Virus record (IMG/VR): IMGVR_UViG_3300044796_000657
Coordinates: 1-64,000 of that record
Direction: 5' to 3' (one strand)
DNA: 64,000 nt
Shown: positions 1 through 64,000 of the stretch, piece by piece
Numbering within the stretch: the first letter of the stretch is position 1
Layout of the letters: each line of letters opens with the position of its first letter
Position numbers and translations under genes: made by a program
The notes under the pieces: generated by a model
What the model was told of the DNA's origin: nothing
Seen by the model: only the letters and a program-made list of their open reading frames with translations
Databases searched by the model: none

Positions 1-201
1 TTACTCGCCTTCTTCTTCTTCCTCTTCTTCATCGTCGTCATCGAGATCGTCGTCGTCATCATCATCATCATCGAGATCGTCATCTTCATCCAACTCGTCG
101 TCTTCTTCGAGTTCGTCGTCTTCGTCCGGCTTTGGTGGTGGCCCGACGCCGCTGGTGTCTTCGTCGTCGGGTGGCGTGGCCGAAGAATTTTTGCGTGCCA
201 T
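1..201 (-). CDS. Very acidic low-complexity protein (66 aa)
   Basis: ATG at 201 behind AAGGAA SD; MARKNSSATPP followed by a long D/E tract; TAA at 1-3. Confidence 0.75.
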   Translation of the reverse strand: MARKNSSATPPDDEDTSGVGPPPKPDEDDELEEDDELDEDDDLDDDDDDDDDLDDDDEEEEEEEGE

Positions 202-350
202 AAACGGTTCCTTTCGCAGAATTGAATTATTGGACACACGCAGTCTATACGACCCTTTTGGCTGTGTCAACAAAAAAATACAGAAAATTTGAATAACCAG
301 CAGAATTACCACTACCTTTTAATGCAAGAAATATGCCAACTAAATAGGGC

Positions 351-884
351 ATGAAGCAACTACTATCCTTACTTGTCACATTCATACTTTCTACTGCCCT
401 TTTTGCTGATGTTGATATTCCCAATTCTGATCGTGTTATAAACCGTGCTCCAGGCTATTGCGCATGGTGTTGCCTTGAAACACTTGGAAAATTCCATCAC
501 GTAAAAGCCCTCTACAACCTTGCTGCCGATAGAGAGAATGATTCGGACTTCGTTCATCAACTACCAAATAATCAAATCTATATTGAAGCCAAAAATTCTG
601 GATCACGCCCTGCTGTTGAAGCCAAACTTAAAGCATTGAATGTTAAGTATATTCTGACCGACAATAAGAACGATACTTCCCTGCTCGCCAAAGAAGGCGG
701 TATGGTTTATCTTGATAAGGGCGCAATTTCCCCTAATGAGGCTCATGCCGTTATCCTCACTGCCTACCATGATGATGTTGTAGAATACCTCGATCCCAAT
801 GATTGCCGCATCTACGTGACGACCAAAAAGTGGTTTCACTACTACTGGACGGGATTTTGCCTAATGTTGGAAAAAAGCAAATAA
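351..884 (+). CDS. Secreted papain-like / C39-like cysteine peptidase
   Basis: Signal-peptide-like N-terminus; GYCAWCCLE (Cys), HAVIL (His), YLDPN (Asp/Asn), WF..YWTG. Confidence 0.65.
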   Translation: MKQLLSLLVTFILSTALFADVDIPNSDRVINRAPGYCAWCCLETLGKFHHVKALYNLAADRENDSDFVHQLPNNQIYIEAKNSGSRPAVEAKLKALNVKYILTDNKNDTSLLAKEGGMVYLDKGAISPNEAHAVILTAYHDDVVEYLDPNDCRIYVTTKKWFHYYWTGFCLMLEKSK

Positions 885-958
885 TTGTGTTGACATTTAC
901 GATGAAATAGATTACTCTCTGGCCACGGATCAAGGAACGTGCAACCAAGGAGATCGCC

Positions 959-1909
959 GTGGAAGAGACCCTCATCCAACTGTGCTTCATCGTTTCGGAA
1001 TTCACCAAGGAGTATTGGTGGAGCCAACCGATCATCCTCGTTGTCATCATCGGCCTGATGGGATGGCGAACCGGCGCATGGAAGAAGAAGCTGGAAACGG
1101 CCTCCAAAAATGAAATCAACAAGCTGCGGGATGAATTCAAAACCACCGGCAAGAAGAAGGCCGACGACGACGATACGGACGAAGAAGAGCAATTCTTCCA
1201 AGAAGTCTCTAAAATGTCGCCCGTGGACAAAATCGTGGCAATCTTCACCAGAGCCTTAAGTTTTAGCCCGGAAGAATGGAGAGTGGTTTTGAATAAACCG
1301 ACGCCCCACGTGGTTCAAGGTGAGGAAAAGTTTATTTGCGATAAGCAAGGATATGAAAATCTTTCTTTCATCAAACCTCCCAAATCGGCCACACTCACCA
1401 AGTTCTTCGTTGGCGATAATGATGTTTCATCGGCAATGAAGGGAAACGACCTCCATCACAAAGCGGTCGCATTACGAGCGGACATCTTGGCGAATGCCGA
1501 ACACGAACGGTTAAGCAAGATCGCCGAAGTGTTCAATCCCAATAAAACAACAGAAATGTCGGGAGAGGAACAAGTTGTTGCCGACCAATTGTTTGAGGCG
1601 GCTATGCGATGCCTCAAAACTCACAAGTTTGTCTTGAAAGATCGCCACGGCGAACATGTTTTGGAGTCATCTTGGGATGGCTGCATACTGTCATTTCAAT
1701 CCGAAGGTCAGTATGCCGCTGTATGGGTTCAAAAAACCGCAACTCTATGCTCCCGTTTCTGTCTTTCGGATTTCTTGAATAGCGAACAACACGACAAAAT
1801 TTCAGAGCAATGTTCCAAAATTGCTATGGCTCACGAAGCATACCAATTGGCGATGTGTCAAACCTTCGATCACTTTCTTAAAAGTTCGCTGATAAAGGTG
1901 GAAGCCTAA
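959..1909 (+). CDS. Membrane-anchored hypothetical, EDVT paralog family
   Basis: AAGGAG SD + GTG; N-terminal TM; FFVGDNDVS and EHERLSKI shared with neighbours. Confidence 0.8.
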   Translation: MEETLIQLCFIVSEFTKEYWWSQPIILVVIIGLMGWRTGAWKKKLETASKNEINKLRDEFKTTGKKKADDDDTDEEEQFFQEVSKMSPVDKIVAIFTRALSFSPEEWRVVLNKPTPHVVQGEEKFICDKQGYENLSFIKPPKSATLTKFFVGDNDVSSAMKGNDLHHKAVALRADILANAEHERLSKIAEVFNPNKTTEMSGEEQVVADQLFEAAMRCLKTHKFVLKDRHGEHVLESSWDGCILSFQSEGQYAAVWVQKTATLCSRFCLSDFLNSEQHDKISEQCSKIAMAHEAYQLAMCQTFDHFLKSSLIKVEA

Positions 1910-1955
1910 TCATCGTCCCAACTTAACTTCATTCGCAATTCACAAGGATTGAGTC

Positions 1956-2483
1956 ATGGAAACTTTCTTTCATCATTTGTCATCGGTGGGGATTGTCGTG
2001 GGGGTAGGATTTTTAGTTGTCTTTTTTGTTGCTATCATGCACGGAAGCAGCAAAAAGAAAATGGACAAAATCGTTGCCGAAGGGTACGCAGCAGCCGACC
2101 GTGAGTGTAAACGTGTGGAGCGTTTATCATATATTTCGTCCGAATCGTCTGAAGTGCGGATTTGGAAGGCGGTTCGGGGAGCGGTTTGTCGGTTCATTCT
2201 GTCCGAATGGAAGTTAACGCCTTTGTGCGGTACAACAGACAGTCTGAAAAACGATGCTAAGAAAATCAGTATCAACATCTTCCATCCGCAAGATGGCCGA
2301 TTAACAGTCACCTATTTCGCTGACCAGATCATTGCCCTCTCTGAAATGTGCTACAAAATAGCCAAAAACAATTCAACCCGATACCATCACATAGATGGTC
2401 GTATTGCTCTACTGAAAAAGATCATGCGACCGGGCTACGAAAAACTTTTGGTTCATCCGTGGTTCCAACACAAGGTAAGTTAA
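1956..2483 (+). CDS. Membrane-anchored hypothetical protein
   Basis: AAGGA SD; N-terminal TM; 175 aa. Confidence 0.8.
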   Translation: METFFHHLSSVGIVVGVGFLVVFFVAIMHGSSKKKMDKIVAEGYAAADRECKRVERLSYISSESSEVRIWKAVRGAVCRFILSEWKLTPLCGTTDSLKNDAKKISINIFHPQDGRLTVTYFADQIIALSEMCYKIAKNNSTRYHHIDGRIALLKKIMRPGYEKLLVHPWFQHKVS

Positions 2484-2526
2484 CGTGGCCTGATGCGGAC
2501 ACCCCGATGGTGGCAAAAACTATACT

Positions 2527-3210
2527 GTGGAATGCGAGAATACATTTAAGGAGCTTCCCGTGAACGAGAACACTTTGGCCATTATCACCAACAAAAGCGA
2601 TTCAATCTGCCAACAAATCTTAACGGTTTGTGTGGGTGCTATTGTCGTATTAGGAATAGGGTACCTCATTGTTGTGATCTATCAACATGTTTTATCCTTC
2701 TTGAGGGTGTTTTCGCTGATACAAAAAGGTCGTCGCAAAGTGAGGCAGTACAAAAAGGAATACGCACAATACCTCACCAGTGAACCTCTCGGCGTCGTAC
2801 AATCAATCGTTGCTCAAGAGGCAACAGCATTTACGCCGATGGTTGACAACATCCAAAGCGAAATTGAAGCAGCGATTTTGTTGGGTGGTGAGGCATGGAC
2901 TCTGAAGCCACCAGTCATTTCCAAATATATTGACTTGTACTCAATACTCACGCATAAATCAATCACTTTGCGTATCTCTCGGCAGTATGTTCATCCATCC
3001 CATCCACCGTTAAAGTTTGAGTTTTTTGTAGGCGAGGAGGACGTTACTGATATTGTAAACATTCCAAGACCAGTATACAAATATCGCTTCGTCTCTCCTA
3101 CACCTTGCCCGACACTGGAAGAACGGGCGCACGCTCTTCTCAAAGTCAAACTCGAACAAGAGGAAAACGAACGGCTGAAAAACATCTTGGAAGATCGTAT
3201 TCCTTTTTGA
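2527..3210 (+). CDS. Membrane-anchored hypothetical, EDVT paralog family
   Basis: TM; LLGGEAWTL, FFVGEEDVT, EQEENERLKNIL; exact start uncertain. Confidence 0.8.
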   Translation: MECENTFKELPVNENTLAIITNKSDSICQQILTVCVGAIVVLGIGYLIVVIYQHVLSFLRVFSLIQKGRRKVRQYKKEYAQYLTSEPLGVVQSIVAQEATAFTPMVDNIQSEIEAAILLGGEAWTLKPPVISKYIDLYSILTHKSITLRISRQYVHPSHPPLKFEFFVGEEDVTDIVNIPRPVYKYRFVSPTPCPTLEERAHALLKVKLEQEENERLKNILEDRIPF

Positions 3211-3229
3211 AAAAATTGCCATTTTTTTC

Positions 3230-3258
3230 TTGACATTGACACGGCATTAAGTTATACT
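3230..3258 (+). promoter_or_regulatory. Sigma70-type promoter
   Basis: TTGACA-17-TATACT upstream of the 3282 ORF. Confidence 0.75.
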
Positions 3259-3281
3259 CGTTCCACCACTGAGGGATCGCC

Positions 3282-4967
3282 ATGTTTTGGGACTTTGACC
3301 AAACTAAGCAAGGTATCGCAGTTATTGTTTCCTTCTTTTTCGGCACCCTCTCGTTTGTAAGAGTGGCGATTTTCCTCCACCGCATTTTTCTTCGCAAGAA
3401 CCAAAACAACGTCAGTCATATCACGACCAACAAGCTCGTAGAAAACGTCTCCCCCGCTGAAATGATTCGAGAAGGATTACGAAAACTGATCCTCTTGGGT
3501 TATGAAGCATGGGATTTGACAGAAGAAAACAACAAGGAATTTCCTGCTACTTGCTCTTACAAGACTCTTACCAGCAACAAGATCAAAGAAGTTAAACTCA
3601 AATATTGGCCGCAATTTCGCATGTATGGCGCATGGGTTGGCAAAGAGGATGTGACCAAGGAACTTAATTTGTTTCTCGATGTTCGCCTTTATGATGACCC
3701 CAACCATATCGGCATCTTGATACACGAATTGTTCCAAGGCAAAATCCAGCAAGTGGAAAAGGCCAATCTCGCCGAAAAAGAACAAGAGGAAAACGCACGA
3801 CTCACAAGAATACTTCAGCCAGTTATCGAGTTGGATGAAATCACAAAATTCATTGACAAGAATGTTGGCCAAATGATGGCGGAAAATTTCGGGCCAACAC
3901 CGGAAACGGCAAGCATCATGGATGGCTTGCGATGGGATAAGGATTTTGAAATCAATCGTGGACTAATGGAATTCAGCCAAGCGGAAATCACGCAGGCTCG
4001 CCTAGAAGAGTCGATGGATCGCAAGCAGACGGGTATTCCTGTTTACGATGCCGCATTTGAACAATGTGGCAATGGTTTGGGGTCATTCCTGAAGAGTCCG
4101 CAACTAATACCCACGGTATACAACTACGACAAGGTGGGGGAACCATTGCTGCCCCGATATGATGTTAACAATCCACCGCCTGAACCTCTTCCTATGAGTG
4201 GCATCGGTACAACCATCAGTTGCGATGACAGCTTGGTATTGTTCGGTCTTTTGATCAAGATCAGCAGAAAACCCTACTACTTTTTGGCACACACAAGAAA
4301 CATATTCAGATCAGATGATAACACCATCCAGTTTATTGATATGCCGAATGGAATTAATATATCAACCGTGGTCAACAATGAACGACGCTCGATCTTAGAA
4401 TTTTTGTCAGGCCGAGAGCAAGCCATTGTCACCAAAGCATACAAATCTTTGGCGGCAAGTATTCGGAGTAATCTGAATACTGCTCGCAGTGAAGCTATAG
4501 CGTTTGTCGATCATCCACCACGAAGATTGGAAGCAGCAGAAACATTCCGAGACATTATCATCACCTTGAAAGGTATCTGCGAAGAACCGCCCGAAAAGGA
4601 ATGGGTAAGGTTGAATAATCTGCTGTACAATCGGCTGGCTGCTTGCCTCAGCAGAACCGACAAGTGGGAAATGCATAGTTATTACGGCTTCAACACGCAA
4701 AACGATGCTGTGATATTCACTATGAGCAAAACAAAAATGACTCACCTTGTTATCGAGTCTGGACAAGGGCAAATAGATGTCAGATCGTGCTTGACTCCCG
4801 ATCAACTTATTGATATTACGAATAAGTGTCTTGACATAGCAACGTTTTGTCGTGAGAAATACGGGCCGCTATACTCGACCAAACTGTTTAGTGTTAGCGA
4901 AACACGCAATGCCGAAGTGATTGGTAAATGTATCGAGGGACTTGACCGCACAATCTTTGGCAATTAG
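3282..4967 (+). CDS. Membrane-anchored hypothetical, EDVT paralog family (561 aa)
   Basis: GAGGGA SD; TM; ILLGYEAWDL, WVGKEDVT, EQEENARLTRIL. Confidence 0.85.
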   Translation: MFWDFDQTKQGIAVIVSFFFGTLSFVRVAIFLHRIFLRKNQNNVSHITTNKLVENVSPAEMIREGLRKLILLGYEAWDLTEENNKEFPATCSYKTLTSNKIKEVKLKYWPQFRMYGAWVGKEDVTKELNLFLDVRLYDDPNHIGILIHELFQGKIQQVEKANLAEKEQEENARLTRILQPVIELDEITKFIDKNVGQMMAENFGPTPETASIMDGLRWDKDFEINRGLMEFSQAEITQARLEESMDRKQTGIPVYDAAFEQCGNGLGSFLKSPQLIPTVYNYDKVGEPLLPRYDVNNPPPEPLPMSGIGTTISCDDSLVLFGLLIKISRKPYYFLAHTRNIFRSDDNTIQFIDMPNGINISTVVNNERRSILEFLSGREQAIVTKAYKSLAASIRSNLNTARSEAIAFVDHPPRRLEAAETFRDIIITLKGICEEPPEKEWVRLNNLLYNRLAACLSRTDKWEMHSYYGFNTQNDAVIFTMSKTKMTHLVIESGQGQIDVRSCLTPDQLIDITNKCLDIATFCREKYGPLYSTKLFSVSETRNAEVIGKCIEGLDRTIFGN

Positions 4968-4987
4968 CCATTATTGATACAGGGCGG

Positions 4988-4998
4988 GTGACCATACA
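4988..4998 (+). repeat. Isolated GTGACCATACA site
   Basis: Exact 11-mer between a stop codon (4967) and an AGGAGG-ATG start (5041), in coding orientation. Confidence 0.9.
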
Positions 4999-5040
4999 CC
5001 CCCTTTATTGTTCCGTTTTCACCCTTCAGGAGGATTGTCC

Positions 5041-5694
5041 ATGTTTGCGAGTCTCACGAACGGCGAAGTGTTCATGGAGAAGTTTAACGCTGGCGTTCAA
5101 TACGTCGGGAACTTCTCGCAAAACCAATGGGAAAGTGTGACCATTGGGGCTGTGTTGTCGTTCATCACGGCAATGGTCTTCGGCGTCAAACTCAAAAAGC
5201 GGAATCGCCGAATCAAGAAACAGGAAATCGGATTGATCGACAACCAACAACAAGCCAACTGGACCCTCGAAAAAACAGTCACAGCCCTCCAGCAGGCACA
5301 CAAGGCCGAACTGGAGGAATTGCGAAACCCCTCGCCGGTCATTCGCATTTACCAGATGTTCGGCAACGCTCTCGGCCTCTTCGATAACTGGACAGTCAGC
5401 ACTCCTGCAGCCGAAGAAACTGTCGGCACCTATGTCGATCCCACAACGAAACACACCTTAACGTTGAAGACGGCCAAAAATTCGATCAAATTCTCCATCA
5501 ACAACGAAGATGTCACCGACCACATCCTCGGTTATGAACACAATAAGGGGATCAACGGCAACCAAACATTGAGCAGCATCTTCCGCAACGCACTCCAAGT
5601 GAAGAAGAACAAGGCCGAAACTGACCGTTTGGCCAAGATCGCCAACCTGCTCGGCACACCGGCAGCACCTACGCATCGTGATCGCTACGCTTAA
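5041..5694 (+). CDS. Membrane-anchored hypothetical, EDVT paralog family
   Basis: AGGAGG SD + ATG 5041; TM; INNEDVTD, ETDRLAKI. Confidence 0.85.
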   Translation: MFASLTNGEVFMEKFNAGVQYVGNFSQNQWESVTIGAVLSFITAMVFGVKLKKRNRRIKKQEIGLIDNQQQANWTLEKTVTALQQAHKAELEELRNPSPVIRIYQMFGNALGLFDNWTVSTPAAEETVGTYVDPTTKHTLTLKTAKNSIKFSINNEDVTDHILGYEHNKGINGNQTLSSIFRNALQVKKNKAETDRLAKIANLLGTPAAPTHRDRYA

Positions 5695-5740
5695 GCGATT
5701 GGGTGACATGTCGTAGGTTCCTTTCCACTGGCCGGGGTGC

Positions 5741-6031
5741 GTGATGCCTTTACTACTTGACGAAGCAGTGATCGAGTCCCTTATCGCCAAAGGTAAATTG
5801 GTACAGGATAGCCAAGACCTTTTTACAGCGACAGTGAACAAGGGCGTCGTTTACGAAGGGAAGATTGCCATTACCAGAGAAGTTAACGGCAATCTCGTCA
5901 AGTGGTATGGTGAAAGACCGTGGGGCTTGTTGATTGAAAAGTCGCAAGCCCCCTCGTTGTGGCTTCTACTCCGAAGACTAGGAATGGAAGTCCGTATGGT
6001 TCCCAAATCCGAAGAATCTTTCAAGGAGTAA
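5741..6031 (+). CDS. Hypothetical protein
   Basis: 96-aa ORF in a co-oriented gene run. Confidence 0.65.
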   Translation: MMPLLLDEAVIESLIAKGKLVQDSQDLFTATVNKGVVYEGKIAITREVNGNLVKWYGERPWGLLIEKSQAPSLWLLLRRLGMEVRMVPKSEESFKE

Positions 6032-6034
6032 GTC

Positions 6035-7078
6035 GTGGAACAGCAACAAGGTCACACTTTCGGCCAATTCATTTTGTGGAGTCTCGAACAGACTTGGCCT
6101 ATTTGGTCAGTCTTGTGTGGCTTCGGCTTACTTTACGGCTTCGTTTGTGTGCTTGACAAACGCCGCAAAAAACTGGCAGCAATAGCGAAATGCGAAGCGA
6201 CGAATGAACGTATTGCCAAAAAAGCGAGAGCGAACATTAACGAAGTTCTCAACGATCCAAACGCTGTGACAACGGAAATCATTCGGGCATTAATCATCCA
6301 AGCCATCAGAATGGGTGTAAATTTCTGGACATTGGAAGCCAACACTTGCGACGGATATGGATACAATGGCATTTCCAGCGATGTGCTGAAATTTGTATGC
6401 GGGCCAATTCGCCTCAAAACCACGAAAGTCTATTCACGGGTACTCCACGAAATCATCACAGCTCTTCAAGTCTTTGTCAATGAAGAGGACATCACTTCTC
6501 TTGTCTTGGATCAAGATACAGAACAAGAAGGCAACCGCCTCTATAAAGAAAAAATTGAACAGATCAAATTGGAAAAACTTGAAAAAATCATCAAGCCAAA
6601 AGAGGAAATCAAAGAAGCTTTGCCGCTCCCAACCCAAACGAATGGGCCAGCTTATGAAGCCCTTAAAGGTTGGGATGACATGGAATTACCAAAATTGAAA
6701 ACCCCTGAACAAACTGCCCAAGAAATATTGGCGACTTTACCTCCTCCAATTAAATTCCAATCTTATGATGAAGTTGCTGCCGTCGCTGCCAATAATGGTT
6801 TTCCCGCTCGTTTCCCAGATTGGAAATGGGGTACCGACTATGAAGTGCTAGAACGCAAACCCAAACCTCCCACACTCAAACCAACTGGCGATTGGAAACC
6901 TGCGTTTGATATTCCAGAAGAAGCTATCAAAGAAGCTTACAGACAACACTTGTTGGTGAACGAGGAGCTGAAAAAGCGATGTCAATCCACTAACGATAAA
7001 CCTATGCCCATGCTGCTTTTATCGCCGGTGATGGGTTATGAGGAATTTCGAGCCATTATTACCAAGAGTGAAAAATGA
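6035..7078 (+). CDS. Membrane-anchored hypothetical, EDVT paralog family
   Basis: AAGGAG SD + GTG; TM; MGVNFWTL, FVNEEDITS; Pro-rich C-terminus. Confidence 0.85.
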   Translation: MEQQQGHTFGQFILWSLEQTWPIWSVLCGFGLLYGFVCVLDKRRKKLAAIAKCEATNERIAKKARANINEVLNDPNAVTTEIIRALIIQAIRMGVNFWTLEANTCDGYGYNGISSDVLKFVCGPIRLKTTKVYSRVLHEIITALQVFVNEEDITSLVLDQDTEQEGNRLYKEKIEQIKLEKLEKIIKPKEEIKEALPLPTQTNGPAYEALKGWDDMELPKLKTPEQTAQEILATLPPPIKFQSYDEVAAVAANNGFPARFPDWKWGTDYEVLERKPKPPTLKPTGDWKPAFDIPEEAIKEAYRQHLLVNEELKKRCQSTNDKPMPMLLLSPVMGYEEFRAIITKSEK

Positions 7079-7719
7079 CAAATCACATGGAAGATTGCGT
7101 ATTTCTTTTTGATATGGACGGGAGCATGGCTGATCATGACTCTGCCCTCTTGGAGGGGTTGAACATGCTCAAATGCCCCGGCGAAGAGGAAGTTAACTTG
7201 TGGGCCGAAGATCACCCACAATACATCCTCAACCGTATTAGACTCATACGCAATCAACCCGGTTGGTGGCTCAATCTCAAACCCATCTCACTCGGTTTGA
7301 AAATGTACGAACTCGCTATCCAAATGGGCTTCATCGCCGAAGTGTTAACAAAAGGCCCAAGAAATCCCAACGCATGGAAAGAAAAAGTCGAGTGGTGCAA
7401 CAGATACCTTCGCCCAGACACCGATGTACACATCGTATCTGACCGCTCTGAGGGCGATAAGGCCAAGAGTAGTGGTAAGGGACGATTCTACGGAAGAGTT
7501 CTGTACGATGATTATGGGCCATTTATGTTGAAGTGGTTGAGGCACCGTCCCCGTGGACTTGGCATCATGCCTGTTAATGCTCACAATAAGGATTTCGATC
7601 ATCCAAATGTTTTGCGATACGATGGCAGTCCGGAAAGTCTAGCCATTGTCAAAGAGGCATTAAGCCGAACTATGGCAAGAAAGCCCGGAGAACCTTTTAC
7701 TATCGCTGACTTGAAATGA
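7075..7719 (+). CDS. HAD-superfamily 5'(3')-deoxyribonucleotidase-like protein
   Basis: FDMDG motif I, WWLNLKP, LTKGP, KVEWC, LYDD motif IV; ATGA overlap. Confidence 0.75.
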   Translation: MTNHMEDCVFLFDMDGSMADHDSALLEGLNMLKCPGEEEVNLWAEDHPQYILNRIRLIRNQPGWWLNLKPISLGLKMYELAIQMGFIAEVLTKGPRNPNAWKEKVEWCNRYLRPDTDVHIVSDRSEGDKAKSSGKGRFYGRVLYDDYGPFMLKWLRHRPRGLGIMPVNAHNKDFDHPNVLRYDGSPESLAIVKEALSRTMARKPGEPFTIADLK

Positions 7720-7985
7720 AAATCATGGAACTTCCAATAAGAGAGCTTGTTTACGAGTATGAAACCCAAATTCACATCGGGCTTCCGGAAGGAGACACCC
7801 GAATTAAAGTGATGCGGGCACTCAACAAACACCACATGGGACAAGAGCAAGTCCCAACGGGTAGAGCGAGTATCAAAATTCCACACGCTCTCATGGAGGC
7901 CGTACAAGCTGCCTGCAAAATCAGACAACGGATTGTCAAGGTAAAAATATACAGTGACGGTTCCATTGAACACCTTTTACGTTAA
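7716..7985 (+). CDS. Hypothetical protein
   Basis: ATGA-coupled 89-aa ORF. Confidence 0.75.
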   Translation: MKIMELPIRELVYEYETQIHIGLPEGDTRIKVMRALNKHHMGQEQVPTGRASIKIPHALMEAVQAACKIRQRIVKVKIYSDGSIEHLLR

Positions 7986-7994
7986 GGAGATGCG

Positions 7995-8282
7995 ATGGAC
8001 GAAACACCCCACAAGCGATTAGCCGATGGTGAGCTTCTCGTCATTACGCTTATTAGCGGTGCTATCTTGTTTGTCATTGGTATTATCTGGACAGATATTG
8101 CCATGAACCGCCGTATTGAAATCAATAAACCAACCATCGGCGACAAACGATCCGACTTGGCCAAAAATCTACTGGCCACCAATAATAAACTCACCGCTGC
8201 CGACGTAAGCAAGATCGTTAATGCTTGTTACACCGATGAAGACTTCGCAACAAACTCTACGGCGAATTCCCTGCAAAAATAA
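7995..8282 (+). CDS. Small membrane protein
   Basis: AAGGAG SD; one TM segment. Confidence 0.75.
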   Translation: MDETPHKRLADGELLVITLISGAILFVIGIIWTDIAMNRRIEINKPTIGDKRSDLAKNLLATNNKLTAADVSKIVNACYTDEDFATNSTANSLQK

Positions 8283-8293
8283 CAAAAATTCAT

Positions 8294-8322
8294 TTGACAA
8301 CGCTTGATGCTTATGGTATACT
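8294..8322 (+). promoter_or_regulatory. Sigma70-type promoter with extended -10
   Basis: TTGACA-17-TATACT preceded by TGn. Confidence 0.8.
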
Positions 8323-8346
8323 CAATGCTCAATCAAGGAGTCAATA

Positions 8347-8490
8347 ATGTTTCCCACAAACGGCCAGTTGTTATTGCTTGTTGGCGGATTGGCTTTTGTT
8401 GTTTTTTTTGGTTCTTGTGTGGTCAATGAACCCGAAGAACCCAAACCCCGAAAATTGTCCCGATACAACATCCAACCTAGCAAGAATTAA
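8347..8490 (+). CDS. Small membrane protein (47 aa, not in ORF track)
   Basis: AAGGAG SD; MFPTNGQLLLLVGGLAFVVFFGSCVVNEPEEPKPRK... Confidence 0.65.
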   Translation: MFPTNGQLLLLVGGLAFVVFFGSCVVNEPEEPKPRKLSRYNIQPSKN

Positions 8491-8502
8491 CAAAAGATTG
8501 CC

Positions 8503-8769
8503 ATGAAACGAGAAAACAAACTTGTGAAATTGGCCGAAAAGAACGGCTGGACTGTTGCAGAAATTGCTCAACTGCGATGGGAACTATGGGGTCAAATATA
8601 TCTGCCCGACAACTTTCGTGGTGAATTGCCATTACCGAGTACCATTCGGGAAGGCATTCAAATGTTGATCGGCGAAGATTGGGATCGAATCGCAGAACCG
8701 CACTTGGCCAAACCGCCTTACCGGGATGGTAGCCGTAATCCCAATGAAATGCCAGTAGGAGTTGCTTAA
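8503..8769 (+). CDS. Hypothetical protein
   Basis: 88-aa ORF in operon. Confidence 0.7.
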   Translation: MKRENKLVKLAEKNGWTVAEIAQLRWELWGQIYLPDNFRGELPLPSTIREGIQMLIGEDWDRIAEPHLAKPPYRDGSRNPNEMPVGVA

Positions 8770-8770
8770 C

Positions 8771-9220
8771 ATGCCACTCAACAAAACTTTTTTGCTCGCT
8801 GCCGTCGCCCCGCATACCGAAGGGTCAATGCTCTTAGTCATTGACTCTCTTGACGATTTCGTAGTTAAGTTCAAGGAATACTACGCCAAGAAACGAGAAT
8901 TCATGTTGGCTGGCGTTCCAAAATACTACGCTCATAAGCGAGATGAAGAATGGGGCAAGACCTGCGATAAACGCACCAAACTGGAAAAGAAATTCATCGC
9001 TGACAACAACAACAAGCCGTTCGACTTCGAGTTCGAAACAGGTTGCCGTTACAGTAAAGATGACACCGTTATCGCTGGCTACTTCTATGACAACGTTAAC
9101 ATCTTTCTGGAAAAGAAACGCTGTACCGATCATCGTGACGATTGCCACTGGTATATTGTCCGAGAATTCATGAGTGATCTACCAACCGGAACCCACTACC
9201 TCGGCGATTATTGCGCATAA
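8771..9220 (+). CDS. Hypothetical protein
   Basis: AGGAG SD; ATG at 8771. Confidence 0.75.
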   Translation: MPLNKTFLLAAVAPHTEGSMLLVIDSLDDFVVKFKEYYAKKREFMLAGVPKYYAHKRDEEWGKTCDKRTKLEKKFIADNNNKPFDFEFETGCRYSKDDTVIAGYFYDNVNIFLEKKRCTDHRDDCHWYIVREFMSDLPTGTHYLGDYCA

Positions 9221-9231
9221 AGGACATTAAC

Positions 9232-9384
9232 ATGAGTTGCGGTTGCTACAATCCAGAATCCAAAAAATGCCTATTGGTAGTGATGATTTTCATCCTCGTA
9301 GGTATCGTTATCACCATTATGGCGTGTAATCCCGGCACCGCAAACACCAAACAAACTTCTCAAATTTTGTCCGGAAAACAATAA
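9232..9384 (+). CDS. Small membrane protein (50 aa, not in ORF track)
   Basis: AAGGA SD; hydrophobic LLVVMIFILVGIVITIMA. Confidence 0.6.
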   Translation: MSCGCYNPESKKCLLVVMIFILVGIVITIMACNPGTANTKQTSQILSGKQ

Positions 9385-9394
9385 GGAAGTTGAC

Positions 9395-9808
9395 ATGTTA
9401 CGACTCATGAAGTATGGTACCCTCGGCCTGATCCTCTCATTCTGCAGCTACGCAGGATACAACAAGATTTCCTCCAAGATCAGCACGCCGGAAGGTATGA
9501 AGATCGAGGTGCGAAACAACAAGTGCCGCCTTCTCGCTCCAGACGGCAAGGTGCTGCTGGAAATGGAAGCCGATGGTACTTCCTTCACAGTTAACAGCGT
9601 CAGCACAGCGTTCGGTACACACGTGCAGGGCAATCGTGTCCGTGTCATTGATGAAGACGGCACAACGACCCTGTGCGACATGGACTACAACGGTAAGATC
9701 ATCACCGTGACCAACATTCACGGTTTAAAGGTCAGCGATGTAGACATTAAACTCCATATGGACAAAAAGACCGGAACCTTGGCCGGAATCTCTATCCCCA
9801 AACTGTGA
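9395..9808 (+). CDS. Exported or membrane-anchored beta-rich hypothetical protein
   Basis: AAGGAAG SD; N-terminal hydrophobic segment. Confidence 0.75.
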   Translation: MLRLMKYGTLGLILSFCSYAGYNKISSKISTPEGMKIEVRNNKCRLLAPDGKVLLEMEADGTSFTVNSVSTAFGTHVQGNRVRVIDEDGTTTLCDMDYNGKIITVTNIHGLKVSDVDIKLHMDKKTGTLAGISIPKL

Positions 9809-9811
9809 GTT

Positions 9812-9919
9812 ATGAGTAAATCCCGAAAAGACCAGAAAAAACACCGACGCAAAGTCGCTGGTACACAAAAGGGAAAATCCGAACACAGCAAGCGGAACAA
9901 AAGAAGGAACAGAAAGTGA
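9812..9919 (+). CDS. Very basic 35-aa peptide
   Basis: MSKSRKDQKKHRRKVAGTQKGKSEHSKRNKRRNRK; fills the gap exactly, with a GTGA overlap into the next gene. Confidence 0.55.
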   Translation: MSKSRKDQKKHRRKVAGTQKGKSEHSKRNKRRNRK

Positions 9920-10407
9920 AATTCCTTGCAGTCGTTTACACAGATGTTATTTTGGACACTGATAAAGACTCGCCGAAAGGCTGGCAGTCTTTCTTCAAAG
10001 ATCCGAAAAATATGACAAAAGAAGAGATTGCAAATTTCTTCGCATCGTTTTATGACTTGAGAGACAAAGAGTACACCATTGTATCGGATGCTATCGCCGA
10101 CCGACAAAGCGAAGATGATGCCGATTATTTGGTGGAAAAAGACAAAGGGAGTATCCCTTCATGTGAAGCAAAACCCCTCAGTCTCAACGAATTGTTAACT
10201 CTCGGAACACTCATGCAGCGGTGGATACTCAATCATTGGCCGTATGAGTCCTGTGGCCTTACTGAGTTTATCGATGCGAGGGAAACTTACTCTCTGATCC
10301 AACGGCATTGTGGCTTCCCAAATGAAGCAACGCCGAATCGAGAGGAATTCAAGAAACAACACGAACCTTTTTATTCACTTGGGGAAAAAGATCAAACGGT
10401 GATTTGA
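9916..10407 (+). CDS. Hypothetical protein
   Basis: 163 aa, GTG start with AAGGAA SD. Confidence 0.75.
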   Translation: MKFLAVVYTDVILDTDKDSPKGWQSFFKDPKNMTKEEIANFFASFYDLRDKEYTIVSDAIADRQSEDDADYLVEKDKGSIPSCEAKPLSLNELLTLGTLMQRWILNHWPYESCGLTEFIDARETYSLIQRHCGFPNEATPNREEFKKQHEPFYSLGEKDQTVI

Positions 10408-10420
10408 AACTAAATAGGTC

Positions 10421-10776
10421 ATGGAATTCAAACGATACATGACAGAGTCCGTGATAAACCAAATAGTTTATCACGGAACCAACAGTAATTTTCGGAAGTT
10501 CAGCCTTGCGAAGTCCACCTATGGCTTCATTTGGTTTAGTTCCGATAAAGACTCGATCATCAGAGGCGAGTCTGGCGCACAAGTACCAAATACATTCTGG
10601 AATTGAAAGTTAACATCCAAAAGGCAGCAGGTTGGAAGGAATATGACAACCTGATGACAGGACAGTTAAAAAGCCAAGGATACGACGGCGTAATCTTGCC
10701 AGATCCGGATGGAACCTTTGTCGGATATGTGTTCAGTCCAGAGCAAGTTGAAATTGTAGGTAGAACTAAGGCTTAA
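10421..10776 (+). pseudogene. ADP-ribosyltransferase-like (ART-PolyVal-type) gene with a 1-nt frameshift
   Basis: VYHGT..F..F...GFIWFS in one frame; TKYILELKVNI...LKSQGYDGVI...YVFSPEQV in the next; 356 nt, one short of in-frame; break near 10583. Confidence 0.65.
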
Positions 10777-10787
10777 CGGAGAAACTC

Positions 10788-11189
10788 ATGATCTGGTTCC
10801 ATTTTGTATCTATGATCCAATACATGATCATGTTGATTGGATCAAGAATGGAAAGGGTGTGGGAAAAGTTCACACCCCTACGACAAAAGTACTTCGGCCC
10901 AAGATTGAGCTGGTCAATGCGATGGCGAGTTGAAAAGGAATGGAAGTTTGAATATCCCGGCCTCAGTTTGAAACATTGCCCTTGGAGGATCAGTAGCGAC
11001 GGATACGAGTGGTACTGGCAAAATGGACGATGGAGACCAGAATTGCCAGCAGTTGGCGGCATCCTTCACAGAGCCTCAATTGGCTTTGATGGTGTCGTTC
11101 ACAGTGAAACCCAAGAATACACCGATGAAGCAGGTGTTCGCCATATAAAACGATGGCAGAAAAGAATCCCCACAATCAAGTATTTTTGA
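10788..11189 (+). CDS. Hypothetical Trp-rich protein
   Basis: GGAG SD; 133 aa. Confidence 0.65.
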   Translation: MIWFHFVSMIQYMIMLIGSRMERVWEKFTPLRQKYFGPRLSWSMRWRVEKEWKFEYPGLSLKHCPWRISSDGYEWYWQNGRWRPELPAVGGILHRASIGFDGVVHSETQEYTDEAGVRHIKRWQKRIPTIKYF

Positions 11190-11232
11190 TGGTGACCGCC
11201 TTCAATATCTTTAACTCAAAAGAAAGTCAACA

Positions 11233-11559
11233 ATGACCAGCAATGACCGCAAATGGATCTTCGACGCAATTGAAGCTATCGCACAAGAAACCGACCACCC
11301 CATCCTGCACGAGGACGCCGACCGTTTCTTTAAATGCGTAAAAGAACTGAAGGCCGAAAAACTCGACAAACTGTATCTCGTAACCAACGATGGGTCTATC
11401 AACTCCGTTTGCACGAGCGAACAAGCCGCCGCCGAAGCACTGGTCAAGGCAGGGTACTTCAAAACTAAAGAAGAAGTTACTTCGCACTTTGAAAAAAACA
11501 ACGATTTCCCATATATCCAAGAAATCCCCGCCAACATCGTTGTTAGCATCGACTGCTAA
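11233..11559 (+). CDS. Hypothetical protein
   Basis: 108-aa ORF ending just before the tRNA. Confidence 0.75.
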   Translation: MTSNDRKWIFDAIEAIAQETDHPILHEDADRFFKCVKELKAEKLDKLYLVTNDGSINSVCTSEQAAAEALVKAGYFKTKEEVTSHFEKNNDFPYIQEIPANIVVSIDC

Positions 11560-11565
11560 CCCAAA

Positions 11566-11638
11566 GACTTCGTAGCTCAGTTGGTAGAGCAGCAGACTTT
11601 TAATCTGCGGGTCGTGGGTTCAAGTCCCACCGGAGTCA
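11566..11638 (+). tRNA. trnK: tRNA-Lys (UUU)
   Basis: GACTTCG/CGGAGTC acceptor stem, GCTC/GAGC D stem, GCAGA-CTTTTAA-TCTGC anticodon arm, GTGGG-TTCAAGT-CCCAC T arm; CCA not encoded. Confidence 0.95.
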
Positions 11639-11851
11639 TTAGGAGAGTTGAAGTGAATATCATTCGTTGGTTCGTTGGTTTGTTCTGGGGTAGAGAAGTG
11701 ATGCAGATCAAAAAATATCCACGAAAGATTAATGACCGCATTAATGCGGCGGAATTTAACTATTTGGTACACGGCATAGACCCCGATTCCGAATTCGAAT
11801 GTATTTACAAAGATTTGATTGAAGAAGTTAAACCTTTATAGGAGACTGCTC

Positions 11852-12094
11852 ATGAATTTCGCTGAAGGCGTTGCAGCCGAACAAATGATGCGTCTTTCAA
11901 TTAGGGTGAAAAACAGCCACGGCTTCCGAACCGGCATTGAGAACTATTGCCAAGCCATGTTTGGAATGGACGGCTTGATGAAGATTAAGAAAAAATACGA
12001 ACACAAACTTCTTGACGAAGAAATGGCACAATACGCTGCCGACTCAGAGAAGTTCATGAACACCATTCATCATGATGTGTGTGAGGCTGAGTGA
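11852..12094 (+). CDS. Hypothetical protein
   Basis: AGGAG SD + ATG 11852. Confidence 0.7.
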   Translation: MNFAEGVAAEQMMRLSIRVKNSHGFRTGIENYCQAMFGMDGLMKIKKKYEHKLLDEEMAQYAADSEKFMNTIHHDVCEAE

Positions 12095-12417
12095 AAACTT
12101 CATTGAGCGAATTCGTTGAAGAATACGGCGTAACCAAGCTAGAAGCTATGGTTATTTGGGGTGCCATTGAACACTGTGGCCTACCCGAAACCCGACCCAA
12201 ATTCAAAAGCACGATGGATGATTACATGGGCATGTTTGCCGATGGTGTTAACCGCCGCATTCTTAGGGATAAAATCCAAGTGCGTGATGAAGCTCATTAC
12301 GAAGAATTGTACAAGCATTACCGAGATGAAATCTTCATCGACAAATACGGCATGACTTTCCGTCAATGGATGGACGGCAAACAAAACCAAAAAGGTAAAA
12401 TTAAAAAACGAGGTTAG
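12091..12417 (+). CDS. Hypothetical protein
   Basis: GTGA overlap; 108 aa. Confidence 0.75.
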   Translation: MKTSLSEFVEEYGVTKLEAMVIWGAIEHCGLPETRPKFKSTMDDYMGMFADGVNRRILRDKIQVRDEAHYEELYKHYRDEIFIDKYGMTFRQWMDGKQNQKGKIKKRG

Positions 12418-12419
12418 TA

Positions 12420-12707
12420 ATGGGCCAGTACATCCGTAAAGCCGACATAACCCACCGAAGCTTTACGGGTTATCGTGTTAGGATCATGACACCTGTTGCC
12501 ATCATTGAGCAGCGAGATTTCCGCACTATGTCAGACTTGTTAATATACAAAAACAAGTTTGAAAAAGCCATATTGCCTTCCAATACGCCAAAACAACGTA
12601 GACAACTTTTGGATGCATGCGACCTAGAAGATCACTACAATTTTGCAAGTCTTGAAGTCCACGAACATACCATCGATGGCAAAGTCTATCTCATGGAGTG
12701 GAAATAA
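12420..12707 (+). CDS. Hypothetical protein
   Basis: GAGG SD; 95 aa. Confidence 0.7.
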   Translation: MGQYIRKADITHRSFTGYRVRIMTPVAIIEQRDFRTMSDLLIYKNKFEKAILPSNTPKQRRQLLDACDLEDHYNFASLEVHEHTIDGKVYLMEWK

Positions 12708-12719
12708 TATAAAAAAAGC

Positions 12720-13169
12720 TTGACAAATGATCAAGAATATGTTCTAATAGAATTTCACTTAACGTTTCATAGGAGATCAATTGTGAAAGAACAATATCTT
12801 GATGAGATTATGGCCGATTTCAAAAAGAATGAACCGAAACGCAAGAAGACATTGCGTGAAATGATGGCCCCCCTTTATAGTGTCGAAGACATGGATGAGG
12901 ACGAAGTTAAACTCGGCCAAGAAGTGTTAGAGCGTTCCGTGGACATTTCTTTCAACGCTTTCACCGAAGTTGCCAGAGAAGTGTACGACAACACGTACAC
13001 CGAAGAAGAACTTCGAATCATTCTTGAATGCCGCAAGAAATATCCGTGGATGTCCGAAAAGAGCGACATCGTAGATCACGAAACCAGAAAACGCCTCGAA
13101 ATCGCTGCGGCGCCACATGTTGCCGCACTTAAAGAAGAATTCGCCGACCGCCTCGAAGCCCTTGATTGA
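12720..13169 (+). CDS. Hypothetical helical protein (start may be further downstream)
   Basis: Open frame; its 5' part overlaps a TTGACA-17-TCTAAT promoter-like sequence. Confidence 0.7.
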   Translation: MTNDQEYVLIEFHLTFHRRSIVKEQYLDEIMADFKKNEPKRKKTLREMMAPLYSVEDMDEDEVKLGQEVLERSVDISFNAFTEVAREVYDNTYTEEELRIILECRKKYPWMSEKSDIVDHETRKRLEIAAAPHVAALKEEFADRLEALD

Positions 13170-13190
13170 ACTACCATACGCATCGATTAA

Positions 13191-13263
13191 GCACCCGTAG
13201 CTCAACTGGAAGAGCAGCCGATTTCTACTCGGCAGGTTGGGGGTTCGAGTCCCTTCGGGTGTA
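13191..13263 (+). tRNA. trnR: tRNA-Arg (UCU)
   Basis: GCACCCG/CGGGTGT acceptor stem, GCTC/GAGC D stem, GCCGA-TTTCTAC-TCGGC anticodon arm, GGGGG-TTCGAGT-CCCTT T arm. Confidence 0.92.
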
Positions 13264-13282
13264 CTTTACAAGGAATGTTAAT

Positions 13283-13504
13283 ATGTTATTTGAAGAACTC
13301 AAAACTGGCCAAGTATTCTGTTTCAACGACGGTCGTATGTCGGAAGCAGAAACACGGTTGCCATTCGTCAAAACCAGTGACGTTGCTGCCCGGCTATTGG
13401 TTGTATCCGGACACAAATGCGAATCATTCGTAGACGACAACTGTTTGGGTTACTCTGTGCGTACTGACGTAAAAATGGACTCTACTCAATGGACAGGGAA
13501 ATAA
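13283..13504 (+). CDS. Hypothetical protein
   Basis: AAGGAA SD + ATG 13283. Confidence 0.7.
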   Translation: MLFEELKTGQVFCFNDGRMSEAETRLPFVKTSDVAARLLVVSGHKCESFVDDNCLGYSVRTDVKMDSTQWTGK

Positions 13505-13506
13505 AT

Positions 13507-13920
13507 ATGTCCTACGAATTTGAACAAGCACGAATGCAATCCGAAGCATTCCTACTGCGATGCCGGTATGAACGAAGTGACGCACGAATGCAAATGCTTC
13601 TCGTCGTTGTTCCATGTGCATTACTAGCCATTCTCTGTGCAATTCTTCTGGCTATTCAGATGGCCTTTCCCACACCAAAACCGCCCGGCCCTCCAACCAC
13701 ATACTTCCTAGAAGGGACACAAGCCCGTGCCATTAACTTGGAACGCTCCTTAAATCCTTATCCCGAAGAAAAATACACCGAACAACCCGATCCATCCAAA
13801 GAAGCGATGCGACAAAAGTATTTTCCAGATATGCCGCCACAAATGACAAGACGCTATCAGGAAACCGGTCATCGTCGCCAAGAATGGTTCAAAGGATACG
13901 ACTCAAAGGAGCAGCCATGA
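13507..13920 (+). CDS. Membrane protein
   Basis: One TM segment, then a Pro-rich linker. Confidence 0.75.
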   Translation: MSYEFEQARMQSEAFLLRCRYERSDARMQMLLVVVPCALLAILCAILLAIQMAFPTPKPPGPPTTYFLEGTQARAINLERSLNPYPEEKYTEQPDPSKEAMRQKYFPDMPPQMTRRYQETGHRRQEWFKGYDSKEQP

Positions 13921-14285
13921 TCACTTTAAGCAACGGCGACCGATGGATCATTGACGATAAAGAAATTGAGGGCATTTCCTACGAGGATGCCCAAGCCGCC
14001 AAAATTCCGGCAACCGACATTCGTGAATTCGTCAACAGGTTAGTTAAGGGGGATTGGTATCTTGCCAGAAAGTGGGTGCCAGAAATGGGCGGATTTTGGG
14101 ACGCCAATTTCAAAGCCAATGATGAAGTTTTGGATAGTGTCTCAACCGCCAAAGTCCACACGCCATTCTTTCAAGCGTACGAAATGCCTTGGGATGAAGT
14201 TCTAGTTGTCGGCAGAGATTCCGATGGATTCAAGATTACAGTGTACGAGAACCGGGCGGCGTTTCAAAAAGTAGTGAGCTTCTAA
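13917..14285 (+). CDS. Hypothetical protein
   Basis: AAGGAG SD, ATGA overlap. Confidence 0.8.
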   Translation: MITLSNGDRWIIDDKEIEGISYEDAQAAKIPATDIREFVNRLVKGDWYLARKWVPEMGGFWDANFKANDEVLDSVSTAKVHTPFFQAYEMPWDEVLVVGRDSDGFKITVYENRAAFQKVVSF

Positions 14286-14374
14286 TGAATGGATTGGTTC
14301 AAATTGATGATGGTCAGATATAAGAAGAAAAGTTAACCTATTGCTTTTCGGGGTATTTCTAATTCCGCAAATCT

Positions 14375-15100
14375 TTGCCAAGGTGTCTCATGATCGGTAG
14401 CTCAACCACCATCTTCCAACGTGGCAACAACGTTAACGAAGTCCATACCACGGGTTCGTTCGGTGGCCTTTTCGCTCCACAGGATGAAGCCGAACGTGAA
14501 AAACTAATCGTTCAAACAGCCGAAGAAAAACAATGGAAACCCGAAGCCATTGTTGACGATGCCGAAGTCAAAAAGATTGTCTATGCTACGAGCATCAACC
14601 CCGGCAGTGAAGGTTACCACAAGTTTGCGGGCGACGGCGTTACCGTTATCAATCTTTCGGGCGATCCTAACCTCTACAATCCCGCCAAGGAAAAAGCTGA
14701 AGCCTATCGCATCAAAAGAGAAAAACGACAAGCGGGTTTGGTCAAAATTAAAGAGCTGCATCTCGCAGAACTTGTCAGTTTGAGAAAGATGGTTCCAGTT
14801 GGTCAAGTTGATATAGAAGTCACACTCACATTGCCGGTCACCGTTGAGTTCACCATCCACGGTCCACAAACCCCCAACATCATCGTGGACGGCAAAGACG
14901 GCAAACCTCGTCAAGCAAGTTACGCTTGGGAGGTACTCAATCGGGAAGAAATATACAAACGATCTGAACTCCAAGCCTTCATGAATTGTCCACATCGCAA
15001 AAAATACCACGACCGCTGTAAAGAACTTGACACTCTTTATGAGCTTAGGGATGGTGATAGTAGCGATGCTGCTTATTGGGCAGAAAAGGAAGAAAACTAA
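14375..15100 (+). CDS. Hypothetical protein
   Basis: Long ORF; exact start uncertain. Confidence 0.75.
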   Translation: MPRCLMIGSSTTIFQRGNNVNEVHTTGSFGGLFAPQDEAEREKLIVQTAEEKQWKPEAIVDDAEVKKIVYATSINPGSEGYHKFAGDGVTVINLSGDPNLYNPAKEKAEAYRIKREKRQAGLVKIKELHLAELVSLRKMVPVGQVDIEVTLTLPVTVEFTIHGPQTPNIIVDGKDGKPRQASYAWEVLNREEIYKRSELQAFMNCPHRKKYHDRCKELDTLYELRDGDSSDAAYWAEKEEN

Positions 15101-15130
15101 AAGTCCAAAAACCTCAATTAAGGTGCTCCA

Positions 15131-15679
15131 ATGTCCTTCAAGAACAGCCGTGATTTTGCCGAAGAAAGCTTGGATCTCGATAAGTATTTTCCGGTATTAA
15201 ACACCGAACAGGCTATTAGTTTGTTATACCGGTTAGAAATTGCGGTTGGTCAGACTGTCAAGCCCCGTGAAAACGAATGGGGATACATTCCTTATGCTTA
15301 CGGCCACTTCGCCAGCGCAATCAAGGAATTCACCACACCCGATAGCAAATACCTAGAAGTAGGTTGTGGACTCGGTACCAAACTTCTCATCGCCCGCAAC
15401 ATTGTCGGCATTAAAGACGTAACCGGCTTGGAAATACAACAAGACCTCCTCACCATCGCCAAGTCTATGATTTGGAAAGATGAAAAAATTAAGTTGCTTC
15501 ATCAGGATGCCGCTACCTACAAGGATTATAGGAAATACGATTTGATCTACACGTATGAGCCAATCGACTCCTTATCTTCCAAGATTGACTTGAAAGATAT
15601 TATTCAGAGAAAGATGAAGAAGGGTGCGATTCTTCTCTATGCTTATTGTTCAGGGTCTATCGAGATCATCAAGGGGTAA
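15131..15679 (+). CDS. Class I SAM-dependent methyltransferase
   Basis: YLEVGCGLG motif I, VTGLEI motif II, DAATY...YDLIYTY. Confidence 0.85.
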   Translation: MSFKNSRDFAEESLDLDKYFPVLNTEQAISLLYRLEIAVGQTVKPRENEWGYIPYAYGHFASAIKEFTTPDSKYLEVGCGLGTKLLIARNIVGIKDVTGLEIQQDLLTIAKSMIWKDEKIKLLHQDAATYKDYRKYDLIYTYEPIDSLSSKIDLKDIIQRKMKKGAILLYAYCSGSIEIIKG

Positions 15680-15757
15680 CCCCAATAGCTCACAAGGTTC
15701 CCGAAACGACACAAAGCGGTATCCCCAATAACCCAATAGTTAACCAAAAGACACAAC

Positions 15758-16081
15758 ATGAACCCCACAGCATTCATTGAACGAACACAAGCCATCACCA
15801 TAGATGATCTTTCCCACGGTAAAACAACCGGCCAAATCGTATTGTCCACGATCAGCGAAATGGGGGAGTTTTGTGAAGAATTACGCATTGAAGAAAAAGT
15901 ATTCAGCCACGCCCACAAAGTCCCCGATGAAGGGACATTGGGCGAAGGCGTGGATGTGGTGATCTGTGCACTCGCCCTCTACTTCAGTCGCCCCGGAAGC
16001 AGTATCGAGCATCTCACCGAATACGGAATGAAAAAATTGGACAAGTGGGCCGGACAAATATCCAAAGCAGCGAAAGGTTAA
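15758..16081 (+). CDS. MazG-like nucleotide pyrophosphohydrolase
   Basis: SEMGEFCEE ... GEGVDV (EXXE...EXXD). Confidence 0.75.
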   Translation: MNPTAFIERTQAITIDDLSHGKTTGQIVLSTISEMGEFCEELRIEEKVFSHAHKVPDEGTLGEGVDVVICALALYFSRPGSSIEHLTEYGMKKLDKWAGQISKAAKG

Positions 16082-16083
16082 CA

Positions 16084-16353
16084 ATGAGCGAAGAACTCTA
16101 CGATCTTGTACGCAAGGTCAAAAATCATGAAACCATCCTCATGACCGATACCCTCAAAAAAGTGACGCACCACAAACGTCTCGTTGATAAAACCCACCCC
16201 AAACAAATCAAGGGCAACCGGGCAACCTATTCCATTCGACTTGCCTCCACCGGTTCCCAAAAATACAAGAAGCCGCCAAACACAATGGATTTAAGCGGAG
16301 ACGGTCAAGGTGGGCCTCGTCTCATTAAATGGGATAAAAATAAAAAGAATTAA
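16084..16353 (+). CDS. Basic hypothetical protein
   Basis: ATG at 16084 following the MazG stop. Confidence 0.7.
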   Translation: MSEELYDLVRKVKNHETILMTDTLKKVTHHKRLVDKTHPKQIKGNRATYSIRLASTGSQKYKKPPNTMDLSGDGQGGPRLIKWDKNKKN

Positions 16354-16405
16354 CTTGACTTTTCATTCCGAATATGGTCTAATAGAAATCAATGGAGGAT
16401 TTGCT

Positions 16406-17077
16406 ATGTGTCCGTGTAATGAATGCTTCAAGTGTAATTGTGGACTCGGAACGACTTTCGAAGGCGGCATGGTTTGCGTTAATTTCAAGGTAGCCGGAGA
16501 ATGCAAATGCCCCATTGGTGCCAAAACCGTCGCATCCGACCTTATCGATGGTTTTCAGGAATTCAACCGGGAAATGGAAATTCCTGATAAAGCATCCCAC
16601 GAAAAAATTACGAAAATCACGGAAATCCTCTACCAAAGCAGCTTTTGGAAAGCCGATCTTGCCGAGCGATACAAAGTCCTACGAAGCGTCTATATCGCCC
16701 TCCAAGGAAAAAAATACTTCAATTCAATAAGCGATCAACAATACTGCAGTTTTATAATTGATGAAGCCATTAATTACGACAACCATCCCACGATGAGTAA
16801 ACTCTTCGTAGAAATCTTCGACATACATTCGGGCATCGCTCAAATCATTCTTCGCCGTTGCCGTAATGTTGCCGGAAGACTCGCCTATGCCGAAACATGG
16901 ATCGGCAAGAAAGTCGCATTGAGAAGCGGTCAACCCTTCAAGAGCGGACTTAAGCAAAACACCGTCAAAGACGTTGTGGAAGTTGAAAACAAAGAAAAAC
17001 CGAAACAGTGTTGGGCCTTCGTATTTGAAGAAGATCCGAGTACGATCAATGTTAACGACTGTGATTGGACATTATGA
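16406..17077 (+). CDS. Hypothetical protein, Cys-rich N-terminus
   Basis: GGAGG SD; CPCNECFKCNC; C-terminal GKKVALRSGQPFKSG..NTVK segment. Confidence 0.8.
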   Translation: MCPCNECFKCNCGLGTTFEGGMVCVNFKVAGECKCPIGAKTVASDLIDGFQEFNREMEIPDKASHEKITKITEILYQSSFWKADLAERYKVLRSVYIALQGKKYFNSISDQQYCSFIIDEAINYDNHPTMSKLFVEIFDIHSGIAQIILRRCRNVAGRLAYAETWIGKKVALRSGQPFKSGLKQNTVKDVVEVENKEKPKQCWAFVFEEDPSTINVNDCDWTL

Positions 17078-17230
17078 TACAAGAGATTACCCCTATCTTC
17101 GTTAAAAACGGAGCCACGTTAATAGGATACATCTATTACTTGGGAACAGGACAATGGTTTGTTGCCACAGTGGCAAATTACTGGTCCCCACCAAGGTGTG
17201 CCAAACGTATTTGTAATTATTGAGGTTTTT

Positions 17231-17686
17231 ATGTTGACATTCCGTGAACAACAGATTATCATAGGTGTTCTAGGTTTTTGTGGGGGAAATTCCGACAGCC
17301 TGAATGAATCCATGACATTAACCGAACAACAAGTGGATTCCGGAACCATCACCATTAACGGACAGGAAGCCTCACCCATCACGTGGGAAGAACTGAATCT
17401 TCTTTGCGACAAGATGAAGAAACTACGAATCCATAAGCCGTTTGAACCTTACGAAAGATTGGTGGATGCTCCCGATTTCAGCCATCATAACTGTGACGTG
17501 TGCAACGACCCTTTCAATAAAGCATACTTCAGAGTCTATGGAAACCATGCGAGACTGGCCGTAAACTACATCAAGAAGTTTGATTCACCCGAAGAGGCAA
17601 AAACCTACATTGAAACCGCACCCGAAGTGATTACCAAAGAATGGGTAGAATCAGAAGGATTTGAATATTTCCACACGGAACACTGA
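17231..17686 (+). CDS. Hypothetical protein with CDVC motif
   Basis: GAGG SD + ATG 17231. Confidence 0.75.
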   Translation: MLTFREQQIIIGVLGFCGGNSDSLNESMTLTEQQVDSGTITINGQEASPITWEELNLLCDKMKKLRIHKPFEPYERLVDAPDFSHHNCDVCNDPFNKAYFRVYGNHARLAVNYIKKFDSPEEAKTYIETAPEVITKEWVESEGFEYFHTEH

Positions 17687-17687
17687 A

Positions 17688-18140
17688 ATGACCACTCCCA
17701 TTACCTATGAAACCATTGTCGCTGGCCGTGAAGAACGAAAGCTGGCACACGAAAAAAGAAAACAGGAAATCGAATCCATCCATGCTATGTTGGATTCGGA
17801 ACCTATGCGTTGGTATACCACAGGAGGCATGGAAAACCCATACGAAGACGAATACGATGAAATAAGCTATCAGCCACCAACGCCAATAGCGGAAATTAAG
17901 GTTTATCGTCGTCGTGATGGAATCTCGCCTCAAATTCGCCTTGGAGGCACTAGAAGCCTTGACCGCATTGGACAGATCGTTGACGATAAGAATATCTTTG
18001 AGACGCTGGATGATGCCCAAGAAGCGTACCTTCAACGCCGTGAAGCCTACGCAATCTACCGGCTGAAGGAAGGGCTTGAATGTGTTGACAGTCCCATAGT
18101 GAAAGCCCTGATTGAAACCGCCATCGAAAGACTGAAATGA
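17688..18140 (+). CDS. Hypothetical protein
   Basis: ATG 17688 adjacent to the upstream stop. Confidence 0.75.
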   Translation: MTTPITYETIVAGREERKLAHEKRKQEIESIHAMLDSEPMRWYTTGGMENPYEDEYDEISYQPPTPIAEIKVYRRRDGISPQIRLGGTRSLDRIGQIVDDKNIFETLDDAQEAYLQRREAYAIYRLKEGLECVDSPIVKALIETAIERLK

Positions 18141-18165
18141 AACTGCTTCACGAAGGAATCAAGGA

Positions 18166-18408
18166 ATGAAACCGAAAATCCTAATTGCGGTTTGGGTTAT
18201 TGCGATCCTGATTTGCTTGGCATGTTTCATGTCATTGCCGAGTTTCGACATGAAGCCCGTATCCGCTAAGGCGACAGGGCCGGTCGAGGGAAGCAATCCG
18301 GCGAGATACAAAATCTACGCCGATGATGGAACGTCGCAATTGGTGGCTGCTCCCGCTTGGAACCACATCCAAGTCGGACAGCAATTATCCGGGCCTTGGA
18401 ACCCATAA
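18166..18408 (+). CDS. Small exported or membrane protein
   Basis: AAGGA SD; signal-like N-terminus. Confidence 0.75.
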   Translation: MKPKILIAVWVIAILICLACFMSLPSFDMKPVSAKATGPVEGSNPARYKIYADDGTSQLVAAPAWNHIQVGQQLSGPWNP

Positions 18409-18418
18409 GAGTTAACCA

Positions 18419-18886
18419 ATGAAACTTCAAATACCGGGTGTAGGCGATACCCTCAAACTTACCAAACCGTGGACGTTCACCATCATTCCAGAACATCGGA
18501 ATGTTGGTATGTACGAATTCTTTTTCCCCGAAACAAACTGGAAACATCTGATTGAGAAATGGGAATGGGATAGATTTGATTGGATTGGTGGTGTTTATCG
18601 CCGGAATTCCAAAGTGGTCGATCCCGGTAAAAAGACTATCACTCTCAATCCCGGTGTGGAATTGGTAGTGGACAGAATGTACATGGCCAAGATCAATACC
18701 AATCATTATCACGGCAACAAGGATGTTAAGGATTTCCATTCCATAACCTTTGTTATCAGGAAAGGGTGTCCCATTCTGGAAAACAAGAAACAAATACGTT
18801 TCTTTGTCAGTCTTGCCGATGCCAACACCATCGACTACAAAGTCGCAGAAGTAGATTCAAAATCCGGCCTTCAACCCAAACCTTAA
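18419..18886 (+). CDS. Hypothetical protein
   Basis: 155 aa; internal L.(K/P)G..L.. duplication. Confidence 0.8.
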   Translation: MKLQIPGVGDTLKLTKPWTFTIIPEHRNVGMYEFFFPETNWKHLIEKWEWDRFDWIGGVYRRNSKVVDPGKKTITLNPGVELVVDRMYMAKINTNHYHGNKDVKDFHSITFVIRKGCPILENKKQIRFFVSLADANTIDYKVAEVDSKSGLQPKP

Positions 18887-18907
18887 CCCTTAACTTAGGA
18901 CTCTACA

Positions 18908-19525
18908 ATGAACCGTCGTCAATTCTTCGGTGCTGCTGCTCTCGCTCTTGAAGCGACCCACCTCCTTACGTCGGAAACTGAGGATGAACGCTACGAGCGG
19001 CTGGAGAAGGAGCATCTTGGAGACTCCGAGAAGCAGACGGGGATTTACGCCCCGAAGCCAAGGAAGTCTTGGTGGTATCAGTTTCATGTAAATAATTACA
19101 ATTGTCATGTGGCCATCTTAAGCTACCATGACGACATCAAGCCAAGCTACTTGTCCCTGCATGGAATTCATCCCAACTACTTGCACATGCATGAAATCCA
19201 ACGGAATCGATATCAATCCGCAGGTGACTGCGTTCCCCACTTGTTCATTCAGGATGTACGCCGTTTTGACACAAATGGCGTTCAATACAAAGTCGCTCAT
19301 CCTTATGGGTTAGATCCGAAAAGTAGGACGTTTTACGACGAAGCAAATGAATTCAAGCAGAAGAAATTCGAACAGCAATACGAAGTGTTCGTCGGAACGT
19401 TTTCGGAAGTTCAAGCATTTGTGGGACAACGCCTAATATGGCCTCCACGGGAACTTATGGAACTTGAAACAGAACATACCGAACATTACTTCCTTTGTTC
19501 GGCCAAATTCAAGGAGCAGAAATGA
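18908..19525 (+). CDS. Hypothetical protein with twin-arginine-like N-terminus
   Basis: MNRRQFFGAAALA. Confidence 0.8.
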   Translation: MNRRQFFGAAALALEATHLLTSETEDERYERLEKEHLGDSEKQTGIYAPKPRKSWWYQFHVNNYNCHVAILSYHDDIKPSYLSLHGIHPNYLHMHEIQRNRYQSAGDCVPHLFIQDVRRFDTNGVQYKVAHPYGLDPKSRTFYDEANEFKQKKFEQQYEVFVGTFSEVQAFVGQRLIWPPRELMELETEHTEHYFLCSAKFKEQK

Positions 19526-19938
19526 ACCGTCGAACCTTCCTCGCAACTGCCGCCGCCCTCCCCCTCAGCGTTAACGCTTTACGGGGAATGTCGGTAAAAT
19601 TGACCCCGGCCTCCTTGCTCGCCGTGTGCGACTACAAGCTGCCGTCCGCCAACAAGCACAAAAGGGATGTTCCCGACAACCCGGACATTGTTGGCCTGAT
19701 TGAAGAGCTTGCCAAGGGGAACATCCGGACGACCTGCGACTTGGAGCGTCTCATCGATCAACACCTTGGAACTGCCTTGCAAGAGGATTGTGTGTTAACA
19801 CAGCCTTTTCTTTATGGCCAGCAACAAGAAAACCACGAAACCGTAATTCGGGCACGGCAAGGTGTCTATTTGAGCCATGTCGGCCTTATCCGCACCATCT
19901 ACTACAGGGACAAGATTGCCCTTCCTTCGGGAATATAG
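19522..19938 (+). CDS. Hypothetical protein with twin-arginine-like N-terminus
   Basis: AAGGAG SD; MNRRTFLATAAAL; ATGA overlap. Confidence 0.8.
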   Translation: MNRRTFLATAAALPLSVNALRGMSVKLTPASLLAVCDYKLPSANKHKRDVPDNPDIVGLIEELAKGNIRTTCDLERLIDQHLGTALQEDCVLTQPFLYGQQQENHETVIRARQGVYLSHVGLIRTIYYRDKIALPSGI

Positions 19939-19940
19939 AT

Positions 19941-20153
19941 ATGAAGGTTGAAATCCTATGGTCGGAAGACGACGAGCTACGGAAGCGAGAGGAGATGCGT
20001 CAACTGCGTACTTCCGTTGCTGAAAAGATGATGGCAAACTATCATGCCCAACTTGAGCGTGAACGCATTGAAACAATGAAAGACCGGCGGTTTCTAATCA
20101 TCTGGTTAATCATTTGTCTTGTGTTACTTTTTGGTTCTTTTTTAATTTTCTAG
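19941..20153 (+). CDS. Small C-terminally anchored membrane protein
   Basis: Coiled-coil segment then C-terminal TM. Confidence 0.7.
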   Translation: MKVEILWSEDDELRKREEMRQLRTSVAEKMMANYHAQLERERIETMKDRRFLIIWLIICLVLLFGSFLIF

Positions 20154-20161
20154 GAGTTCCA

Positions 20162-20290
20162 ATGAACGAACGCATTCAAACCATCACCATCCACGAAAAA
20201 CCGTACGACAGGAAACGTACGATGAAATGGTTGATGATCTTCGGTATCATTGATCTGCTCTTGGGAATACTCATCATTACCACCCGTTAA
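20162..20290 (+). CDS. Small membrane protein (42 aa, not in ORF track)
   Basis: AGGAG SD; WLMIFGIIDLLLGILII. Confidence 0.6.
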   Translation: MNERIQTITIHEKPYDRKRTMKWLMIFGIIDLLLGILIITTR

Positions 20291-20301
20291 AGGAACTTCC
20301 G

Positions 20302-20532
20302 ATGCTGTATCAAAACCTGATGATTATTGGCGTCTGTGTATTCTTCGTTCTATCGTTACTTTCTGCCGGTTTGGCAATTAAGTATCGTAAAGAAGAGGAT
20401 ACCGTCAGAGCATTGGGCGTGGCAGCAATGGTTCTGTTTGTTATCGCATTATGTGGCTTCTCAATCACAATAACGAATATTCGGGAACAAGAAAAAGAGG
20501 AGCAAAAAAATGTCATGCTGCAAAAACGTTAG
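20302..20532 (+). CDS. Two-TM membrane protein
   Basis: AAGGAA SD; two hydrophobic helices. Confidence 0.75.
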   Translation: MLYQNLMIIGVCVFFVLSLLSAGLAIKYRKEEDTVRALGVAAMVLFVIALCGFSITITNIREQEKEEQKNVMLQKR

Positions 20533-20833
20533 TTCCCCGTGGTGTCCTTTGATGGGTATCCTGATTGCTACATTGGTCGGACTTCTGATATTCTTATTAC
20601 TGTAGTGTCGGAAAAGCCGACAGAGTTGTATGAAAATCCGTCTGTGTGTGGTTGCTCATCGATGTGCGGCACTGTGCTACATTTGACATAAAAGTTACTT
20701 GTACAAGGTGGAATTTGGAACTTTTGATTGGCACGACAGTTGCTAATTGTTATATGGGTAAATTTACCCTGTTATTTCATCACCAATCTTACGGTTGAAA
20801 TAACAACCCTTGTACAAACTTTGAGGATTTGTC

Positions 20834-21481
20834 ATGTTTCTTACTACCTTCTCGGTGCGATGCTCGGACAGCAAAGTCGAAGATTGCTTCGCCCTTGCCG
20901 ACAGTGCCGCCGAACCAGAGGCCGCTGTACGAAACGCAGAAACGGCTGGATGGCTCATCAAAGGGCAGAAAGCGTATTGCCCCAACTGCCGGAAAGCCCT
21001 CATCGGTGAAAGTGTACAGAAGTCAGAACCGGGTAATTTGAAGCCTCTGTTCTTCGATACCTCTCTGGATGTGGATTACGAGACCCATTGGGATGCTGTT
21101 AAGTTCGGTGATCTGCTCGACCAAGGCTTCTTGGATTTGAACAGCTTTGAAGGCAACCAGATGCGGAGATTGTTAACGTCGGAGAATTACGACGTTGAGG
21201 AGACGGTGAAGAAGATCGGTCGGGCGGCACGCACGGTCGTCAGCGGTATCGCCTACAACAACATACTGGAATCGTGCGGTATGTTCCTCCGATGGGAACC
21301 CGAACAGCTCAAGGCGGAAATGATCAGTCTGGAGCGACACCTCGTTGGTAAAATATTTGATACCGAAACAGCGGAGATGAGAATCACGCTCGGTGAAATC
21401 AAAATGTGCATTGCCGTGCAGGAAGGTTTGGGACGACGCTGTGTATTGCCTACTCATCGCTTGGAAAAGGTCTGTTCATGA
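20834..21481 (+). CDS. Hypothetical protein with N-terminal Zn-finger-like motif
   Basis: GAGGA SD; VRCSD...C...GW......YCPNC. Confidence 0.8.
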   Translation: MFLTTFSVRCSDSKVEDCFALADSAAEPEAAVRNAETAGWLIKGQKAYCPNCRKALIGESVQKSEPGNLKPLFFDTSLDVDYETHWDAVKFGDLLDQGFLDLNSFEGNQMRRLLTSENYDVEETVKKIGRAARTVVSGIAYNNILESCGMFLRWEPEQLKAEMISLERHLVGKIFDTETAEMRITLGEIKMCIAVQEGLGRRCVLPTHRLEKVCS

Positions 21482-21870
21482 ACAAGCTCTTAATTATTAC
21501 GGGCGACAACCTCTCCCTCATCAGAAAATTCCAAGGCGCACAGGTTGCCCTTTGGGATTTTCCTGAATGTTACAAGTCCAAGCCCGAAATCGTGGCAACC
21601 GTCAACGAGATTGTGAAATACATCTACGAACCTAATCTGTTCAAAGAACCTCCCATCGTGACGACTCTCTCCCTGTTCGTCTTGCGGGAACTGTATCTGG
21701 TGATCGGCGAGAAGATGAAATCTGAGAAGATTGAAGTGGAATGGGTCAACGCCAAGGGAGATGGTACAAGACAGAGCGATGATCTGGACAACATCGGCTC
21801 TCTGGTCACATTGGACGAAGAACTCAAGCAGAGTGATCGGTACATGAACTTTGAAAATGGGTTTAACTAA
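21478..21870 (+). CDS. Hypothetical protein, possibly related to the C-terminus of ABC/AAA_15-type ATPases
   Basis: ATGA overlap; IVTTLSLFVLREL ... LDEELKQSDRY; no Walker A. Confidence 0.6.
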   Translation: MNKLLIITGDNLSLIRKFQGAQVALWDFPECYKSKPEIVATVNEIVKYIYEPNLFKEPPIVTTLSLFVLRELYLVIGEKMKSEKIEVEWVNAKGDGTRQSDDLDNIGSLVTLDEELKQSDRYMNFENGFN

Positions 21871-21884
21871 CACCATTCCGGCCT

Positions 21885-21895
21885 GTGACCATACA
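21885..21895 (+). repeat. Isolated GTGACCATACA site
   Basis: Exact 11-mer 14 nt after a stop codon, in coding orientation. Confidence 0.9.
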
Positions 21896-21928
21896 CCCCA
21901 TTGATTACTATGGAAATCTTGGAACCAC

Positions 21929-22123
21929 ATGAACATTTCATACCAATCATACCGACACGGACAGCTTAAATTGAGCCTTCGCTTATTTTGGAAAGACATT
22001 GTCGGGGGAGAGCCTGTCAAGGCGTGGAACGATCTTTTCTTTCTCTCGAAGATCAGGTTGCGCAATAACCAATGTGAATATGGTTTTTGTTTATTCGGAC
22101 AGTATATTTACATTCAACATTAA
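21929..22123 (+). CDS. Hypothetical protein
   Basis: 64 aa, directly after the site. Confidence 0.6.
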   Translation: MNISYQSYRHGQLKLSLRLFWKDIVGGEPVKAWNDLFFLSKIRLRNNQCEYGFCLFGQYIYIQH

Positions 22124-22132
22124 GGATACGAT

Positions 22133-22429
22133 ATGACAATTAAATGTCCACGATGCAACCTACCGGTTCACAGCAAAACGATGGGATTGGAAGCGAAAGA
22201 ATATGACCAGCTTCTTATCAGAAAATGGAACGAGGGTGCCATTGCCTGCTTGAAGAAGTCCGACCTGAACGAAATTGAGGATTGTCCGTACAATGTCAAC
22301 ATTGAACCGGCATTCTTCCGGGCTTGGCAGGGAGGCGTCTGGTATTGCCGGGCCAGACGCCTCATCGACCCCGAAAAGTACACCCCGGAATTGATCGCAA
22401 AGTACATTAGCGATTTTGAGAAAAAATAA
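22133..22429 (+). CDS. Hypothetical protein with CPRC motif
   Basis: TAAGGA SD. Confidence 0.75.
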   Translation: MTIKCPRCNLPVHSKTMGLEAKEYDQLLIRKWNEGAIACLKKSDLNEIEDCPYNVNIEPAFFRAWQGGVWYCRARRLIDPEKYTPELIAKYISDFEKK

Positions 22430-22462
22430 CCTGTATTTTTATTCAATATTAAGGATACGATC

Positions 22463-22897
22463 ATGTCAGAAATGGAAACGCATACAGAAGTGGATTGGGA
22501 TAGCTACGTTGACCAATCTGCTTGCGCCCGTAACAGTGCCGCTAATCTTATCCTTGCCTTTGCTCGGATGTTCAAAAGGCACCCCTTCCACGCTTCACGG
22601 TTTGAAACGCTGGTTGCCCCGTTCATGCCACAGGCATCGATAACGAACCTATCTCAAATTGCCTCCCAAATGGAATTCATTGATTCGGCTACCCTCATGG
22701 CCCTCCTTCGTGTGGATGATATTTGCCGCAAGGTAGGAACCCATGATAAACCCGTCACGTTCTACGGTTGCGTGTCGGTTCTGAAAATGATTCCAATGGC
22801 CGTTAAAATAGGTATTAATCTGGCCGATCCCCGAAAGACGTTCGAGGCACTGGTTGAGAAACTCTGTACCCAGATTGATGCGATAAGCAAGAATTAA
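22463..22897 (+). CDS. Hypothetical protein
   Basis: TAAGGA SD; leader nearly identical to that of the previous gene. Confidence 0.75.
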   Translation: MSEMETHTEVDWDSYVDQSACARNSAANLILAFARMFKRHPFHASRFETLVAPFMPQASITNLSQIASQMEFIDSATLMALLRVDDICRKVGTHDKPVTFYGCVSVLKMIPMAVKIGINLADPRKTFEALVEKLCTQIDAISKN

Positions 22898-23697
22898 CTT
22901 GTCAAAGCGTCAAATTCCGCAATGAGTAGATCGGCTTCTTTCTGGATCTCAAACAATTTCATAAGTGCCGGGCTTTTGGTGGGATCGAACTCCTTAATCT
23001 TCTTTTCAAGTTCCTCCATTCTCTTCATCTTCTCTTTCATTGCTTCCATACTGGCTGTCGGTTTCTTGTTGCCCACGGCTCTTTCAATACTGGAAAGCAG
23101 GGTGTGCTTGGATGAACCACCCGAACGTTGCGGCGTGGAATGGTTCCAGTACGGATTGATGGTTTGACCGTCTTTCTCAATGCACATAAAGGAACCATCG
23201 GCAGGCGCATGGGCATCTTTGGATTTGAGATAGAAAGTGATCTGTACTTCGCCCCTTCGCAGGATGTTGCCGTTCCAGTATTTGACTTCAACCCGATCTG
23301 TTCCGAGTTCTTGGTTAAGGAAGGCTTCAATTGTCTTTTGGCTTGGGGATTGCCCAATAATGGCTTTGGCCTTTTCTTCCAGCGGCTGCATCTTGATTAG
23401 GATTGTACAGAACTTATCGATTTGCTTGGCAACGTCTTTGTTGAAAGGGATTCGGATAAACGGGAAGCCATCACCCCGTAATTCGTCCAAGACTGGATAT
23501 ACGGTGAGTTGTACACTTTTCTTTTTGAATTCCAGTGGGCATTCATACCCATTCAAGACAAGTGTTGTACCCTTCTTTCCGTAGCAATGATAATTGCGGC
23601 TGACTTTGTTGGCAAACAGGTCGTAGACCTGCTTTTCAATGGTTGGATAAGCGATTGCGTCGTGAAAGTTTTCGGTGTCCAAGTTGGTATGAATCAT
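22894..23697 (-). CDS. Hypothetical protein (antisense island)
   Basis: 267-aa ORF with GGAG SD, convergent on the + genes. Confidence 0.8.
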   Translation of the reverse strand: MIHTNLDTENFHDAIAYPTIEKQVYDLFANKVSRNYHCYGKKGTTLVLNGYECPLEFKKKSVQLTVYPVLDELRGDGFPFIRIPFNKDVAKQIDKFCTILIKMQPLEEKAKAIIGQSPSQKTIEAFLNQELGTDRVEVKYWNGNILRRGEVQITFYLKSKDAHAPADGSFMCIEKDGQTINPYWNHSTPQRSGGSSKHTLLSSIERAVGNKKPTASMEAMKEKMKRMEELEKKIKEFDPTKSPALMKLFEIQKEADLLIAEFDALTS

Positions 23698-23725
23698 AGT
23701 AATCTCCGGGGATGGTTAAACGCAA

Positions 23726-23760
23726 ATCCACCGGGGAAACTCAACGTCTCCCCGGTGGAT
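23726..23760. terminator. GC-rich hairpin
   Basis: ATCCACCGGGGA ... TCTCCCCGGTGGAT; a related CCCCGGTGG/CCACCGGGG hairpin lies near 24092-24121. Confidence 0.5.
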
Positions 23761-23781
23761 TAGGCCGTGAGGCCCGTGTTC

Positions 23782-24027
23782 TTAAAGTTTGACGTTTTTG
23801 ACGTATTGCTTGGCCAACTCAAGGAAAGACGGTGTGTCCATCCAATCGGTACCCAAGGTGTGGTGTGCGCCGATTTCGGACATGATGCGAAGGCGGAAAT
23901 CATAGGCACCCTGTTCGGGAATATCATAATTCTCTTCCGTTGCCCTCATCACTGCTTCATCCGCCGGTTGTTTGGCGATGAACTTGGCAATTTCTTGCAA
24001 ATAGGCGACGTTCATCAAGTTCTCCAT
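23782..24027 (-). CDS. Hypothetical protein
   Basis: 81 aa. Confidence 0.7.
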   Translation of the reverse strand: MENLMNVAYLQEIAKFIAKQPADEAVMRATEENYDIPEQGAYDFRLRIMSEIGAHHTLGTDWMDTPSFLELAKQYVKNVKL

Positions 24028-24197
24028 GAAGGATGTTAACTTTACTCAAAGTTTGTTCCATTAAGATCAACCATGACAACTCCAAAAATGACCCCGGTGG
24101 AACGCTTCCATCCCACCGGGGAGGAACTTGCTGCAGTCCCCAAGTGAAGTGATAATATAACCCATTCCTTCAATTGCGTCAACCCCATTTAGTAAAT

Positions 24198-24368
24198 TTA
24201 TCCCAACATATAGCCGAACTTATTAAACAGAGCTACCAGACAAATCAGACCCAAAATCAACATCGCAACCTTGCGGATATTGGCAGGCAACTCAAGAGCA
24301 TCAACCACCATCTTCGCCACGTACATAACCACCAGCAGTACCAGCACCCAAATCAGAAAACTTATCAT
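24198..24368 (-). CDS. Small two-TM membrane protein (56 aa, not in ORF track)
   Basis: AAGGA SD; MISFLIWVLVLLVVMYVAKMVVDALELPANIRKVAMLILGLICLVALFNKFG. Confidence 0.7.
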   Translation of the reverse strand: MISFLIWVLVLLVVMYVAKMVVDALELPANIRKVAMLILGLICLVALFNKFGYMLG

Positions 24369-24467
24369 TATTATTCCTTCGTTTTGTGTAATCCCTTAAC
24401 GTAGTAGTGAATATTGAAACCGCAAGACATTGCGGATATACTCGGTCTTCATTTACTGAGAAGTGCT

Positions 24468-24743
24468 ATGTCAAAAATTCCTTCAAAAGAGATGATAGTA
24501 GAAAAATTGGCAAAGATGTCATTGCAGGAATTGCTGGCACTGAAGGAATACGTCAAAACGGAATACGAGGCATGGCCGAGGGCGGGCACAAGAGTTAAGT
24601 GCAATACTGCGAATGCTTTTAGTATCTCTGACTGTGGAACGGTTATCTCAAAAGCGAACCGCAGTGGATTGAAAGTTGTCTTTGTCAAATTGGACAACGG
24701 TACCGAGGCGGGTTACAGGCTTGGAAACTTGGAGCCACTATGA
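24468..24743 (+). CDS. MNLNK-array member 1 (divergent N-terminus)
   Basis: KLAKMSLQELLALK helix + AGTRV...LEPL beta domain. Confidence 0.8.
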   Translation: MSKIPSKEMIVEKLAKMSLQELLALKEYVKTEYEAWPRAGTRVKCNTANAFSISDCGTVISKANRSGLKVVFVKLDNGTEAGYRLGNLEPL

Positions 24744-25000
24744 ACCTCAATAAAATCTCTCAGATGAAACCGAAGGAACTTCTTAAGATTCGAGAGCTTA
24801 TTGAAGCGGCCATTCTTCAAAAGGATTGGTGCGTTTGCGGAGCGAGAGTCAAGTTTAACCACGGCTTGCATTTGGGTCGGCGGGGCGAGGTAGTCGCCGT
24901 GCTTGCTTCCGGTACGAGAAGACTGGCAAACATCATGGTTAAGATTGACGGTGCCGAATCAGCCACCCATGCAACCAAAATGATCTTGGAGCCAGAATGA
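24740..25000 (+). CDS. MNLNK-array member 2
   Basis: MNLNKISQM..ELLKI; CGARV; ATGA overlap. Confidence 0.85.
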   Translation: MNLNKISQMKPKELLKIRELIEAAILQKDWCVCGARVKFNHGLHLGRRGEVVAVLASGTRRLANIMVKIDGAESATHATKMILEPE

Positions 25001-25293
25001 ACCTTAACAAGATCACAGTGATGTCCATCGGCGAGTTGCGGGCATTGGAAGATATTATCACCAAAACATTATCATCAAAACTCCAAGAGGTTTTTGTCGT
25101 TGGAGCACGTGTTAAGATTATTACCTCAGTAAGAGCAAGACCATATCCGGGCGGGTATAGTCATAATTATGACGGCCATTGTGGCGTCATAATAGATGTT
25201 CACAAGGGCACAAGTACCCATTGCGTGCGAACCGACGGCAACGCTGTCCTCTATTTTTATAATTGTGAACTGGAGTTGGTAAGTGAACCTTAA
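24997..25293 (+). CDS. MNLNK-array member 3
   Basis: MNLNKITVM..ELRAL; VGARV; ELELV. Confidence 0.85.
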   Translation: MNLNKITVMSIGELRALEDIITKTLSSKLQEVFVVGARVKIITSVRARPYPGGYSHNYDGHCGVIIDVHKGTSTHCVRTDGNAVLYFYNCELELVSEP

Positions 25294-25552
25294 CAAAATC
25301 TACGAAATGGACTCGGAGCAATTGCTGGCTTTGCAAACCATTGTCAGTGATGCTTTGAAAAAAAAGATGATCAAGTTCAAAGTCGGCGATAGAATCAAAA
25401 CGACATTGAAGCATTGGAGCAGACCGGCAATGTATGGCTTTGTGTTACAATTACCGTTCGCCCCCGGCGGCCCATACGTTATTAATTGTGATAATTCATT
25501 GGTTAGTAGAATGATGTATGATGATGAAATGGAGTTAGTCAATGAACCTTAA
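25283..25552 (+). CDS. MNLNK-array member 4
   Basis: GTG start; FKVGDRI; EMELV. Confidence 0.85.
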   Translation: MNLNKIYEMDSEQLLALQTIVSDALKKKMIKFKVGDRIKTTLKHWSRPAMYGFVLQLPFAPGGPYVINCDNSLVSRMMYDDEMELVNEP

Positions 25553-25718
25553 CAAAATCTACGAAATGGACTTGGATCAATTGGCGGCTTTGAAGGTCGT
25601 CGTAGACGACGCCATTGCTAAAAAAGAAAAAGAGAAAAAACAAAAAGAGAAAGATCAACGAATAAGTCGTGATTACAATAACGATTACGATTATTACAAT
25701 TACGATGGCTACAACTAG
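25542..25718 (+). CDS. MNLNK-array member 5 (58 aa, helix only, not in ORF track)
   Basis: MNLNKIYEMDLDQLAALK...; the beta domain is replaced by a DYNNDYDYYNYDGYN tail. Confidence 0.7.
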   Translation: MNLNKIYEMDLDQLAALKVVVDDAIAKKEKEKKQKEKDQRISRDYNNDYDYYNYDGYN

Positions 25719-25726
25719 GGGCTTCT

Positions 25727-26179
25727 ATGAACCTCAATAAACTGATGGAACTGGATGAAGAAGGTTTGTTGCTTGTGATTGTTTCACTTAATATGGAACT
25801 TTCCGAGCGATTCAAATCTTTCTGTCCCAAGCAATTCGCCGTCATTCGTAATGTTCCAGCACCGTACACTCGCTTCAATGGTTCGAAGTGTATCATACAA
25901 CAGGTCACCCCAAATAGTTGCCACGTAGATGTACCTCAAAAACACGCTTGGATGCCTTCCGAATTGGTAATAATACCAAACGAGTTTTTGTTTCTTCCAG
26001 ATGATGCCTACGCAACTTTGAGAGAACCAAAGTTTGCGGATATGGATTTTAAGCAACTGGAAATGTTAATGGGCCACGTTAATCAACTCATTAACGACAA
26101 AAGAGAAAAACTCAATCAAAGAAAAATAGAAGTTGTCAAGAAAATATCCTCTTACATGAAAATCCATGAACCTCAATAA
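25727..26179 (+). CDS. MNLNK-array member 6
   Basis: MNLNKLMEL; ELSERFK. Confidence 0.85.
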   Translation: MNLNKLMELDEEGLLLVIVSLNMELSERFKSFCPKQFAVIRNVPAPYTRFNGSKCIIQQVTPNSCHVDVPQKHAWMPSELVIIPNEFLFLPDDAYATLREPKFADMDFKQLEMLMGHVNQLINDKREKLNQRKIEVVKKISSYMKIHEPQ

Positions 26180-26549
26180 ACTCACTGAAATGGATGAAAA
26201 GACCTTACTCTCTTTGGGTAATAGTGTTTCCTTGGAACTTTCAGAGCGGTTCAAGATTTTTTACAAACGTCAATACGTTATCGTAAGAAACCATACGGCG
26301 AAATCTTACAACAATAGAACGGGAACCGTAGAAGCTCTTGGCGTAAATGATACTTACGTTTTTATGCACTCATATCCCCGTGACGGATTAGAGAAAATTT
26401 GGATACCAAATAAAAATATTGAACCTTTTCAAAGCATCCGCCTTCCAAAGTTATTCAACTTGGAACGTGAACAATTAATAGCTTTGGGAAAAAAGATTTT
26501 TAACATACATCATCAAAAGTGGCTAGAACGAGAAAACAAAAAACTATGA
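26166..26549 (+). CDS. MNLNK-array member 7
   Basis: MNLNKLTEM; ELSERFK. Confidence 0.85.
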   Translation: MNLNKLTEMDEKTLLSLGNSVSLELSERFKIFYKRQYVIVRNHTAKSYNNRTGTVEALGVNDTYVFMHSYPRDGLEKIWIPNKNIEPFQSIRLPKLFNLEREQLIALGKKIFNIHHQKWLERENKKL

Positions 26550-27106
26550 ATTTAAACAATTTGACGAACCTGACCTTTGCGCAATTTAACCAACTTGAAG
26601 ATGAAGTGACTTACCATTTGGCAAAGCGGTTCAAAATCTTCTTTAAGGAACAATTGGTTGTGGTAGTCGGCCTTGAGGCCGATTCTTCCCCCTCTGTTCT
26701 TGATCTTAATCTTGTCTCTCGGCTTGGCCGCATCATATCACCAAAATTAAGTGTTGATGGATATTACGATGTCAGCATTCACGATGTTGGCATTCTGATG
26801 TTCAAGCCATCGGAAATTGAACCAATCATACCTGATGACAACAGACATCCAGTTTTTGAAACGATGGACAAAGAGACACTTGAAGAGTTTTATGAATTAA
26901 TGAGTATTCAGTGGATGAAGAAATTAAGCTTACCTATCTTTAAGGTTGGTGATCGTGTTCAGGTAGTACATCCACATATTTGTCCAGAAGGATTGAACGG
27001 TACCATTGTCAAAGCACATTACCACGATACCAAATACAGTATTCTTTTTGACAAACTAATAGACATACCAGAAAAATTTGACGCAATGTTTGTGAGGGCA
27101 TTATGA
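26546..27106 (+). CDS. MNLNK-array member 8 (two fused modules)
   Basis: MNLNNLTNL...; second helix + FKVGDRV. Confidence 0.85.
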   Translation: MNLNNLTNLTFAQFNQLEDEVTYHLAKRFKIFFKEQLVVVVGLEADSSPSVLDLNLVSRLGRIISPKLSVDGYYDVSIHDVGILMFKPSEIEPIIPDDNRHPVFETMDKETLEEFYELMSIQWMKKLSLPIFKVGDRVQVVHPHICPEGLNGTIVKAHYHDTKYSILFDKLIDIPEKFDAMFVRAL

Positions 27107-27357
27107 ACCTGAATAAGTTAACTAAAATGTCCCGTGAGGAATTGCGAGCTGTTCAAGATTTCGTTGAACAACAATTACATCATCACCCGTTTCAAATTGG
27201 CGATAAAGTACGCAATCGATACGCACCCGAAGCGCATGGTATCATTATACGATCCCATAAAAGCGTCGGCAAAAAACCACGTTATTATTCCGTTTCATTT
27301 AATGGCAATCTCAATTATGTTTACGTTGACTTTGAAAACTTGGAGTTGGACAAATGA
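27103..27357 (+). CDS. MNLNK-array member 9
   Basis: MNLNKLTKM; FQIGDKV; NLEL. Confidence 0.85.
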   Translation: MNLNKLTKMSREELRAVQDFVEQQLHHHPFQIGDKVRNRYAPEAHGIIIRSHKSVGKKPRYYSVSFNGNLNYVYVDFENLELDK

Positions 27358-27602
27358 ACTTAAACAAGTTAGCTCAAATGAATACCAAGGAATTGCGGGC
27401 TATTCAAGAATTCATATCAGAATTATTGAAGCGTCCATTTAAGGTCGGCGATAAAGTGTGCAATCGGAGAATGCGTGTTAATAAGGGCATCATAACACAG
27501 CTTCATCCAAATGCCCCATTTAATATTTATTATTCTGTTCTTTGGAAAGAAACCCTTAATACATCTTTCGCAAATTTTGATGACTTGGAGTTAGATGAAT
27601 GA
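27354..27602 (+). CDS. MNLNK-array member 10
   Basis: MNLNKLAQM; FKVGDKV; DLEL. Confidence 0.85.
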   Translation: MNLNKLAQMNTKELRAIQEFISELLKRPFKVGDKVCNRRMRVNKGIITQLHPNAPFNIYYSVLWKETLNTSFANFDDLELDE

Positions 27603-27853
27603 ACCTGAATAAGTTAGCCGAAATGACTAACGGCGAATTGGTAAAAATCAAAATACTGATTGAGGCGGAATTGAATAAGCGACCATTGAAGATTGGGGAT
27701 AAAGTCAGACAACGTGAATTTGGAAAACAACCCAACGGCACCATCGTAGACATCAACGAACCACTTCAACTGTGTTGGGTATTAGTGAATGGAACCTCAG
27801 CAAAGACGTTCACGGCAGCAACCTCCTTGTATAACGTAATACTGGATTATTAA
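27599..27853 (+). CDS. MNLNK-array member 11
   Basis: MNLNKLAEM; LKIGDKV. Confidence 0.85.
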   Translation: MNLNKLAEMTNGELVKIKILIEAELNKRPLKIGDKVRQREFGKQPNGTIVDINEPLQLCWVLVNGTSAKTFTAATSLYNVILDY

Positions 27854-27854
27854 A

Positions 27855-28097
27855 ATGAACCTGAACAAACTAACCGAAATGACCAATGAGCAATTGTTTG
27901 CTATCAAACAATTCATTGAAGCTGAATTGCATAAGCGACCTTTGAAAGTCGGCGACAGGGTCAGTTACAAACTTGATAAAAAGAGATCCGTTGGTGTTGT
28001 TGAGGATATTGGTACGTTTGATTGTTTCATAACCTTCCGGCAATATGGAACAAGCCAACACAGAGTCAGAAAAGCAGATTTGGAATTAGTGGAGTGA
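27855..28097 (+). CDS. MNLNK-array member 12
   Basis: MNLNKLTEM; LKVGDRV; DLELVE. Confidence 0.85.
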   Translation: MNLNKLTEMTNEQLFAIKQFIEAELHKRPLKVGDRVSYKLDKKRSVGVVEDIGTFDCFITFRQYGTSQHRVRKADLELVE

Positions 28098-28197
28098 AAA
28101 CCCCCACGGGAACTTAAAATTTGCCCCGGCTATTTTTTGGGAAAACGCTATAGGAAACTTTTTAGTATTTTGGCGGTGTTTTTAGAAATAAGAAAAG

Positions 28198-28533
28198 TTA
28201 AAAATGATACTCTAAAATTTCTTTAAGAAATTCTATAACTTTTACGGAATTTGCTTTCATTTTATCATGAACTAATCTGTGGCAATTAGGACAAACAATA
28301 ATAACATTACCTTTAACATATTCGCCCCCATCTTTACCGGGGACAATTCTGTGTCTGTCGCATTTAGATAAATTCCACCCGCAAATTTGACAAGAAAATT
28401 TTTGCCATTTTTTATGAGTTTTTAGGCATTTGTTTTTATGATGAGTACTACAAATATTTTTATATTTTCCATTCCCTTTACTTGTTGCTAAGTTTTTACA
28501 ATTTTCTATTGTGCAGGTTGGTCTTGTTTTCAT
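28198..28533 (-). CDS. HNH endonuclease
   Basis: CQICG...DRHRIVP..DGG.Y..GNVIIVCPNCHRLVH; much more AT-rich than its neighbours. Confidence 0.85.
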   Translation of the reverse strand: MKTRPTCTIENCKNLATSKGNGKYKNICSTHHKNKCLKTHKKWQKFSCQICGWNLSKCDRHRIVPGKDGGEYVKGNVIIVCPNCHRLVHDKMKANSVKVIEFLKEILEYHF

Positions 28534-29030
28534 TTTTTTAAATAGCGAAACCCCTATAGGAAATTATTTTTTTCTTGGGTGTTAAACATAAAGTAGTCGT
28601 CCTTGCTGTGGGGTAGGGGGGTCACTGGTACCCTCGTCAGACCTTTTGATAAATAGTTAATTAGATGATTAGAATGCCACAACATATGCCTATACATGGT
28701 GTGTATGGTCACAACCCCCAGGCGTCGCTCGCACGCTCGCTTGACTGTCAGTGCGTGGTGGCGTGACCATACAGCATGTGTGTAAACCCTATGCGATACG
28801 CTGGCATGGGGCGGGTGTGAAATGGCAATGACAGTCGTTTGAATATCTTAGCCCTGCTTGTGACCATACATCCTTTGTCCTTATCCGTTAATGTTACCAA
28901 GACTTCATTGCTCGTGACCATACAACCTATGCCCCCCACTTCGCCGAGGTCGTGCGTCTTAGTAGTAGTGACCATACAATCATTGCTCTCGCTTTGATTG
29001 AGAGCAATGATTGTGACCATACACTAGATG

Positions 29031-29789
29031 TTAACCTACATTGCGTAAGTAGTTCCGCAACGTATCTACCTCGTCATAGTCCCCGCTTCCGTTATCATCA
29101 ATCCGTTGTAGAGCCGCAACGGTTAGGCGGCGCAGTTCGTCATAGTCCCGCTTTCGCTGTACGATTGCGTTTGCGGGGCGATCAGGGGCGGCGTGGGGTG
29201 TTTTACCCTTCGGCCCCCAAGCGGCCACCAGTTGCGGATAAGACGTAAAGGGCGTGGGATCTTTATCATCATCGTCAGTCCAAAAGAATGTGCGGCTCTT
29301 CCCCTCGCCCTTGGAACACTGGTCGGAAGGGCAACATACGAACCCCTTCCCCTTATTCCCGTTGCCTTTGGCCTTGACCGTGAACGGAACTAGATCGGCC
29401 CCTTCGCAGTTCGGGCAGAGTCGGCAATAGTTGACTTGGTTCGCCAACTTGCGTAGCATCGCCGTTAGGCGTTCTTCCCACCCCTTGACCCGTGTTACCC
29501 AGCGCTGCGACTTCCCCCCGTGGAAAGTCAAGATAGGCGGTTCCCCCGGCTTCGGGTTCGGCGTGATACTGACAATGCGGCCCCGTATGGAATCCTCACC
29601 GCAACCCTTGCTAGTATCGGCCCCGTCAACCGACGAACGGACTAGGATACCGTAGGGGATGGACGGGAACGGGCGAACTAGGTAAGTATGTTCGCCGAGA
29701 TTGAACCCGGCGTAAGTCCAAAGCGGTTGACCCTTCGGCGCTGGCAGAGCATCCTCAAACTCTTGTTTGGTAAAGTAATCAATAGGCAT
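29031..29789 (-). CDS. Protein with C-terminal GRF-type zinc finger
   Basis: CPNC...NKGKGFVCC...C...FFWTD; likely start MPIDYF. Confidence 0.7.
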   Translation of the reverse strand: MPIDYFTKQEFEDALPAPKGQPLWTYAGFNLGEHTYLVRPFPSIPYGILVRSSVDGADTSKGCGEDSIRGRIVSITPNPKPGEPPILTFHGGKSQRWVTRVKGWEERLTAMLRKLANQVNYCRLCPNCEGADLVPFTVKAKGNGNKGKGFVCCPSDQCSKGEGKSRTFFWTDDDDKDPTPFTSYPQLVAAWGPKGKTPHAAPDRPANAIVQRKRDYDELRRLTVAALQRIDDNGSGDYDEVDTLRNYLRNVG

Positions 29790-29880
29790 TGGATTTCCCC
29801 TAGTGACCATACATGGAATGTTAACTTGATTTTTTGTAGCTGCGATTAGGCCGAGGTCGTGACCATACAGTAGGTACTGC

Positions 29881-29912
29881 CCTAAGCCCCCCGGATAACC
29901 GGGGGGCTTAGG
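29881..29912. terminator. Perfect 14-bp hairpin downstream of the helicase
   Basis: CCTAAGCCCCCCGG-ATAA-CCGGGGGGCTTAGG. Confidence 0.75.
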
Positions 29913-29920
29913 TCGTTTAG

Positions 29921-31951
29921 TTATTCGTCGGCGAACATCTCACGGGGGGCGTTTTCCATGTCGCTCCCTGCGATGCGGTTGACCGTGAGCAAGAGCCGTT
30001 TACCCCGGCTTAGGGCAACGTGTCGGCAAGCGGCATCCTCCTCCGAGTCGCCCCAGCTTTCGTTGAACTTGGCGCTATCGTCCACGATTGCTACGTCTGC
30101 TTCGTCGCCCTTACAGCGATACACCGTAGTAAGAACACGGCGGGCCTTACGATCAGCGTAGTAGGCGATAAAGCGGCGCAAGTTGCCTACCGTGGCGATT
30201 GCTTCTAGGCCCGCTTTAACCAGCAACGTAGGATCGTCCTGAATTGCTTTTCCGAGTTCCAGAACAAAGCGCTCCATAGAATTCGGATCGGGTGCGCCCG
30301 TTTCCGCTGCTTCCGTTTCCGCTGCCATCTCTTCCAATTTTTTCAGGCATACGGCAAGGGTCGTGGGATATTCACCAGCGGTATCAGGCCACCCGGCGCC
30401 GTTGTAGATAAACCCGTCAATAATCCCCATGAAGCCATCGTTGCCACGGATACAACATTCTTGTTGTGATTTGAGCGTATCAATGAGCAGTTTGGATAGT
30501 GGGGCGTTCGTGCGAGTGATCCATAGTGCCGTTTCGCCGGGGGGGAGGTTGATCCAAGCGGTGAACGCTTGCGATTGATCCACGATCCACGCTTCCGACT
30601 TTCCAGCGGGAAGGGCCGATTGTATAACCGTATTGAGCGGACGATAGGCGGCGCAGATTTCCGGGCCGTGGCGGAAAGTTTTTGTTAGTTGCGCCCTCAC
30701 TGCTGCTTCACCCGTCAATTCTTCCCAGAGTCGCCCGATAAGGTTGAAGGAACCGCCAAAAGCGCCCCGCCAACCGTAGATAGCTTGACCCGCCTTATAT
30801 CCATCGTCGCCCGGTTGACCGCTGGCATCATCCCCGATAACGGCCAGCTCGCCGTTGCGGAACACCTGCGCCAGTATGACGGCGATTTGACATAGGGAAA
30901 GGTCTTGCCCTTCGTCAACGATAGCGCCCGGCAGTTGCGGAAGTTGTATCGTCCGTATGAGACTTGCGAAGTGGCGAACGTCATCATTCGTCCATTCGCT
31001 TGCTCGTTTGGATACGCAATCGAACCGCATTTTCCAACCAGTTCGGGAAATGGCATCGGCGACCGGGCGGGAGATTTGTTCGGCTAAGTCTACTTTCTTG
31101 CTAGTCTTATGCGAACGGCAGAGCATAGCGGGGAGATAGTCCCGAATGAGATCCATAGCGCCGTGAGTTTGTTCCGCTTTCCGTGCTAGACTTCCGAACC
31201 GTGTGAAAATGGCATTCACGCTATCGGCGAAAAAATTGGTATCGGTTTCGTCGGTCGTGAAGAGGCAAACGTCCCGCATACGTTCAACGATTTTTCCGAC
31301 GATACCCAACCGGGGGCGCTCGCCCTTTTCGAAGTTCGGTTCGGTCAATTCCTTCCAGAGATCATTGAGCTTTTTCGTATCATAGTTGCGACGGGTGAAG
31401 CCCTGCGCCCGCCCGTGCCACGAGTTGAGCGTAGCAACGTCGGGAAATTCAATCGGCAGTTTTTCCAAGGCGACGTTTGCGGCGTTTTTATTGAACGTGA
31501 GGAGCGGATACTTGAAGAGATCGCCCTTACGGCGCTTGTGGATTGATTGCGCCGACCAGCTAACCGTAGTGGTTTTAGCCGTTCCGGGTCCGGCGTCAAT
31601 GAGAAGCAAGCGGCCCCCACGTTGAGCGGGTTCTTGAGCGAATAGGGCGTTAATTTGATTCTGTTCGGCAGTGGGGCGGGCGATGATAGGCCACGTTTTA
31701 GCCCGTTCCACGACTTCGGCGGGAACGAACGTAGTGTTATTCCAGATAACCCCCTCACAACCGGACTTGATCCAGCTTTTGCCGACTTTCTTCACGCTGC
31801 CCTTAGAGCAACGGAACCCCTTACCGCTGCCCATTGGCACCATGCTTGCGCCGCAAGTAGGGCAGGAAATGATACCAGTAGCGGCACAACGGTTAGAATC
31901 AACCGTCGGCTTCTTGACCCGTGGCGTGAATGCCATAGCAGTAGTTCCCAT
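29921..31951 (-). CDS. UvrD/Rep-like SF1 helicase with N-terminal zinc ribbon
   Basis: AGPGTAKT (Walker A variant), LTFNKNAA, VDEGQD, GD...QAIYGWRGA, LTKTFR, TRTN, TVYRCKGDE, HVALSRGK; N-terminal CPTC...C...C. Confidence 0.9.
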   Translation of the reverse strand: MGTTAMAFTPRVKKPTVDSNRCAATGIISCPTCGASMVPMGSGKGFRCSKGSVKKVGKSWIKSGCEGVIWNNTTFVPAEVVERAKTWPIIARPTAEQNQINALFAQEPAQRGGRLLLIDAGPGTAKTTTVSWSAQSIHKRRKGDLFKYPLLTFNKNAANVALEKLPIEFPDVATLNSWHGRAQGFTRRNYDTKKLNDLWKELTEPNFEKGERPRLGIVGKIVERMRDVCLFTTDETDTNFFADSVNAIFTRFGSLARKAEQTHGAMDLIRDYLPAMLCRSHKTSKKVDLAEQISRPVADAISRTGWKMRFDCVSKRASEWTNDDVRHFASLIRTIQLPQLPGAIVDEGQDLSLCQIAVILAQVFRNGELAVIGDDASGQPGDDGYKAGQAIYGWRGAFGGSFNLIGRLWEELTGEAAVRAQLTKTFRHGPEICAAYRPLNTVIQSALPAGKSEAWIVDQSQAFTAWINLPPGETALWITRTNAPLSKLLIDTLKSQQECCIRGNDGFMGIIDGFIYNGAGWPDTAGEYPTTLAVCLKKLEEMAAETEAAETGAPDPNSMERFVLELGKAIQDDPTLLVKAGLEAIATVGNLRRFIAYYADRKARRVLTTVYRCKGDEADVAIVDDSAKFNESWGDSEEDAACRHVALSRGKRLLLTVNRIAGSDMENAPREMFADE

Positions 31952-32207
31952 TATATGGAACCACCTCCGTTTAGGCCGGAGTTAGCCTCAGCCCCTCTCT
32001 GTGGGCTTACCCGTATACTTGTATGGTCACAACCCCTCGGCGTCAAGTGAATTCTCAAAATTCGCCCTGCTTGTATGGTCACAATGGGGTCTGGCTATTA
32101 TCGGCCATGCTTGTATGGTCACAATTGCCTTTGAATGTTAACTGCCTTGCTTGTATGGTCACGGGTACTTAACCGCCCCCCGAAGGGGGGCGCAGTAGCG
32201 CCAGGGC

Positions 32208-32289
32208 GTGACCATACATACGCTGAAAGAAACGGGCTATCTTTGTCTTATGCCCTTGGCGAAGTCCTATTCATGGTGTGTATGGTCAC
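32208..32289. repeat. Inverted-pair element copy 1 (82 bp)
   Basis: GTGACCATACA-N5-TGAAAGAAACGG ... CTATTCA-N5-TGTATGGTCAC. Confidence 0.85.
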
Positions 32290-32400
32290 GACGGGGTGGC
32301 CCAATAAAAGCGAACCGATCCGGTTCGCCTATTGGGGTGTCTACCTATTGGCTTGTATGGTCACAGCCTCCTCATTCTGATGATCGTCCAAGTCAGATTG

Positions 32401-32631
32401 TCAGAGAGTATCACTACCGGGCATGGCCAGCGCTGGATCTTCGGGCATCACGGCATCATCGGCGATACGCACCCAATGCGTATATTTCATATCGAGGACG
32501 TTGCTGATTTCACCGATCTTGGCTTGTTCCATCCAAGTGATAATTTCACCATGTTGTGGCATCATCTTGCGGGCGTCTTCAAGTGTCAGCACTTCAGGCC
32601 ACGAATGATCGAGAACGAGGAACTTGGCCAT
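32401..32631 (-). CDS. Cassette ORFan
   Basis: AGGAG SD; lies between two sites. Confidence 0.75.
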   Translation of the reverse strand: MAKFLVLDHSWPEVLTLEDARKMMPQHGEIITWMEQAKIGEISNVLDMKYTHWVRIADDAVMPEDPALAMPGSDTL

Positions 32632-32676
32632 AATATTAACTCCTATTGGCGGGTTTACACCAATAGGGTTGTATGG

Positions 32677-32862
32677 TCACTCCAATTCCAAGAAGCATCG
32701 TCCGCCGATCACTTTGATGCTCTTGATATTGTAAGACGTTCCGGCTGGTTCGCATTGGGCGACAAGCGAAGTTTCGCCGTCAACTTCAATCTCCTCACCA
32801 GTGTCGGGGTCGTTGCCGTTCAAGAGCGATGATAGAGCGGCATGAAGTTCGTTCGGGTTCAC
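32677..32862 (-). CDS. Cassette ORFan
   Basis: GGAG SD + GTG; TGA stop is inside the site. Confidence 0.75.
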   Translation of the reverse strand: MNPNELHAALSSLLNGNDPDTGEEIEVDGETSLVAQCEPAGTSYNIKSIKVIGGRCFLELE

Positions 32863-32974
32863 GGCATAATCTCCAGAGCTTGGGTTTACACCAATAGGAC
32901 TGTATGGTCACTCACTGCCGTCTGCACTGGCAATCGTTGTGGGCTTGCACACGATCTATGCATGGTGCTGCACA

Positions 32975-33298
32975 CTAGCTTGGGCTATTCGCCTCGGATT
33001 GAATGACGAGAACGGCGACCCAATTACCCCGCTCATTCTTGGCGTATTGAACTTTGTTGAGGATGCCTTTATTGGCTTCCAAGCGGCGTAGGGCTTCCGT
33101 TCTCATTGCCCGGTAGCTGCCCACCATTTCAGGATAAACGGCGTTTGCGGTCGGCCAGTCCCAACCGCTGGTAATATCGCCGGGGCAATGATTCTGCTTT
33201 GCCGTGAAGGCAAGATAGGCCAGAACACGGTTAATGCCCTTGATTAATTGGGCATCCTTCATCTCACCAACGGGCTTCGGGAATTTTGGCTCTTTCAT
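32975..33298 (-). CDS. Cassette ORFan
   Basis: AAGGAG SD; 107 aa. Confidence 0.8.
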   Translation of the reverse strand: MKEPKFPKPVGEMKDAQLIKGINRVLAYLAFTAKQNHCPGDITSGWDWPTANAVYPEMVGSYRAMRTEALRRLEANKGILNKVQYAKNERGNWVAVLVIQSEANSPS

Positions 33299-33335
33299 GG
33301 CTGGTCTCCTTGTACCCGTTGGGTTGTATGGTCAC

Positions 33336-33550
33336 TCAGGCTACGTCTTCATGCGGTAGGTCGTCGCTATTGACGACGATAACGAGTTGATCGCCTTCCG
33401 AACCGCCCTTGCTGTAAACGACATTGAACAAACTGAAAGTTAAGTCAGGTTCGGTGCCGTGGTGAGACATGAGCAGAGTAGCGGGGCAATCATCGCTCAA
33501 GTGTTCATGGCTTTGCGAATATCCCCGACACTGACGGTGTGGACGGCCAT
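33336..33550 (-). pseudogene. Cassette ORFan with a 1-nt frameshift
   Basis: AAGGAG SD; MAVHTVSVGDIRKAM joins EHLSDDCPATLL...EDVA* if one G is added near 33505; 215 nt; stop abuts the site. Confidence 0.6.
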
Positions 33551-33584
33551 AACATTGTCTCCTTGTACCCGTTGGGTTGTATGG

Positions 33585-33821
33585 TCACTCCCATACAAGG
33601 CTAATGCCCTTGCGAGAGAGTTTGACACGGCGACGATCTTGGCGGGAAGGCTGAGGGCCGACATTGATGCGATACAGTTGATCCAATTCGGCACAAGCGG
33701 CATCATACTTCCGAAGGGCATGGACATAAGCAACGCCTTGCAGTCCATGAAGTTTGGCGCCGCATTCTTGTTTCTTGGCTTTGAGGCGGACCTTTTCGGC
33801 CTCATATTCGCTCTTGTTCAT
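33585..33821 (-). CDS. Cassette ORFan
   Basis: TGA stop inside the site. Confidence 0.75.
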   Translation of the reverse strand: MNKSEYEAEKVRLKAKKQECGAKLHGLQGVAYVHALRKYDAACAELDQLYRINVGPQPSRQDRRRVKLSRKGISLVWE

Positions 33822-33859
33822 GTTAACTCCACCCCTTTGATACTAGGGGGATTGTATGG

Positions 33860-34294
33860 TCACCCCTTGACGAATTCACCGGGTTGAGCATCAAAGAGCT
33901 TGCGGGCTTCTTTCAGCGTCGGGAACGATTCCCAGAATACCCGTTTGCCGTTGCCGAAATCGTGCTGCCGAACGTGAAAACAAGCGTGTTCGTGCCACAA
34001 GTCCGTATCGACGCTTTCTTCTGTGCTTTTGCGTTCAATGTAGCCACAAGCGAAGGAATAGGCCGTTAGGCGTCCATCCTTGCTACGGAAGCTTGGCGAC
34101 TTGTAATTGCGGCTGATTGCGTCCAGCATTTGAGCGTAGGAGCATTGCTTGGCGTGGATCATGCCCGTCAACGCTTTGTATTCGTCGGGGAGGCAAACGC
34201 TTTCAATGTAGTTCGCCCATCCTTGCGTGATAGGCGGCATCTTTGCCTTGCATTCGGCGATAATGGCGATTGCCCTTGCTTGTGAAATTCGCAT
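33860..34294 (-). CDS. Cassette ORFan
   Basis: GGGGAG SD; TGA stop inside the site. Confidence 0.8.
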   Translation of the reverse strand: MRISQARAIAIIAECKAKMPPITQGWANYIESVCLPDEYKALTGMIHAKQCSYAQMLDAISRNYKSPSFRSKDGRLTAYSFACGYIERKSTEESVDTDLWHEHACFHVRQHDFGNGKRVFWESFPTLKEARKLFDAQPGEFVKG

Positions 34295-34333
34295 TTCAAT
34301 TTCTCCCCGTTTGGTATCCAGTGGGATGTATGG

Positions 34334-34576
34334 TCACCGCAAAGAAACGGGTGCTATTGCCAGAATGAGGTCTTCACCCTTGGCCGTAATGTTAACTTGG
34401 CTATTGCCGTCCTTTTCCACTTCTTCCAGCAACTCGGCGATATTATCAGACTTATCGCCCAGACGATACGCCAGAACCAAAGCCTTATCAATGGCTTTCT
34501 GAAACGAATTGGCGTAATGAAGCTCCTGCAGCACGGCGATCCCATCCCGGCTGATGATTGCGACGATGAACAGCAT
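34334..34576 (-). CDS. Cassette ORFan
   Basis: GAGGGG SD + ATG 34576; TGA stop inside the site. Confidence 0.75.
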   Translation of the reverse strand: MLFIVAIISRDGIAVLQELHYANSFQKAIDKALVLAYRLGDKSDNIAELLEEVEKDGNSQVNITAKGEDLILAIAPVSLR

Positions 34577-34615
34577 TTCAATCCCCTCTTGGTACCACTT
34601 GGCTTGTATGGTCAC

Positions 34616-34834
34616 CTACTTCGGGTCCGACCACTGACCCATGACGATTTTTTCCTTGCCCGTCTTGGCTTTCTTGATCGCTTCCTTGGCCGATTCGGCT
34701 TCGACCTTGGCGATCCAATACATACCGGCGCTGAGACGATCCCGATTATCGCCGTCAATGTTCTTGTGAGTGCGATAGCCCCGACTCTTGGCAGGCCAAT
34801 TACTATAACACTCAACATAATAAATTTTCGGCAT
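34616..34834 (-). CDS. Cassette ORFan
   Basis: GAGGG SD; TAG directly abuts the site. Confidence 0.8.
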   Translation of the reverse strand: MPKIYYVECYSNWPAKSRGYRTHKNIDGDNRDRLSAGMYWIAKVEAESAKEAIKKAKTGKEKIVMGQWSDPK

Positions 34835-34897
34835 GACGAACCCTCTTAGTTAACATCACCGGTGTATGGTCACATTAAACATTAACATCCTGCCACC

Positions 34898-34980
34898 GTG
34901 ACCATACATGCTGTGAATAGGGCTTTGATTTACATTTGTATATCTTTATTCAAAGTCTTATTCATGGTGTGTATGGTCAC
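34898..34980. repeat. Inverted-pair element copy 2 (83 bp, near-perfect hairpin)
   Basis: 11-bp terminal inverted repeat plus TGAATAGGGCTTTGA/TCAAAGTCTTATTCA inner stem. Confidence 0.85.
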
Positions 34981-35057
34981 AGAGGGTGTTGTACGGTTAA
35001 AACGATCAATCCGGGGGCGCTTCCACCCTCGGATTGATCGCAAGGCTGCCGAATTGT

Positions 35058-35114
35058 TTAGCCTTCATAGCCGAAGTCCCGTTCGTCGTCGTAGTCGTCG
35101 GGGTCGGGCGGCAT
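35058..35114 (-). CDS. 18-aa acidic micropeptide cassette
   Basis: AAAGGAG SD; MPPDPDDYDDERDFGYEG; between a site and a hairpin. Confidence 0.45.
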   Translation of the reverse strand: MPPDPDDYDDERDFGYEG

Positions 35115-35146
35115 AGTGGTCTCCTTTCATTGTTAAGGTTGTATGG

Positions 35147-35365
35147 TCACTCCAAGAGAGCGGCCAGCAATTCCTCATCGGACAAGTTTTCTGGAACGTC
35201 GGGCGGCAGTCCAAGGCGTTCCCGCTCATCAACAATTTGCTTTTCGTACTGTTTCACCCAGACTTGACGCAATTTACGTTCGTTGTCATTCTTGGCAGAT
35301 GCTAACCGCTGGCGCTCATGACTTAGTCCAAGTTCAAGAGCGTGTAAATGGCTTAGGTCTTTCAT
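35147..35365 (-). CDS. Cassette ORFan (coiled coil)
   Basis: TGA stop inside the site. Confidence 0.75.
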   Translation of the reverse strand: MKDLSHLHALELGLSHERQRLASAKNDNERKLRQVWVKQYEKQIVDERERLGLPPDVPENLSDEELLAALLE

Positions 35366-35383
35366 ACCTATTGGCCTGTATGG

Positions 35384-35617
35384 TCACTTCTTTTTCTTCT
35401 TTTGCGTTTCCATTCGTTTGAGCATTTTGCCAAGCTGGTGAAGATCAACCGGCTTATGCATCCTCAATTCCAGTTTATCGGCGAGTTCACGGGTCGTTAA
35501 CTGCCCATGTTCAGCAGTGATTTCGACAATTAGAGTTTTTATGTGCCCCTCCAAGTCGTACCAACTACTGGACGCTTGGTTACTAATGCCTTCGTTTGGC
35601 TTGTCCGTTTCTTTCAT
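35384..35617 (-). CDS. Cassette ORFan, possible winged-helix
   Basis: HGQLTTRELADKL...QLGKMLKRM; TGA stop inside the site. Confidence 0.7.
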   Translation of the reverse strand: MKETDKPNEGISNQASSSWYDLEGHIKTLIVEITAEHGQLTTRELADKLELRMHKPVDLHQLGKMLKRMETQKKKKK

Positions 35618-35651
35618 GGCTCACCCCCTTGGTAACCATAAGGGTGTATGG

Positions 35652-35927
35652 TCACCCGAAAAGGAGGTGCGTGTGGATGATGTATTCCCGGCGGGTTTCG
35701 TCGGGAAATGTAGTATCGCTGAATTCACCGCTGACGCCGGGCAATTCACCTTCCGGCACTTGATCGCCCTTGAGGAAAGAGAAGCCAGCGTAAACGTCGG
35801 CTTCATAGAGAACACCTTCGAGAATGGAATTCCAACCGGCCCGCAGGTCAGGAGAACAATCCTTGCTCTCCCGGTTGAGCGTGTTCACCCTCTGGATCAA
35901 TCCTTTGACATGAACAGTTTGCCGCAT
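35652..35927 (-). CDS. Cassette ORFan
   Basis: GAGG SD; TGA stop inside the site. Confidence 0.8.
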   Translation of the reverse strand: MRQTVHVKGLIQRVNTLNRESKDCSPDLRAGWNSILEGVLYEADVYAGFSFLKGDQVPEGELPGVSGEFSDTTFPDETRREYIIHTHLLFG

Positions 35928-35942
35928 GGTATCGCCTCTTGG

Positions 35943-36653
35943 TTAACCATTAGCCTGTATGGTCACCTTCTTGTCGTCGTATTCTTTCATGCCTTCGTAT
36001 GTGTCAAGTTCGCTTGCGGCCCGTTCGTTCATTTTGTAGGCGTTGACTTGATCGCCGACGCACGCTAAGAGCCATTCCAAGCGGTTCACCGTGATGCCCG
36101 CAGGAACGAATTGAGGCGGGAACGTCCACGTTCCTTTGATTGCCTCGGCACACGCTTTCAGGAAGATCAAAGCGTAAAGGCTATTGTGCCAACCGTGCGT
36201 ATAAAGCCCGTAGATTTGCGCCGGGGTGTTCGCACCGTGCGCCCATTCCGGTACCGGCGTCCATCGTGTATCATGCTTGGCGGAAAGAGCTACCGATGTT
36301 TCGCCGTGGTGGTTGTAGTAGGTCGGCTTTTTGTCGCTGTATTTGAGTTTGTGGAAGCGTTGGATCGTGTCCGCCTTCGGTTCCTTCGGCCACATTTGAG
36401 AAATGACGGGGTTGCAGCCATTGGCCCGCATATGACGGGCGAGGGCGTGTAGGAATTCTTCGAGGCGTTCGCTGATAAGTAGGCCCGGCGGGGTGTGTTT
36501 CGTCGGGTAATCGCCCATACAATCGGCAAACGCCACTTGCGGGTTAACCGCTTTGTTGGTGTATCCCCAACGATTATCGGGGTGAAGGTCTGACGGGAAG
36601 ATCATAAAGATATGATCCGGGTTCACCAAACTACGGAATTCAATAACGGCCAT
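35943..36653 (-). CDS. Cassette ORFan (236 aa)
   Basis: AGGAG SD; reads through the site and stops at the TAA of GTTAAC. Confidence 0.8.
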   Translation of the reverse strand: MAVIEFRSLVNPDHIFMIFPSDLHPDNRWGYTNKAVNPQVAFADCMGDYPTKHTPPGLLISERLEEFLHALARHMRANGCNPVISQMWPKEPKADTIQRFHKLKYSDKKPTYYNHHGETSVALSAKHDTRWTPVPEWAHGANTPAQIYGLYTHGWHNSLYALIFLKACAEAIKGTWTFPPQFVPAGITVNRLEWLLACVGDQVNAYKMNERAASELDTYEGMKEYDDKKVTIQANG

Positions 36654-36771
36654 GATAAAGACTCCTAGAAGGATGTTAACAACTATCAGGCTGTATGGTC
36701 ACCGAAGATACGCCCCTCGGAACTACCGAGAAGCGTAGGGAATATGCCGGGGGAAGTGGACAAGACATGGA

Positions 36772-37056
36772 TCAAGCGGCGTGGCGTTCGTATTCGGCGG
36801 CTTTGGTCGTGTAGTGCTTACAAAGTTCACGCCAATCGGATACGGGAAACTTCCGCAGGGTCAGAGCGAGAAGAGGGGCATTCTCCTTATCGGCCCGTTG
36901 CGGGCAATTCCGCATATCAAGGGCCGCACGGGTTTCAATGTATAAGATAATGGCGTACTCTTCGTTGCCCTTGTGCTTCTTGATCGTTTGCAGCACGTTC
37001 GTCAAAACGGGCTGACAATTATCAATCAGCATCAAAACGGTTTCGAGGGGTTCCAT
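36772..37056 (-). CDS. Cassette ORFan
   Basis: AAGGA SD + ATG 37056. Confidence 0.75.
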   Translation of the reverse strand: MEPLETVLMLIDNCQPVLTNVLQTIKKHKGNEEYAIILYIETRAALDMRNCPQRADKENAPLLALTLRKFPVSDWRELCKHYTTKAAEYERHAA

Positions 37057-37107
37057 GATCGCAATCCTTTTGAGGTTGATGTTAACAACCATCGGGGTGT
37101 ATGGTCA

Positions 37108-37269
37108 CTAGGACACTTTCAAAGCCTCAATCTTTTCAATCGCCCATTCGAGACCTTGTATCGTGCCTTCATTCTTCCACTTCGCACGATTCCCCGAAAA
37201 ATTGCCAGCGTCGGCCTCTTCTTGACACTGACGCTGCAACTCTTTAAGTTCAGCAAGAATCTTTTCCAT
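37108..37269 (-). CDS. Cassette ORFan (53 aa, not in ORF track)
   Basis: MEKILAELKELQRQ...ALKVS*; the G of TAG is the first G of the site. Confidence 0.7.
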   Translation of the reverse strand: MEKILAELKELQRQCQEEADAGNFSGNRAKWKNEGTIQGLEWAIEKIEALKVS

Positions 37270-37316
37270 GATCGTTTACCCTTGTGGTTGATGTTAACAA
37301 CCATCGGGGTGTATGG

Positions 37317-37577
37317 TCACAACCACTCGCTTGCGAGGGCTTCAACAATCGGCATGTTGATGTACATTCCGTCGTCCGTTTGATAGACACCAGCTTCGCC
37401 CAACAGAACGGGGGAGCTGAACTTGGTGCCATCCTTCCGAAAAATCTGAGCGGAAGGGAAACGACTGTCTGACACTTCAACGAATGCCCGTTTGCCAGCA
37501 CAACGCATGTGCATGCACACTTCGCTGTGAGGCAATTCAACTTCGACCTTTTGGCCGGGAACTACTGGTTGCCGCAT
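37317..37577 (-). CDS. Cassette ORFan
   Basis: GGAG SD; TGA stop inside the site. Confidence 0.8.
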   Translation of the reverse strand: MRQPVVPGQKVEVELPHSEVCMHMRCAGKRAFVEVSDSRFPSAQIFRKDGTKFSSPVLLGEAGVYQTDDGMYINMPIVEALASEWL

Positions 37578-37621
37578 GATCGTTCTCCGTTTTGGAAGTT
37601 AACAACCATCGGCCTGTATGG

Positions 37622-37846
37622 TCACTTGCCAAAAACTTTCTTGTGCCGCTTGGCCTTGGCTTTGCGTGCCCGTTCCTTAGCGGTTCGCTTGCGTTTGCCT
37701 ACACCATTGGCATCGGTAGGCGTTCCCCGTTGCTTGCTGTCAAAACGGGGTGGTCGGCGGCGTTCTACTTCGGGGTGAGGCCAAACGGGCCAGCAAGCCC
37801 CGATAAGAGCGAACACGGGCAAAATGCGGGGATGTCGGGCAATCAC
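37622..37846 (-). CDS. Very basic cassette ORFan
   Basis: GAGGAG SD, GTGA overlap; TGA stop inside the site. Confidence 0.65.
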   Translation of the reverse strand: MIARHPRILPVFALIGACWPVWPHPEVERRRPPRFDSKQRGTPTDANGVGKRKRTAKERARKAKAKRHKKVFGK

Positions 37847-38217
37847 GGTAGCTCCTCTGGCTTCTTGTTACCGTAGTTGAACCAACCTTGAGCCAGAATG
37901 CGGTCGATCAACTTTTTGGCTTGGTAAATGCTGGTAATGTCGCAACCGGCGGCGCAACTCGTCACCAGTTTGCCCGTATCGCCGGACGTTCCGAACAGAT
38001 AGACGGCAGTTTCCCGCACTTTGATGCCACGCAAACCGCCCGTATAAAGTTGCGTGTTGCGGACGATCATACACCCCCGGTGCATGGTGTAAGTCTCACG
38101 CTTGCCGTGCGGCTTGCGGAAAAATACCGGTTCGGCCCGTTCAACGTCAACGATGCTATGATCTTCGTTGACGGTCAACAACCAATCGGCACCTAACATT
38201 TTGAGCGGGATCAGCAT
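37843..38217 (-). CDS. Cassette ORFan
   Basis: GAGGG SD; 124 aa. Confidence 0.8.
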   Translation of the reverse strand: MLIPLKMLGADWLLTVNEDHSIVDVERAEPVFFRKPHGKRETYTMHRGCMIVRNTQLYTGGLRGIKVRETAVYLFGTSGDTGKLVTSCAAGCDITSIYQAKKLIDRILAQGWFNYGNKKPEELP

Positions 38218-38260
38218 CGGTTTACCCTCTTAGTTAACCTTTGCGGTGTATGGTCACAAG

Positions 38261-38332
38261 CAAGCGTGAGACGGGTTAAGTGTCAACCGCTCCCCAACAA
38301 TCGGCCCTCCGATCATTGTTGTCTCACGCTTG
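38261..38332. ncRNA. Candidate structured RNA (three-way junction)
   Basis: CAAGCGTGAGAC/GTCTCACGCTTG closing stem; inner GGTT/AACC and AACAAT-CGG/CCG-ATTGTT stems. Confidence 0.35.
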
Positions 38333-38476
38333 GTACTACTACAAACCCGCCTAAGCGGGTTGTGTAGCCTCCTTATTGGATAGGATCAGTGAGGCCGATG
38401 AACAAGACGGCAAAGAGAACGAGAATTTCCATTGTAAGCCCCTCGGTGTTATACCGTGAGGCTTGTATGGTCACCA

Positions 38477-38839
38477 CTAGGCCGCTGCCTTTTCCTCCTT
38501 TTCCTTGATCGTCATGCCGTGGGCGTTGGCGAAAGCTTGGATCATGTCCCAATAGGCACCGCTGCGCCGACTGATTTGATCCTTCAAGGCGAATGCGGTG
38601 GCGGTCACCTTCTTGGTGTTGAGGCGGGGCATCTCTTCGAGGGTGATGTTCTGCGAAGGCGAGCCAATGGGCATGTATTGAAAATGTGTAGGAAAGTCCG
38701 GGGTCGGTTCGTGCTTGACGCCGGTAAGGCTCAAGATGACGGCTTTCGTGCTTTTCCAGTGCGAGATGTCAACCTTGATCGCATTGCTTTCCGCTTTGCT
38801 TTTGGCCGTGTGGATTGAGGCCAGTTTGATGAACAACAT
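38477..38839 (-). CDS. Cassette ORFan
   Basis: AAGGAG SD; TAG 2 nt before the site. Confidence 0.8.
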   Translation of the reverse strand: MLFIKLASIHTAKSKAESNAIKVDISHWKSTKAVILSLTGVKHEPTPDFPTHFQYMPIGSPSQNITLEEMPRLNTKKVTATAFALKDQISRRSGAYWDMIQAFANAHGMTIKEKEEKAAA

Positions 38840-38886
38840 GATTGCGTCTCCTTGGGATGAATGTTAACAACTATCGGGGTGTATGG

Positions 38887-39072
38887 TCACATTTTGAGAT
38901 AGCGGTAGATCGTCGTTTGACTTTTGCCCATGAGACCAGCAATCTCCTTAACGCTCAAACCTTTTTCTTTCAATGCCTTTGCGGCATGGGCGAGGTCGGC
39001 GGGCGTGCTTTTCTTGTAGGGCGTGCTTTCTGCCATTGCTTGACGCAAAGAATCTTCTTCGGCTTGTGTCAT
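38887..39072 (-). CDS. Small helix-turn-helix DNA-binding protein
   Basis: GLSVKEIAGLMGKSQTTIYRYL; TGA stop inside the site. Confidence 0.8.
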   Translation of the reverse strand: MTQAEEDSLRQAMAESTPYKKSTPADLAHAAKALKEKGLSVKEIAGLMGKSQTTIYRYLKM

Positions 39073-39123
39073 AACAATTCTCCTGTACTGCTAAAACCCC
39101 GCCTTAGCGGGGTTTAGTGGTGT

Positions 39124-39393
39124 TTATTCGCACCATGACGGCAGAAACGTTTCGATGCCCTTGGCGTTCTGCTCGGCTACCAATTCCCGCATTTCGCCGC
39201 AGGTCAAGTAGATCGTCTCCTTGACCTTCACGATATTGAATTGAGACACGCCACGACCGCCCGGAAGGTAATCGTATTCGTGAACTCGGCGAACGATGCG
39301 GTACACGCCATCGTGGAAGTTGATAAGGCTGTTAACCTTTGTGGAACTTCCCAACATTGCGGTTCCCGGCTCTTGTGCGATTGAAACGGCCAT
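39124..39393 (-). CDS. Cassette ORFan
   Basis: AGGGAG SD + ATG 39393. Confidence 0.75.
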   Translation of the reverse strand: MAVSIAQEPGTAMLGSSTKVNSLINFHDGVYRIVRRVHEYDYLPGGRGVSQFNIVKVKETIYLTCGEMRELVAEQNAKGIETFLPSWCE

Positions 39394-39416
39394 GACTTGA
39401 ACTCCCTTGGTGCCAA

Positions 39417-39803
39417 TCAACCTGTATGGTCACCAGTGTTGAACGCCATACCGACACAAACGGCCTCATAGATCAACGCTTGCATGCCGCAGGCGCTCAT
39501 TTCGCTGAAGTCCAAACTATCACGGCCACGCATCTCCAAGGGGTGGCCCCAATGCTTTTTGGCCAACTCTACAACCTTCTCCTGAATGAGACAATGCTTG
39601 ACGAACTGCCAGAGAACATTGGCAAAAACGATATGATCCCCGTTGCGCTCACGTTCGTGTAGCCATTTCTCAAACGCATTCAAGAGCTTTTCATGATTGC
39701 CGTAAAACCGATGGAGAGGCTTCCAGCAATCATAGTGCAACGTTTTGAAGATATTGAAGGCTTCGCTTGCCGTGCCTGTTCCAACAATAGCGGGGCTTTT
39801 CAT
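39417..39803 (-). CDS. Cassette ORFan
   Basis: Reads through the site (GDHTG*). Confidence 0.75.
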   Translation of the reverse strand: MKSPAIVGTGTASEAFNIFKTLHYDCWKPLHRFYGNHEKLLNAFEKWLHERERNGDHIVFANVLWQFVKHCLIQEKVVELAKKHWGHPLEMRGRDSLDFSEMSACGMQALIYEAVCVGMAFNTGDHTG

Positions 39804-39959
39804 GTTAACTCTCACAAGAACGTCAAGGATGGGATAGCCGGTCGCCTCGGATTTCCCCGGTTGGTCTCACCGTTATATCGGGGTCTCTGTCATAGCTCGC
39901 ACTATCCGGCCTTGACAACTATCAGGCTGTATGGTCACCGGCACACTACCTGCACACAT

Positions 39960-39989
39960 AAAAAAAGCCCCGCACACTGGCGGGGCTTT
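39960..39989 (-). terminator. Intrinsic terminator
   Basis: AAAGCCCCGC-ACACTG-GCGGGGCTTT with an A-run on + (U-tail on -). Confidence 0.8.
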
Positions 39990-39992
39990 CGT

Positions 39993-40205
39993 CTACTTAC
40001 GTTGTCGTAGTCTATTTATCAAAATGTCGTACGAGGGTCGTCCCTGCGACCCACAACACAAGTGAGATGTTTTGATGATACGAACGCAGGACTTGCCAAA
40101 GCCGATGATACACGAAACGAATGCGGCAATAATCAACCAATTCGTATAGAACGGGTCAGGACTCAACAGAGTTTGCGGCCACTCTGTGACAACATACTTT
40201 TTCAC
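39993..40205 (-). CDS. Cassette ORFan, membrane protein
   Basis: GAGGAG SD + GTG; one TM. Confidence 0.65.
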   Translation of the reverse strand: MKKYVVTEWPQTLLSPDPFYTNWLIIAAFVSCIIGFGKSCVRIIKTSHLCCGSQGRPSYDILINRLRQRK

Positions 40206-40268
40206 CGTTAATCTCCTCTTGGTATCCATCACCCTGTATGGTCACGTTAATAGTTAACATCGCCCCAC

Positions 40269-40354
40269 GTGACCATACATGCTTTGAAAGAAACGGGATG
40301 AAGTTGGTGATTGTTCTGGGAATTATGTTGACTATTCATAGGATGTATGGTCAC
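40269..40354. repeat. Inverted-pair element copy 3 (86 bp)
   Basis: GTGACCATACA-N5-TGAAAGAAACGG ... GACTATTCA-TAGGA-TGTATGGTCAC. Confidence 0.85.
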
Positions 40355-40435
40355 GGGGTGGGTTGTTAACGACATAAAGGCCGGGAATGCCGAAAGGCAT
40401 TCCCGGCCCTCTTTTGTACCTATCAGGCTGTATGG

Positions 40436-40825
40436 TCACCCGGCGTTGCGGAGGATGTCTTGCATCGTCCAAGGTTCATCGTCGGCGGCGGGCTTGTCGG
40501 GCCGGTTGTCGTATTGCTCTGCGATGTCAGCGCAATTGGCATCGTGGGCGAAGTCGGACGGGGCGAGGTGGCCTAGATAGTCCTCGTTCGTGGTATGGAG
40601 TTTGTTGCGGTGTTCCCATCGCAGCATTGCCGTGCGGTAGTCGGTTTCCGTCTTGCCGAAGTAGTCCCCGCTGGAGAAAGAGATTGCGAACTTGGTAGCG
40701 CCCGCTTGGTAAGTTTGGTTGTGAACCACAAACTCACCTTTGAAGTTTTTGTAAAGGACGATGCGGATCGCCATATCGTTTCCGTTCATCATCCAAGGGC
40801 CAGCCGCAAGATAGAGCCGTTTCAT
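40436..40825 (-). CDS. Cassette ORFan
   Basis: GGAG SD; TGA stop inside the site. Confidence 0.8.
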   Translation of the reverse strand: MKRLYLAAGPWMMNGNDMAIRIVLYKNFKGEFVVHNQTYQAGATKFAISFSSGDYFGKTETDYRTAMLRWEHRNKLHTTNEDYLGHLAPSDFAHDANCADIAEQYDNRPDKPAADDEPWTMQDILRNAG

Positions 40826-40920
40826 TGTCAGGTCTCCGGGGTGAAGTTCTTTACAACTATCGGGGTGTATGGTCACGCTTATGTTAAATGAAAAAACCCG
40901 GCCAGAGGCCGGGCAAACGA

Positions 40921-41262
40921 TCAAGAACCGTTCTTTGCTTCCAATGCTCGGAAGATTAGCAGAGCATCCGAAACGGGCGGGCGTTCGTAGCCACTACACA
41001 ACTCCAGAACTTCTTCCACGCTTGGCGCTTCGTCGTCGTCCATCACTTCGCTTTCATCCCAGAGCATTTCTTGAAGTTCGTGGATTTCAGCCGGGGCCAT
41101 CGTGTTTCCGGCCCGTTCACGCACCAGATCGCCCGGATTGATGAGGATGGAATTTCCGAGTTCTCCACCGTTCCACAATGCGGCGTTGATTTCATCCAAG
41201 TTGCTTGTGGCATACGATAAGATCGCAGCCAGAACAAAACGCTTGCGTTCACTCAGTTTCAT
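40921..41262 (-). CDS. Cassette ORFan
   Basis: GGGGG SD; 113 aa. Confidence 0.8.
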   Translation of the reverse strand: MKLSERKRFVLAAILSYATSNLDEINAALWNGGELGNSILINPGDLVRERAGNTMAPAEIHELQEMLWDESEVMDDDEAPSVEEVLELCSGYERPPVSDALLIFRALEAKNGS

Positions 41263-41281
41263 CGCTTGTTTCCCCCTGTTG

Positions 41282-41479
41282 TTAACCTTCGGGCTGTATG
41301 GTCACCGCTTGGCGTTTCTTCTCAAACTCTCTATCATCATCTTCAACGATGAGACGGTTGATTGTCTTATTGACGTTGCAACCACGCACGCCCATCAAAC
41401 AGACTGACCAATTTCCGCCGTGAACACTCTCACGGATGGAATAGGTTCCGTCGTTCTCTTTAACCCCTTTGTAAAGCAT
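41282..41479 (-). CDS. Cassette ORFan
   Basis: Reads through the site and stops at the TAA of GTTAAC. Confidence 0.7.
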   Translation of the reverse strand: MLYKGVKENDGTYSIRESVHGGNWSVCLMGVRGCNVNKTINRLIVEDDDREFEKKRQAVTIQPEG

Positions 41480-41537
41480 TGAAGCCCCCTTTCTAAACAT
41501 AGGGGTGTATGGTCACGATCATTGCGGTTAACGACAA

Positions 41538-41564
41538 AAGCCCCCGGCAGATCGCCGGGGGCTT
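41538..41564 (-). terminator. Intrinsic terminator after the ParB-like gene
   Basis: AAGCCCCCGGC-AGATC-GCCGGGGGCTT. Confidence 0.8.
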
Positions 41565-41584
41565 AGTCTAGTTGCTTCTGTCAA

Positions 41585-42928
41585 TTACTCGGCGGCGGTC
41601 GTTTCGTCGGTCGTTTCGGTGGTCGTCTTGCTGCCCTTGGAGGCGGCTTTCTTCACTTCGGCGGCGGCGACGGCGGCGGCTTCCTTGGCCTTGTTCGCAA
41701 TCACTTGGTCGAGAGTGATGTATTTTTCACCGCAGCACTTTGCGATGAACTTGCGAACGTTTTCATCACGGGTCAAGTCCCAGATTGCGGGCTTGCCGAA
41801 ACGTTCCTTGACTTCCGGGGAGAGGTCGCTCTTGTCCGTGGCGTAGAACAACTCACGGCTTTGGGCCACGCTCGGCATCTTAACCCGTTCGCCTTGCCCC
41901 GGCGTTCCCTTCGGTGCGGCCACTTCGGCACCCGGCTTGCCGGTCGCACGGGCGGCAGCTTGTTGCTTCGCCAGTTCCTTGACGTGCCGTTCCGCAGCGA
42001 CGACGCCCAAAGTTCCGAGGTGAACCCGTTCTTGCTGATCGGCGGGCAATCGCAAGAGCGTCAGACGGTGCATCACCATCTGTTGCTTGTTCTTCGCCGT
42101 GGCTTCGGCCTTGCCGTAGTATTGTTCGGCGATTTCTTGAGCCGTCATGCCGAATTCGGTTTTAAGGCGGCGGAAGAAGATCGCTTCGTCAATCGGGCTT
42201 TGATCCTTGCGGGAACGGTTTTCGGCGAGAGCGGCCATCAACTCGGTTTTGACATCCTTCCCTTCAACCAGCTCGGCGTCCAAGAGCGGCAAACCGCCCG
42301 TTAAGTCCAACCCGCCGTAGAGGTTCTCCTCCCCTTCTTCCAACGGACGGTAAGCCCAGACTTCTTGAGCCTTGTCGCCCTTGCCTTCCATCTTGATCGC
42401 CTTGGCGTCCCCTTCGCCTTCGTAGACGGCGGCGAGGATCGTGCAGCTCATGGCGTATTGCATCGCCCGGCTGATTGAGCGGCGTGCCCCGAAGATCACG
42501 TTGAACTTGTCGGCAATCGGATCGCCCGCTGCGTCGTAGCAGGGACGTACCCGGATGTTCATCAACTGGCCTTGTTGTTCCAGCGAAGAGATCATTTCCC
42601 ATTGCGAATGGGGATTAGCCGGGGTTTCGGGGTCGTATTCCCGCAGGATGTTAAGCATCGCTGCTTGGCGGGCCGGATCGTCGCAGATGAGTTCACCGAC
42701 AACGCTGGTTTCGTCGGTGTATTCGCTGCCCTTCGGTTGCTTGACGGGCTTATCGCCGGGGAAGGCTTTGAGGCCCAACGGGATGAGAGCGGCGAGAACG
42801 CCCTTCCCACGGCTGTTTTCGGCGTTGCTGTGGATCGCCCGAACGTCGATGTTCCAGTTTTGACGCTTGCTCTTCGTCTTGGCATTGAACGGGGTCGGTT
42901 CGGCGCTGGTCGTGGCTCCGGTCGTCAT
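41585..42928 (-). CDS. ParB/Spo0J/KorB-like protein (447 aa)
   Basis: CAGGAG SD; SSLEQQGQLMNIRV, FGARR (arginine patch), ENRSRKDQSPIDEA, GMTAQEIA..G...V..RL.LLRLP..Q (HTH region). Confidence 0.85.
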   Translation of the reverse strand: MTTGATTSAEPTPFNAKTKSKRQNWNIDVRAIHSNAENSRGKGVLAALIPLGLKAFPGDKPVKQPKGSEYTDETSVVGELICDDPARQAAMLNILREYDPETPANPHSQWEMISSLEQQGQLMNIRVRPCYDAAGDPIADKFNVIFGARRSISRAMQYAMSCTILAAVYEGEGDAKAIKMEGKGDKAQEVWAYRPLEEGEENLYGGLDLTGGLPLLDAELVEGKDVKTELMAALAENRSRKDQSPIDEAIFFRRLKTEFGMTAQEIAEQYYGKAEATAKNKQQMVMHRLTLLRLPADQQERVHLGTLGVVAAERHVKELAKQQAAARATGKPGAEVAAPKGTPGQGERVKMPSVAQSRELFYATDKSDLSPEVKERFGKPAIWDLTRDENVRKFIAKCCGEKYITLDQVIANKAKEAAAVAAAEVKKAASKGSKTTTETTDETTAAE

Positions 42929-43281
42929 ACAAAACTCCTGAAAGAAAAAAGGGTGAAAAACGTTCCCGACATAAAGGATGATAGCATCCAATACCGTCAG
43001 GTCAAGACTCAAACTAACAATTTTCGGGAAATTCCGATTTTATTGTGTCGCATGAGTCCGGGGATTTGATTTCCCCTTACAACCAACCCGCTGTATGGTC
43101 ACCATCATCGGGTCAGTCATTGTTTCAACACTAGCCACCCTGTATGGTCACTTCTCTCTTAAGATTGCGGCCAAACATTAACTTCCTTCAATGTACACTT
43201 TGAAACGCATTAACAGTGTATGGTCACGGCTAAAACTAGGCCAAATAAAAAACCCCGCCAAATAGCGGGGTGTACACTTCA

Positions 43282-43497
43282 CTATTTCCCGAACCCTTCC
43301 ATCCATTGTATTAGATGAGGGTTTTTCAATTCGGACCTATCTTCATCCGTGTCGGCTTTTCCGTCTCTCACCTTCAACTCTTCAATCACTGCCAAAACGG
43401 CAGAAACAAACGCTGGCCCCGTCGCCTGCGAAAGTTCGCCCAGATCAAAAGAGACATCGGCAACATTGCCCCTATCACTCGTTATCGTCAATGTCAT
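43282..43497 (-). CDS. Cassette ORFan
   Basis: 71 aa; terminator hairpin at about 43248-43270. Confidence 0.7.
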   Translation of the reverse strand: MTLTITSDRGNVADVSFDLGELSQATGPAFVSAVLAVIEELKVRDGKADTDEDRSELKNPHLIQWMEGFGK

Positions 43498-43704
43498 AAG
43501 GCACCCTAGTTAAAGAAACAAAGCCCACCAGTGAGGCGGGCTGTATGGTCACTTCTTCTTCGACTTCTTCGGCGGCGGAGACACTCGCTCATCTTCAGAA
43601 CACGCATTGAGGAAATAGCCGGTAAACTTCGTTTCGTTGTGCCAGAATTCGCCGTCACTCGGTTGCTGCGCTGAACAGTTCGCAAAGCTCAATTCACAGT
43701 ATGG

Positions 43705-44139
43705 TCACTCCGGTATCTGTTCCTCAATCACCCATCCATTGATGTCGCCCACAACCTCAACTTGCCAGCGGTTCGGCTTGCCCTCCTTCTTATTAACTTC
43801 CGTTACCTCACGAATCTCACAACCCCGACCCTCAATGTAGGCTACTGCCGATGCCTTCGACCCGCACACTTTCACCGTTCCACTTGGGAAATGAAGAGCC
43901 ACGAACACCGGTACCTTAACACGCTCGCTCCACTCAATCCCATCACCAAACGCCTGCAGCCAATCCCACAAGGCGGCGGGCTTCAAAAGAGGGCTGATCG
44001 TCCGATGCCCCATTGCCGCACTGACCAACGAACGGCGGCGATTATTGCTATCCAACTCAAACATGAGCTGGTTGCCAGTATTGCGGTTCAAACGATCCAC
44101 AACACGCTGTAGATCATCACGACTGAAACGACGGGCCAT
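43705..44139 (-). CDS. Cassette ORFan
   Basis: CAGGAG SD; TGA stop inside a 1-mismatch site. Confidence 0.8.
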   Translation of the reverse strand: MARRFSRDDLQRVVDRLNRNTGNQLMFELDSNNRRRSLVSAAMGHRTISPLLKPAALWDWLQAFGDGIEWSERVKVPVFVALHFPSGTVKVCGSKASAVAYIEGRGCEIREVTEVNKKEGKPNRWQVEVVGDINGWVIEEQIPE

Positions 44140-44257
44140 GACTTGTCTCCTGTTTCGGGCACACTAACTGCACACACCCCTGTATGGTCACCCTAGTACC
44201 ATTAACACCCAATACTGAACAAACGTTCAGTATTGGGCACATTACCTGCACACTTGT

Positions 44258-44548
44258 TTACATTCGGAAGTTGGCAGGCTGAATGGTATAAATCCATTCA
44301 CCATCCATCAAAACTCGCCATTCCCTTTCTTCGGGGAACGGTATTACAACGATGTCTCTCTCGTTGCCCGGTTCATCCATCACACCAAGCCAGTTCCGAA
44401 TGTAAAGCTCCGCTCGCTCCACATTCGGATAAACCCCACCGTTGCCCCCATCATCATCACGCTTAATAACCACAACCATTTCAATGGCATTGGCTTCCGG
44501 CGTCATCGGATGAGAAGTCGGCACATTCAACGTGATTTGAGCGTTCAT
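44258..44548 (-). CDS. Cassette ORFan
   Basis: AAGGAG SD + ATG 44548. Confidence 0.75.
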   Translation of the reverse strand: MNAQITLNVPTSHPMTPEANAIEMVVVIKRDDDGGNGGVYPNVERAELYIRNWLGVMDEPGNERDIVVIPFPEEREWRVLMDGEWIYTIQPANFRM

Positions 44549-44582
44549 CAGTGATCTCCTTAGTACCACAACGCCTGTATGG

Positions 44583-44936
44583 TCACAGTTGGGCCAAAAC
44601 CAAAGCATCTGACCACATGTTGGGCTTCTTTGTCTCAATCTCTTCCATCCAACCCAAAACAACTATCAAATCAGCCGAACGTGTTAACAAACGCCAACGC
44701 CAAGGAATCGGCCCAGATTCATCAACCTCATCACCCGGCATCGCAACCGCATACTTGCCAGATTCCGTCTGCACAATCACGGGACGTAAACTGCTATGGT
44801 TGAGAAGGGTTTTCAAATCTTTCAATGACTCCAATCCCATGCTCGCTAAATCCTTGTCGTCGGCTTTCATTCGCATCCGACAACCATTAAGACAATCATG
44901 AATACGAGCTAAACATTTTTTGATAGCAGGACTCAT
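44583..44936 (-). CDS. Cassette ORFan
   Basis: TGA stop inside the site. Confidence 0.75.
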   Translation of the reverse strand: MSPAIKKCLARIHDCLNGCRMRMKADDKDLASMGLESLKDLKTLLNHSSLRPVIVQTESGKYAVAMPGDEVDESGPIPWRWRLLTRSADLIVVLGWMEEIETKKPNMWSDALVLAQL

Positions 44937-45108
44937 GTTAAACATCCCCCGGCACACTTGCTGCACACTTAGTACGCCCCTAAGCCCGCTTCCCATAGAG
45001 TTTCCTCATAGGGGCGGGCTATCGGGCTAACAACGACAAACAATCCTCTAGGCTGCGCAACCAAAAGGCATTTTTGCCAACCACAAGGGAATTTTATTAT
45101 GTGGCCTT

Positions 45109-45369
45109 TCACCCCGTCGCTTGCTCCCCATGACGCAATGATTGCTCATCACGCCCCGTAATCCTCATCATGCTCTGAATGACATTATCAGGAACTTCCG
45201 ATCCCGATACCTCAATGAACGCCGCCTCTTTCTTCGGCTGGTAAAACCAACGAACACCATCAAACGCAAACTCCCGCATCTGATTCAAGAAATTGTAGCC
45301 CGTAATGACTTCACCAGTCACACTGCCTACATCATCCTTGAACTTAACCAAAAAGCGAGTCTTTGCCAT
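45109..45369 (-). CDS. Hypothetical protein
   Basis: AAGGGG SD. Confidence 0.75.
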   Translation of the reverse strand: MAKTRFLVKFKDDVGSVTGEVITGYNFLNQMREFAFDGVRWFYQPKKEAAFIEVSGSEVPDNVIQSMMRITGRDEQSLRHGEQATG

Positions 45370-45542
45370 GATCGTGTCCCCTTAAGAACAATACTTCAAA
45401 AGATGCCGCCACTTGTAAGGCAAGAAAGCCTTCGGCAAATAAGGCTCCCTCATCTTGAAACTCGCCAAACCACGACGAATTCCCGGCTCTACTCTGTATG
45501 TCAAGTGATGTCCCCCTGATAACCACAAGGCTGTATGGTCAC

Positions 45543-45782
45543 TCAGCCCCAAGCATACATCAAACATTCTGACCAATACGTTTGAACAATCCCCTTGATC
45601 TTAGACGCCTTCACCTTCCGCAATTCTTCCACCGACACTTCCAAAATGCCACGGGACGTATCACGCCGCAAACTCACATACTCCTGCGGGCGATAACCCA
45701 AAAGGCTATAAACCTTATCACGCCCTCGATGAGAACCACACTTAACCAGATATTTGCCATCCTTCTCATAAATGCGGGCCAT
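45543..45782 (-). CDS. Cassette ORFan
   Basis: TGA directly abuts the site. Confidence 0.75.
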   Translation of the reverse strand: MARIYEKDGKYLVKCGSHRGRDKVYSLLGYRPQEYVSLRRDTSRGILEVSVEELRKVKASKIKGIVQTYWSECLMYAWG

Positions 45783-45897
45783 GACATTAACCTTGTGTAT
45801 TAGGCGAGAGAAACTACCACTACCGCCACGATTAGATAGCTACTTCGGCTATTAGTCCCTCTCGCCACCAATAACCCTGTATGGTCACCACGCCCCT

Positions 45898-45983
45898 GTG
45901 ACCATACACGCCATGAAAGAAACGGACTAAATGAACTACCACTCCCCACCAATTTGACGACTATTCATAGGATGTATGGTCAC
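45898..45983. repeat. Inverted-pair element copy 4 (86 bp)
   Basis: GTGACCATACA-N5-TGAAAGAAACGG ... GACTATTCA-TAGGA-TGTATGGTCAC. Confidence 0.85.
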
Positions 45984-47377
45984 AACGGGAAAGGTCACGA
46001 AGAAACCCCACGGAGAATCTCGTCTCCGTGGGGTCAACTTGCCGGTGATCGGGCAAAAATAATCAGGACACGGTGGTGAAGCGTTTCATGTTCATTCTCC
46101 TCTTGGCTATGCCCCCGAACTTGGGGCGGGTTTCAGGAAACGGGGAAAGTCTGGGTGATGTTCACAGGTTCGGTATCAGATGCCCATCAGCCTGTATGGT
46201 CACTCGTCTTGGTGTCTACCGGGCCGTTAGTGAGGAGGATCAACTCTGTCATTGGCAACTAGCACGCAGGCGACGATATTGGCGGTCGGCGGCGGCAAGT
46301 ATCAGTTAACCCTCGGAAGCGGCGTTGTCGTCATGGTTGCCGCTGTGATCGGGCCGGTTTTCGGTATCAGGCTAATGGGCATCCTCTGGAAAAAAAGAAG
46401 GAACAAAGCTACGGGAATGGGTTTGGTTTTTTCATGGCGTGGTCTTTCATATAGGTATGGCCCCGGCTTTTGACGCTGCCCACTCAGCACCTAGACACCG
46501 AAAGGGTATCATTAAGGGCCATTTACGGGTGTGGGACATGAGCGACACTAGCCAAAAACAGAACTTCTCGGCAACATGTTATTCTCCGCCGTTGAGGGTG
46601 TTGGGCGTTTCAAATGGGCCGGGATACTACTTCTCGCCTACCTAAGCGGCTCGTTTGTGTCCGGTCAGGCCCGAAGCGAGTTTTTACAATCTAGTCCCGG
46701 TCAGCACGGATGCCTATGCTAATGGAATACCAACCATTAGCACCTTGGCTCCGATGTCTGTTTAGGGAAATCCCGATGTGAACATCGTAGCACCATCCTT
46801 TCATTAGGTTTATACAATTCCGGGCTGCTTAACCATCCTGAATGTTCCCGACGACCCGTGAGGGCTATCTATCTCACGGCACTTACGCACGCCGGGAACT
46901 ACCCAAGATACTACCACGTACTCTTTGGCCTGTCAAGACCATTCTTCACAATTATCACGGTGTATGGTCACTCGCTGAACATCCGTATATCTTCGCTCTC
47001 TTGGCCGTTAACATCCACAACGTGACCATACAGAAAACTTGGCGTTCAACCCTTAGAGATCCATCAGGATTCCAGCCCTTTTTCATACTTTTCATTTTCA
47101 GTGGTGGGCTTGGAATTGACTGCATTGGCCTTTGAAATGGTTTCCGGTGGCAAAATGGTGGGGCGTGCGTTAGAATGTCAGACAGTAGACAAGAGGGGGC
47201 TAGTACCAACCCATAGAGACCCCCTTGACTTTCCCCGTCAATCCCCTACCATATCCTTTATGTACAATACAGTGGTATGCTCTTTAACGGCTTTTTCCTG
47301 TTAAATGGCACTTTGGGCTTGTCTAGGCTTTGGCATTCTGTACGATAGTCTTATGGTGTTAGTGGTGGGGGTTCGGT

Positions 47378-47572
47378 TCAGGCTAATGGGCATCCTCTGG
47401 CTGCGAGTATTAGGAAGGAGGTGATGATGATTAGGCCGACGAGGTGTCTTAGGTAGTTTGGCACTGTGTTTGCTGGTATTGTGCAAACGATAGTGAAGCA
47501 GGCGATCATTGCGATTGCTGCTAGGATTGTGATAGGGTTTTGGCGTATGATGGCCCAGAGTGTATTTTTCAT
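47378..47572 (-). CDS. Small two-TM membrane protein
   Basis: LWAIIRQNPITI...; two hydrophobic segments. Confidence 0.6.
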   Translation of the reverse strand: MKNTLWAIIRQNPITILAAIAMIACFTIVCTIPANTVPNYLRHLVGLIIITSFLILAARGCPLA

Positions 47573-47763
47573 TTTAATTTCTTGACTAGCCATATGAGGC
47601 ATAGGACTGAGAGGATTGTGAGTATGATTGATGCTGGTATTTTGTAGGGGTTGTGGAGTCTGTTAATGGTGACCATGTGTAGGATGAGGGTGACCCATAG
47701 CACGATGAGTGGTGATTTGGCGAAGGCTCTTGTGAGCATCCAGAGTCTAGTTCTTGTGTTCAT
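47569..47763 (-). CDS. Small two-TM membrane protein
   Basis: LWMLTRAFAKSPLIV... Confidence 0.6.
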   Translation of the reverse strand: MNTRTRLWMLTRAFAKSPLIVLWVTLILHMVTINRLHNPYKIPASIILTILSVLCLIWLVKKLK

Positions 47764-47803
47764 TTTCGGCACACTACATGCACAGTTGGCGTGGTGTTGG
47801 GTT

Positions 47804-47983
47804 TTAGCGGATTGTTGCGAGTGTGCCTTCTGCGTTTCTGAGTGTGATGCTGTAGTATCCTTTTGCTGTTGCTTTGAGCCACATTCTTCGGACATGGTTT
47901 TCGTTGCCGGATACAAGTGTAAATCCGGTGCCGTTCATTTCTTCTGCCATTCCGTAGTGGGCGATGATTTGGAACACGTTCAT
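47804..47983 (-). CDS. Hypothetical protein
   Basis: MNVFQIIAHYG...; 59 aa. Confidence 0.6.
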   Translation of the reverse strand: MNVFQIIAHYGMAEEMNGTGFTLVSGNENHVRRMWLKATAKGYYSITLRNAEGTLATIR

Positions 47984-47988
47984 TCTCT

Positions 47989-48213
47989 TTATTTGGTTCG
48001 TTTGGTTTGGTGTATGATTGTGATGATTAGGGTGATTATGCAGAGTGTAGCGATGCACACTGTGGTTATCCGTTGTCTTTCTGTGTATGGCAGTGGTATG
48101 TTAAGCATTGGTTGTAGTGCTAGGAATGACAGGACGAAGTAAGTAGCTGGTTGTTTGAGTGCAAGGTGTGCGAGTAGCCATAGGATGTTTTTGGGTGTAG
48201 GTTTGTATGGCAT
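47989..48213 (-). CDS. Small two-TM membrane protein
   Basis: LWLLAHLALKQPATY...; preceded by motif 2. Confidence 0.65.
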   Translation of the reverse strand: MPYKPTPKNILWLLAHLALKQPATYFVLSFLALQPMLNIPLPYTERQRITTVCIATLCIITLIITIIHQTKRTK

Positions 48214-48255
48214 TTGGTATGTCCTGTATGTTTTGGCACACTAGCTGCACACTTG

Positions 48256-48465
48256 TTAGGCTTTTTTGAGGTTGGCTTCGAGTTTTGCCATTTCGGCGGC
48301 GTGGTGTTTGCCTTGTTTGACACGGGCGTCTGCTATTGTGTGTGCGAGTTCTTTGGCGGCATCGACTTCATCGGGTTTGAGTTCCCCTCGTAGTGCCCGG
48401 TTGACCATGTTAAGTTCATCGGTGGCGAGAACCAGTTGGTATGTCATAAACATGTCAAGTCTCAT
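48256..48465 (-). CDS. Hypothetical protein
   Basis: AAGGA SD. Confidence 0.75.
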   Translation of the reverse strand: MRLDMFMTYQLVLATDELNMVNRALRGELKPDEVDAAKELAHTIADARVKQGKHHAAEMAKLEANLKKA

Positions 48466-48482
48466 TGTATTATTCCTTTTTG

Positions 48483-48893
48483 TTAGTCGTACCATGCTCT
48501 GAGGCAAGTTTCTGTGGATTCGTATTCGTCGGCATTCTTGAACATTGTCTTGAATGCTTTTTGGAGTTTTGGTGAGGCTTTTCCTTGGAGTGATATTTGT
48601 GAGATAGTGATACGGAAGTCGGGTCTTTCTTCCGTAACGACGTATCCATCGCCTTGTAGTTCCGGGTATTCTTCCATGAACTTAACTATTTCGGCGATTG
48701 TGGGGCCGTTGTTTTGTGATTCTTCGGGGTCTAGGAAACCTCTTTCAATGAGCAGTTTGATTGCGTTGAGTTTGAGGCCGTCGAACAGTGCGATACCTCC
48801 TCCGTATTGTGGCGTATCTCTTTGTGTTTCTTCGTGGTTCCATTTGACGCCGTTGGCGGTCATGAGTTCATCACGTTTGGCTTGTCTTTGCAT
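48483..48893 (-). CDS. Hypothetical protein
   Basis: AAGGA SD; ends ...RAWYD. Confidence 0.8.
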   Translation of the reverse strand: MQRQAKRDELMTANGVKWNHEETQRDTPQYGGGIALFDGLKLNAIKLLIERGFLDPEESQNNGPTIAEIVKFMEEYPELQGDGYVVTEERPDFRITISQISLQGKASPKLQKAFKTMFKNADEYESTETCLRAWYD

Positions 48894-48901
48894 TGTATTC
48901 C

Positions 48902-49159
48902 TTAGTGTTTGTAGCGGCTGTAGCTTTGTTGAACGTCTATGTGGATTTTTATTGCGATGTAGATTGCGTAGCTTGTGAAGGTGATTAGTCCCAAGCAAAG
49001 GATCAAGCCTGCTAGTGCTGAGATTTCGTTGGCGGTCTTTTTGGCTTTGGAGAGTTTGGTTATTGCTGCTGTGGTTAGCAGTGTGATGAAACCTATCACT
49101 GTGATAGTGAGTGTCAGGATGAGGTTATTGAGCAGTGTGTTAACTTCGTAGGATGTCAT
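48902..49159 (-). CDS. Two-TM membrane protein
   Basis: Two hydrophobic segments. Confidence 0.7.
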   Translation of the reverse strand: MTSYEVNTLLNNLILTLTITVIGFITLLTTAAITKLSKAKKTANEISALAGLILCLGLITFTSYAIYIAIKIHIDVQQSYSRYKH

Positions 49160-49214
49160 TGTTGTTCTCGTTTGAGGGTTTTGGGGAATTTCCCTTTATG
49201 TTAAGGGTGTATGG

Positions 49215-49457
49215 TCACTGTGATTTGTAGGTTGCTTGTCCTACGTTAAATCCTTTGGCGAAGCCTTCGAGTTTGTGGTTGATTTCCTTGATTTGTTCGG
49301 GTGTGAGTTCGTTGAGTGAGAGAAATGCGATTGCGTATCCCTCTTTGAAGTGTGCGGTGAAGTGTGCACCGCTACTTCTGAATGTTTCGGTGGCGAATTC
49401 GATGAGTGCGTTGGCTTGATTGTAATTCAAGCCTTTGAGTGTGGTTTGGTAATTCAC
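49215..49457 (-). CDS. Cassette ORFan
   Basis: GGAGAG SD + GTG; TGA stop inside the site. Confidence 0.75.
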   Translation of the reverse strand: MNYQTTLKGLNYNQANALIEFATETFRSSGAHFTAHFKEGYAIAFLSLNELTPEQIKEINHKLEGFAKGFNVGQATYKSQ

Positions 49458-49972
49458 AGTCTCTCCTTTACGCAGATGCAGGTGAAGGTATGTCCCTTGT
49501 GGGAATCGTCGATGGTTTTTTGGAAGATTTCTTCTGCCCATTCATCGATATTGTGTTGGTGGACTGTTGTGATATTAACGTATTTCCCTCTGTGGGTTGG
49601 TCGGTTGTCCATTGAGCTGGACTGGTATCGTACGATGATACTTGTGGGATCTTGGAATTTGTCTACGGTTTGGATGATTTTGGATTTTCTGAGGGCTTGG
49701 GCGAGGAGTTCGGGTGAGGATTGGTATTGTAGTTCTTCTGCCCAACCGCCGATAGCGAGCATGAAACCGAAGGCGTGGATGTGGATTTTGAGTTGTAGGA
49801 TGTTTTCGTAGGGGATTGTTTCCTTGTTAATTTTGATGGTTTGTTTGTTGTCGGAGTTTTGTTTGAGTTTGCCTTTGTAGGTTCTGTTGTCTTTTGTTGT
49901 GAGGGTGACGAGGTGTCCTGTCAGCTTTGTGGCATCTTGATCGTTGAACGGGATTTTGGCGAAGTTTTGCAT
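49454..49972 (-). CDS. Cassette ORFan with N-terminal Sm/RimP-like beta segment
   Basis: GHLVTLTT..NRTYKGKL...IPYENI; GGGGA SD. Confidence 0.75.
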   Translation of the reverse strand: MQNFAKIPFNDQDATKLTGHLVTLTTKDNRTYKGKLKQNSDNKQTIKINKETIPYENILQLKIHIHAFGFMLAIGGWAEELQYQSSPELLAQALRKSKIIQTVDKFQDPTSIIVRYQSSSMDNRPTHRGKYVNITTVHQHNIDEWAEEIFQKTIDDSHKGHTFTCICVKERL

Positions 49973-50004
49973 GGTTGTTTCCCCTTTATTTTAAGGGTGT
50001 ATGG

Positions 50005-50271
50005 TCACTTGATTTCTTGGATGTGGAAAGGTTTGACTGTGGCGACGAGTCTTGTGCCGATGCCTAGTGTATCTCTCATGATTTGTGCGGCTTCTCCGAG
50101 TGGTCCGCTACTTGTTTTGAGCATGGTGTCGAGTAGTTTGGCACGGTCGGCGCATTTCTGTTTGGCTTTGGGGTCTTTATCGGGATTTGGGAATACGCAA
50201 ACGTCTTGAGTTTGTCGGTATTGTCCGTTTCCGATGGCGTAGGTGATGATAACGCAGCAGTAGGATTCCAT
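50005..50271 (-). CDS. Cassette ORFan
   Basis: AAGGA SD; TGA stop inside the site. Confidence 0.75.
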   Translation of the reverse strand: MESYCCVIITYAIGNGQYRQTQDVCVFPNPDKDPKAKQKCADRAKLLDTMLKTSSGPLGEAAQIMRDTLGIGTRLVATVKPFHIQEIK

Positions 50272-50315
50272 TGGTATTTTCCTTAGTGCCTCTTGGTAAC
50301 CATGAGGGTGTATGG

Positions 50316-50621
50316 TCACCGTCTAGCTCGGTAGAAGTGTGTTGTGTGGCTTGCTTTGGGGCCGAGCTGGTATCCCAACTGGAAAAATTCGTGGTGATCG
50401 GCGGGTGTGCTGGTGTAGCCTATGGAGGGCTTGTATTTCCAATAGAAGCCGGGTTGTGATTCTATGTGTATCTTAACGATTTCAATGAGGTTTTCGGTTT
50501 TATCCTTGTGGTCGATCATTATGAGTGTATCGCCCGGTTTCAGGATACTGAGTTTGATGATACGTCGTTGTTTGCGGTATCCGTTTGTGGGGCGTCCGAG
50601 TTCATAGGTTCTGTTTGCCAT
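50316..50621 (-). CDS. Cassette ORFan, paralog of 51683-51979
   Basis: RTY..GR.T.GYRK...L..GDTLIMIDH..KTENLIE; TGA stop inside the site. Confidence 0.8.
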   Translation of the reverse strand: MANRTYELGRPTNGYRKQRRIIKLSILKPGDTLIMIDHKDKTENLIEIVKIHIESQPGFYWKYKPSIGYTSTPADHHEFFQLGYQLGPKASHTTHFYRARR

Positions 50622-50835
50622 TGTTAACCTTTGATGAATTTGTCTTCGGTGATTGAGCAATCGTGCCAGCCGAAGGAATCCAACCAGAGATAGTGTCCCG
50701 GTTGTTTGGGGTCTTCGGTGATTGTTCGTTTGCCTAAGTGTGGCAGTGTGATTGTCATTTGGTTCTCCTTGAAAGTAGGTGGTTTAGGTCTGCCGTATCC
50801 TTGCTTTTATGGTTTTCTTTGACACCGCAACCCGG

Positions 50836-51240
50836 TTAACCGTACTCTGCCATATTAGCGGCTATTAGATTGTTGTGTGCTTCGGCGAGGCATTGGCAGG
50901 TTCCGCATTCGGATGTAGGCAGGATGGGTGCGTCGAGTTTGTTTTTGTCGTCAAATTGTTTGCCTGCTTTGGCTTGACGGATTTCGTTTTCCGTGTATTC
51001 CGCTGTACATCCGCAGGGGCAGAATTGGACGGTGTATCGTTCTTCGGTGAGTTGGATGATGCATTCGTTGAAGAGTTCGTCGTCTCCTACTTTGGTTCGT
51101 CCAGTAGTGACTTTGTGGATTTTGCCGTGGTAGGAGTGTTGTAGGCCGCTGTCTCTGGTGATGACGGTAGCGGTTTGTCCTTCGAATTTGTCGGCGGTTT
51201 CGAAGGTGAAGGGGTCGGTGAGCGAGTAGTAGTGTCGCAT
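50836..51240 (-). CDS. Hypothetical protein with Cys motifs
   Basis: GAGG SD; CPCGC and CGTCQC. Confidence 0.75.
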   Translation of the reverse strand: MRHYYSLTDPFTFETADKFEGQTATVITRDSGLQHSYHGKIHKVTTGRTKVGDDELFNECIIQLTEERYTVQFCPCGCTAEYTENEIRQAKAGKQFDDKNKLDAPILPTSECGTCQCLAEAHNNLIAANMAEYG

Positions 51241-51418
51241 TGTTAACCTCGTAGTTTGGCGATGGCGGTTGGGGCGATGGCAATGAGCAGCAGGACGATC
51301 ATGAGTACGAACACCATACTCATCCAAAAGACGACCTTAAGTTCCTCTTGGACTCTTTTGAGTTGGGATTGTAGGGCTTCGATTTCGGCTTTTTGTGCTG
51401 CTAGTTCTTCTTGAATGG

Positions 51419-51649
51419 TCATTGGATTCCTGCCAGTTGGTTAATGAGTTCGTCGGCGTCGGTGTTTGTATCGTGGCAGAACTTAGCGAAGTCGGCTTCG
51501 AAGTTTGTGGCGAAGAATTCTATTTGGTGACTGCCGCCTTGACCAGAGTTGTAGACTTCGGCAACGGGGGTGTCATTGAGTGTGAGGATTGCTCCGAGAG
51601 TGTAGGAGTATTCGCCCTTTTGTTTCTCTGCGTGTTGGAGTTTATACAT
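51419..51649 (-). CDS. Hypothetical protein
   Basis: 76 aa. Confidence 0.7.
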   Translation of the reverse strand: MYKLQHAEKQKGEYSYTLGAILTLNDTPVAEVYNSGQGGSHQIEFFATNFEADFAKFCHDTNTDADELINQLAGIQ

Positions 51650-51682
51650 GGCTTAAGTTCGTTTGGTGAAGGTTCCTAGATC

Positions 51683-51979
51683 CTAGTAAGCCATTGCTTT
51701 GTGGAAGTAGGTGTTTTTGTTAAGGTCGTTGGCCCAAGTGAACGATTCTTGGTTCAGGCCGGGGCAGGGTGTGTTGTGTTTGTCTTGTTTGTATTTCCAT
51801 GCGAATCCTTTGGATGGGGATTCTCGAAGTTCGGTGACTTCGATGAGGTTTTCGGTTTTGCCGTCGTGGTCAATCATGATGAGGGTATCGCCCACTTGGA
51901 GCAATTTCATCTTGGTGACCCGTTTGGTTTTGCGGTATCCGGCTGTGGAACGTCCAGCATCGTAGGTTCGCTTGGCCAT
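51683..51979 (-). CDS. Cassette ORFan, paralog of 50316-50621
   Basis: GGGGA SD; same conserved blocks. Confidence 0.8.
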   Translation of the reverse strand: MAKRTYDAGRSTAGYRKTKRVTKMKLLQVGDTLIMIDHDGKTENLIEVTELRESPSKGFAWKYKQDKHNTPCPGLNQESFTWANDLNKNTYFHKAMAY

Positions 51980-52164
51980 TTTGTTTCCCCTGTGTTAACA
52001 ATAAGGGTGTATGGTCACTGGAATGTGATGGTGTAGTATTCGTCCGTATATTTGCCGTTTTGTTGTGCGGAGGACTTCGGCTTGTTTATTTGAATCGAAC
52101 ATTTTGGTTAGGTCTGGGGCATTGTGGTAGCCGAGAACTTTGTGGTTGAAAATTTGGAACATAG

Positions 52165-52425
52165 TTAATCCTCAATGGGTTTAATGGGTTCAACGTACGG
52201 CTTCCAGTTTTTGACCTGTTCGCCGTTCATCCATCGTCCTTCATCTTGGTAGAGATTGAAGATTTGGCCGGAGGTTTTGAGGGCTAGGGCTTTGGCCTTA
52301 GTGGATTCTGTGTCGAGAATGTGGCCGTGGCTGTTTTTGAGTGCCCATTTATTGCCGTGTTTTTCGACTGTCCACTTTTCGGGTGGGTCGGCATCGTGTT
52401 CGGCTTTGGTGAGATGGAGTGCCAT
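52165..52425 (-). CDS. Hypothetical protein
   Basis: MALHLTKAEHDA... Confidence 0.7.
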   Translation of the reverse strand: MALHLTKAEHDADPPEKWTVEKHGNKWALKNSHGHILDTESTKAKALALKTSGQIFNLYQDEGRWMNGEQVKNWKPYVEPIKPIED

Positions 52426-52552
52426 TTTAGTTGTACCAACGGGTGACAATGAAACGCTGATCAATGACATCGTAAATAAGTTCGGCGGCGGTGCGGATTG
52501 TGGCATTCGGCTTACGCAAGTGAATAATGAGCATTTACCGTGTCTCTTGGGG

Positions 52553-52828
52553 TTAAAACTGCTTGGTGGGGTTTTCGGCGTTCCATTGCTTTTTGGCTTT
52601 GAGGAATGTCAACTTAATGTCTTGTAGCTGAAACCAGATTTTGAATGCGAGCAGGTTTTGGGGGCAGGTGCCGAGCGTGCCCCGTATTACTTCACCGTCA
52701 AGAGTGAAGGTTCCATCGGTACCGTAGTCGTCAAGCCTTGCCGCCGAGGATACTGATGCCCGTAACGATGCCGTAGTATCCTCGATTGTGGAAGGCTGCG
52801 AGCTTGATGTTAAACTGAACAGCATCAC
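52553..52828 (-). CDS. Hypothetical protein
   Basis: 91-aa ORF. Confidence 0.55.
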   Translation of the reverse strand: MMLFSLTSSSQPSTIEDTTASLRASVSSAARLDDYGTDGTFTLDGEVIRGTLGTCPQNLLAFKIWFQLQDIKLTFLKAKKQWNAENPTKQF

Positions 52829-52873
52829 CTATCTTCAACCCTGTGTATTCAGTTTTGCGGGCGGCTGCGTTTT

Positions 52874-53263
52874 TCATAGTTGCTCATAAATGAGGAACAA
52901 TTGAACTTTGATTCTTTTGATGGTTTGGTGTCCCATGCCACTCAATGGCGGATTCATCCAGTATTTCCACTCACCATCATAAATCATTTTTGAAACTTCA
53001 TCGTATTTTGCTTGGGGGTGAGAACGCAATGTACTCTTCATATTGGCATCAAAGCGTTCATCAACTGCCTCTTTGATGGTTTGAAAGCAAGCGGTGAGTG
53101 TGGGGAATTTTCCTTTCCATTCAATGGGTTTGTCAGGCAGTGTTTCAGGGTTAACATCATGGAGATGGTTTGACCATACTTCCCACAATGCTTGACCTTG
53201 ATTCATGAACTGCCCATTGAGCAGGTCAATGATTGCACACTTGAATTTTTCCTTAGTATCCAT
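52874..53263 (-). CDS. Hypothetical protein
   Basis: 129 aa. Confidence 0.75.
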   Translation of the reverse strand: MDTKEKFKCAIIDLLNGQFMNQGQALWEVWSNHLHDVNPETLPDKPIEWKGKFPTLTACFQTIKEAVDERFDANMKSTLRSHPQAKYDEVSKMIYDGEWKYWMNPPLSGMGHQTIKRIKVQLFLIYEQL

Positions 53264-53269
53264 TGTCAA

Positions 53270-53298
53270 ATTGTCTCATATTGTGTAGGGTTTGTCAA
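53270..53298 (-). promoter_or_regulatory. Possible sigma70 promoter
   Basis: TTGACA-17-GACAAT on the - strand. Confidence 0.45.
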
Positions 53299-53307
53299 GA
53301 CAATTCT

Positions 53308-56300
53308 TTAATTTGCAACCTCAACTTCGAGGGCTTTGATGAGGTTAGCAATCTCCTCTTCAAGTTTTTCGGTGCCGATCTTCGCCCATAGCCATCCATT
53401 GGCCGTAGCGATGAAGTGTACATCTTGTTCGTTGTTGTCACCGTAGAACTTCGCTTCACGGATTTTGGCTATGATACTGCCAATGTCACCAGTATCCCAT
53501 TTTCGGCGATGAGCGAACGTGCGGAGGAAGTTTTCGTATGCGAAGCCGATTTCTTCTGCAGACTTGGTAGAGCTGCACACATTCGCATTATCGCTTGTGG
53601 TAATGGTGGGCGTAGTGTCTTTAATGGAGAAGTCAGAGAAGTTAACATTCTTCCACCAAAAACAACCGACGACCGGACCGCTTGCCATAGTGAATGAGCC
53701 ATCAATCGATGAAGCGTAGCAAAAGATTTGCTGTCCTTTATAACGAATTTGTGTGTGGTGATTCTTAAGGCCATCAATGAGGAATCTGATTTGCTCGTCG
53801 GAGATATTTATCTTCGGTATGAATGCGAAGTCTTCGTATTTGGTACTATTCCAATAAATGGGCGTATTCGCATCGGTGCTGTAAAAGAAAAGTCCGGACA
53901 TACTCGTCACTTCTTGGTTTTTGTAAAGCACTTTGCCCTCAAATGCCTTGATATACTTAATTTGGTTTTCAAGAACTTGTACTCCAACCTTGAAGTAAAT
54001 GACGGGATGGGTGGTTTGCCAATCAATGTTAACATCACCCTCTTTCACCTCGAAATTATCAAGGTAGCATTCTTTCCAGTTGAAGCAATTCATAATTGCT
54101 GCGTCAGCCAAATCCTTATTGTATGCACTGTTGATTGGGTGAGGATAGCCATTGGTGAATTGCCAAACTTTCACCTTATCATCATTTGTGTATGTGACTC
54201 GGTAGTGTTTATGAGCGGCAAATAGTTTGAGTTTTTCCACTTGTGCCATCGTGACGACGATTCTTGGCCAAATGTAATCTTCAATTCTCGTTTCTTTGAC
54301 ATTCACAATGGTGTGATACTTGTCATCGGCAACGGTGATCGTCATGTGTTGAATGAGCGACTGTTTTGAGTCTCCCACATTGCGGAGCATCGCCGTCACT
54401 TGTTTGCCTTGGTACTTAACGGTGCACACATTCGCCTTGAAGAGCTTCTGTGCAAATTCTTCCGTCATGTTGAATGACTTTTGTGTCGCTTTCTTCTCCT
54501 CTTCGATTGTGAAGTCTTCGATGTTAGCTTCACTGATTAGGATTTCTTTTCGTGGTGATTCAAAGCCGTAGTAATATGTCACTTGGGACATAACTTCGCC
54601 CTTGCCTTTATTGAAACCGGTAAGACCGATGCCCTTGTACTTAACCTCCTTGTGATCCCAATGAGCATCAAATATTTGTTTGGCGAGTGCTTCTGTCATA
54701 TTGGTGGCTTTTGCGGTTTGCCAATCAATGTTAACGCCGTCTTTGACGACTTTGAATTGTTCAGTATAGCACGATTCCCAATTCCAATGATCTTTTGCAA
54801 GATCCATGAAAGATGTTCCCGAAGGAAATTGTGTTTTATTACTTCTGTATCCATTTCCTAGTGAATAGATCGTTACCGTTCCCTGAATATTATAAGAAAC
54901 TTGGTATGCCTTATTGGCGGCAAACAGCTTGATTTTTTCGATTTGCTCCGGTGTTATTCTCGTTAACGCTTTGAGTTCGTAATCTTCAATGTTGGTATTG
55001 TGGATCAAAGTGTGTTTACCGGCGAACACAAATCCTACCCCTTTCCCTCTCACAACTTCCAAGTCCCCATTCAATCCGATAAAGTGAGAAATTATATTAC
55101 CTTGATACTTGGGATACTCAGAGTTTCGACATGCCAACGCAACCTTGTTGGCAAATTCATCGGTCATGTTATAAGTCGGTTCGGGTAAAGTGTTAAGCCA
55201 ATCAAGCCAATCAATGTTAACACCATCCTTCGTTACCTTGAAGTTGTCCACATAACAGCCACTCCAACCCCAAGACGTTTTAGCAAGATCGATGTGGGTG
55301 TGCACAGAAGCCCGTTTGAATCCACTGGTCAAAAAGTAAGGAGCTGAGGCGAGAGTATTTCCCATTTGGGGATTTGTATACGTAACTTCGTAAACCTTAT
55401 TGGCAGCAAGCAATCTGATTTTTGTGATTTGCTCTGCGGTGACGACTTCCCCCACGGCTGGCATCGTGTAATCTTCGATGTTAGTGTATCTGACTTCAAT
55501 AGCATCGCCCACATCGACTGTGTTAATTAACATCTCCATAACCGTTCCTTGCGGTCTGAGGGCACAAATGCGTTTGCCTTTGTATAACATCTCACATTTG
55601 GTGAATATCTTATGGATACGTGAAGCAAATTCTTCAGTCATGGTGTAAGTCGGTTCAAAGATTTCATAATCTTCCATATTGGTATAGAGAATTGAAATGG
55701 GACTATATTGCTTGCCGACCAACACAAATTCCGTCGCCTCAATAACACTCAAATTATTGCTCAATCCAGCGAAATAAGCAATTTGCTCATTTTTGTATCT
55801 TGGACACTTCATATTTCGACATGCAAATATAATTTTATTTGCGAATTCATCGGTCATGTTGTAAGTCGGTTCGGGTTCGGTGTTGAGCCAATCAATGACA
55901 ACACCATCCTTTGTAACTTTGAAATTGTCCACATAAGAAATTTTCCAATCCCAAGTTGTTTTTGCTATATCGATGTGGTTGTTCAAAGATTCACGTTTGA
56001 ATCCATTGGTCACAAAGTGAGGGACAGTAGGGAGCTTGTTGCTCACTTGAGGATTTGTATATGTGACTTCATACACCCTATTGGCAGCAAACAATTTGAT
56101 TTTTGCGATTTGTTCTAACGAGACAAGTAAACCTTCTGGCATAGTATAATCTTCGATGTTGGTATATTTGACTTGGACAAAGTCAGCAACGCCGACTGTG
56201 TTAATTTGTATCTTTTCCATAACTGTGTCGCTGGCCTTGCCCAACAGACTGACACCACAAATGCGTTTGCCCTTGTATAGCATATTGCATTTGGTGAATG

Positions 56301-59094
56301 TGTCGTTGATACGTAAAGCGAATTCTTCGGTCATGGTGTGAGAGGGCTGCACAGTGAAGTCTTTATTCTTCACAGCAAGCCAACGCAGGGTGATGATCCT
56401 TTTGTCTTTGTCTTCAAAAGCAAAATCATCCACATTGTTAGCAGATTTGATGCGGTAGCCTTTGTAGTTCGCTTGCCAATTGGGCTTGTTGTAGACATAA
56501 TCAATAATTTCGGTGATTTGTGCTGGACTTGGATGCGGTTCAACTGCCACGACATAGTCTTTTTGATGAATATCTAACATGAATTCGTTGGTCATGTTGT
56601 CAATGTTAACATCAAGCCAATTGGGGATATTGACGCCATCCTTGGATACTGTGAAGTTGGTGACTCTGCTGGCGTGCCAATCCCAATTTGTTTTGATGGG
56701 CTTCTTGGTTTTTAGGTCAACGCTACCGTGTTCAGAAATTTCATAATGATGATCTTCAATGAATTGATAGCGTTTGGGAGGAGAGATTGCACGCCCCAAA
56801 TCAACAGTGTATGTGACTTTGTATGCTTTATTGGCGGCAAAGGCCAAGACCTTATAGGCTTGTGGCATGGTCATTCTATACAATAATAAGTTTTGATTTT
56901 CCCAATTAAGTTTCTCACCATTAGTGGTAGTCACATCAAATTTGTCAACGAAAGCCGCCGACCAATTGAACTCTTCTTTGTTGGCAAGATCGGTTGTATT
57001 TTCAGATTCGGCTAACTTGTAACCATTAGTCAGCGACCAAATCACACCCTTAAGTTTATTTGTGTATGTGACTTTGTATTGTTTGTGAGCTGCAAACCAT
57101 TTGATGACGGCAACTTGTTCGGCTGTGCAGAGTTTGGAAGCATCAGGCACTACGACTGACTTGGGTGTAATGATGAAATCCTTTATGTTATGATCAACAA
57201 ACGACTTAGCTTGTTGCTCAAAGCTCATGTAAAAGAGCCACTTTCCAGCTTCCTCCTTATTGGCGGTAATGATGTACTCCCCGATAGAAATGACACAAAC
57301 CTTGCAAGTAGTCACGTAGTGTTGATGAATGTTTGTTCCTGTGACGAGAGCCGTTTCTTTGTATTTGACCGTATCCCCTTTTTCGAGGGCTGCGTAGATC
57401 GATGTGATGAATTCGTTACGCATGTTGGGCGTTATCACGAAATCATTCATGTCAATCTCATTGAAGAATATCGCAGCAGACCGTGTTGTGATGTAGAAAT
57501 GTGATTCGTAGGCGCCGTCGGTGTAAATACTTGCGACAAGGTTGTTTGCACCTTGATAACTTACCACCTGCTTGTTCTTGATAGCAGCTTTGAGGCTTTC
57601 AGGGGTGTGGATAGATTTTGCGAAATGTTGAGGTGCGTGCTTTGGCGTATCGCTTTCAGAGGTGGGTTTTGCGAAATCACTTACATCAACATCCTTGAAG
57701 AAATATCTGCTTTTCATTACATCAAAGTGATAATTGCCCCAAGGATGATAAATCCCCAAATCAGCAATCTGAACGGGCAGAGTCGCAACTCCGACGATTC
57801 GACTGCGTTTGTATTGTGTGATTTCATTTTTGCTGATTTTCAGAATGAGATCCTTCAATTCGGTTTGTCGTTGCGTGAAGACATTCTTGTCTGTCACAAT
57901 GACATCTTTTTCATTTATTGTGGTACAGCATGTCCACTTGCCGTCTATGACGAAAAATGGCTTTCCGTCTTCTTCTGATATATTGTTAACTAAAACGCCC
58001 TTATAGGTGATTATGGACTGTTCAGCAGTTGGTTGAGCTTGAAATTGTTTGTAAAGTTTGACTGACCAATGTTCTTGTAGTGTGAAATCATTTATGTCAA
58101 CATCGCTAAAGAACGTAGCAATGTGTTGACTTGCGTGCTTTGGCGTATCATGAAAGAATGGCTGTCTATCATCGAGATAAATGCTGTATACAGTTTTGTC
58201 TTTGTATTTGATGATATGAGTTTCCAAAGCCTTTTTGAGACTTGCTGGAGTATGTCCTGATTTGTTTTCTGTGATCGTGAAATCCTTCATGTTAACATCG
58301 TTGAAAAACAACGTATACATTTCACTTCTGTAACCGAAAAACGAATTGCCATTACCCGGAATGGTAATGCTGGCAACGGGTCTGCCCTTGTATTGAACAA
58401 GGTGGTTGCCTTCCATTGCCGCCTTGAGGCCTTCAGGAGTGTGCGTGGATTGTTGTGGTAATGGGCGTTCTGTCCATTCAAAATCTCTGTATTGCTTGTT
58501 TGTCCATTCAATCCAACGACCGCCACATTGGAAACTATTGACACCTGCTCCCGTGACTTCTACGCCTAGATAAGTCGTCTTCCAAGTCGTGTACTTCTCG
58601 GATACGAATTTGATGATGTTGTCGATTTGTAATCCGGTTATGCATGGCGGATTAGAGAAGTCAACATAGTTAACATTCGCCCAATGATACGTGGTTTGAT
58701 TATCGCACGAAAATCTGTCATCGTCACTGTTATCATCATCGCTATTGATTTGGGAGATACGTTGTTTCTTATAAAACACTTCGCTGCCCGATTTGAAGCG
58801 GGCAATGATTTCAGCAATTTGCTCTTTGGTCATAGGTGGTTGGCCATTGACCCAGTCGATGGGTTGATCTTTTTTATCAAACACGGCGAAATGAGAAATT
58901 GATTGTCCAACACCAGCTTGGTGACCACCAGAACTGGAAGGGTATGATGAAATATAAAAAGTACCTATTTGATTTGCGTTGGCATTTCGTTTAAAACGAA
59001 GAACGGTTGAGCCACGAAAGAAAACTTTGTATTTGGAACTACTGCAGAAGTCGTAAAGTTTGTTGAAGAGAGCAAGCGTGATGATGTTGGACAC
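53308..59094 (-). CDS. Large tandem-module repeat protein (~1928 aa)
   Basis: AAGGA SD + GTG 59094; repeated MT(E/D)EFA..YKG..IEDY and FAANK.Y.VTYTN..W.W..VD.F.V.KDGVNIDW units. Confidence 0.9.
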   Translation of the reverse strand: MSNIITLALFNKLYDFCSSSKYKVFFRGSTVLRFKRNANANQIGTFYISSYPSSSGGHQAGVGQSISHFAVFDKKDQPIDWVNGQPPMTKEQIAEIIARFKSGSEVFYKKQRISQINSDDDNSDDDRFSCDNQTTYHWANVNYVDFSNPPCITGLQIDNIIKFVSEKYTTWKTTYLGVEVTGAGVNSFQCGGRWIEWTNKQYRDFEWTERPLPQQSTHTPEGLKAAMEGNHLVQYKGRPVASITIPGNGNSFFGYRSEMYTLFFNDVNMKDFTITENKSGHTPASLKKALETHIIKYKDKTVYSIYLDDRQPFFHDTPKHASQHIATFFSDVDINDFTLQEHWSVKLYKQFQAQPTAEQSIITYKGVLVNNISEEDGKPFFVIDGKWTCCTTINEKDVIVTDKNVFTQRQTELKDLILKISKNEITQYKRSRIVGVATLPVQIADLGIYHPWGNYHFDVMKSRYFFKDVDVSDFAKPTSESDTPKHAPQHFAKSIHTPESLKAAIKNKQVVSYQGANNLVASIYTDGAYESHFYITTRSAAIFFNEIDMNDFVITPNMRNEFITSIYAALEKGDTVKYKETALVTGTNIHQHYVTTCKVCVISIGEYIITANKEEAGKWLFYMSFEQQAKSFVDHNIKDFIITPKSVVVPDASKLCTAEQVAVIKWFAAHKQYKVTYTNKLKGVIWSLTNGYKLAESENTTDLANKEEFNWSAAFVDKFDVTTTNGEKLNWENQNLLLYRMTMPQAYKVLAFAANKAYKVTYTVDLGRAISPPKRYQFIEDHHYEISEHGSVDLKTKKPIKTNWDWHASRVTNFTVSKDGVNIPNWLDVNIDNMTNEFMLDIHQKDYVVAVEPHPSPAQITEIIDYVYNKPNWQANYKGYRIKSANNVDDFAFEDKDKRIITLRWLAVKNKDFTVQPSHTMTEEFALRINDTFTKCNMLYKGKRICGVSLLGKASDTVMEKIQINTVGVADFVQVKYTNIEDYTMPEGLLVSLEQIAKIKLFAANRVYEVTYTNPQVSNKLPTVPHFVTNGFKRESLNNHIDIAKTTWDWKISYVDNFKVTKDGVVIDWLNTEPEPTYNMTDEFANKIIFACRNMKCPRYKNEQIAYFAGLSNNLSVIEATEFVLVGKQYSPISILYTNMEDYEIFEPTYTMTEEFASRIHKIFTKCEMLYKGKRICALRPQGTVMEMLINTVDVGDAIEVRYTNIEDYTMPAVGEVVTAEQITKIRLLAANKVYEVTYTNPQMGNTLASAPYFLTSGFKRASVHTHIDLAKTSWGWSGCYVDNFKVTKDGVNIDWLDWLNTLPEPTYNMTDEFANKVALACRNSEYPKYQGNIISHFIGLNGDLEVVRGKGVGFVFAGKHTLIHNTNIEDYELKALTRITPEQIEKIKLFAANKAYQVSYNIQGTVTIYSLGNGYRSNKTQFPSGTSFMDLAKDHWNWESCYTEQFKVVKDGVNIDWQTAKATNMTEALAKQIFDAHWDHKEVKYKGIGLTGFNKGKGEVMSQVTYYYGFESPRKEILISEANIEDFTIEEEKKATQKSFNMTEEFAQKLFKANVCTVKYQGKQVTAMLRNVGDSKQSLIQHMTITVADDKYHTIVNVKETRIEDYIWPRIVVTMAQVEKLKLFAAHKHYRVTYTNDDKVKVWQFTNGYPHPINSAYNKDLADAAIMNCFNWKECYLDNFEVKEGDVNIDWQTTHPVIYFKVGVQVLENQIKYIKAFEGKVLYKNQEVTSMSGLFFYSTDANTPIYWNSTKYEDFAFIPKINISDEQIRFLIDGLKNHHTQIRYKGQQIFCYASSIDGSFTMASGPVVGCFWWKNVNFSDFSIKDTTPTITTSDNANVCSSTKSAEEIGFAYENFLRTFAHRRKWDTGDIGSIIAKIREAKFYGDNNEQDVHFIATANGWLWAKIGTEKLEEEIANLIKALEVEVAN

Positions 59095-59322
59095 GGTAGA
59101 TTCCTTGTGGATGTTAACGGTAGATTGTGGATGTCGCCAACCAATGTAACAGGGAAGATCCATTGGCATGACTGGTTCTCAAAATATAAGGAGGTCTTGG
59201 ATGGAACAGAAAAAGAAGCCACCTCGCATGAAAACCATAAAGCGGTTCCCCGATGGATACGCTTTACATTCGTGGGTTTCTTCCGTCAGTATGTCATAGT
59301 AAATGGCGTTCATGGCAATCCT

Positions 59323-59535
59323 TTACATGAGAACAACGGTTAGTATTACACTTGCCACATATGTCAGTAATCCGCATGTGTAAACCACTCTGCGAATCCA
59401 CCAACGATCACTCCGAGACACATCCTTCGTTATGAGATTGAAAGCGATCAAATCCACAATCGCAAAAATAATTGTGAGGATCAGGAAAACAATTAAGATT
59501 GCGCCGACAAAATCCGGGGAGGAGATTTTGGACAT
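59323..59535 (-). CDS. Two-TM membrane protein
   Basis: AAGGA SD; two hydrophobic helices. Confidence 0.75.
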   Translation of the reverse strand: MSKISSPDFVGAILIVFLILTIIFAIVDLIAFNLITKDVSRSDRWWIRRVVYTCGLLTYVASVILTVVLM

Positions 59536-59919
59536 TTCAACATCCTTTTAGGGATTAGAAGCCCTTGTCTTCCCGTTACTTGAGGCAAATGGCAACAATG
59601 AAAGCAATGGCAAGGGCAAACTTCCACATTGCTGCAACGAAGTGGAGAGGGTTGTAGTGTTTGGCCGTCGATGAATAGTGAAAACTCACCAGTCCGCTCA
59701 CGAAAAAGTGAACAACAGCAATAATCAACATGATCTGGACAAAAGTATTCATCGGAGCCTCATGATGTTAAGTCTTAGGATGTGCCAAACAATTAAGGCG
59801 CATACCATTGTTTTGAAAGTCCAAGACAACGCAGACTCGATAGTAAATGCGGCTTTGCCCCACGGCAGGATGATTGCCAACAATGCCAGTATTGCAAGAA
59901 TGCTGTTCATTGTTAACCC

Positions 59920-60150
59920 TTACTTGATTGCCTTTTTGAGTTTGCCAGTGATGCTGATGCGGCGGTAGATGCCATGTTTGTGTTGGCACTGCTCGCAACC
60001 GCAATCGTTGCATTTCAGGCAAACGTAAATTTGTTTATTGTTACGCTGTGTCATTTCGCCGTAGCACTTTTCACACCACAAACGATCAGGCCAGAAGAAG
60101 CCCATCCACAACGAAACCACACGCTTGTAAACCTTAATAAACTTTTCCAT
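59920..60150 (-). CDS. Cys-rich hypothetical protein
   Basis: CEKC, CLKCNDCGCEQC. Confidence 0.65.
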   Translation of the reverse strand: MEKFIKVYKRVVSLWMGFFWPDRLWCEKCYGEMTQRNNKQIYVCLKCNDCGCEQCQHKHGIYRRISITGKLKKAIK

Positions 60151-60174
60151 GACCAAACCCTCAGTGTGGGCTAG

Positions 60175-60203
60175 ATCGTATCATATTCCATTCTTTTTGT
60201 CAA
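60175..60203 (-). promoter_or_regulatory. Sigma70-type promoter
   Basis: TTGACA-17-TACGAT on the - strand. Confidence 0.7.
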
Positions 60204-60215
60204 GCAAAAAATGTG

Positions 60216-60560
60216 TTATTTTTCTTCTTTTGTAAGGCGATTGTATTCGTCTGATATTGAACGGAGATCACCATGAATTTCCTTGCTTAAATTACGTCGC
60301 ATGTCATCTTCGATTGACCACGCCATTTCTAGGATTTTGGCAAGCGTTCCGAGTTGTAAAGATGTGAGAGTGTGTTCCTCAATGCCGATACGATGGGCGT
60401 TGTCGATGCCGTACAGGAAGCCACCAACGGCACTAACCGAACGACATTTTGCGTCGTAGTGAAGCCGTGAGCGTTCCATGAGGAAGTCGATTTCCTCTTG
60501 GGTGAATTCAATGATGATTTTAACTTCGTAGTCAAATTCTTTCGTTTTCATATAGCCCAT
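60216..60560 (-). CDS. Hypothetical protein
   Basis: 114 aa, overlaps the upstream stop. Confidence 0.75.
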   Translation of the reverse strand: MGYMKTKEFDYEVKIIIEFTQEEIDFLMERSRLHYDAKCRSVSAVGGFLYGIDNAHRIGIEEHTLTSLQLGTLAKILEMAWSIEDDMRRNLSKEIHGDLRSISDEYNRLTKEEK

Positions 60561-61177
60561 ATTTCTTCGGTGGTAGGAGTGCGGCCTAATTCAACAATCA
60601 ATGCCTTTTGGAGGTTTTCCAATCGTTCTGTTTCAATGACAATCTGCGCCCCATTGCGACCTTCGGTGACATTTTCCAAGTCTAGTTCAGCACCACGCAA
60701 GTCGCCGAAGATTTCAGCATCGGCTCTTTTAACTTTCTTCGGAATGGGTGCGGTGGCAGCTTGATCGGCCTTTAGGATGGCATTTTTAACCAAATCCAAA
60801 GGTGCCCGGTAAATTTTGCCGTTTTCTGCTGATACTTCAATTACGTTCTTTTCGCCCTTCGGCAAGATGCCAGTGATGATTGCTTTGATAATTTTACGAC
60901 CAACTCTGATTTCAATGGTCTTACGAAAGTCTTCCAATCGCAAGCCGAAAAGTTCATGGTATTTGTGAAATGCGGTTTCGCTTGGCGAAGTCGTCGGGGC
61001 TTTGTCAGTGCCGAAATCGACTTCAATGGTCGTGCGAAGACTTTTGGCTGAATAACGAATGGTGCCGAAGCGAATGTTAATTTTCAGTTCGGCATTGAGA
61101 GGAGCCAAAACGGCCTTGATCCGGTCTGAAACCTTTTTGGCTTGGCTTTCGTTCCATTTGTCTGCTTTGGTACTCAT
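60548..61177 (-). CDS. Hypothetical protein
   Basis: GGAG SD; 209 aa. Confidence 0.8.
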   Translation of the reverse strand: MSTKADKWNESQAKKVSDRIKAVLAPLNAELKINIRFGTIRYSAKSLRTTIEVDFGTDKAPTTSPSETAFHKYHELFGLRLEDFRKTIEIRVGRKIIKAIITGILPKGEKNVIEVSAENGKIYRAPLDLVKNAILKADQAATAPIPKKVKRADAEIFGDLRGAELDLENVTEGRNGAQIVIETERLENLQKALIVELGRTPTTEEIWAI

Positions 61178-61398
61178 ACAATCTCCAATAGATGTTGGAT
61201 CATTTGGTCGGCAGTTACCGGCTTTGCCTTACTCCCACACGAACAACACAGAGAGCATTCTTCGCAGTTAAGGCAAGCCCCGGTTGCTTTCTTGTTCTGT
61301 TTGTGGCCGTATTGTTTGCCACAACCGGGACAAGCAGTATCCTCTTTCGGCAAACCGTGTGATGAAATATCAAGGCCAGTAAGATTATCCTTTGCCAT
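61174..61398 (-). CDS. Zinc-binding hypothetical protein
   Basis: CPGC, CLNCEECSLCCSC. Confidence 0.75.
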   Translation of the reverse strand: MAKDNLTGLDISSHGLPKEDTACPGCGKQYGHKQNKKATGACLNCEECSLCCSCGSKAKPVTADQMIQHLLEIV

Positions 61399-61430
61399 GA
61401 CACTCCCCTATTACCTTTTAGGGTGTATGG

Positions 61431-62297
61431 TCACCAACCATTGATATAAGGCAAAAACGGATAGTAAACACGTACATTGACATGATTACTTTTCATGATG
61501 CGTAGAATGTCTTCCATTCTCATTGCCTTGAAAATCGCATCAGCCATCCATACGGGACAATTAGCCCACAATTCATAAGTTCCATCACCACTATTGCGAA
61601 GACTGCCATTAGTCTCATACGGAACAAAACGAAGTTCGGCAGTGAAGCCCAAACTGGTAAGTGTTGTATGGTGTGGTGTCAATGCGCCACGGGCATACTT
61701 TCCCGCTCCATACCCTTGCGATGAATAAGAATACGTTGAGGATGTGTCAAGCAGTTGAGGTTCACCGCCAACAATCGGCGTTACTTGTTTGGCAAGCGAC
61801 CACAATAAATCCTCACGTTCTTTCTTTTGTTTGGCAAGTTGAGCATCGTATTCACTGATCTTGTACTTGGTTAACAATCTATTCTTCAACGCTTCAATGA
61901 AAGCATCGTCCAGAGGATCAAGGTTTTTCTTCTTGGGTTGACGACGCTTTTGCTCTTGTAATAGGAGTTGAGTGAATTCCTTCTGCGCCGTTTCTTTGGT
62001 TGTTTTGAAAGTGGCGTAAAATGTGCTTTTGAATGGGTCTTGCTCGTATGCTGCTTTGTATTGTTCGTTTGGTGTGCCTGATACACTCAACGTTAACAGC
62101 GGAGCAATTTCAATGGGCTTGACTGCTTTGACTTGCGGCTTAGTTGAAAGGAGATCGTAATTGCAGAAATCACAGATGATCGTGCCTTCAGGGATGCGAT
62201 TGAGGCATCCGGGGCATTCGTCCATTGTGAAATCGTAACCACATTGGCATACTTCGCCTTGCGGTCGTGCTTTACATTGTGGACAAGTAGTAATCAT
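61431..62297 (-). CDS. Protein with N-terminal double zinc ribbon
   Basis: CPQC..CQCG..CPGC..CDFC; TGA stop inside the site. Confidence 0.8.
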   Translation of the reverse strand: MITTCPQCKARPQGEVCQCGYDFTMDECPGCLNRIPEGTIICDFCNYDLLSTKPQVKAVKPIEIAPLLTLSVSGTPNEQYKAAYEQDPFKSTFYATFKTTKETAQKEFTQLLLQEQKRRQPKKKNLDPLDDAFIEALKNRLLTKYKISEYDAQLAKQKKEREDLLWSLAKQVTPIVGGEPQLLDTSSTYSYSSQGYGAGKYARGALTPHHTTLTSLGFTAELRFVPYETNGSLRNSGDGTYELWANCPVWMADAIFKAMRMEDILRIMKSNHVNVRVYYPFLPYINGW

Positions 62298-62315
62298 ACC
62301 AATAGGGATGTATGG

Positions 62316-62681
62316 TCACAGACCGCCCGACTTCTTGAGAACACGCCCGTTAACGGCATTGCCAATTTTTTGCTGTGAAACTTTGATTTTAGGCAGTTTG
62401 CGTTTACCAGCCCACTTCAGCATTGTAGGCGTCAAGATAATCGTTGCGTTTGGATCTTTTGAACCAATCGTAATGATACTAGCGTAGAAGCTCACCCTTG
62501 CCTCAGTGTTGGCCAATCGCATGATCTTCTCAATGATTGCTGTGGTTTCGGCTTCATTGAGTTTGGGGAATGTATCACCACGCTGAAATGCCGGAATCAA
62601 ATCAATGATTCCTTGTCTTGTCGCAACAGCTTGAGCAGCCCTAGCAGGATCGCTCAAGTCGTTTAGTTCTGGGAATGGCAT
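62316..62681 (-). CDS. Cassette ORFan
   Basis: AAGGAG SD; TGA stop inside the site. Confidence 0.8.
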   Translation of the reverse strand: MPFPELNDLSDPARAAQAVATRQGIIDLIPAFQRGDTFPKLNEAETTAIIEKIMRLANTEARVSFYASIITIGSKDPNATIILTPTMLKWAGKRKLPKIKVSQQKIGNAVNGRVLKKSGGL

Positions 62682-62915
62682 GTTAACTCTCCTTTTGAAC
62701 ATTCTCAAACAAAGTACGGAGAACCATAGAGACTTCGCTGTTTTCGCAATCGTTAGCAATGTCGTCAAATCCAAGTTGTAGATCAGGCTCATCGTATTGG
62801 TATGCAAAATTGAGAATTCGCATAACAGTACCGAGAGCCAACAACTAGCTTTTCAGGCGTTCATGATCAACGGTAGCAAATAACTGTTTAAGAGGCTTGC
62901 GTGTACTTGTCATGA

Positions 62916-63128
62916 TTATCTCATACATTGGAAGGGAACGGCAGTGACGTTGATGCTGATGTCATCTGATTTGATGGGGCAAATGACATCACTTGCGATT
63001 TTTTTGGCATGGTCTGCATTCTGAATGCCTTGGACGCCAGAGTTAAGGTAAAACGTAGGCACTTGATGCGTCAAATCGCCTTTTGCTGTGTGATGAACAA
63101 CAGTGGCATCAATGGCATATAGTAGCAT
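62916..63128 (-). CDS. Cassette ORFan
   Basis: AGGGAG SD + ATG 63128. Confidence 0.75.
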   Translation of the reverse strand: MLLYAIDATVVHHTAKGDLTHQVPTFYLNSGVQGIQNADHAKKIASDVICPIKSDDISINVTAVPFQCMR

Positions 63129-63165
63129 GACGTTCTCCCTTATAACCATGTGGGTGTATGGTCAC

Positions 63166-63513
63166 TCATATCATGGGATCAAAGGCAAGGAAAGTGTTAA
63201 ACTTAGGCCATTGTAAATGAGTTGCTAAGTCTTTGTTTTTATTGGCCCACTTGGTATTACAAGCGTAACAAGCCATAACAGTGTTAGGTCGTTCTATAAA
63301 AAGTTCTATATCATCAAATAGAACCCAAACACCATCAAGTGCCCCACCCTTACTAACAGGTCGTATATGTTCAACTGTTGCCATATAATCAGGAAATTGT
63401 ATCCCTTGAGGCTGCGGTTGCGGCAACTCCGTTAAACCAAAACACCAGAAGCATGTTCCCATTTGCTTGAAGAACAAATTATCCAATACCTCTCGCTTTC
63501 TCTTGCTTCCCAC
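63166..63513 (-). CDS. HNH endonuclease
   Basis: CFWC...ATVEHIRPVSKGG...N.V.AC..CN; TGA abuts the site. Confidence 0.85.
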   Translation of the reverse strand: MGSKRKREVLDNLFFKQMGTCFWCFGLTELPQPQPQGIQFPDYMATVEHIRPVSKGGALDGVWVLFDDIELFIERPNTVMACYACNTKWANKNKDLATHLQWPKFNTFLAFDPMI

Positions 63514-63657
63514 GACAGTTTCCTATTTTAATTCAACATCAATTTTACATGATGTTAAGGTTACCACGGAATGGTATTCGGCTTTGACTCGTATTTGCTT
63601 GTGCTGACATCCTGCAAGCAACAAGATAAGCATCCATGCTTTCATTTGAACCTTTCG

Positions 63658-63927
63658 TTAGTTGATGCCAAGTGCGTGATAATTGGCCCGCACATCGGCC
63701 ATATGGTTTCGGTAAATGTTTGTGTGATTCGGCAACACGCTGACCAGATCATTACGGTGAACTTGAAACAGTTGGGGATACTGCCGAGGGTTGATACCGT
63801 ATTTCACCTTAACCTCTTCAACAGTGAGGTATCCCGGCGATGGCATCCAAGCAGTCTTGCAAACAACCTCCAGAATGATCGCTTCACGACTTCCGGGTTC
63901 AGGAATTTGGCTGAATGCTGCTGCCAT
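63658..63927 (-). CDS. Cassette ORFan
   Basis: GAGGGG SD directly after the 63958 site. Confidence 0.7.
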   Translation of the reverse strand: MAAAFSQIPEPGSREAIILEVVCKTAWMPSPGYLTVEEVKVKYGINPRQYPQLFQVHRNDLVSVLPNHTNIYRNHMADVRANYHALGIN

Positions 63928-64000
63928 GATAAAGCCCCTCGTTGTTAACCATAAGGGTGTATGGTCACGTTATAGTTCAGGGGAAAATTCACAGATGTTG

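What the first reader, a model, noticed from the sequence alone, without database searches (positions are those of the whole stretch)
32660..63968. The site extends into a ~25-bp pseudo-palindrome with recombination-site geometry
Seen in coding orientation: GTGACCAT-ACACCCTT-ATGGTTAAC (63958), GTGACCAT-ACAGGCTA-ATGGTTAAC (35956), GTGACCAT-ACACCCCG-ATGGTTGTTAAC (37098, 37310), GTGACCAT-ACAACCCA-ACGGGTAC (33325). The consensus is GTGACCATACAnCCn5G(G/T)T(A). The left arm is invariant, the right arm is a degenerate inverted copy, and the 8-bp spacer is asymmetric. Established: inverted arms around a 6-8-bp directional spacer is the layout of tyrosine-recombinase sites (loxP, dif). In the copies with the longer spacing, the TGACCA-17-TAACAT reading with TGn also fits an extended -10 promoter, so the two models compete.
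Basis: partly seen in the sequence, partly recalled or inferred. Interest (0 to 1): 0.75.

Follow-up and report, generated by a model that had tools for sequence, protein, structure and literature searches.

The report
Repeated promoter of a giant phage
The 11-base word GTGACCATACA, present 104 times in a 430-kb phage genome from peat, is most likely the phage's own promoter, starting RNA 12 bases after the word; it is not a recombination site, and the proposed "right arm" is mostly start-site context.

Summary
The cited copies exist as written. GTGACCATACA occurs 68 times exactly in the window (chance about 1) and 104 times in the 430-kb virus record, against only 7 one-mismatch variants.

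The logo has a sharp 5' edge and CCC at positions 12-14. It carries only 0.2-0.6 bit at positions 17-23. The "right arm" matches the inverted left arm at 3.2 of 8 positions on average. Only 17 of 104 copies reach 6 of 8, and none is perfect. The arm is absent in a 60% GC relative that keeps the 11-mer.

What is conserved in all four related phages is a pyrimidine-purine step at positions 22-23. In two of them, genes without a ribosome-binding site start with ATG exactly at position 23. These look like leaderless mRNAs, so RNA 5' ends are inferred at position 23.

Copies point the same way as the genes. They sit 37-57 nt before start codons, often follow strong terminators, and also occur on the gene-free strand.

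No tyrosine recombinase gene was found. The sigma-70 reading (TGACCA-17-TAnnnT) fits only 8 copies.

Best reading: a phage-specific promoter class whose reader (sigma factor or polymerase) was not identified. No transcript 5' ends were mapped.

The parts
4988..63968. Span of all 68 exact copies of GTGACCATACA in the window (14 on the plus strand, 54 on the minus strand), plus one copy with one mismatch at 43698.
63946..63968 (-). Cited copy, motif positions 1-23. The start codon of an 89-aa gene is at position 42. This is one of the most symmetric copies (ATGGTTAAC follows).
35944..35966 (-). Cited copy. It lies in the last codons of the 236-aa gene 35943-36653. The next gene starts at position 40.
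37086..37108 (-). Cited copy of the long-leader subtype (start codon at position 53). It is followed by TAACAT 17 nt after TGACCA. It shares 90% of positions 12-41 with the copy at 37310.
37298..37320 (-). Cited copy, a paralogous promoter-plus-leader cassette of 37098 placed in front of an unrelated gene.
33313..33335 (-). Cited copy with a weak right arm (ACGGGTAC). Its leader is duplicated at 33578 in front of a different gene.
35363..35387 (-). Copy whose position 23 is the A of the ATG of a 72-aa gene with no ribosome-binding site, implying a leaderless mRNA. The JGI gene call on the same DNA uses the same start.
62295..62319 (-). Copy whose position 23 is the A of the ATG of the 288-aa zinc-ribbon protein gene 61431-62297. 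There is no ribosome-binding site and no alternative start.
32020..32364 (.). Cluster of seven copies upstream of the UvrD-like helicase gene. Four are tandem at 40-52 bp spacing with AGCA instead of CCC at positions 12-15.
28702..29869 (.). Cluster of eight copies downstream of the helicase. Seven are on the plus strand, antisense to the gene direction. One is on the minus strand, and its downstream sequence is conserved in relative L129.
43092..43227 (-). Three tandem copies upstream of the ParB-HTH protein gene 41585-42928. The first follows a terminator.
34863..34980 (.). Composite module of forward copy, reverse copy and forward copy. The first two are convergent and 83 bp apart. The same module occurs at 32152-32289, 40235-40354 and 45878-45983, and in relative L129.
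   Evidence: alignment A1
41538..41564 (-). Strong intrinsic terminator (12-pair stem plus T run). It ends 22 nt before the copy at 41506-41516, which precedes the next gene.
39963..39990 (-). Strong terminator 25 nt upstream of the copy at 39928-39938.
40896..40914 (-). Terminator 20 nt upstream of the copy at 40866-40876.
43252..43271 (-). Terminator 25 nt upstream of the copy at 43217-43227.
40370..40439 (-). Mini transcription unit: a copy, then about 10 nt, then a 13-pair hairpin with a T run, with no ORF. It looks like a gene for a small RNA of about 48 nt.
4988..5010 (+). One of only two copies in the plus-strand gene block. It is on the plus strand, 54 nt before a 217-aa plus-strand gene, so its orientation follows the gene.

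Best explanation
GTGACCATACA (core CCATACA), together with a phage-specific 3-4 nt extension (CCC here), is the recognition block of a phage-specific promoter class in a clade of uncultivated large phages. The block occupies -22 to -12 (-9 with the extension). RNA starts at motif position 23, a purine preceded by a pyrimidine, which is 12 nt after the last A of the word. Each copy heads a short transcription unit. Most units have a 14-35 nt leader with a Shine-Dalgarno sequence and a small gene. A few are leaderless genes whose ATG is the first base of the RNA. Some are ORF-less units of about 45 nt that end in a terminator. The semi-conserved 'right arm' (A17 T18. G20 K21 T22 R23) is the initiation region (-6 to +1), not a second protein-binding arm; its partial symmetry with the left arm is incidental or auxiliary. 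What is shown: the counts, the invariance, the orientation, the phasing to start codons, the ATG peak at position 23, the conservation in relatives, and the terminator-then-motif order. It was not identified. Because the same word sits at almost every gene junction of a region whose gene order differs between relatives, it probably also serves as a microhomology joint for cassette shuffling. That would be a by-product, not its main function.
For: Abundance and invariance: there are 68 exact copies in the window against about 1 expected. There are 104 exact copies in the genome against 7 one-mismatch variants, only one of which sits in a promoter-like context.

Logo: it has a sharp 5' edge with no information upstream of position 1.

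Orientation and phasing: 61 of 104 copies have a same-strand start codon at positions 23-65 (median 41). Plus-strand genes carry plus-strand copies.

Leaderless starts: six ORFs of 72-288 aa start with ATG exactly at position 23, with no Shine-Dalgarno sequence and no alternative start. There is no ATG at positions 22, 24 or 25. In relative L135, 6 of 22 copies have ATG at position 23, and three of these are starts chosen by an independent gene caller.

Start-site dinucleotide: position 22 is a pyrimidine and position 23 a purine in 78 of 104 copies, against about 26 expected. The step is kept in L129, L132 and L135 even though positions 12-21 differ between the phages.

Conservation: the word is kept in phages whose helicase is only 51-58% identical and whose GC ranges from 37 to 60%.

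Terminators: four strong terminators lie 20-25 nt upstream of copies that precede the next gene.

Gene-free strand: copies on the strand without genes, and back-to-back divergent pairs, make sense only for a DNA-level element.

Gene class: structural genes lack the motif (terminase at 332 kb), with only 2 copies between 180 and 430 kb.

Host promoter type: canonical TTGACA-17-TAGTAT/TATAAT promoters also occur, so the host's housekeeping promoter is a different sequence.
Against: No transcript 5' end was mapped. The one metatranscriptome that holds the region is available only as assembled contigs, with the same flat profile as the DNA run.

No reader was found. There is no PF00940, PF00562 or sigma-54 match and no beta-prime catalytic motif. 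The large ORFans give no polymerase signal. The 261-aa sigma ORF has no homologues in other contigs. The -22 to -12 geometry does not fit -35/-10 recognition by sigma-70-family proteins.

About half of the window copies (32 of 68) are not within 120 nt of a called gene. Several of these lack the pyrimidine-purine step, so some copies may have another role.

The weak left-right symmetry in G000 and L129 is statistically real and is not explained by this model.
Confidence: 0.75

Rival explanations
1. Stoperator-like operator. The asymmetric word is the binding site of a phage repressor or global regulator (for example the ParB-HTH protein or the 61-aa HTH protein). The regulator would block or tune transcription at every gene junction, as the L5 repressor does in Cluster A mycobacteriophages.
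For: The site is asymmetric, highly conserved, present in many copies, in one orientation relative to transcription, and at gene junctions that overlap stop codons. There are tandem clusters upstream of the ParB-HTH and helicase genes. The record is labelled a provirus. Stoperators are described in PMC9283540 and PMC6550527.
Against: It does not explain the ATG peak at exactly position 23 in two phages, the conserved pyrimidine-purine step at positions 22-23, the minimum distance to Shine-Dalgarno sequences, or the motif-then-terminator mini units. No integrase gene was found. A regulator could still bind the same word in addition to its promoter role.
Confidence: 0.08
2. RNA-level element. 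The word is read in polycistronic RNA by a sequence-specific endoribonuclease or a translation factor. A cut at position 22/23 would create the leaderless and short-leader mRNAs. Alternatively, the hairpin between positions 1-8 and 17-24 would tune translation of the next gene.
For: The copies sit at intercistronic positions and are phased to start codons. 33 of 104 copies can pair at least 5 bases of positions 1-8 with positions from 15 onward. Mean folding energy is -3.6 against -2.7 kcal/mol for shuffled right halves.
Against: Copies directly after strong terminators would rarely be transcribed from upstream. Copies and divergent pairs on the strand with no genes over about 100 kb lack an upstream promoter. 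The hairpin is weak and is absent in L132.
Confidence: 0.07
3. Site-specific recombination site (tyrosine-recombinase or integron-like). The word and a degenerate inverted arm around an 8-bp spacer would be cut and rejoined, excising or inverting gene cassettes.
For: A minority of copies look like 8-8-8 pseudo-palindromes. Every small gene is bounded by the word, and gene order differs between relatives. Four convergent pairs 83-86 bp apart exist.
Against: The mean arm match is 3.2 of 8, with no perfect copy. The arm is not conserved in L132 or L278. There is no PF00589 match in 430 kb. The phasing to start codons and the leaderless ATGs are not expected for such a site. The deletion-like joints seen in the read lay have flanks under 31 nt, so they are assembly artefacts at repeats.
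Confidence: 0.02
4. The main role is as a recombination joint of the PeSL kind. The repeated cassette would exist chiefly because it lets homologous recombination swap ORFan genes between co-infecting relatives, with promoter activity secondary.
For: The region is dense in ORFans. Only 10 L129 segments among about 25 called genes have a G000 match, and these are in a different order. Promoter-plus-leader cassettes are duplicated in front of unrelated genes (37098/37310/38880 and 33325/33578), while upstream flanks are never shared. Terminator-promoter composites are present. PeSLs are described in PMC2839356 and PMC4122927.
Against: An 11-14 bp identity is short for homologous recombination. 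Breakpoints between close relatives were not mapped. The strict invariance of every base and the conserved start-site geometry point to a sequence-reading protein, not to selection for homology alone.
Confidence: 0.05

Closest known systems
Promoters of phage-encoded RNA polymerases (the T7/T3/SP6 group; the early promoters of phiKZ-like and N4-like phages). Named from my own knowledge, not checked against a paper.
   Same: A phage-specific, nearly invariant word unrelated to the host sigma-70 consensus. It has a fixed distance to the RNA start, is repeated through one part of the genome, and is conserved among related phages.
   Different: No single-subunit or multisubunit polymerase gene was detected in the 430 kb. 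The conserved block ends at -12 rather than running through +1. There are 104 copies, almost one per small gene, compared with about 17 in T7.
Single-element promoters read by divergent phage sigma factors (T4 late TATAAATA with gp55; phiEco32 TAATGTATA with gp36). Named from my own knowledge.
   Same: One short block with no -35 element, read by host polymerase carrying a phage factor. This genome has two sigma-70-family ORFs.
   Different: Those blocks sit at about -10. Here the invariant block is at -22 to -12, and the -11 to -7 stretch varies between phages. The 261-aa sigma ORF is not conserved in relatives.
PeSLs, the composite promoter-terminator cassettes of T4-like phages (PMC2839356, PMC4122927)
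   Same: Repeated regulatory cassettes in front of small ORFan genes in a plastic region. Terminator-promoter composites are present, and cassettes are shared in front of unrelated genes.
   Different: According to those papers, PeSLs carry an early promoter plus a stem-loop, and their role was shown through indel breakpoints between near-identical phages. Here the word is not sigma-70-like and no breakpoints were mapped.
Stoperators of Cluster A mycobacteriophages (PMC9283540, PMC6550527)
   Same: An asymmetric site of about 13 bp, in many copies, in one orientation relative to transcription, at gene junctions.
   Different: Stoperators are not phased to start codons. Here there is an ATG peak at position 23 and a conserved start-site dinucleotide.
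Start-associated sequences (SAS/ESAS) of Cluster K mycobacteriophages (PMC3203893)
   Same: A conserved 13-bp word just upstream of many start codons, of unknown reader. A subset has an extended form with imperfect inverted repeats, in which the left repeat is better conserved than the right.
   Different: The SAS scanning sequence given in that paper (GGGATAGGAGCCC) contains GGAG, and the authors propose a role in translation initiation. Here the word lies upstream of the Shine-Dalgarno sequence and, by inference, upstream of the RNA 5' end.
loxP, dif and integron attC recombination sites (named from my own knowledge)
   Same: The layout in a few copies resembles arms around a spacer of about 8 bp.
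   Different: The second arm is degenerate and not conserved, no recombinase was found, and the copies are phased to genes.

Membership tests
Tyrosine-recombinase core site (loxP/dif type) | Two inverted recombinase-binding arms of similar sequence flanking a 6-8 bp spacer | tested here: not met
   The mean match of positions 17-24 to the inverted left arm is 3.18 of 8. 17 of 104 copies reach 6 of 8 and none reaches 8 of 8. The preferred T22 is a mismatch. The test is not significant in L132.
Tyrosine-recombinase core site (loxP/dif type) | A cognate tyrosine recombinase is encoded nearby | tested here: not met
   There is no PF00589 match at E <= 1 in the 430-kb record, while the control rang in 14 of 14 genomes. 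Caveat: 184 kb of the parent contig and the host genome were not visible.
Tyrosine-recombinase core site (loxP/dif type) | Recombination products (excised, inverted or deleted forms joined at the site) | tested here: inconclusive
   The only joints in the DNA and RNA runs have flanks of 21-31 nt at repeated cassettes, which is typical of assembly-graph artefacts.
   8 of 104 copies fit, no more than in other registers (0-10). In most copies the implied start would fall after the Shine-Dalgarno sequence.
Phage-specific promoter class | Orientation follows the downstream gene, and distance to the gene start is constrained | tested here: met
   61 of 104 copies have a same-strand start at positions 23-65 (median 41). 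Plus-strand genes have plus-strand copies.
Phage-specific promoter class | A defined RNA 5' end at a fixed distance from the word | tested here: inconclusive
   This is indirect only. ATG sits exactly at position 23, without a Shine-Dalgarno sequence, in 6 copies of G000 and 6 of 22 in L135. The pyrimidine-purine step at 22-23 is kept in four phages. No 5'-end data were available.
Phage-specific promoter class | Conservation of the word among related phages, independent of base composition | tested here: met
   L129 has 35 copies (42% GC), L132 has 26 (60% GC), and L135 has 22 copies of a variant with the same CCATACA core (37.5% GC). L272, L278 and L295 also carry it. More distant relatives L130, L133 and L134 have none.
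Phage-specific promoter class | A cognate polymerase or specificity factor | tested here: inconclusive
   There are two sigma-70-family ORFs but no link to the word. No polymerase was found.
Stoperator system (Cluster A mycobacteriophages) | Asymmetric sites in one orientation at gene junctions, bound by the immunity repressor | tested here: inconclusive
   Orientation and position fit. No repressor was identified and binding is not testable here. The phasing to starts is not a stoperator property.
PeSL mobile regulatory cassette | Indel or replacement breakpoints between close relatives coincide with the cassettes | not tested
   Only distant relatives (51-58% helicase identity) were available. 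Gene order differs but breakpoints cannot be mapped at that distance.
PeSL mobile regulatory cassette | An early sigma-70-type promoter plus a stem-loop terminator in one short unit | tested here: not met
   Terminator-then-motif composites exist, but the word is not sigma-70-like.

The most novel reading that the evidence does not exclude
A clade of soil, peat and water phages, including this one of at least 430 kb, uses a promoter architecture not described before. It has an invariant duplex block at -22 to -12 with a variable -11 to -1 stretch. This resembles sigma-54 promoters in geometry but not in sequence. The promoter fires in front of almost every small gene, makes leaderless mRNAs and a set of tiny RNAs, and doubles as the joint at which ORFan cassettes are exchanged.
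Probability: 0.3. Interest if true: 0.75.

Novelty: new variant of a known kind. Interest (0 to 1): 0.55.

Why it matters
If this reading is right, one 11-base word marks the transcription units of about 100 kb of unknown genes in a very large uncultivated phage and its relatives. That gives a ready-made map of about 100 start sites, a temporal gene class, several candidate small RNAs and a set of leaderless genes. It also gives a precise bait (the word) for finding the protein that reads it. That protein would be a new specificity factor or polymerase, because nothing recognisable is encoded. The word is also a practical marker for recognising members of this phage clade in metagenomes. For the original claim, the result is a correction: a striking pseudo-palindrome seen in a few copies disappears when all copies and the relatives are aligned.

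Tried and rejected
1. Transcript ends. The only RNA run holding the region is served as contigs. Its pieces break at the same repeated cassettes as the DNA run and its depth is flat, so it gives no start-site information.

2. Exact 14-mer scans of IMG/VR and of GTDB species genomes. These gave only single hits per contig, consistent with chance. No relatives and no host emerged.

3. Two-copy pattern scans. The scan of IMG/VR found nothing. The scan of metagenome contigs gave 37 contigs, but most are unrelated tandem repeats that happen to contain the word. Only L272, L278 and L295 are true relatives.

4. Close-relative search with the helicase and ParB-like proteins in IMG/VR found nothing.

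5. Hunt for a polymerase. The Pfam families for the T7-type polymerase, the beta subunit and sigma-54 gave no match. The catalytic-motif regular expressions found no plausible beta-prime motif. A PDB sequence search of four large ORFans and protein-atlas look-ups found nothing polymerase-like. The 994-aa protein looks Ig-repeat-like.

6. The 261-aa sigma ORF as reader. It has no homologues beyond itself, so it is not a clade-conserved gene.

7. The conserved 252-aa neighbour of the helicase. The model is of moderate quality. Its N-terminal domain recurs fused to helicases, so it is an accessory of the helicase rather than an obvious transcription factor.

8. Reaching the unseen 184 kb of the parent contig or the right flank. 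The record is not held, and my start-codon choices for the last genes were not on record.

9. GTTAACAT as a second motif. It is scattered and often part of the spacer between the Shine-Dalgarno sequence and ATG, so it is not a separate element.

10. MotA-box-like geometry (the word at -30 with a -10 hexamer at positions 23-28). Rejected because the start would fall after the Shine-Dalgarno sequence.

11. Literature search for the word found only PCR primers.

12. Complex prediction was not used. Docking a free sigma domain on DNA against shuffles was judged unable to decide anything.

Full report
**What is there.** The window is the first 64 kb of a 430,229-bp IMG/VR virus record. That record is itself bases ~240 to ~430,470 of a 614,480-bp peat metagenome contig. 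GTGACCATACA occurs 68 times exactly in the window, against about 1 expected by chance. It occurs 104 times in the record, 87 on the minus strand and 17 on the plus strand. Almost all copies lie between 28 and 172 kb.

Only 7 one-mismatch variants exist genome-wide. Just one of them (125270) sits in a comparable context. No other word in the genome is repeated on this scale.

**The logo and the palindrome.**
- Aligning all 104 copies gives no information upstream of position 1.
- Positions 1-11 are invariant by construction of the alignment.
- C is preferred at positions 12-14 (0.46, 0.88 and 1.21 bit).
- Positions 17-23 carry a weak pattern, A T n G K T R, at 0.2-0.6 bit.
- Against the reverse complement of GTGACCAT, positions 17-24 match on average 3.18 of 8. 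Permuted arms give 2.0, and 1 of 400 permutations does as well, so a bias toward symmetry exists.
- Only 17 copies reach 6 of 8 matches, two reach 7 and none reaches 8.
- The commonest base at position 22 is T (70 of 104). The palindrome would need C there (15 of 104).
- As RNA, the hairpin is worth about 1 kcal/mol over shuffled controls.

**Relatives.** Homologues of the adjacent UvrD-like helicase led to contigs from other samples.
- L129 (58% helicase identity, 42% GC) has 35 copies of GTGACCATA(CA).
- L132 (55%, 60% GC) has 26 copies.
- L135 (52%, 37.5% GC) has 22 copies of a variant, T-W-A-T-CCATACA-GAA, with an invariant CCATACA core.
- More distant helicase relatives L130, L133 and L134 have none.
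- Three further members, L272, L278 and L295, came from a two-copy pattern scan of metagenomes. The other hits of that scan are unrelated tandem repeats.

The downstream part differs between phages: CCCTGATAAGTAAC-like in L129, GCAC..AG.CAGAA in L132 and GAAT.. in L135. The inverted right arm is absent in L132. What all four phages share beyond the word is a pyrimidine at position 22 and a purine at position 23. The counts for pyrimidine at 22 are 85 of 104, 29 of 35, 18 of 26 and 20 of 22. The counts for purine at 23 are 91 of 104, 33 of 35, 23 of 26 and 17 of 22.

**Relation to genes.** With a simple gene caller, 61 of 104 copies have a same-strand start codon at motif positions 23-65, median 41. 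A purine-rich Shine-Dalgarno stretch lies in between. Copies in the plus-strand gene blocks are on the plus strand (4988, 317699, 345810). The TGA at motif positions 2-4 is the stop codon of the upstream gene in 34 cases, so the word sits exactly at gene junctions.

Six ORFs of 72-288 aa begin with ATG exactly at position 23. They have no Shine-Dalgarno sequence and no other plausible start. One begins directly with a zinc-ribbon motif. No copy has ATG at positions 22, 24 or 25. The JGI gene call for one of the six (start at 35365) agrees. In L135, six of 22 copies have ATG at position 23, and three of those are gene starts chosen by that collection's own caller.

A start codon with no leader in front of it needs to be at the RNA 5' end. 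So these twelve cases place an RNA 5' end at position 23. That position is also where the conserved pyrimidine-purine step lies.

**Initiation or processing.** Four strong minus-strand terminators lie 20-25 nt upstream of copies that precede the next gene. They are at 41538-41564, 39963-39990, 40896-40914 and 43252-43271. Seventeen copies lie on the opposite strand. This includes seven downstream of the helicase and one in each of four forward-reverse-forward modules. That strand has no genes, and so no upstream promoter, for about 100 kb.

Some copies are followed by about 10 nt and a terminator hairpin with no ORF (40429, 32354), which is the layout of a small-RNA gene. All of this fits a DNA element that starts transcription. 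It fits an RNA processing site poorly.

**Which promoter type.** With +1 at position 23, the invariant block covers -22 to -12. The -11 to -7 stretch is phage-specific and lacks the A(-11) and T(-7) of sigma-70 promoters. Five of those eight (TAACAT or TAACTT) lie close together at 36.7-38.9 kb, and three of them share near-identical leaders. Canonical TTGACA-17-TAGTAT/TATAAT promoters do occur, sometimes just after a copy (46936-46908; 82196 and 97614 in genome coordinates). The host consensus is therefore ordinary, and the word is something else.

The record has two sigma-70-family ORFs, of 261 and 185 aa. It has no T7-type polymerase, no beta subunit, no beta-prime catalytic motif, no sigma-54 and no tyrosine recombinase. 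For the T7-type family the control genomes also gave no signal, so that negative is weaker.

The large ORFans give no polymerase signal. The 261-aa sigma has no homologues elsewhere, which makes it a poor candidate for reading a word conserved across the clade. 184 kb of the parent contig could not be inspected.

**Gene content.** Motif-linked genes are mostly small ORFans. The exceptions are the helicase, a ParB-HTH protein, a Thg1-like protein and an AAA ATPase. DnaE, terminase, a tRNA synthetase and other large genes lie in the motif-free part. The word therefore marks a non-structural gene class, probably early or middle.

**Recombination, in a weaker sense.** Between G000 and L129 or L132, only the helicase and its 252-aa neighbour keep their order. 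The few shared small genes are shuffled, and most are not shared at all. Within G000, promoter-plus-leader cassettes are duplicated in front of unrelated genes, while upstream flanks are never shared. This resembles the PeSL cassettes of T4-like phages (PMC2839356, PMC4122927). It leaves room for the word acting as a joint for homologous exchange. That is a by-product reading, not site-specific recombination.

**Verdict.** The recombinase-site interpretation is not supported. The promoter alternative is supported, but with a different geometry from the one proposed. The element is best filed as a new promoter consensus of a known general kind (phage-specific promoters). It has an unusual -22 to -12 layout, an unidentified reader, and no experimental start-site data.

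Noticed in passing
window 32152-32289, 34863-34980, 40235-40354, 45878-45983; L129 2500-2620: A conserved composite module made of a forward copy, about 60 nt, a reverse copy (convergent, 83-86 bp span), about 25 nt with GTTAA..TTAA, and a second forward copy. The inner sequences ATGAATAG and CCGTTTCTTTCA are conserved between modules. The AAAGAAA.GG stretch after reverse copies is also seen in the 60% GC relative L132. Function unknown; it could be a sense/antisense RNA pair or an insulator.
   Followed up: partly
window 40370-40439 (-), 32290-32364 (-), 29859-29912 (+): A copy followed within about 10 nt by a strong hairpin and a T run, with no ORF. This is the layout of a very small RNA gene of about 45 nt. 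The hairpin at 29881-29912 also serves as the terminator after the helicase gene.
   Followed up: partly
window 43522-43552 (-): A terminator hairpin begins inside the copy, at motif position 11. Read-through RNA would terminate there, but RNA started at position 23 would lack the 5' half of the stem. This would be a built-in terminator/promoter switch.
   Followed up: no
window 46400-46940 (-): About 0.5 kb without a convincing ORF, behind a canonical TTGACA-17-TAGTAT promoter that directly follows a copy. It folds somewhat better than shuffles (z = -2). There is no Rfam match even at E <= 1. It may be a long non-coding RNA.
   Followed up: partly
window 44000-52000: Strong strand composition skew (GC skew -0.27, then up to +0.31; AT skew down to -0.39). 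The minus-strand sequence is C- and A-rich, and genes are sparse between 46.0 and 48.2 kb.
   Followed up: no
window, 18 copies (34 in the genome), e.g. ORF ends at 32677, 33585, 33860, 34334: The TGA at motif positions 2-4 is used as the stop codon of the upstream gene. It is in frame with the ATG at position 23 of the leaderless genes.
   Followed up: yes
window 29031-29789 (-): A 252-aa protein conserved next to the helicase in all relatives. It has a novel N-terminal domain (RSSV...DSIR), and its CPxC...C..C stretch resembles a topoisomerase-type zinc ribbon by eye; it has no significant Pfam match, though the helicase neighbour in relative L130 carries PF01396. In AlphaFold DB the N-terminal domain occurs fused to a 725-aa DNA helicase, so it is probably a helicase accessory.
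   Followed up: partly
whole record / parent contig: The record is labelled a provirus, but no integrase family match was found. It is the left 430 kb of a 614-kb contig, so the label may be a trimming artefact and the phage may be larger than 430 kb.
   Followed up: partly
window 53308-59169 (-): A 1953-aa ORF inside a motif-driven operon. It has no match in Pfam, PHROGs or PDB sequences, and only weak atlas neighbours.
   Followed up: partly
window 28198-28533 (-); 11566-11638 and 13191-13264 (+): An HNH endonuclease gene lies at the convergence point of the plus-strand and minus-strand gene blocks. tRNA-Lys(TTT) and tRNA-Arg(TCT) genes lie in the plus-strand block.
   Followed up: no
L135 (whole locus): In this lineage the first four bases of the word changed from GTGA to T-W-A-T, while CCATACA and the start-site spacing stayed the same.
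   Followed up: partly
G000 143989-146852 and 242054-243667: The 261-aa sigma ORF sits in a run with a Clp N-domain-like protein and a ClpX-like ATPase (both read by eye from the translations, not checked against a family library). Elsewhere the phage encodes a Ro60/TROVE-like protein, a class I (Ile/Leu/Val/Met-type) tRNA synthetase, DnaE, NadE and an aldehyde dehydrogenase.
   Followed up: no

What the first reader, a model, noticed from the sequence alone, without database searches (positions are those of the whole stretch)
41506..43227. ParB/KorB-like protein with three sites upstream: candidate reader of the repeat
Seen: a 447-aa ParB-family ORF (GARR arginine patch, ENxxRxDxSPIDEA, HTH) in the middle of the array. 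Three sites lie in its ~300-bp upstream region (43092, 43141, 43217) and one lies past its terminator (41506). No parA and no canonical parS palindrome are visible in the window. Established: ParB proteins are CTP-dependent clamps loaded at specific sites, and RK2 KorB acts as a global repressor at dispersed operators. Inference: the 11-mer is the loading or operator site, giving autoregulation and silencing, compaction or segregation of the accessory arm. The small HTH at 38887-39072 is an alternative binder.
Basis: partly seen in the sequence, partly recalled or inferred. Interest (0 to 1): 0.78.

Follow-up and report, generated by a model that had tools for sequence, protein, structure and literature searches.

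The report
Orphan phage ParB amid oriented junction motif
A giant uncultured phage carries a genuine but partner-less ParB-type DNA clamp gene inside a 100-copy array of an invariant 11-base word that sits, always pointing the same way, just in front of its small genes; the word behaves like a phage-specific gene-start signal rather than a partition site, and whether the ParB protein reads it is open.

Summary
ORF 41585-42928(-) is a divergent ParB-CTPase+HTH protein by profile and fold. Sites lie at 43092, 43141, 43217 and 41506. GTGACCATACA occurs 69 times in the window (about 1 expected) and 104 times in the 430-kb phage record, 87 on the gene strand. There is no ParA, integrase, repeated palindrome or good parS.

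The word does not behave like a centromere. It is asymmetric and co-oriented with genes. It often supplies the upstream gene's TGA stop, ends 25-30 nt before the next start codon, follows terminators by 19-24 nt, and rarely shares a junction with the roughly 20 consensus sigma-70 promoters. My best reading is a phage-specific promoter (0.5).

The ParB link is real at family level. Eight further ParB lineages sampled also carry a lineage-specific invariant word; a ninth, more distant one (L153) shows only -10-like words. Most words end in CCC, and one to three copies precede parB wherever its upstream is held, usually with a sigma-70-type promoter. However, the HTH recognition helix does not co-vary with the word, and in one lineage the word lies in both orientations inside ORFs. 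ParB as direct reader: about 0.3. Binding and transcript ends are untested.

The parts
41585..42928 (-). Orphan ParB-family gene, 447 aa: N-terminal ParB-CTPase-fold domain, an insertion at about residues 165-215, an HTH at about 242-322, and a helical C-terminal region.
   Evidence: Pfam HTH_ParB 1.3e-5. PHROG 3264 ParB-like 2.6e-9. The family profile matches Spo0J 1vz0 at 3.4e-18 across the N-domain and HTH. The AF2 model has pLDDT 88, and the Foldseek top hits are ParB-CDP/CTP, Noc, KorB and Spo0J.
42978..43005 (-). Sigma-70-type promoter, TTGACC-16-TATCAT with TG, about 50-77 nt upstream of the parB ATG.
   Evidence: Promoters of 9-10 of 12 also lie upstream of parB in L142, L143, L144, L145 and L147.
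43092..43102 (-). Motif copy 1 upstream of parB.
43141..43151 (-). Motif copy 2 upstream of parB.
43217..43227 (-). Motif copy 3 upstream of parB, 24 nt after the terminator of the upstream gene.
43252..43271 (-). Intrinsic terminator of the upstream gene (43282-43497).
41538..41564 (-). Intrinsic terminator of parB (12-pair stem, T tract).
41506..41516 (-). Motif copy 21 nt after the parB terminator, in front of the next gene (41282-41500).
28702..63968 (-). The part of the motif array inside the window: 67 of the window's 69 copies, 55 of them on the - strand. The array continues to about 137 kb of the record.
38887..39072 (-). Its TGA stop lies inside a motif copy.

Best explanation
The window is the start of a roughly 430-kb uncultured jumbo phage. 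Its left arm (about 29-137 kb) is a run of small genes on one strand. GTGACCATACA, usually followed by nCC, is most likely the core of a phage-specific promoter: an oriented gene-start signal. It restarts transcription in front of about 100 genes or short operons, alongside a separate set of about 20 host-type sigma-70 promoters.

The ORF at 41585-42928 is a real orphan ParB-CTPase+HTH protein and a conserved core gene of this phage clade. It has its own sigma-70-type promoter, so it is probably made early by unmodified host polymerase, and it also has three motif copies upstream. It is not part of a ParABS partition system.

Shown: the ParB fold and motifs, the anatomy of the sites, and the co-occurrence of ParB relatives with such arrays. 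Inferred: that the motif is a promoter, the timing of expression, and any contact between ParB and the motif. The factor that gives the polymerase its specificity is not identified. Candidates are the two sigma-70-family genes at about 144 and 196 kb, or ParB itself.
For: Orientation: 104 exact copies, 87 on the - strand, nearly all between 20 and 135 kb. Isolated copies among + strand genes (4988, 21885) are + oriented and lie in front of + strand genes.

Position: in about 40 sites the TGA inside the motif is the stop codon of the upstream gene. The motif end lies mostly 25-30 nt before the next start codon. That matches the 20-31 nt from -10 end to ATG read at two of the phage's consensus sigma-70 promoters. 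No junction with a gap under 15 nt carries the motif, whereas 19 of 27 junctions with gaps of 30-45 nt do.

Terminators: 4 of 8 strict gene-strand terminators are followed by the motif at +19 to +24 nt, against a chance of 0.047 per position. Four more cases were seen by eye. After these terminators no sigma-70-type promoter was found.

Exclusivity: 48 junctions have the motif only, 14 have a sigma-70 promoter only, and 2 have both.

Opposite strand: the + oriented copies at 29859 and 40269 are followed by strong + strand terminators, as short transcription units would be.

Not an RNA hairpin: folding is barely better than shuffles, and the downstream GGTT does not change where the word is GTGATC.

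Variation: most related lineages keep a C-rich 3' end (..CCC or ..CC) and vary the 5' part. From general knowledge, this resembles the way T7, T3 and SP6 promoters differ.

The same word with CCC faces outward towards the flanking genes in a Gemmataceae element.
Against: No transcript ends are available. The one RNA run holds the region as a single contig at the same depth as the DNA run.

No dedicated RNA polymerase was found. PF00940 and PF00562 gave nothing, and no DxDGD motif occurs in any ORF of 200 aa or more. The PF00940 control rang nowhere, so that result is weak.

Perfect invariance of 11 nt over 104 sites is unusual for a sigma-dependent promoter. Both phage sigma proteins have region 4, which suggests two-block promoters.

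Five tandem + oriented copies at 28763-29023 face the 3' end of a - strand ORF with no + strand gene behind them.

In lineage L147 the word ends only 9-10 nt before the ATG.

In lineage L150 the equivalent word lies in both orientations and inside ORFs. That fits a plain DNA-binding site better than a promoter.
Confidence: 0.5

Rival explanations
1. The ParB-like protein is the direct reader. It binds the asymmetric word as an operator or loading site and, as a CTP-switched clamp, silences, insulates or activates the arm and regulates itself. The mode would be KorB-, VirB- or Noc-like, without segregation.
For: Eight other ParB lineages sampled (the closest relatives plus P0012) lie in contigs with an invariant lineage-specific word: L008, L142, L143, L144, L146, L147, L148 and L150. 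ParB is the only protein family shared across these contigs, although they were found through ParB.

Wherever the upstream DNA is held, parB is preceded by a long non-coding stretch with one to three copies, and in six lineages also by a sigma-70-type promoter. In L144, L147 and L142 a copy lies about +5 to +15 of that promoter. The G000 clamp-loader promoter has a copy at +3. Those are operator-like positions.

ParB is the only protein-coding gene in the dense 32-46 kb sub-array with a strong (10 of 12) sigma-70-type promoter of its own. The genome has no ParA, no repeated palindrome and no other repeated candidate site. In L150 the word occurs in both orientations and inside ORFs.
Against: The site is asymmetric, whereas ParB, Noc and KorB sites are palindromes (general knowledge; the KorA operator in PMC11790492 is also palindromic).

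Strict orientation and fixed spacing to start codons and terminators are not needed for clamp loading.

The recognition helix does not co-vary with the word. P0006 and P0010 share EDYQTVRNR, yet their words are GAGAATCAATCaCCC and CTAACCGTAGACCCC. The window protein, P0002 and P0003 differ at four helix positions; the window and P0003 have the identical 11-mer (P0002's word is unknown).

Co-occurrence may only reflect shared ancestry of the phage clade. The helicase gene has four tandem copies, so several copies upstream are not special to parB.
Confidence: 0.3
2. The word is a stoperator-like roadblock or operator read by another small DNA-binding protein, for example the 61-aa HTH at 38887-39072. 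This would parallel the asymmetric sites of Cluster A mycobacteriophages, which stop elongation in one orientation.
For: The anatomy matches the published description: asymmetric sites, in short intergenic spaces, with orientation correlated with transcription (PMC9283540). Copies lie at +3 to +15 of sigma-70 promoters. Modules carry copies in both orientations directly after terminators.
Against: No tyrosine integrase is present (PF00589 none, controls 14 of 14), and no ParA, so there is no sign of a dormant state that would need silencing. Genes that follow strong terminators would then lack any promoter. The 61-aa HTH has no detected homologue in the related 21-kb array L008. No homologue of the stoperator repressor was searched for.
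Confidence: 0.08
3. The word acts in the RNA. It would be an intercistronic processing, stability or translation signal recognised in polycistronic early transcripts by a phage RNA-binding protein or nuclease.
For: It lies exactly between the stop codon and the ribosome-binding site, always in the sense strand. In L147 it abuts the ribosome-binding site. The CCC after the word is often complementary to the G-rich ribosome-binding site (sequences).
Against: It occurs after strong terminators, where little RNA would exist. Conserved inverted copies and tandem clusters occur in non-coding DNA. There is no hairpin signal and no compensatory change. In L150 it occurs on both strands.
Confidence: 0.08

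Closest known systems
Chromosomal and plasmid ParB, Spo0J and Noc (ParB-CTPase + HTH)
   Same: The domain order and motifs match: NxxQxR-like, GQLQNI, GxRR, ENxxR and the HTH. The family profile matches 1vz0 at E 3e-18. The best Foldseek matches are CDP- or CTP-bound ParB and Noc. Like Noc it has no ParA, and it may have many dispersed sites.
   Different: There is no ParA and no palindromic parS or Noc-binding site. The N-domain carries an insertion of about 50 residues. The position of the catalytic Gln (Q52 in M. xanthus ParB, by alignment) is Asn in this protein. The C-terminal region is distinct. The context is a phage.
KorB (with KorA) of plasmid RK2, a ParB-family global repressor (PMC11790492)
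   Same: KorB is a ParB-family CTP clamp that regulates many promoters from dispersed operators. The KorB structure 8qa9 is among the fold matches (TM 0.53 by target). A small HTH protein lies nearby and could play the role of KorA.
   Different: From general knowledge, KorB operators are few (12) and palindromic, and their distance and orientation to promoters vary. KorB also works with the ParA homologue IncC. Here there are about 100 asymmetric sites, all oriented with the genes at fixed spacing.
Stoperators of Cluster A mycobacteriophages such as L5 (PMC9283540)
   Same: They are asymmetric sites of about 13 bp, numbering in the tens, in short intergenic spaces, with orientation tied to the direction of transcription. 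They also occur in promoters.
   Different: Their reader is a monomeric HTH-plus-stoperator-domain repressor of a temperate phage. Here there is no integrase, the sites follow terminators and stand where a -10 element would, and there are four times as many sites, with no degeneracy.
Phage class-specific promoters (T7/T3/SP6 promoter families; the T4 late TATAAATA and middle MotA-box promoters)
   Same: They are highly conserved oriented words in front of many genes. They occur in tandem arrays at operon heads and in tandem with host-type promoters. Relatives keep a conserved start-proximal part and vary an upstream specificity part.
   Different: This comparison rests on general knowledge, not on a test run here.

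Membership tests
ParB/Noc/KorB family (ParB-CTPase fold + HTH) | N-terminal ParB/Srx-fold domain with the GxxR nucleotide-binding motif and ENxxR | tested here: met
   G147 and R150 are invariant and E236, N237 and R240 invariant or nearly so across 65 relatives. The profile matches 1vz0, 7o0n and 7ol9 at 1e-16 to 3e-18 from the N-domain onwards. Foldseek gives probability 1.0 to 7bnk and 6sdk. Pfam ParB_N did not reach threshold on this protein alone.
ParB/Noc/KorB family (ParB-CTPase fold + HTH) | ParB-type helix-turn-helix DNA-binding domain | tested here: met
   PF17762 scores 25.7 bits against a cut-off of 22.6. The region aligns to the HTH of Spo0J.
ParB/Noc/KorB family (ParB-CTPase fold + HTH) | CTP binding, hydrolysis and clamp closure | not testable with these tools
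   Only the motifs are seen. The Gln position aligned with Q52 is Asn in this protein but Gln in most relatives.
ParABS partition system | Partner ParA (Walker-type ATPase) encoded with ParB | tested here: not met
   PF13614 finds nothing in the 430-kb record, while its controls ring 14 of 14.
ParABS partition system | Palindromic parS centromere site or sites | tested here: not met
   The best canonical parS match has 2 mismatches and occurs once, at 242578. No palindrome of 12-16 nt recurs more than twice. The repeated word is asymmetric.
KorB-type global regulator | Specific binding of the ParB-family protein to the dispersed operators | not testable with these tools
   Only co-occurrence is seen. 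The recognition helix does not co-vary with the word.
Stoperator system (Cluster A mycobacteriophages) | Asymmetric sites in short intergenic spaces, oriented with transcription | tested here: met
   The definition is taken from PMC9283540.
Stoperator system (Cluster A mycobacteriophages) | Temperate phage with an immunity repressor of the HTH + stoperator-domain type | tested here: inconclusive
   No tyrosine integrase was found. The repressor family itself was not searched for.
Phage-specific promoter class | Conserved oriented word at fixed distance upstream of start codons, restarting transcription after terminators | tested here: met
Phage-specific promoter class | A dedicated polymerase or sigma factor that reads it | tested here: inconclusive
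   No PF00940, PF00562 or DxDGD motif was found. Two sigma-70-family genes are present, but nothing links them to the word.
Phage-specific promoter class | Primary transcript 5' ends at the word | not testable with these tools
   The only RNA run is uninformative.

The most novel reading that the evidence does not exclude
A ParB-family CTP switch has been recruited in a clade of uncultured jumbo phages as a sequence-specific, orientation-dependent transcription factor, acting as activator or roadblock. It would read about 100 asymmetric sites placed at gene junctions. The 5' half of the site would diversify between phage lineages while a C-rich 3' end is kept in most. This would be a Noc- or KorB-like protein turned into the master switch of a phage's accessory arm.
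Probability: 0.25. Interest if true: 0.85.

Novelty: new variant of a known kind. Interest (0 to 1): 0.6.

Why it matters
Orphan ParB-CTPase proteins are common on mobile elements, and for most no function or site is known (PMC12704722). Here a whole family of them comes with an obvious, countable candidate site set, and the site varies between lineages. That gives a ready-made specificity series for binding assays.

If ParB reads the word, this would be the first ParB reading an asymmetric, oriented site, and a new way to control about 100 phage genes. If it does not, the word is still of interest. It would define a new, unusually strict promoter class in a phage that lacks a recognisable polymerase of its own, which points to an unidentified specificity factor.

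Either way, the word gives a simple sequence tag for recognising fragments of this uncultured phage clade. It also gives a possible host clue: a Gemmataceae element carries the same word.

Tried and rejected
RNA evidence: two run searches and one read-laying run found only contigs at DNA-like depth (21.4 against 21), with breaks at repeats and no transcript ends.

Phage database: DNA and protein searches gave no relative. IMG/VR scans with ParB, the 236-aa protein and the clamp-loader alignment also gave none.

Motif-pair scans: most of the 100 metagenome hits, and 4 of the 5 genome hits, are unrelated tandem repeats that happen to contain the word. The IMG/VR hit L003 is a repeat-rich non-coding end with no ParB relative.

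Hairpin or palindrome reading of the word plus the downstream ATnGGTTA: rejected. Folding is barely above shuffles, and there is no compensating change where the word is GTGATC.

Two-block (-35/-10) and MotA-box-like (-30) geometries: rejected. The start site would fall on or after the ribosome-binding site.

Primase-site reading (the complement contains TGGTC, a T7-type primase site, from general knowledge): rejected. The sites are confined to one arm and tied to start codons and terminators.

Integron-like cassette site: considered, but there are no attC-like imperfect palindromes.

The first structure prediction, from 3 sequences, was unusable (pLDDT 46). The atlas search of the 1953-aa ORF was uninformative.

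The upstream regions of the two sigma genes show neither the word nor a strong sigma-70 promoter.

Full report
WHAT IS THERE

The window is the first 64 kb of a 430,229-bp virus record. IMG/VR classes it as a 'provirus' and CheckV estimates it 97% complete. It comes from a peat metagenome. The record carries a large terminase, a DNA polymerase, a clamp loader and helicases. It also has 37 tRNAs and a tmRNA. It is therefore a jumbo phage, and it has no relative in the phage database.

ORF 41585-42928(-) encodes 447 aa from an ATG behind a GGAG-type ribosome-binding site. On its own the protein hits Pfam HTH_ParB (25.7 bits, cut-off 22.6) and PHROG 3264 'ParB-like'.

A full HMMER search with a 3-sequence profile found 587 relatives at E of 1e-3 or better. 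A profile of the 12 closest matches Spo0J, ParB and Noc structures at 1e-16 to 3e-18, from the N-domain through the HTH. With 65 relatives as alignment the AlphaFold model reaches pLDDT 88. Its best Foldseek matches are CDP- or CTP-bound ParB, Noc, KorB and Spo0J.

G147 and R150 (the GxRR motif) and N237 are invariant across the family. E236 and R240 (ENxxR), and N35 and R40, are nearly so. At the position aligned with the catalytic Gln, this protein has Asn.

The record has no ParA, no tyrosine integrase, no good parS and no repeated palindrome. A second, weaker ParB-like ORF lies at about 152 kb. The gene is thus a genuine orphan ParB-CTPase+HTH, a class that PMC12704722 describes as widespread on mobile elements.

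THE WORD

GTGACCATACA occurs 69 times in the window against about 1 expected. It occurs 104 times exactly in the record: 87 on the - strand and 17 on the +, nearly all between 20 and 135 kb. No other word in the genome comes close.

The 11 positions are invariant. Downstream there is only nCC and a weak ATnGGTTAAC, and nothing is conserved upstream.

In about 40 copies the TGA inside the word is the stop codon of the upstream gene. The word's end lies mostly 25-30 nt before the next start codon. Tightly coupled genes (gap under 15 nt) never have it, whereas 19 of 27 gaps of 30-45 nt do. The isolated copies among + strand genes are + oriented and precede + strand genes.

IS IT A CENTROMERE OR OPERATOR, OR A START SIGNAL?

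Several observations favour a directional expression signal.

(i) Four of eight strict gene-strand terminators are followed by the word at +19 to +24 nt, against a chance of 0.047 per position. These include the terminator of parB and that of the gene before it. Four more such cases are visible in the three-copy modules. No sigma-70-type promoter was found after these terminators, so the word is the only conserved candidate to restart transcription.

(ii) The arm also holds about 20 excellent sigma-70 promoters: TTGACA, 16-18 nt, TG, TATAnT, with A/T-rich upstream flanks. At two of them read closely, the -10 end lies 20 and 31 nt from the ATG, about the same as for the word.

(iii) The word and sigma-70 promoters rarely share a junction: 48, 14 and 2 junctions have the word only, the promoter only, and both.

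(iv) The + oriented copies at 29859 and 40269 are followed by strong + strand terminators. They look like short transcription units.

(v) The hairpin or palindrome idea fails.

Several observations count against the promoter reading. There are no transcript data. No dedicated polymerase is detectable. Total invariance is odd for a sigma-read site. Five + oriented copies at 28763-29023 point into the 3' end of a - strand ORF. In some relatives the word almost touches the start codon.

THE LINK TO ParB

Only two close relatives exist among 5.8 billion proteins. One of them, P0003 (48% identity), sits in a 21-kb contig of the same build. That contig carries 48 exact copies of the same 11-mer.

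More distant family members sit in contigs with other invariant words:

- P0005: GTGATCATACA (L143)
- P0004: catCCATACAg (L142)
- P0006: GAGAATCAATCaCCC (L144)
- P0008: cAATCAAACGCCCTAa (L146)
- P0010: CTAACCGTAGACCCC (L147)
- P0011: CTTTATCAATCGCCT (L148)
- P0012: tcAAAGTCCCTAa (L150)

Most words keep a C-rich 3' end and differ in the 5' part.

Where the upstream DNA is held, parB follows an unusually long non-coding stretch with one to three copies. In six lineages it also follows a sigma-70-type promoter. In three of those a copy lies just downstream of that promoter's presumed start.

ParB is the only protein family shared by all these contigs, but they were found through ParB, so this is not an independent test. 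Independent array fragments found through the word itself (L027, L030, L092, L095; GC 53-62%; genes 42-50% identical to G000 genes) are too short to say whether ParB is present.

Against a direct reading, the recognition helix does not track the word. It is identical in P0006 and P0010 although their words differ. It differs among the window protein, P0002 and P0003; the window and P0003 share the identical word, and P0002's contig DNA could not be read.

For a plain DNA-binding reading, the word in L150 lies in both orientations and inside ORFs. A still more distant member (P0033, L153) shows only -10-like words.

HOST CLUE

The same 11-mer plus CCC occurs four times, facing outward, in a short region of a Gemmataceae (Urbifossiella) MAG contig and a near-identical soil contig. 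That region lies next to a tyrosine recombinase, a RuvB-like ATPase and what appears from its sequence to be an ArdC-like gene. The 7.1-Mb MAG holds only five copies in all. This could be a satellite or remnant that responds to the phage's reader.

VERDICT

A parS or segregation reading is not supported. The word is best read as an oriented, phage-specific gene-start signal (0.5).

A functional tie between this ParB family and such words is suggested by conserved co-occurrence and by the architecture upstream of parB. Direct reading by ParB is unproven (about 0.3). Stoperator-like reading by another protein and an RNA-level role remain minor alternatives (about 0.08 each).

Noticed in passing
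window 34863-34980; 40235-40354; 45878-45983; 32152-32289 (also L008 about 9181-9408, 11986-12116, 15834-15954): A three-copy module recurs directly after a gene-strand terminator: forward copy, about 60 nt, inverted copy, about 25 nt, forward copy. The inverted copy is followed in its own direction by a conserved TGAAAGAAAC. The architecture is conserved in the 48%-identity relative. At 40269 the inverted copy is followed about 110 nt later by a strong + strand terminator (40379-40408), which suggests an antisense RNA of about 135 nt.
   Followed up: partly
window 46200-46936 (-): A stretch of about 700 nt has no ORF over 62 aa on the gene strand. It lies downstream of a strong sigma-70-type promoter (TTGACA-17-TAGTAT with TG, 46936-46908). 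It is a candidate large non-coding RNA, with no Rfam match at gathering score.
   Followed up: partly
window 28702-29023 and 29803-29869: This is the boundary between the + strand left part and the - strand arm. One - copy stands back to back with five tandem + copies, and a perfect 14-bp hairpin lies between the last two (28979-29012). Two more + copies lie just upstream of - strand ORF 29031-29789, followed by a + strand terminator (29881-29912). No + strand gene lies behind them.
   Followed up: partly
G000 60-137 kb (for example the -35 at 82182; window 60203): About 20 near-consensus sigma-70 promoters with an extended -10 (TG) and A/T-rich upstream flanks lie on the gene strand. One is a perfect TTGACA-17-TATAAT. 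The host polymerase therefore probably has canonical sigma-70 specificity.
   Followed up: partly
L059 5272-8944; L132 4092-4654: The same 11-mer plus CCC occurs 4-5 times in a GC-rich (64-69%) Gemmataceae (Urbifossiella MAG) element that also carries a tyrosine recombinase, a RuvB-like AAA protein and an apparent ArdC-like gene. The whole 7.1-Mb MAG holds only 5 copies. This may be a host clue, or a satellite-like element that uses the phage's signal.
   Followed up: partly
G000 about 151.9-153.0 kb (L131 562-1749, -): A second, weaker ParB-like ORF (395 aa) hits ParB_N at 8.5e-4 and HTH_ParB at 9.8e-4. A lone near-parS, TGTTTCTCTTGAAACA (2 mismatches), lies at G000 242578.
   Followed up: no
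L150 667-11520: In the contig of the more distant ParB P0012, the word tcAAAGTCCCTAa occurs 10 times in 11.8 kb. It appears in both orientations and in several reading frames inside ORFs. A sigma-70-family gene lies 2.7 kb from parB.
   Followed up: partly
window 53308-59169 (-): A 1953-aa ORF has no Pfam hit, no match in the phage database and no informative atlas neighbour.
   Followed up: partly
window 27354-28097 (+): Three tandem paralogous genes of about 80 aa (each starting MNLNKL) lie just before the strand switch. An HNH-like zinc-finger ORF is at 28198-28533(-).
   Followed up: no
whole record: The identical ParB protein is also on record on a 614,480-bp contig, while the IMG/VR record is a 430-kb 'provirus' cut. 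No integrase is found, so the cut may have removed phage DNA rather than host DNA.
   Followed up: no
window 11566-11638, 13191-13263: Two tRNA genes (Lys-TTT and Arg-TCT) lie in the + strand left part. The record holds 37 tRNAs and a tmRNA (tag peptide VEPELRMAA).
   Followed up: no

What the first reader, a model, noticed from the sequence alone, without database searches (positions are those of the whole stretch)
53308..59094. ~1930-aa beads-on-a-string protein built from two module types
Seen: roughly 17 type-A units (short helix such as HTPESLKAA or MT(E/D)EFA, then YKG/YQG, ending DF or IEDY) and 6 type-B units (EQIxKIKLFAANKxYxVTYTN...NG...DLAK..W.W..YVDNFKVTKDGVNIDW). An A-B-A block is duplicated at high identity (about 55650-56350 and 54980-55650). 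There is no signal peptide, TM segment or catalytic motif, and the gene is AT-rich. Inference: a single-chain counterpart of the MNLNK array, i.e. a polyvalent protein of small diversified domains.
Basis: partly seen in the sequence, partly recalled or inferred. Interest (0 to 1): 0.62.

Follow-up and report, generated by a model that had tools for sequence, protein, structure and literature searches.

The report
Orphan giant phage protein of 24 small barrels
The largest gene of a huge peat-soil phage encodes a 221-kDa chain of about 24 small domains with no relative among about 15 billion public proteins; the commoner domain type is predicted to be a helix-capped small beta-barrel, a fold that usually serves for binding, and what it binds is unknown.

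Summary
Window 53308-59169 (minus strand) is one ORF of 1,953 codons. The likely start is the GTG at 59094, giving 1,928 aa. The protein holds 17 type-A modules, 6 type-B modules, one divergent N-terminal module and one truncated fragment. Short linkers join them, and a unique 104-aa C-terminal domain ends the chain. An A-B-A triplet is duplicated (63% aa, 73% nt identity). Paralogous modules show dN/dS of 0.17-0.55. The gene is present at 100% identity in a peat metatranscriptome library.

Pfam, PHROGs, PDB sequences and a profile search of 1.84 billion cluster representatives find only the protein itself. AlphaFold2 models an A module (pLDDT 86) as an N-terminal helix plus a five-stranded small beta-barrel. 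Structural matches are weak (Z up to 4.7) and point to Sm/Hfq, WYL, Tudor and SH3-like barrels. No tail-fibre or other known structural repeat matches.

A and B share only a helix-strand motif, so common ancestry is unproven. No sequence link to the MNLNK gene array was found. The best reading is a non-enzymatic multivalent binding scaffold, probably intracellular. A virion fibre or decoration protein is the main rival. The function is inferred, not shown.

The parts
53308..59169 (-). Full ORF, 1,953 codons plus stop. The likely real start is the GTG at 59094 (1,928 aa, 221 kDa, pI 6.6).
58849..59082 (-). Module 1 (aa 30-107), divergent. It starts A-like and ends with a B-like 'KDQPIDW' tail.
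   Evidence: A-only HMM 11.0 bits, reached by 0 of 500 shuffles; leave-one-out 17.6 bits
58654..58833 (-). Module 2, type A (aa 113-172)
58474..58644 (-). Module 3, type A, weak (aa 176-232)
   Evidence: leave-one-out 9.5 bits against a shuffle maximum of 6.6
58273..58443 (-). Module 4, type A, 'HTPE' subtype (aa 243-299)
58078..58254 (-). Module 5, type A, 'HTPE' subtype (aa 306-364)
57880..58068 (-). Module 6, type A, weak (aa 368-430)
   Evidence: leave-one-out 12.1 bits against a shuffle maximum of 9.0
57670..57870 (-). Module 7, type A (aa 434-500)
57433..57609 (-). Module 8, type A, 'HTPE' subtype (aa 521-579). A 20-aa linker precedes it.
57169..57423 (-). Module 9, type A with a roughly 20-aa insertion (aa 583-667). 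This is the weakest module.
   Evidence: leave-one-out 9.0 bits, reached by 2 of 200 shuffles
56893..57129 (-). Module 10, type B (aa 681-759)
   Evidence: B HMM 110 bits
56608..56874 (-). Module 11, type B (aa 766-854)
   Evidence: B HMM 101 bits
56530..56607 (-). Truncated module fragment (aa 855-880): helix plus first strand only
   Evidence: read from the sequence
56350..56529 (-). Module 12, type A (aa 881-940)
56140..56334 (-). Module 13, type A, 'MTEEF' subtype (aa 946-1010). First unit of A-B-A copy 1.
55879..56124 (-). Module 14, type B (aa 1016-1097), in A-B-A copy 1
55660..55857 (-). Module 15, type A (aa 1105-1170). Last unit of A-B-A copy 1, and the module that was modelled.
   Evidence: AF2 pLDDT 85.8, pTM 0.72
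55462..55641 (-). Module 16, type A (aa 1177-1236), in A-B-A copy 2. 68% identical to module 13.
55198..55443 (-). Module 17, type B (aa 1243-1324), in A-B-A copy 2. 66% identical to module 14.
54973..55167 (-). Module 18, type A (aa 1335-1399), in A-B-A copy 2. 49-50% identical to module 15.
54712..54957 (-). Module 19, type B (aa 1405-1486)
54505..54699 (-). Module 20, type A (aa 1491-1555)
54271..54468 (-). Module 21, type A (aa 1568-1633)
54010..54255 (-). Module 22, type B (aa 1639-1720)
53821..53976 (-). Module 23, type A (aa 1732-1783)
53623..53805 (-). Module 24, type A (aa 1789-1849)
53311..53622 (-). Unique C-terminal domain (aa 1850-1953). It is not repeated, has net charge -5 and ends in an amphipathic helix.
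   Evidence: no relative in the genome, the protein database, PDB sequences or the Atlas

Best explanation
SHOWN. This is a real protein-coding gene, the largest ORF of a huge phage (a 430-kb IMG/VR record cut from a 614-kb peat metagenome contig). It encodes a soluble chain of about 221 kDa with no recognisable enzyme domain. The chain has 24 small modules (52-89 aa) joined mostly by 3-13-residue linkers that are often Pro/Thr-rich, and it ends in a unique 104-aa domain. The gene grew by serial intragenic duplication; the latest visible step copied an A-B-A triplet. The copies have since evolved under purifying selection.

PREDICTED. The A module is an N-terminal capping helix followed by a five-stranded small beta-barrel of the Sm/SH3/Tudor/WYL kind. 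Its conserved residues are the T-x-x-E helix N-cap, Y-K-G on the first strand, a Phe on the third strand and D-F on the last strand. These look like core and first-to-last-strand contacts. The loop after the second strand is the hot spot for insertions and sequence change.

INFERRED. The chain is a multivalent binding scaffold. Many weakly diverged barrels each offer a variable loop surface, so the protein binds a polymeric or repeated ligand by avidity, or gathers several ligands at once. The ligand could be nucleic acid, a host or phage protein assembly, or a polysaccharide. Small beta-barrels mostly bind RNA, ssDNA or peptides inside cells. The gene also sits in a long same-strand block of small orphan genes, and the same 64-kb window holds helicase, ParB-like and HNH-like genes. 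I therefore favour an intracellular role during infection, with the C-terminal domain as the tether or oligomerisation end.
For: Gene reality: an ORF of 1,953 codons, dN/dS of 0.17-0.55 between paralogous modules, and nine contigs at 100% identity across the gene in a peat metatranscriptome library from another study.

Repeat architecture.

No enzyme or known domain: Pfam gives 0 hits at E<=1 for the whole protein, and no family recurs over the 24 modules scanned singly. PHROGs gives 0 hits.

Fold: AF2 on a single A module gives pLDDT 85.8 and pTM 0.72, with helix 3-14 and strands at 19-20, 24-30, 43-46, 49-55 and 64-65. The best structural neighbours are all small beta-barrels: designed SH3-like barrel 7ur7 (Z 4.7, rmsd 2.2, 51 aa), DriD WYL domain (Z 4.0), Hfq (Z 4.0), PafBC and BrxR (Z 3.8-3.9), Rof (Z 3.7) and a Tudor domain. 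The Sm-like fold is described as a barrel with an N-terminal helix, and tandem barrels as scaffolds for nucleic acid or protein binding (bioRxiv 10.1101/140376).

Conserved against variable positions.

Beads on a string: the three-module model has pTM 0.45 while per-module pLDDT is about 70-85.

Context: none of the 54 other called genes within 10 kb either side has a Pfam hit on record, and nearly all are small and on the same strand. A neighbouring gene (49454-49972) has sub-threshold Sm/SH3-clan hits. Small T4 early proteins with LSm-like folds are a precedent (PMC12152347).
Against: No binding has been shown, and no ligand can be named.

The structural matches are weak. All are below Z 5, a range the tool itself says may reflect only a common arrangement, and Foldseek finds nothing at E<0.1. 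The model rests on an alignment of internal repeats only.

The B-module fold is only modelled at pLDDT 52-76 in its middle.

The protein is near-neutral: net charge -11, pI 6.6, modules between -4 and +5. That gives no support for non-specific nucleic-acid binding.

Presence in an RNA library does not prove transcription, because DNA carry-over was not controlled.

The layout of tandem small beta domains plus a unique C-terminal domain is also that of capsid-decoration proteins such as T4 Hoc (my knowledge).
Confidence: 0.4

Rival explanations
1. Virion-associated fibre or decoration protein. The unique C-terminal domain anchors the chain to the capsid or tail. The 24 barrels form a flexible filament some tens of nanometres long that sticks to host envelope or environmental polymers, comparable to Hoc-like or Ig-domain decoration but built from another fold.
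For: The architecture is tandem small beta-rich domains with short linkers plus one unique terminal domain. Virion proteins need no signal peptide or TM segment. Aromatic content is high (F+Y+W 12.6%), and B modules carry invariant Trp residues, as many carbohydrate-binding modules do (my knowledge). It is the largest ORF in the genome.
Against: No PHROG, Pfam or BFVD match to any tail-fibre, decoration, Ig-like or SH3b family. The neighbourhood is small orphan genes, and the same window holds helicase, ParB-like and HNH-like genes, not a structural module. There is no N-terminal anchor of the kind tail fibres have. The homotrimer test of the C-terminal domain gave no verdict, so it counts neither way.
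Confidence: 0.25
2. One reading: the protein is the fused, single-chain homologue of the MNLNK small-gene array (window 24.6-28.1 kb). Free-standing paralogues would have been joined into one polypeptide, or the reverse.
For: Both are amplified families of units of about 60-90 aa that open with a helix and continue with beta-strand-like sequence. Both are orphans within the same 64-kb window.
Against: hhalign of the module profile against the MNLNK profile gives probability 0.9% and E 0.061 over 15 columns. Module HMMs find no MNLNK gene, even at E<=50. The conserved motifs differ: T-x-x-E, YKG and DF against MNLNK, KVGDKV and LELD.
Confidence: 0.1
3. The array has no specific function. It would be a runaway internal duplication in a tolerated orphan gene, acting at most as an inert spacer, with the modules binding nothing in particular.
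For: There is no relative anywhere. Some modules are degenerate or truncated: aa 855-880, and weak modules 3, 6, 7 and 9.
Against: Duplicates that are old (dS 0.7 to above 2) keep an open frame over 5.8 kb, and dN/dS is 0.17-0.55. Core positions are invariant across 17 A modules (Y21, D63). The gene is unchanged in a second sample.
Confidence: 0.1

Closest known systems
Sm/LSm-like proteins (Hfq, Rof, and the T4 early proteins GoF, MotB.1 and Frd.2 with predicted LSm-like folds; PMC12152347)
   Same: An N-terminal helix followed by a five-stranded, strongly bent small beta-barrel. Hfq matches at Z 3.3-4.0 and Rof at Z 3.7. Phages are known to carry small orphan proteins of this fold, and a gene with sub-threshold Sm/SH3-clan hits lies 3.3 kb away.
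   Different: No match to the LSM or Hfq sequence models. The known Sm proteins named here have one barrel per chain, and Hfq assembles into rings. Here 24 barrels sit in one chain, and ring formation is untested.
WYL ligand-sensing domains (DriD, BrxR, CapW, PafBC)
   Same: A helix plus a small barrel of similar size, Z 3.3-4.0 over 59-61 residues.
   Different: No WYL sequence match, no attached HTH or WCX domains, and rmsd of 3-4 A.
Multi-barrel scaffold proteins (Spt5 with five KOW/Tudor domains, ribosomal protein S1 with six OB folds; bioRxiv 10.1101/140376)
   Same: Tandem small beta-barrels in one chain, used as scaffolds for binding nucleic acids or proteins.
   Different: The sequences are unrelated. 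The copy number here (24) is several times higher. It is a viral orphan with two module classes.
Phage decoration proteins and fibres made of tandem small beta domains (for example T4 Hoc; my knowledge)
   Same: A string of small beta-rich domains plus one unique terminal domain that could act as an anchor.
   Different: The predicted fold is not Ig-like. There is no family or fold match to any such protein, and the gene is not in a recognisable structural gene cluster.
Phage and conjugative-element 'polyvalent proteins' (Iyer et al. 2017; my knowledge, not read here)
   Same: A very large protein of a mobile element built from many modules.
   Different: Polyvalent proteins combine different enzymatic or effector domains. 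This protein has no recognisable enzyme domain and repeats only two module kinds.

Membership tests
Sm/LSm/Hfq superfamily | Sequence match to the Sm models (Pfam LSM, Hfq and related) | tested here: not met
   Pfam finds 0 families at E<=1 for the whole protein. No Sm-clan family appears among the 24 modules scanned singly at E<=10.
Sm/LSm/Hfq superfamily | An N-terminal helix plus a five-stranded bent antiparallel barrel | tested here: met
   This holds for the AF2 model of A module 1105-1170 (pLDDT 85.8). Hfq and Rof superpose at Z 3.3-4.0. The scores are low, so this is fold-level resemblance only.
Sm/LSm/Hfq superfamily | Ring assembly through strand pairing between neighbouring barrels | not tested
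   The three-module model shows no confident inter-module packing (pTM 0.45), but the alignment is too shallow to judge.
WYL domain | Match to the WYL sequence model, with partner HTH or WCX domains | tested here: not met
   No Pfam hit. Only fold resemblance at Z about 4.
   PHROGs gives 0 hits and Pfam 0. tblastn against 50,697 phage records gives no match. BFVD Foldseek gives nothing at E<0.1, and no fibre proteins rank high.
Polyvalent proteins of phages and conjugative elements | Several different effector or enzyme domains in one polypeptide | tested here: not met
   No catalytic or other known domain was detected. Only two repeated module kinds and one unique tail are present.
MNLNK small-protein family of the same window | Detectable sequence homology to the MNLNK profile | tested here: not met
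   hhalign gives probability 0.9%. HMM searches of all genome ORFs are negative.
MNLNK small-protein family of the same window | The same fold | not tested
One module superfamily (A and B homologous) | Reciprocal profile detection between the A and B modules | tested here: inconclusive
   hhalign gives E 3.7e-4 but probability 36%, over the first 30 columns only. The A-only HMM on B modules and the B-only HMM on A modules mostly do not exceed shuffles. An iterated HMM absorbed the B modules, which could be profile drift.

The most novel reading that the evidence does not exclude
The chain is a single-polypeptide array of Sm/WYL-like ligand-binding barrels. It would work as a high-capacity sponge or decoy inside the infected cell. 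One version soaks up host RNA, ssDNA or nucleotide-type immune signals by avidity. Another folds into stacked pseudo-rings (for example 4 x 6 barrels) that act as a covalently closed Hfq-like RNA chaperone. Either would be a new class of phage takeover or counter-defence protein, built on two domain families that have no relatives.
Probability: 0.12. Interest if true: 0.8.

Novelty: new variant of a known kind. Interest (0 to 1): 0.45.

Why it matters
Huge phages carry many orphan genes, and this is the largest gene of one of them. It is a singleton among about 15 billion predicted proteins, yet it is constrained and is present in an RNA library. Suppose the modules are ligand-binding small barrels, as the model suggests. 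Then 24 in a row would be several times more than the five or six tandem small barrels of the examples read here. It would also show how a phage can build a high-avidity binder from scratch by internal duplication. The two module families and the C-terminal domain would be new entries for domain databases. Single modules of 60-80 aa are easy targets for structure determination and binding screens.

Tried and rejected
- Whole-protein word search and tblastn and megablast against phage records: only the protein itself, or nothing.
- Profile of 24 modules against 1.84 billion representatives: apart from the protein itself, two borderline hits. P0003 (E 3.3e-4) is an Ig-like repeat protein that shares only the short hairpin motif 'DFTLTKDG'. 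P0004 (E 4.4e-4) is a BspA-type leucine-rich-repeat protein. I read both as short-motif matches summed over repeats, not homology.
- B-only profile word search, PDB sequence searches with the A, B and C-terminal queries, C-terminal domain word search, and Atlas feature searches of the C-terminal domain and a B module: nothing.
- Foldseek against PDB and BFVD and the Atlas shape search: no significant match.
- Homotrimer test of the C-terminal domain: no verdict. It is not evidence either way.
- Promoter and terminator scan: counts equal to the shuffle expectation, so uninformative.
- Common capsid, terminase and sheath Pfam models on the genome: no hits, so the structural gene cluster could not be located.
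- I first thought A and B were one family, because an iterated HMM merged them. Cross-type tests against shuffles did not bear this out, so I report it as unproven.
- A DGR-type diversification mechanism was not tested.
Full report
**1. The gene**

The window is the first 64 kb of a 430,229-bp virus record. The record has 43% GC, 38 tRNA genes and a tmRNA. IMG/VR classes it as a 'provirus' with 97% CheckV completeness. It was cut from a 614,480-bp JGI contig (3300044796, Ga0480561_0000004) of a peat metagenome.

The phage nature is supported by PHROG hits to a DNA polymerase and to a helicase and a ParB-like protein. HNH endonuclease matches are borderline. An isoleucyl-tRNA-synthetase-like ORF is also present. 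Common capsid, terminase and sheath models find nothing.

On the minus strand, one ORF runs from 59169 to 53308 (1,953 codons). It is the longest ORF in the genome. The public gene call starts at the GTG at 59094, giving 1,928 aa, and an AAGGA lies 8-12 nt upstream of it. The upstream ATG has no such site. I take 59094 as the probable start. Residue numbers below follow the 1,953-aa reading.

**2.

- A fragment-against-whole BLAST dot-plot shows dense off-diagonals from about aa 226 to 1810.
- An HMM seeded on four B units converges on exactly six B modules: aa 682-759, 767-854, 1017-1097, 1244-1324, 1406-1486 and 1640-1720, each scoring 101-120 bits.
- A-type units fall into subtypes: 'HTPE' (40-44% mutual identity), 'MTEEF/MTDEF' (22-68%) and a looser set.
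- I delimited 24 modules in all. In leave-one-out tests every module scores above all 200 composition-matched shuffles, except aa 583-667 (2 of 200), which carries a roughly 20-residue insertion.
- A truncated unit (aa 855-880) and a unique C-terminal domain (aa 1850-1953) complete the chain.
- Linkers are mostly 3-13 residues and often rich in Pro and Thr.
- At the DNA level the A-B-A triplet duplication appears as four repeat families with 681-693-nt spacing and 72-82% identity. Over the whole block it is 63% identical in protein and 73% in DNA, with dS about 0.9. So the identity is moderate, not high.

**3. One module family or two?**

An iterated A profile eventually absorbs the B modules. 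Stricter tests do not confirm this:
- hhalign of A-only against B-only profiles aligns only the first 30 columns (helix plus first strand; E 3.7e-4, probability 36%).
- HMMs built from one class mostly fail to beat shuffles on the other class.

The two classes share the T-x-E-Q-type helix start, the aromatic first strand and a (D/N)-F near the end. B adds a hairpin, 'VTKDGVNIDW'. Common ancestry is plausible but unproven. The first module (aa 30-107) is intermediate: the A-only HMM detects it (0 of 500 shuffles reach its score), and it ends in a B-like tail.

**4. It is a functional gene, not a chance frame**

- A 5.8-kb open frame is far beyond chance.
- Paralogous modules differ mainly at synonymous sites (dN/dS 0.17-0.55).
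- Tyr21 and Asp63 are invariant in all 17 A modules.
- A peat metatranscriptome library from another study holds 81% of the gene's sampled words. Nine contigs lie on the gene with no differences. The one gap coincides with the internal duplication, where short-read assembly breaks.
- This shows the same sequence in an RNA library from a second sample.

**5. No relatives**

- Pfam gives no hit at E<=1 and PHROGs none.
- No family recurs when the 24 modules are scanned singly at E<=10.
- The whole-protein word search over 5.8 billion clusters finds only the protein itself, a cluster of one member on one contig.
- A profile of all 24 modules against 1.84 billion representatives finds the protein itself (7.7e-299) and two borderline repeat proteins (E about 4e-4). 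Their matches are short motifs summed over repeats.
- B-only and C-terminal searches, PDB sequence searches and language-model look-ups are blank.
- Module HMMs find no second copy in the phage genome.
- None of the 54 other called genes within 10 kb either side has a Pfam hit on record.

**6. Fold**

With the 24 internal repeats as its alignment, AlphaFold2 models A module 1105-1170 at pLDDT 85.8 and pTM 0.72. The model has a helix at residues 3-14, strands at 19-20, 24-30, 43-46, 49-55 and 64-65, and short helical turns before the last strand.

An exhaustive structural comparison with 48,161 PDB representatives returns almost only small beta-barrels:
- a designed SH3-like barrel (7ur7: Z 4.7, rmsd 2.2 A, 51 residues);
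- WYL domains of DriD, PafBC, BrxR and CapW (Z 3.3-4.0);
- Hfq (Z 3.3-4.0) and other Sm proteins;
- the barrel lobe of papain-like proteases (Z up to 4.3);
- the Sm-like Rho inhibitor Rof (Z 3.7) and a Tudor domain.

These Z values are low, and the tool warns that such values can reflect only a common arrangement. I therefore claim the fold class, a helix-capped small beta-barrel, and not membership of any family. Foldseek finds nothing significant in PDB or BFVD. The nearest viral models are small uncharacterised phage proteins, for example A0A6J5SRS3 with query TM 0.73.

A survey of this fold notes that an N-terminal helix is typical of the Sm-like class. It also notes that tandem barrels in one chain commonly act as scaffolds for nucleic acids or proteins, for example five in Spt5 and six OB folds in S1 (bioRxiv 10.1101/140376).

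The three-module model (A-B-A, aa 946-1170) has pLDDT 71 but pTM 0.45. The modules are folded but their mutual arrangement is not fixed, and the middle of the B module is poorly modelled (pLDDT 52-61 there). The folds of B and of the C-terminal domain stay open.

**7. Conserved and variable positions**

In the A alignment the low-entropy positions are:
- the Met/Thr-x-Glu start and Ala6/Ile9 of the helix;
- Tyr21-Lys22-Gly23 and Ile26;
- Phe44;
- Asp63-Phe64.

Occupancy and conservation drop in the loop at residues 31-42, and insertions cluster after residues 23, 39, 45 and 53. In a small barrel the first and last strands pair with each other. The Y-K and D-F motifs are therefore probably neighbours that hold the barrel together; this is inference. 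So the scaffold is conserved and the loops vary.

**8. What it most likely does**

The protein has no enzyme domain, no TM segment (highest hydropathy mean 1.27) and a near-neutral charge (pI 6.6).

The best-supported reading is a multivalent binder that works by avidity through many similar but non-identical barrels. I favour an intracellular role, with total confidence about 0.4 for the combined statement, for three reasons:
- Barrels of this kind mostly bind RNA, ssDNA or peptides.
- The gene sits in a long same-strand block of small orphan genes, and the same window holds replication-type genes.
- A neighbouring gene (49454-49972) shows sub-threshold Sm/SH3-clan hits, which recalls the small LSm-like early proteins of T4 (PMC12152347).

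The main rival (0.25) is a virion fibre or decoration protein anchored by its C-terminal domain. The architecture and the aromatic-rich B modules fit that reading, but no structural family or gene context supports it. A trimer test of the C-terminal domain gave no verdict.

**9.

'A polyvalent protein of small diversified domains' is right as a description. 'Counterpart of the MNLNK array' has no sequence support: hhalign gives probability 0.9%. The MNLNK genes (window 24.6-28.1 kb) are themselves orphans.

**10. Novelty and score**

The fold class is common, and tandem barrels are known. New here are two domain families without relatives, their number in one chain (24) and the setting (the largest gene of a huge phage). 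I rate it a new variant of a known kind, with interest 0.45. It is a clean, testable orphan with a predicted binding fold, but it has no demonstrated function.

Noticed in passing
window 24632-28094 (+): An array of nine small paralogous genes that all begin MNLNK (59-150 aa; helix, then a 'KVGDKV'-type beta region, often ending LELD). The eight that were scanned have no Pfam or PHROG family above threshold. One has a faint HAS-barrel hint (E 0.02).
   Followed up: partly
window 49454-49972 (-): A 172-aa neighbour gene with sub-threshold matches to several Sm/SH3-clan families: RimP C-terminal SH3 at E 4.7e-4, LSM at 0.024, plus LSM14 and SM-ATX. It is probably an Sm-like small barrel protein, 3.3 kb downstream of the giant gene.
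   Followed up: partly
window 44000-52000: Strong strand compositional asymmetry: GC skew swings from -0.27 (44-46 kb) to +0.31 and AT skew reaches -0.39 on the plus strand, far above the rest of the window. The region holds small minus-strand orphan genes. No tandem repeat explains the skew.
   Followed up: no
window 30000-44000: An island of higher GC (49-55%, against 43% for the genome). It carries a helicase-like gene (29921-31951, phrog_1967) and a ParB-like gene (41585-43012).
   Followed up: no
window 11566-11638 and 13191-13264; genome 383-428 kb: Two tRNA genes lie in the window (Lys-UUU, Arg-UCU). The genome has 38 tRNA genes, most in a cluster at 383-428 kb, and a tmRNA at 131 kb. 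One tRNA-like gene (genome 399874-399948) is called with a four-base anticodon 'ggaa'.
   Followed up: no
genome 413227-416064 (+) = L005: A 946-aa ORF that matches phrog_12710 (530 bits). Under a weaker hit in an Acinetobacter phage record (26.6% identity) the annotation is isoleucyl-tRNA synthetase, so the phage seems to encode an aminoacyl-tRNA synthetase.
   Followed up: partly
whole record G000, and contig Ga0480561_0000004: IMG/VR labels the 430-kb record a 'provirus' cut from a 614,480-bp contig (window coordinate + 239 = contig coordinate). Standard capsid, terminase-C and sheath Pfam models find nothing in it. Whether the other 184 kb are host or phage was not examined.
   Followed up: no
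window 63166-63513 (-): A small HNH-endonuclease-like gene (Pfam HNH E 7.8e-5; weak PHROG HNH hits).
   Followed up: no
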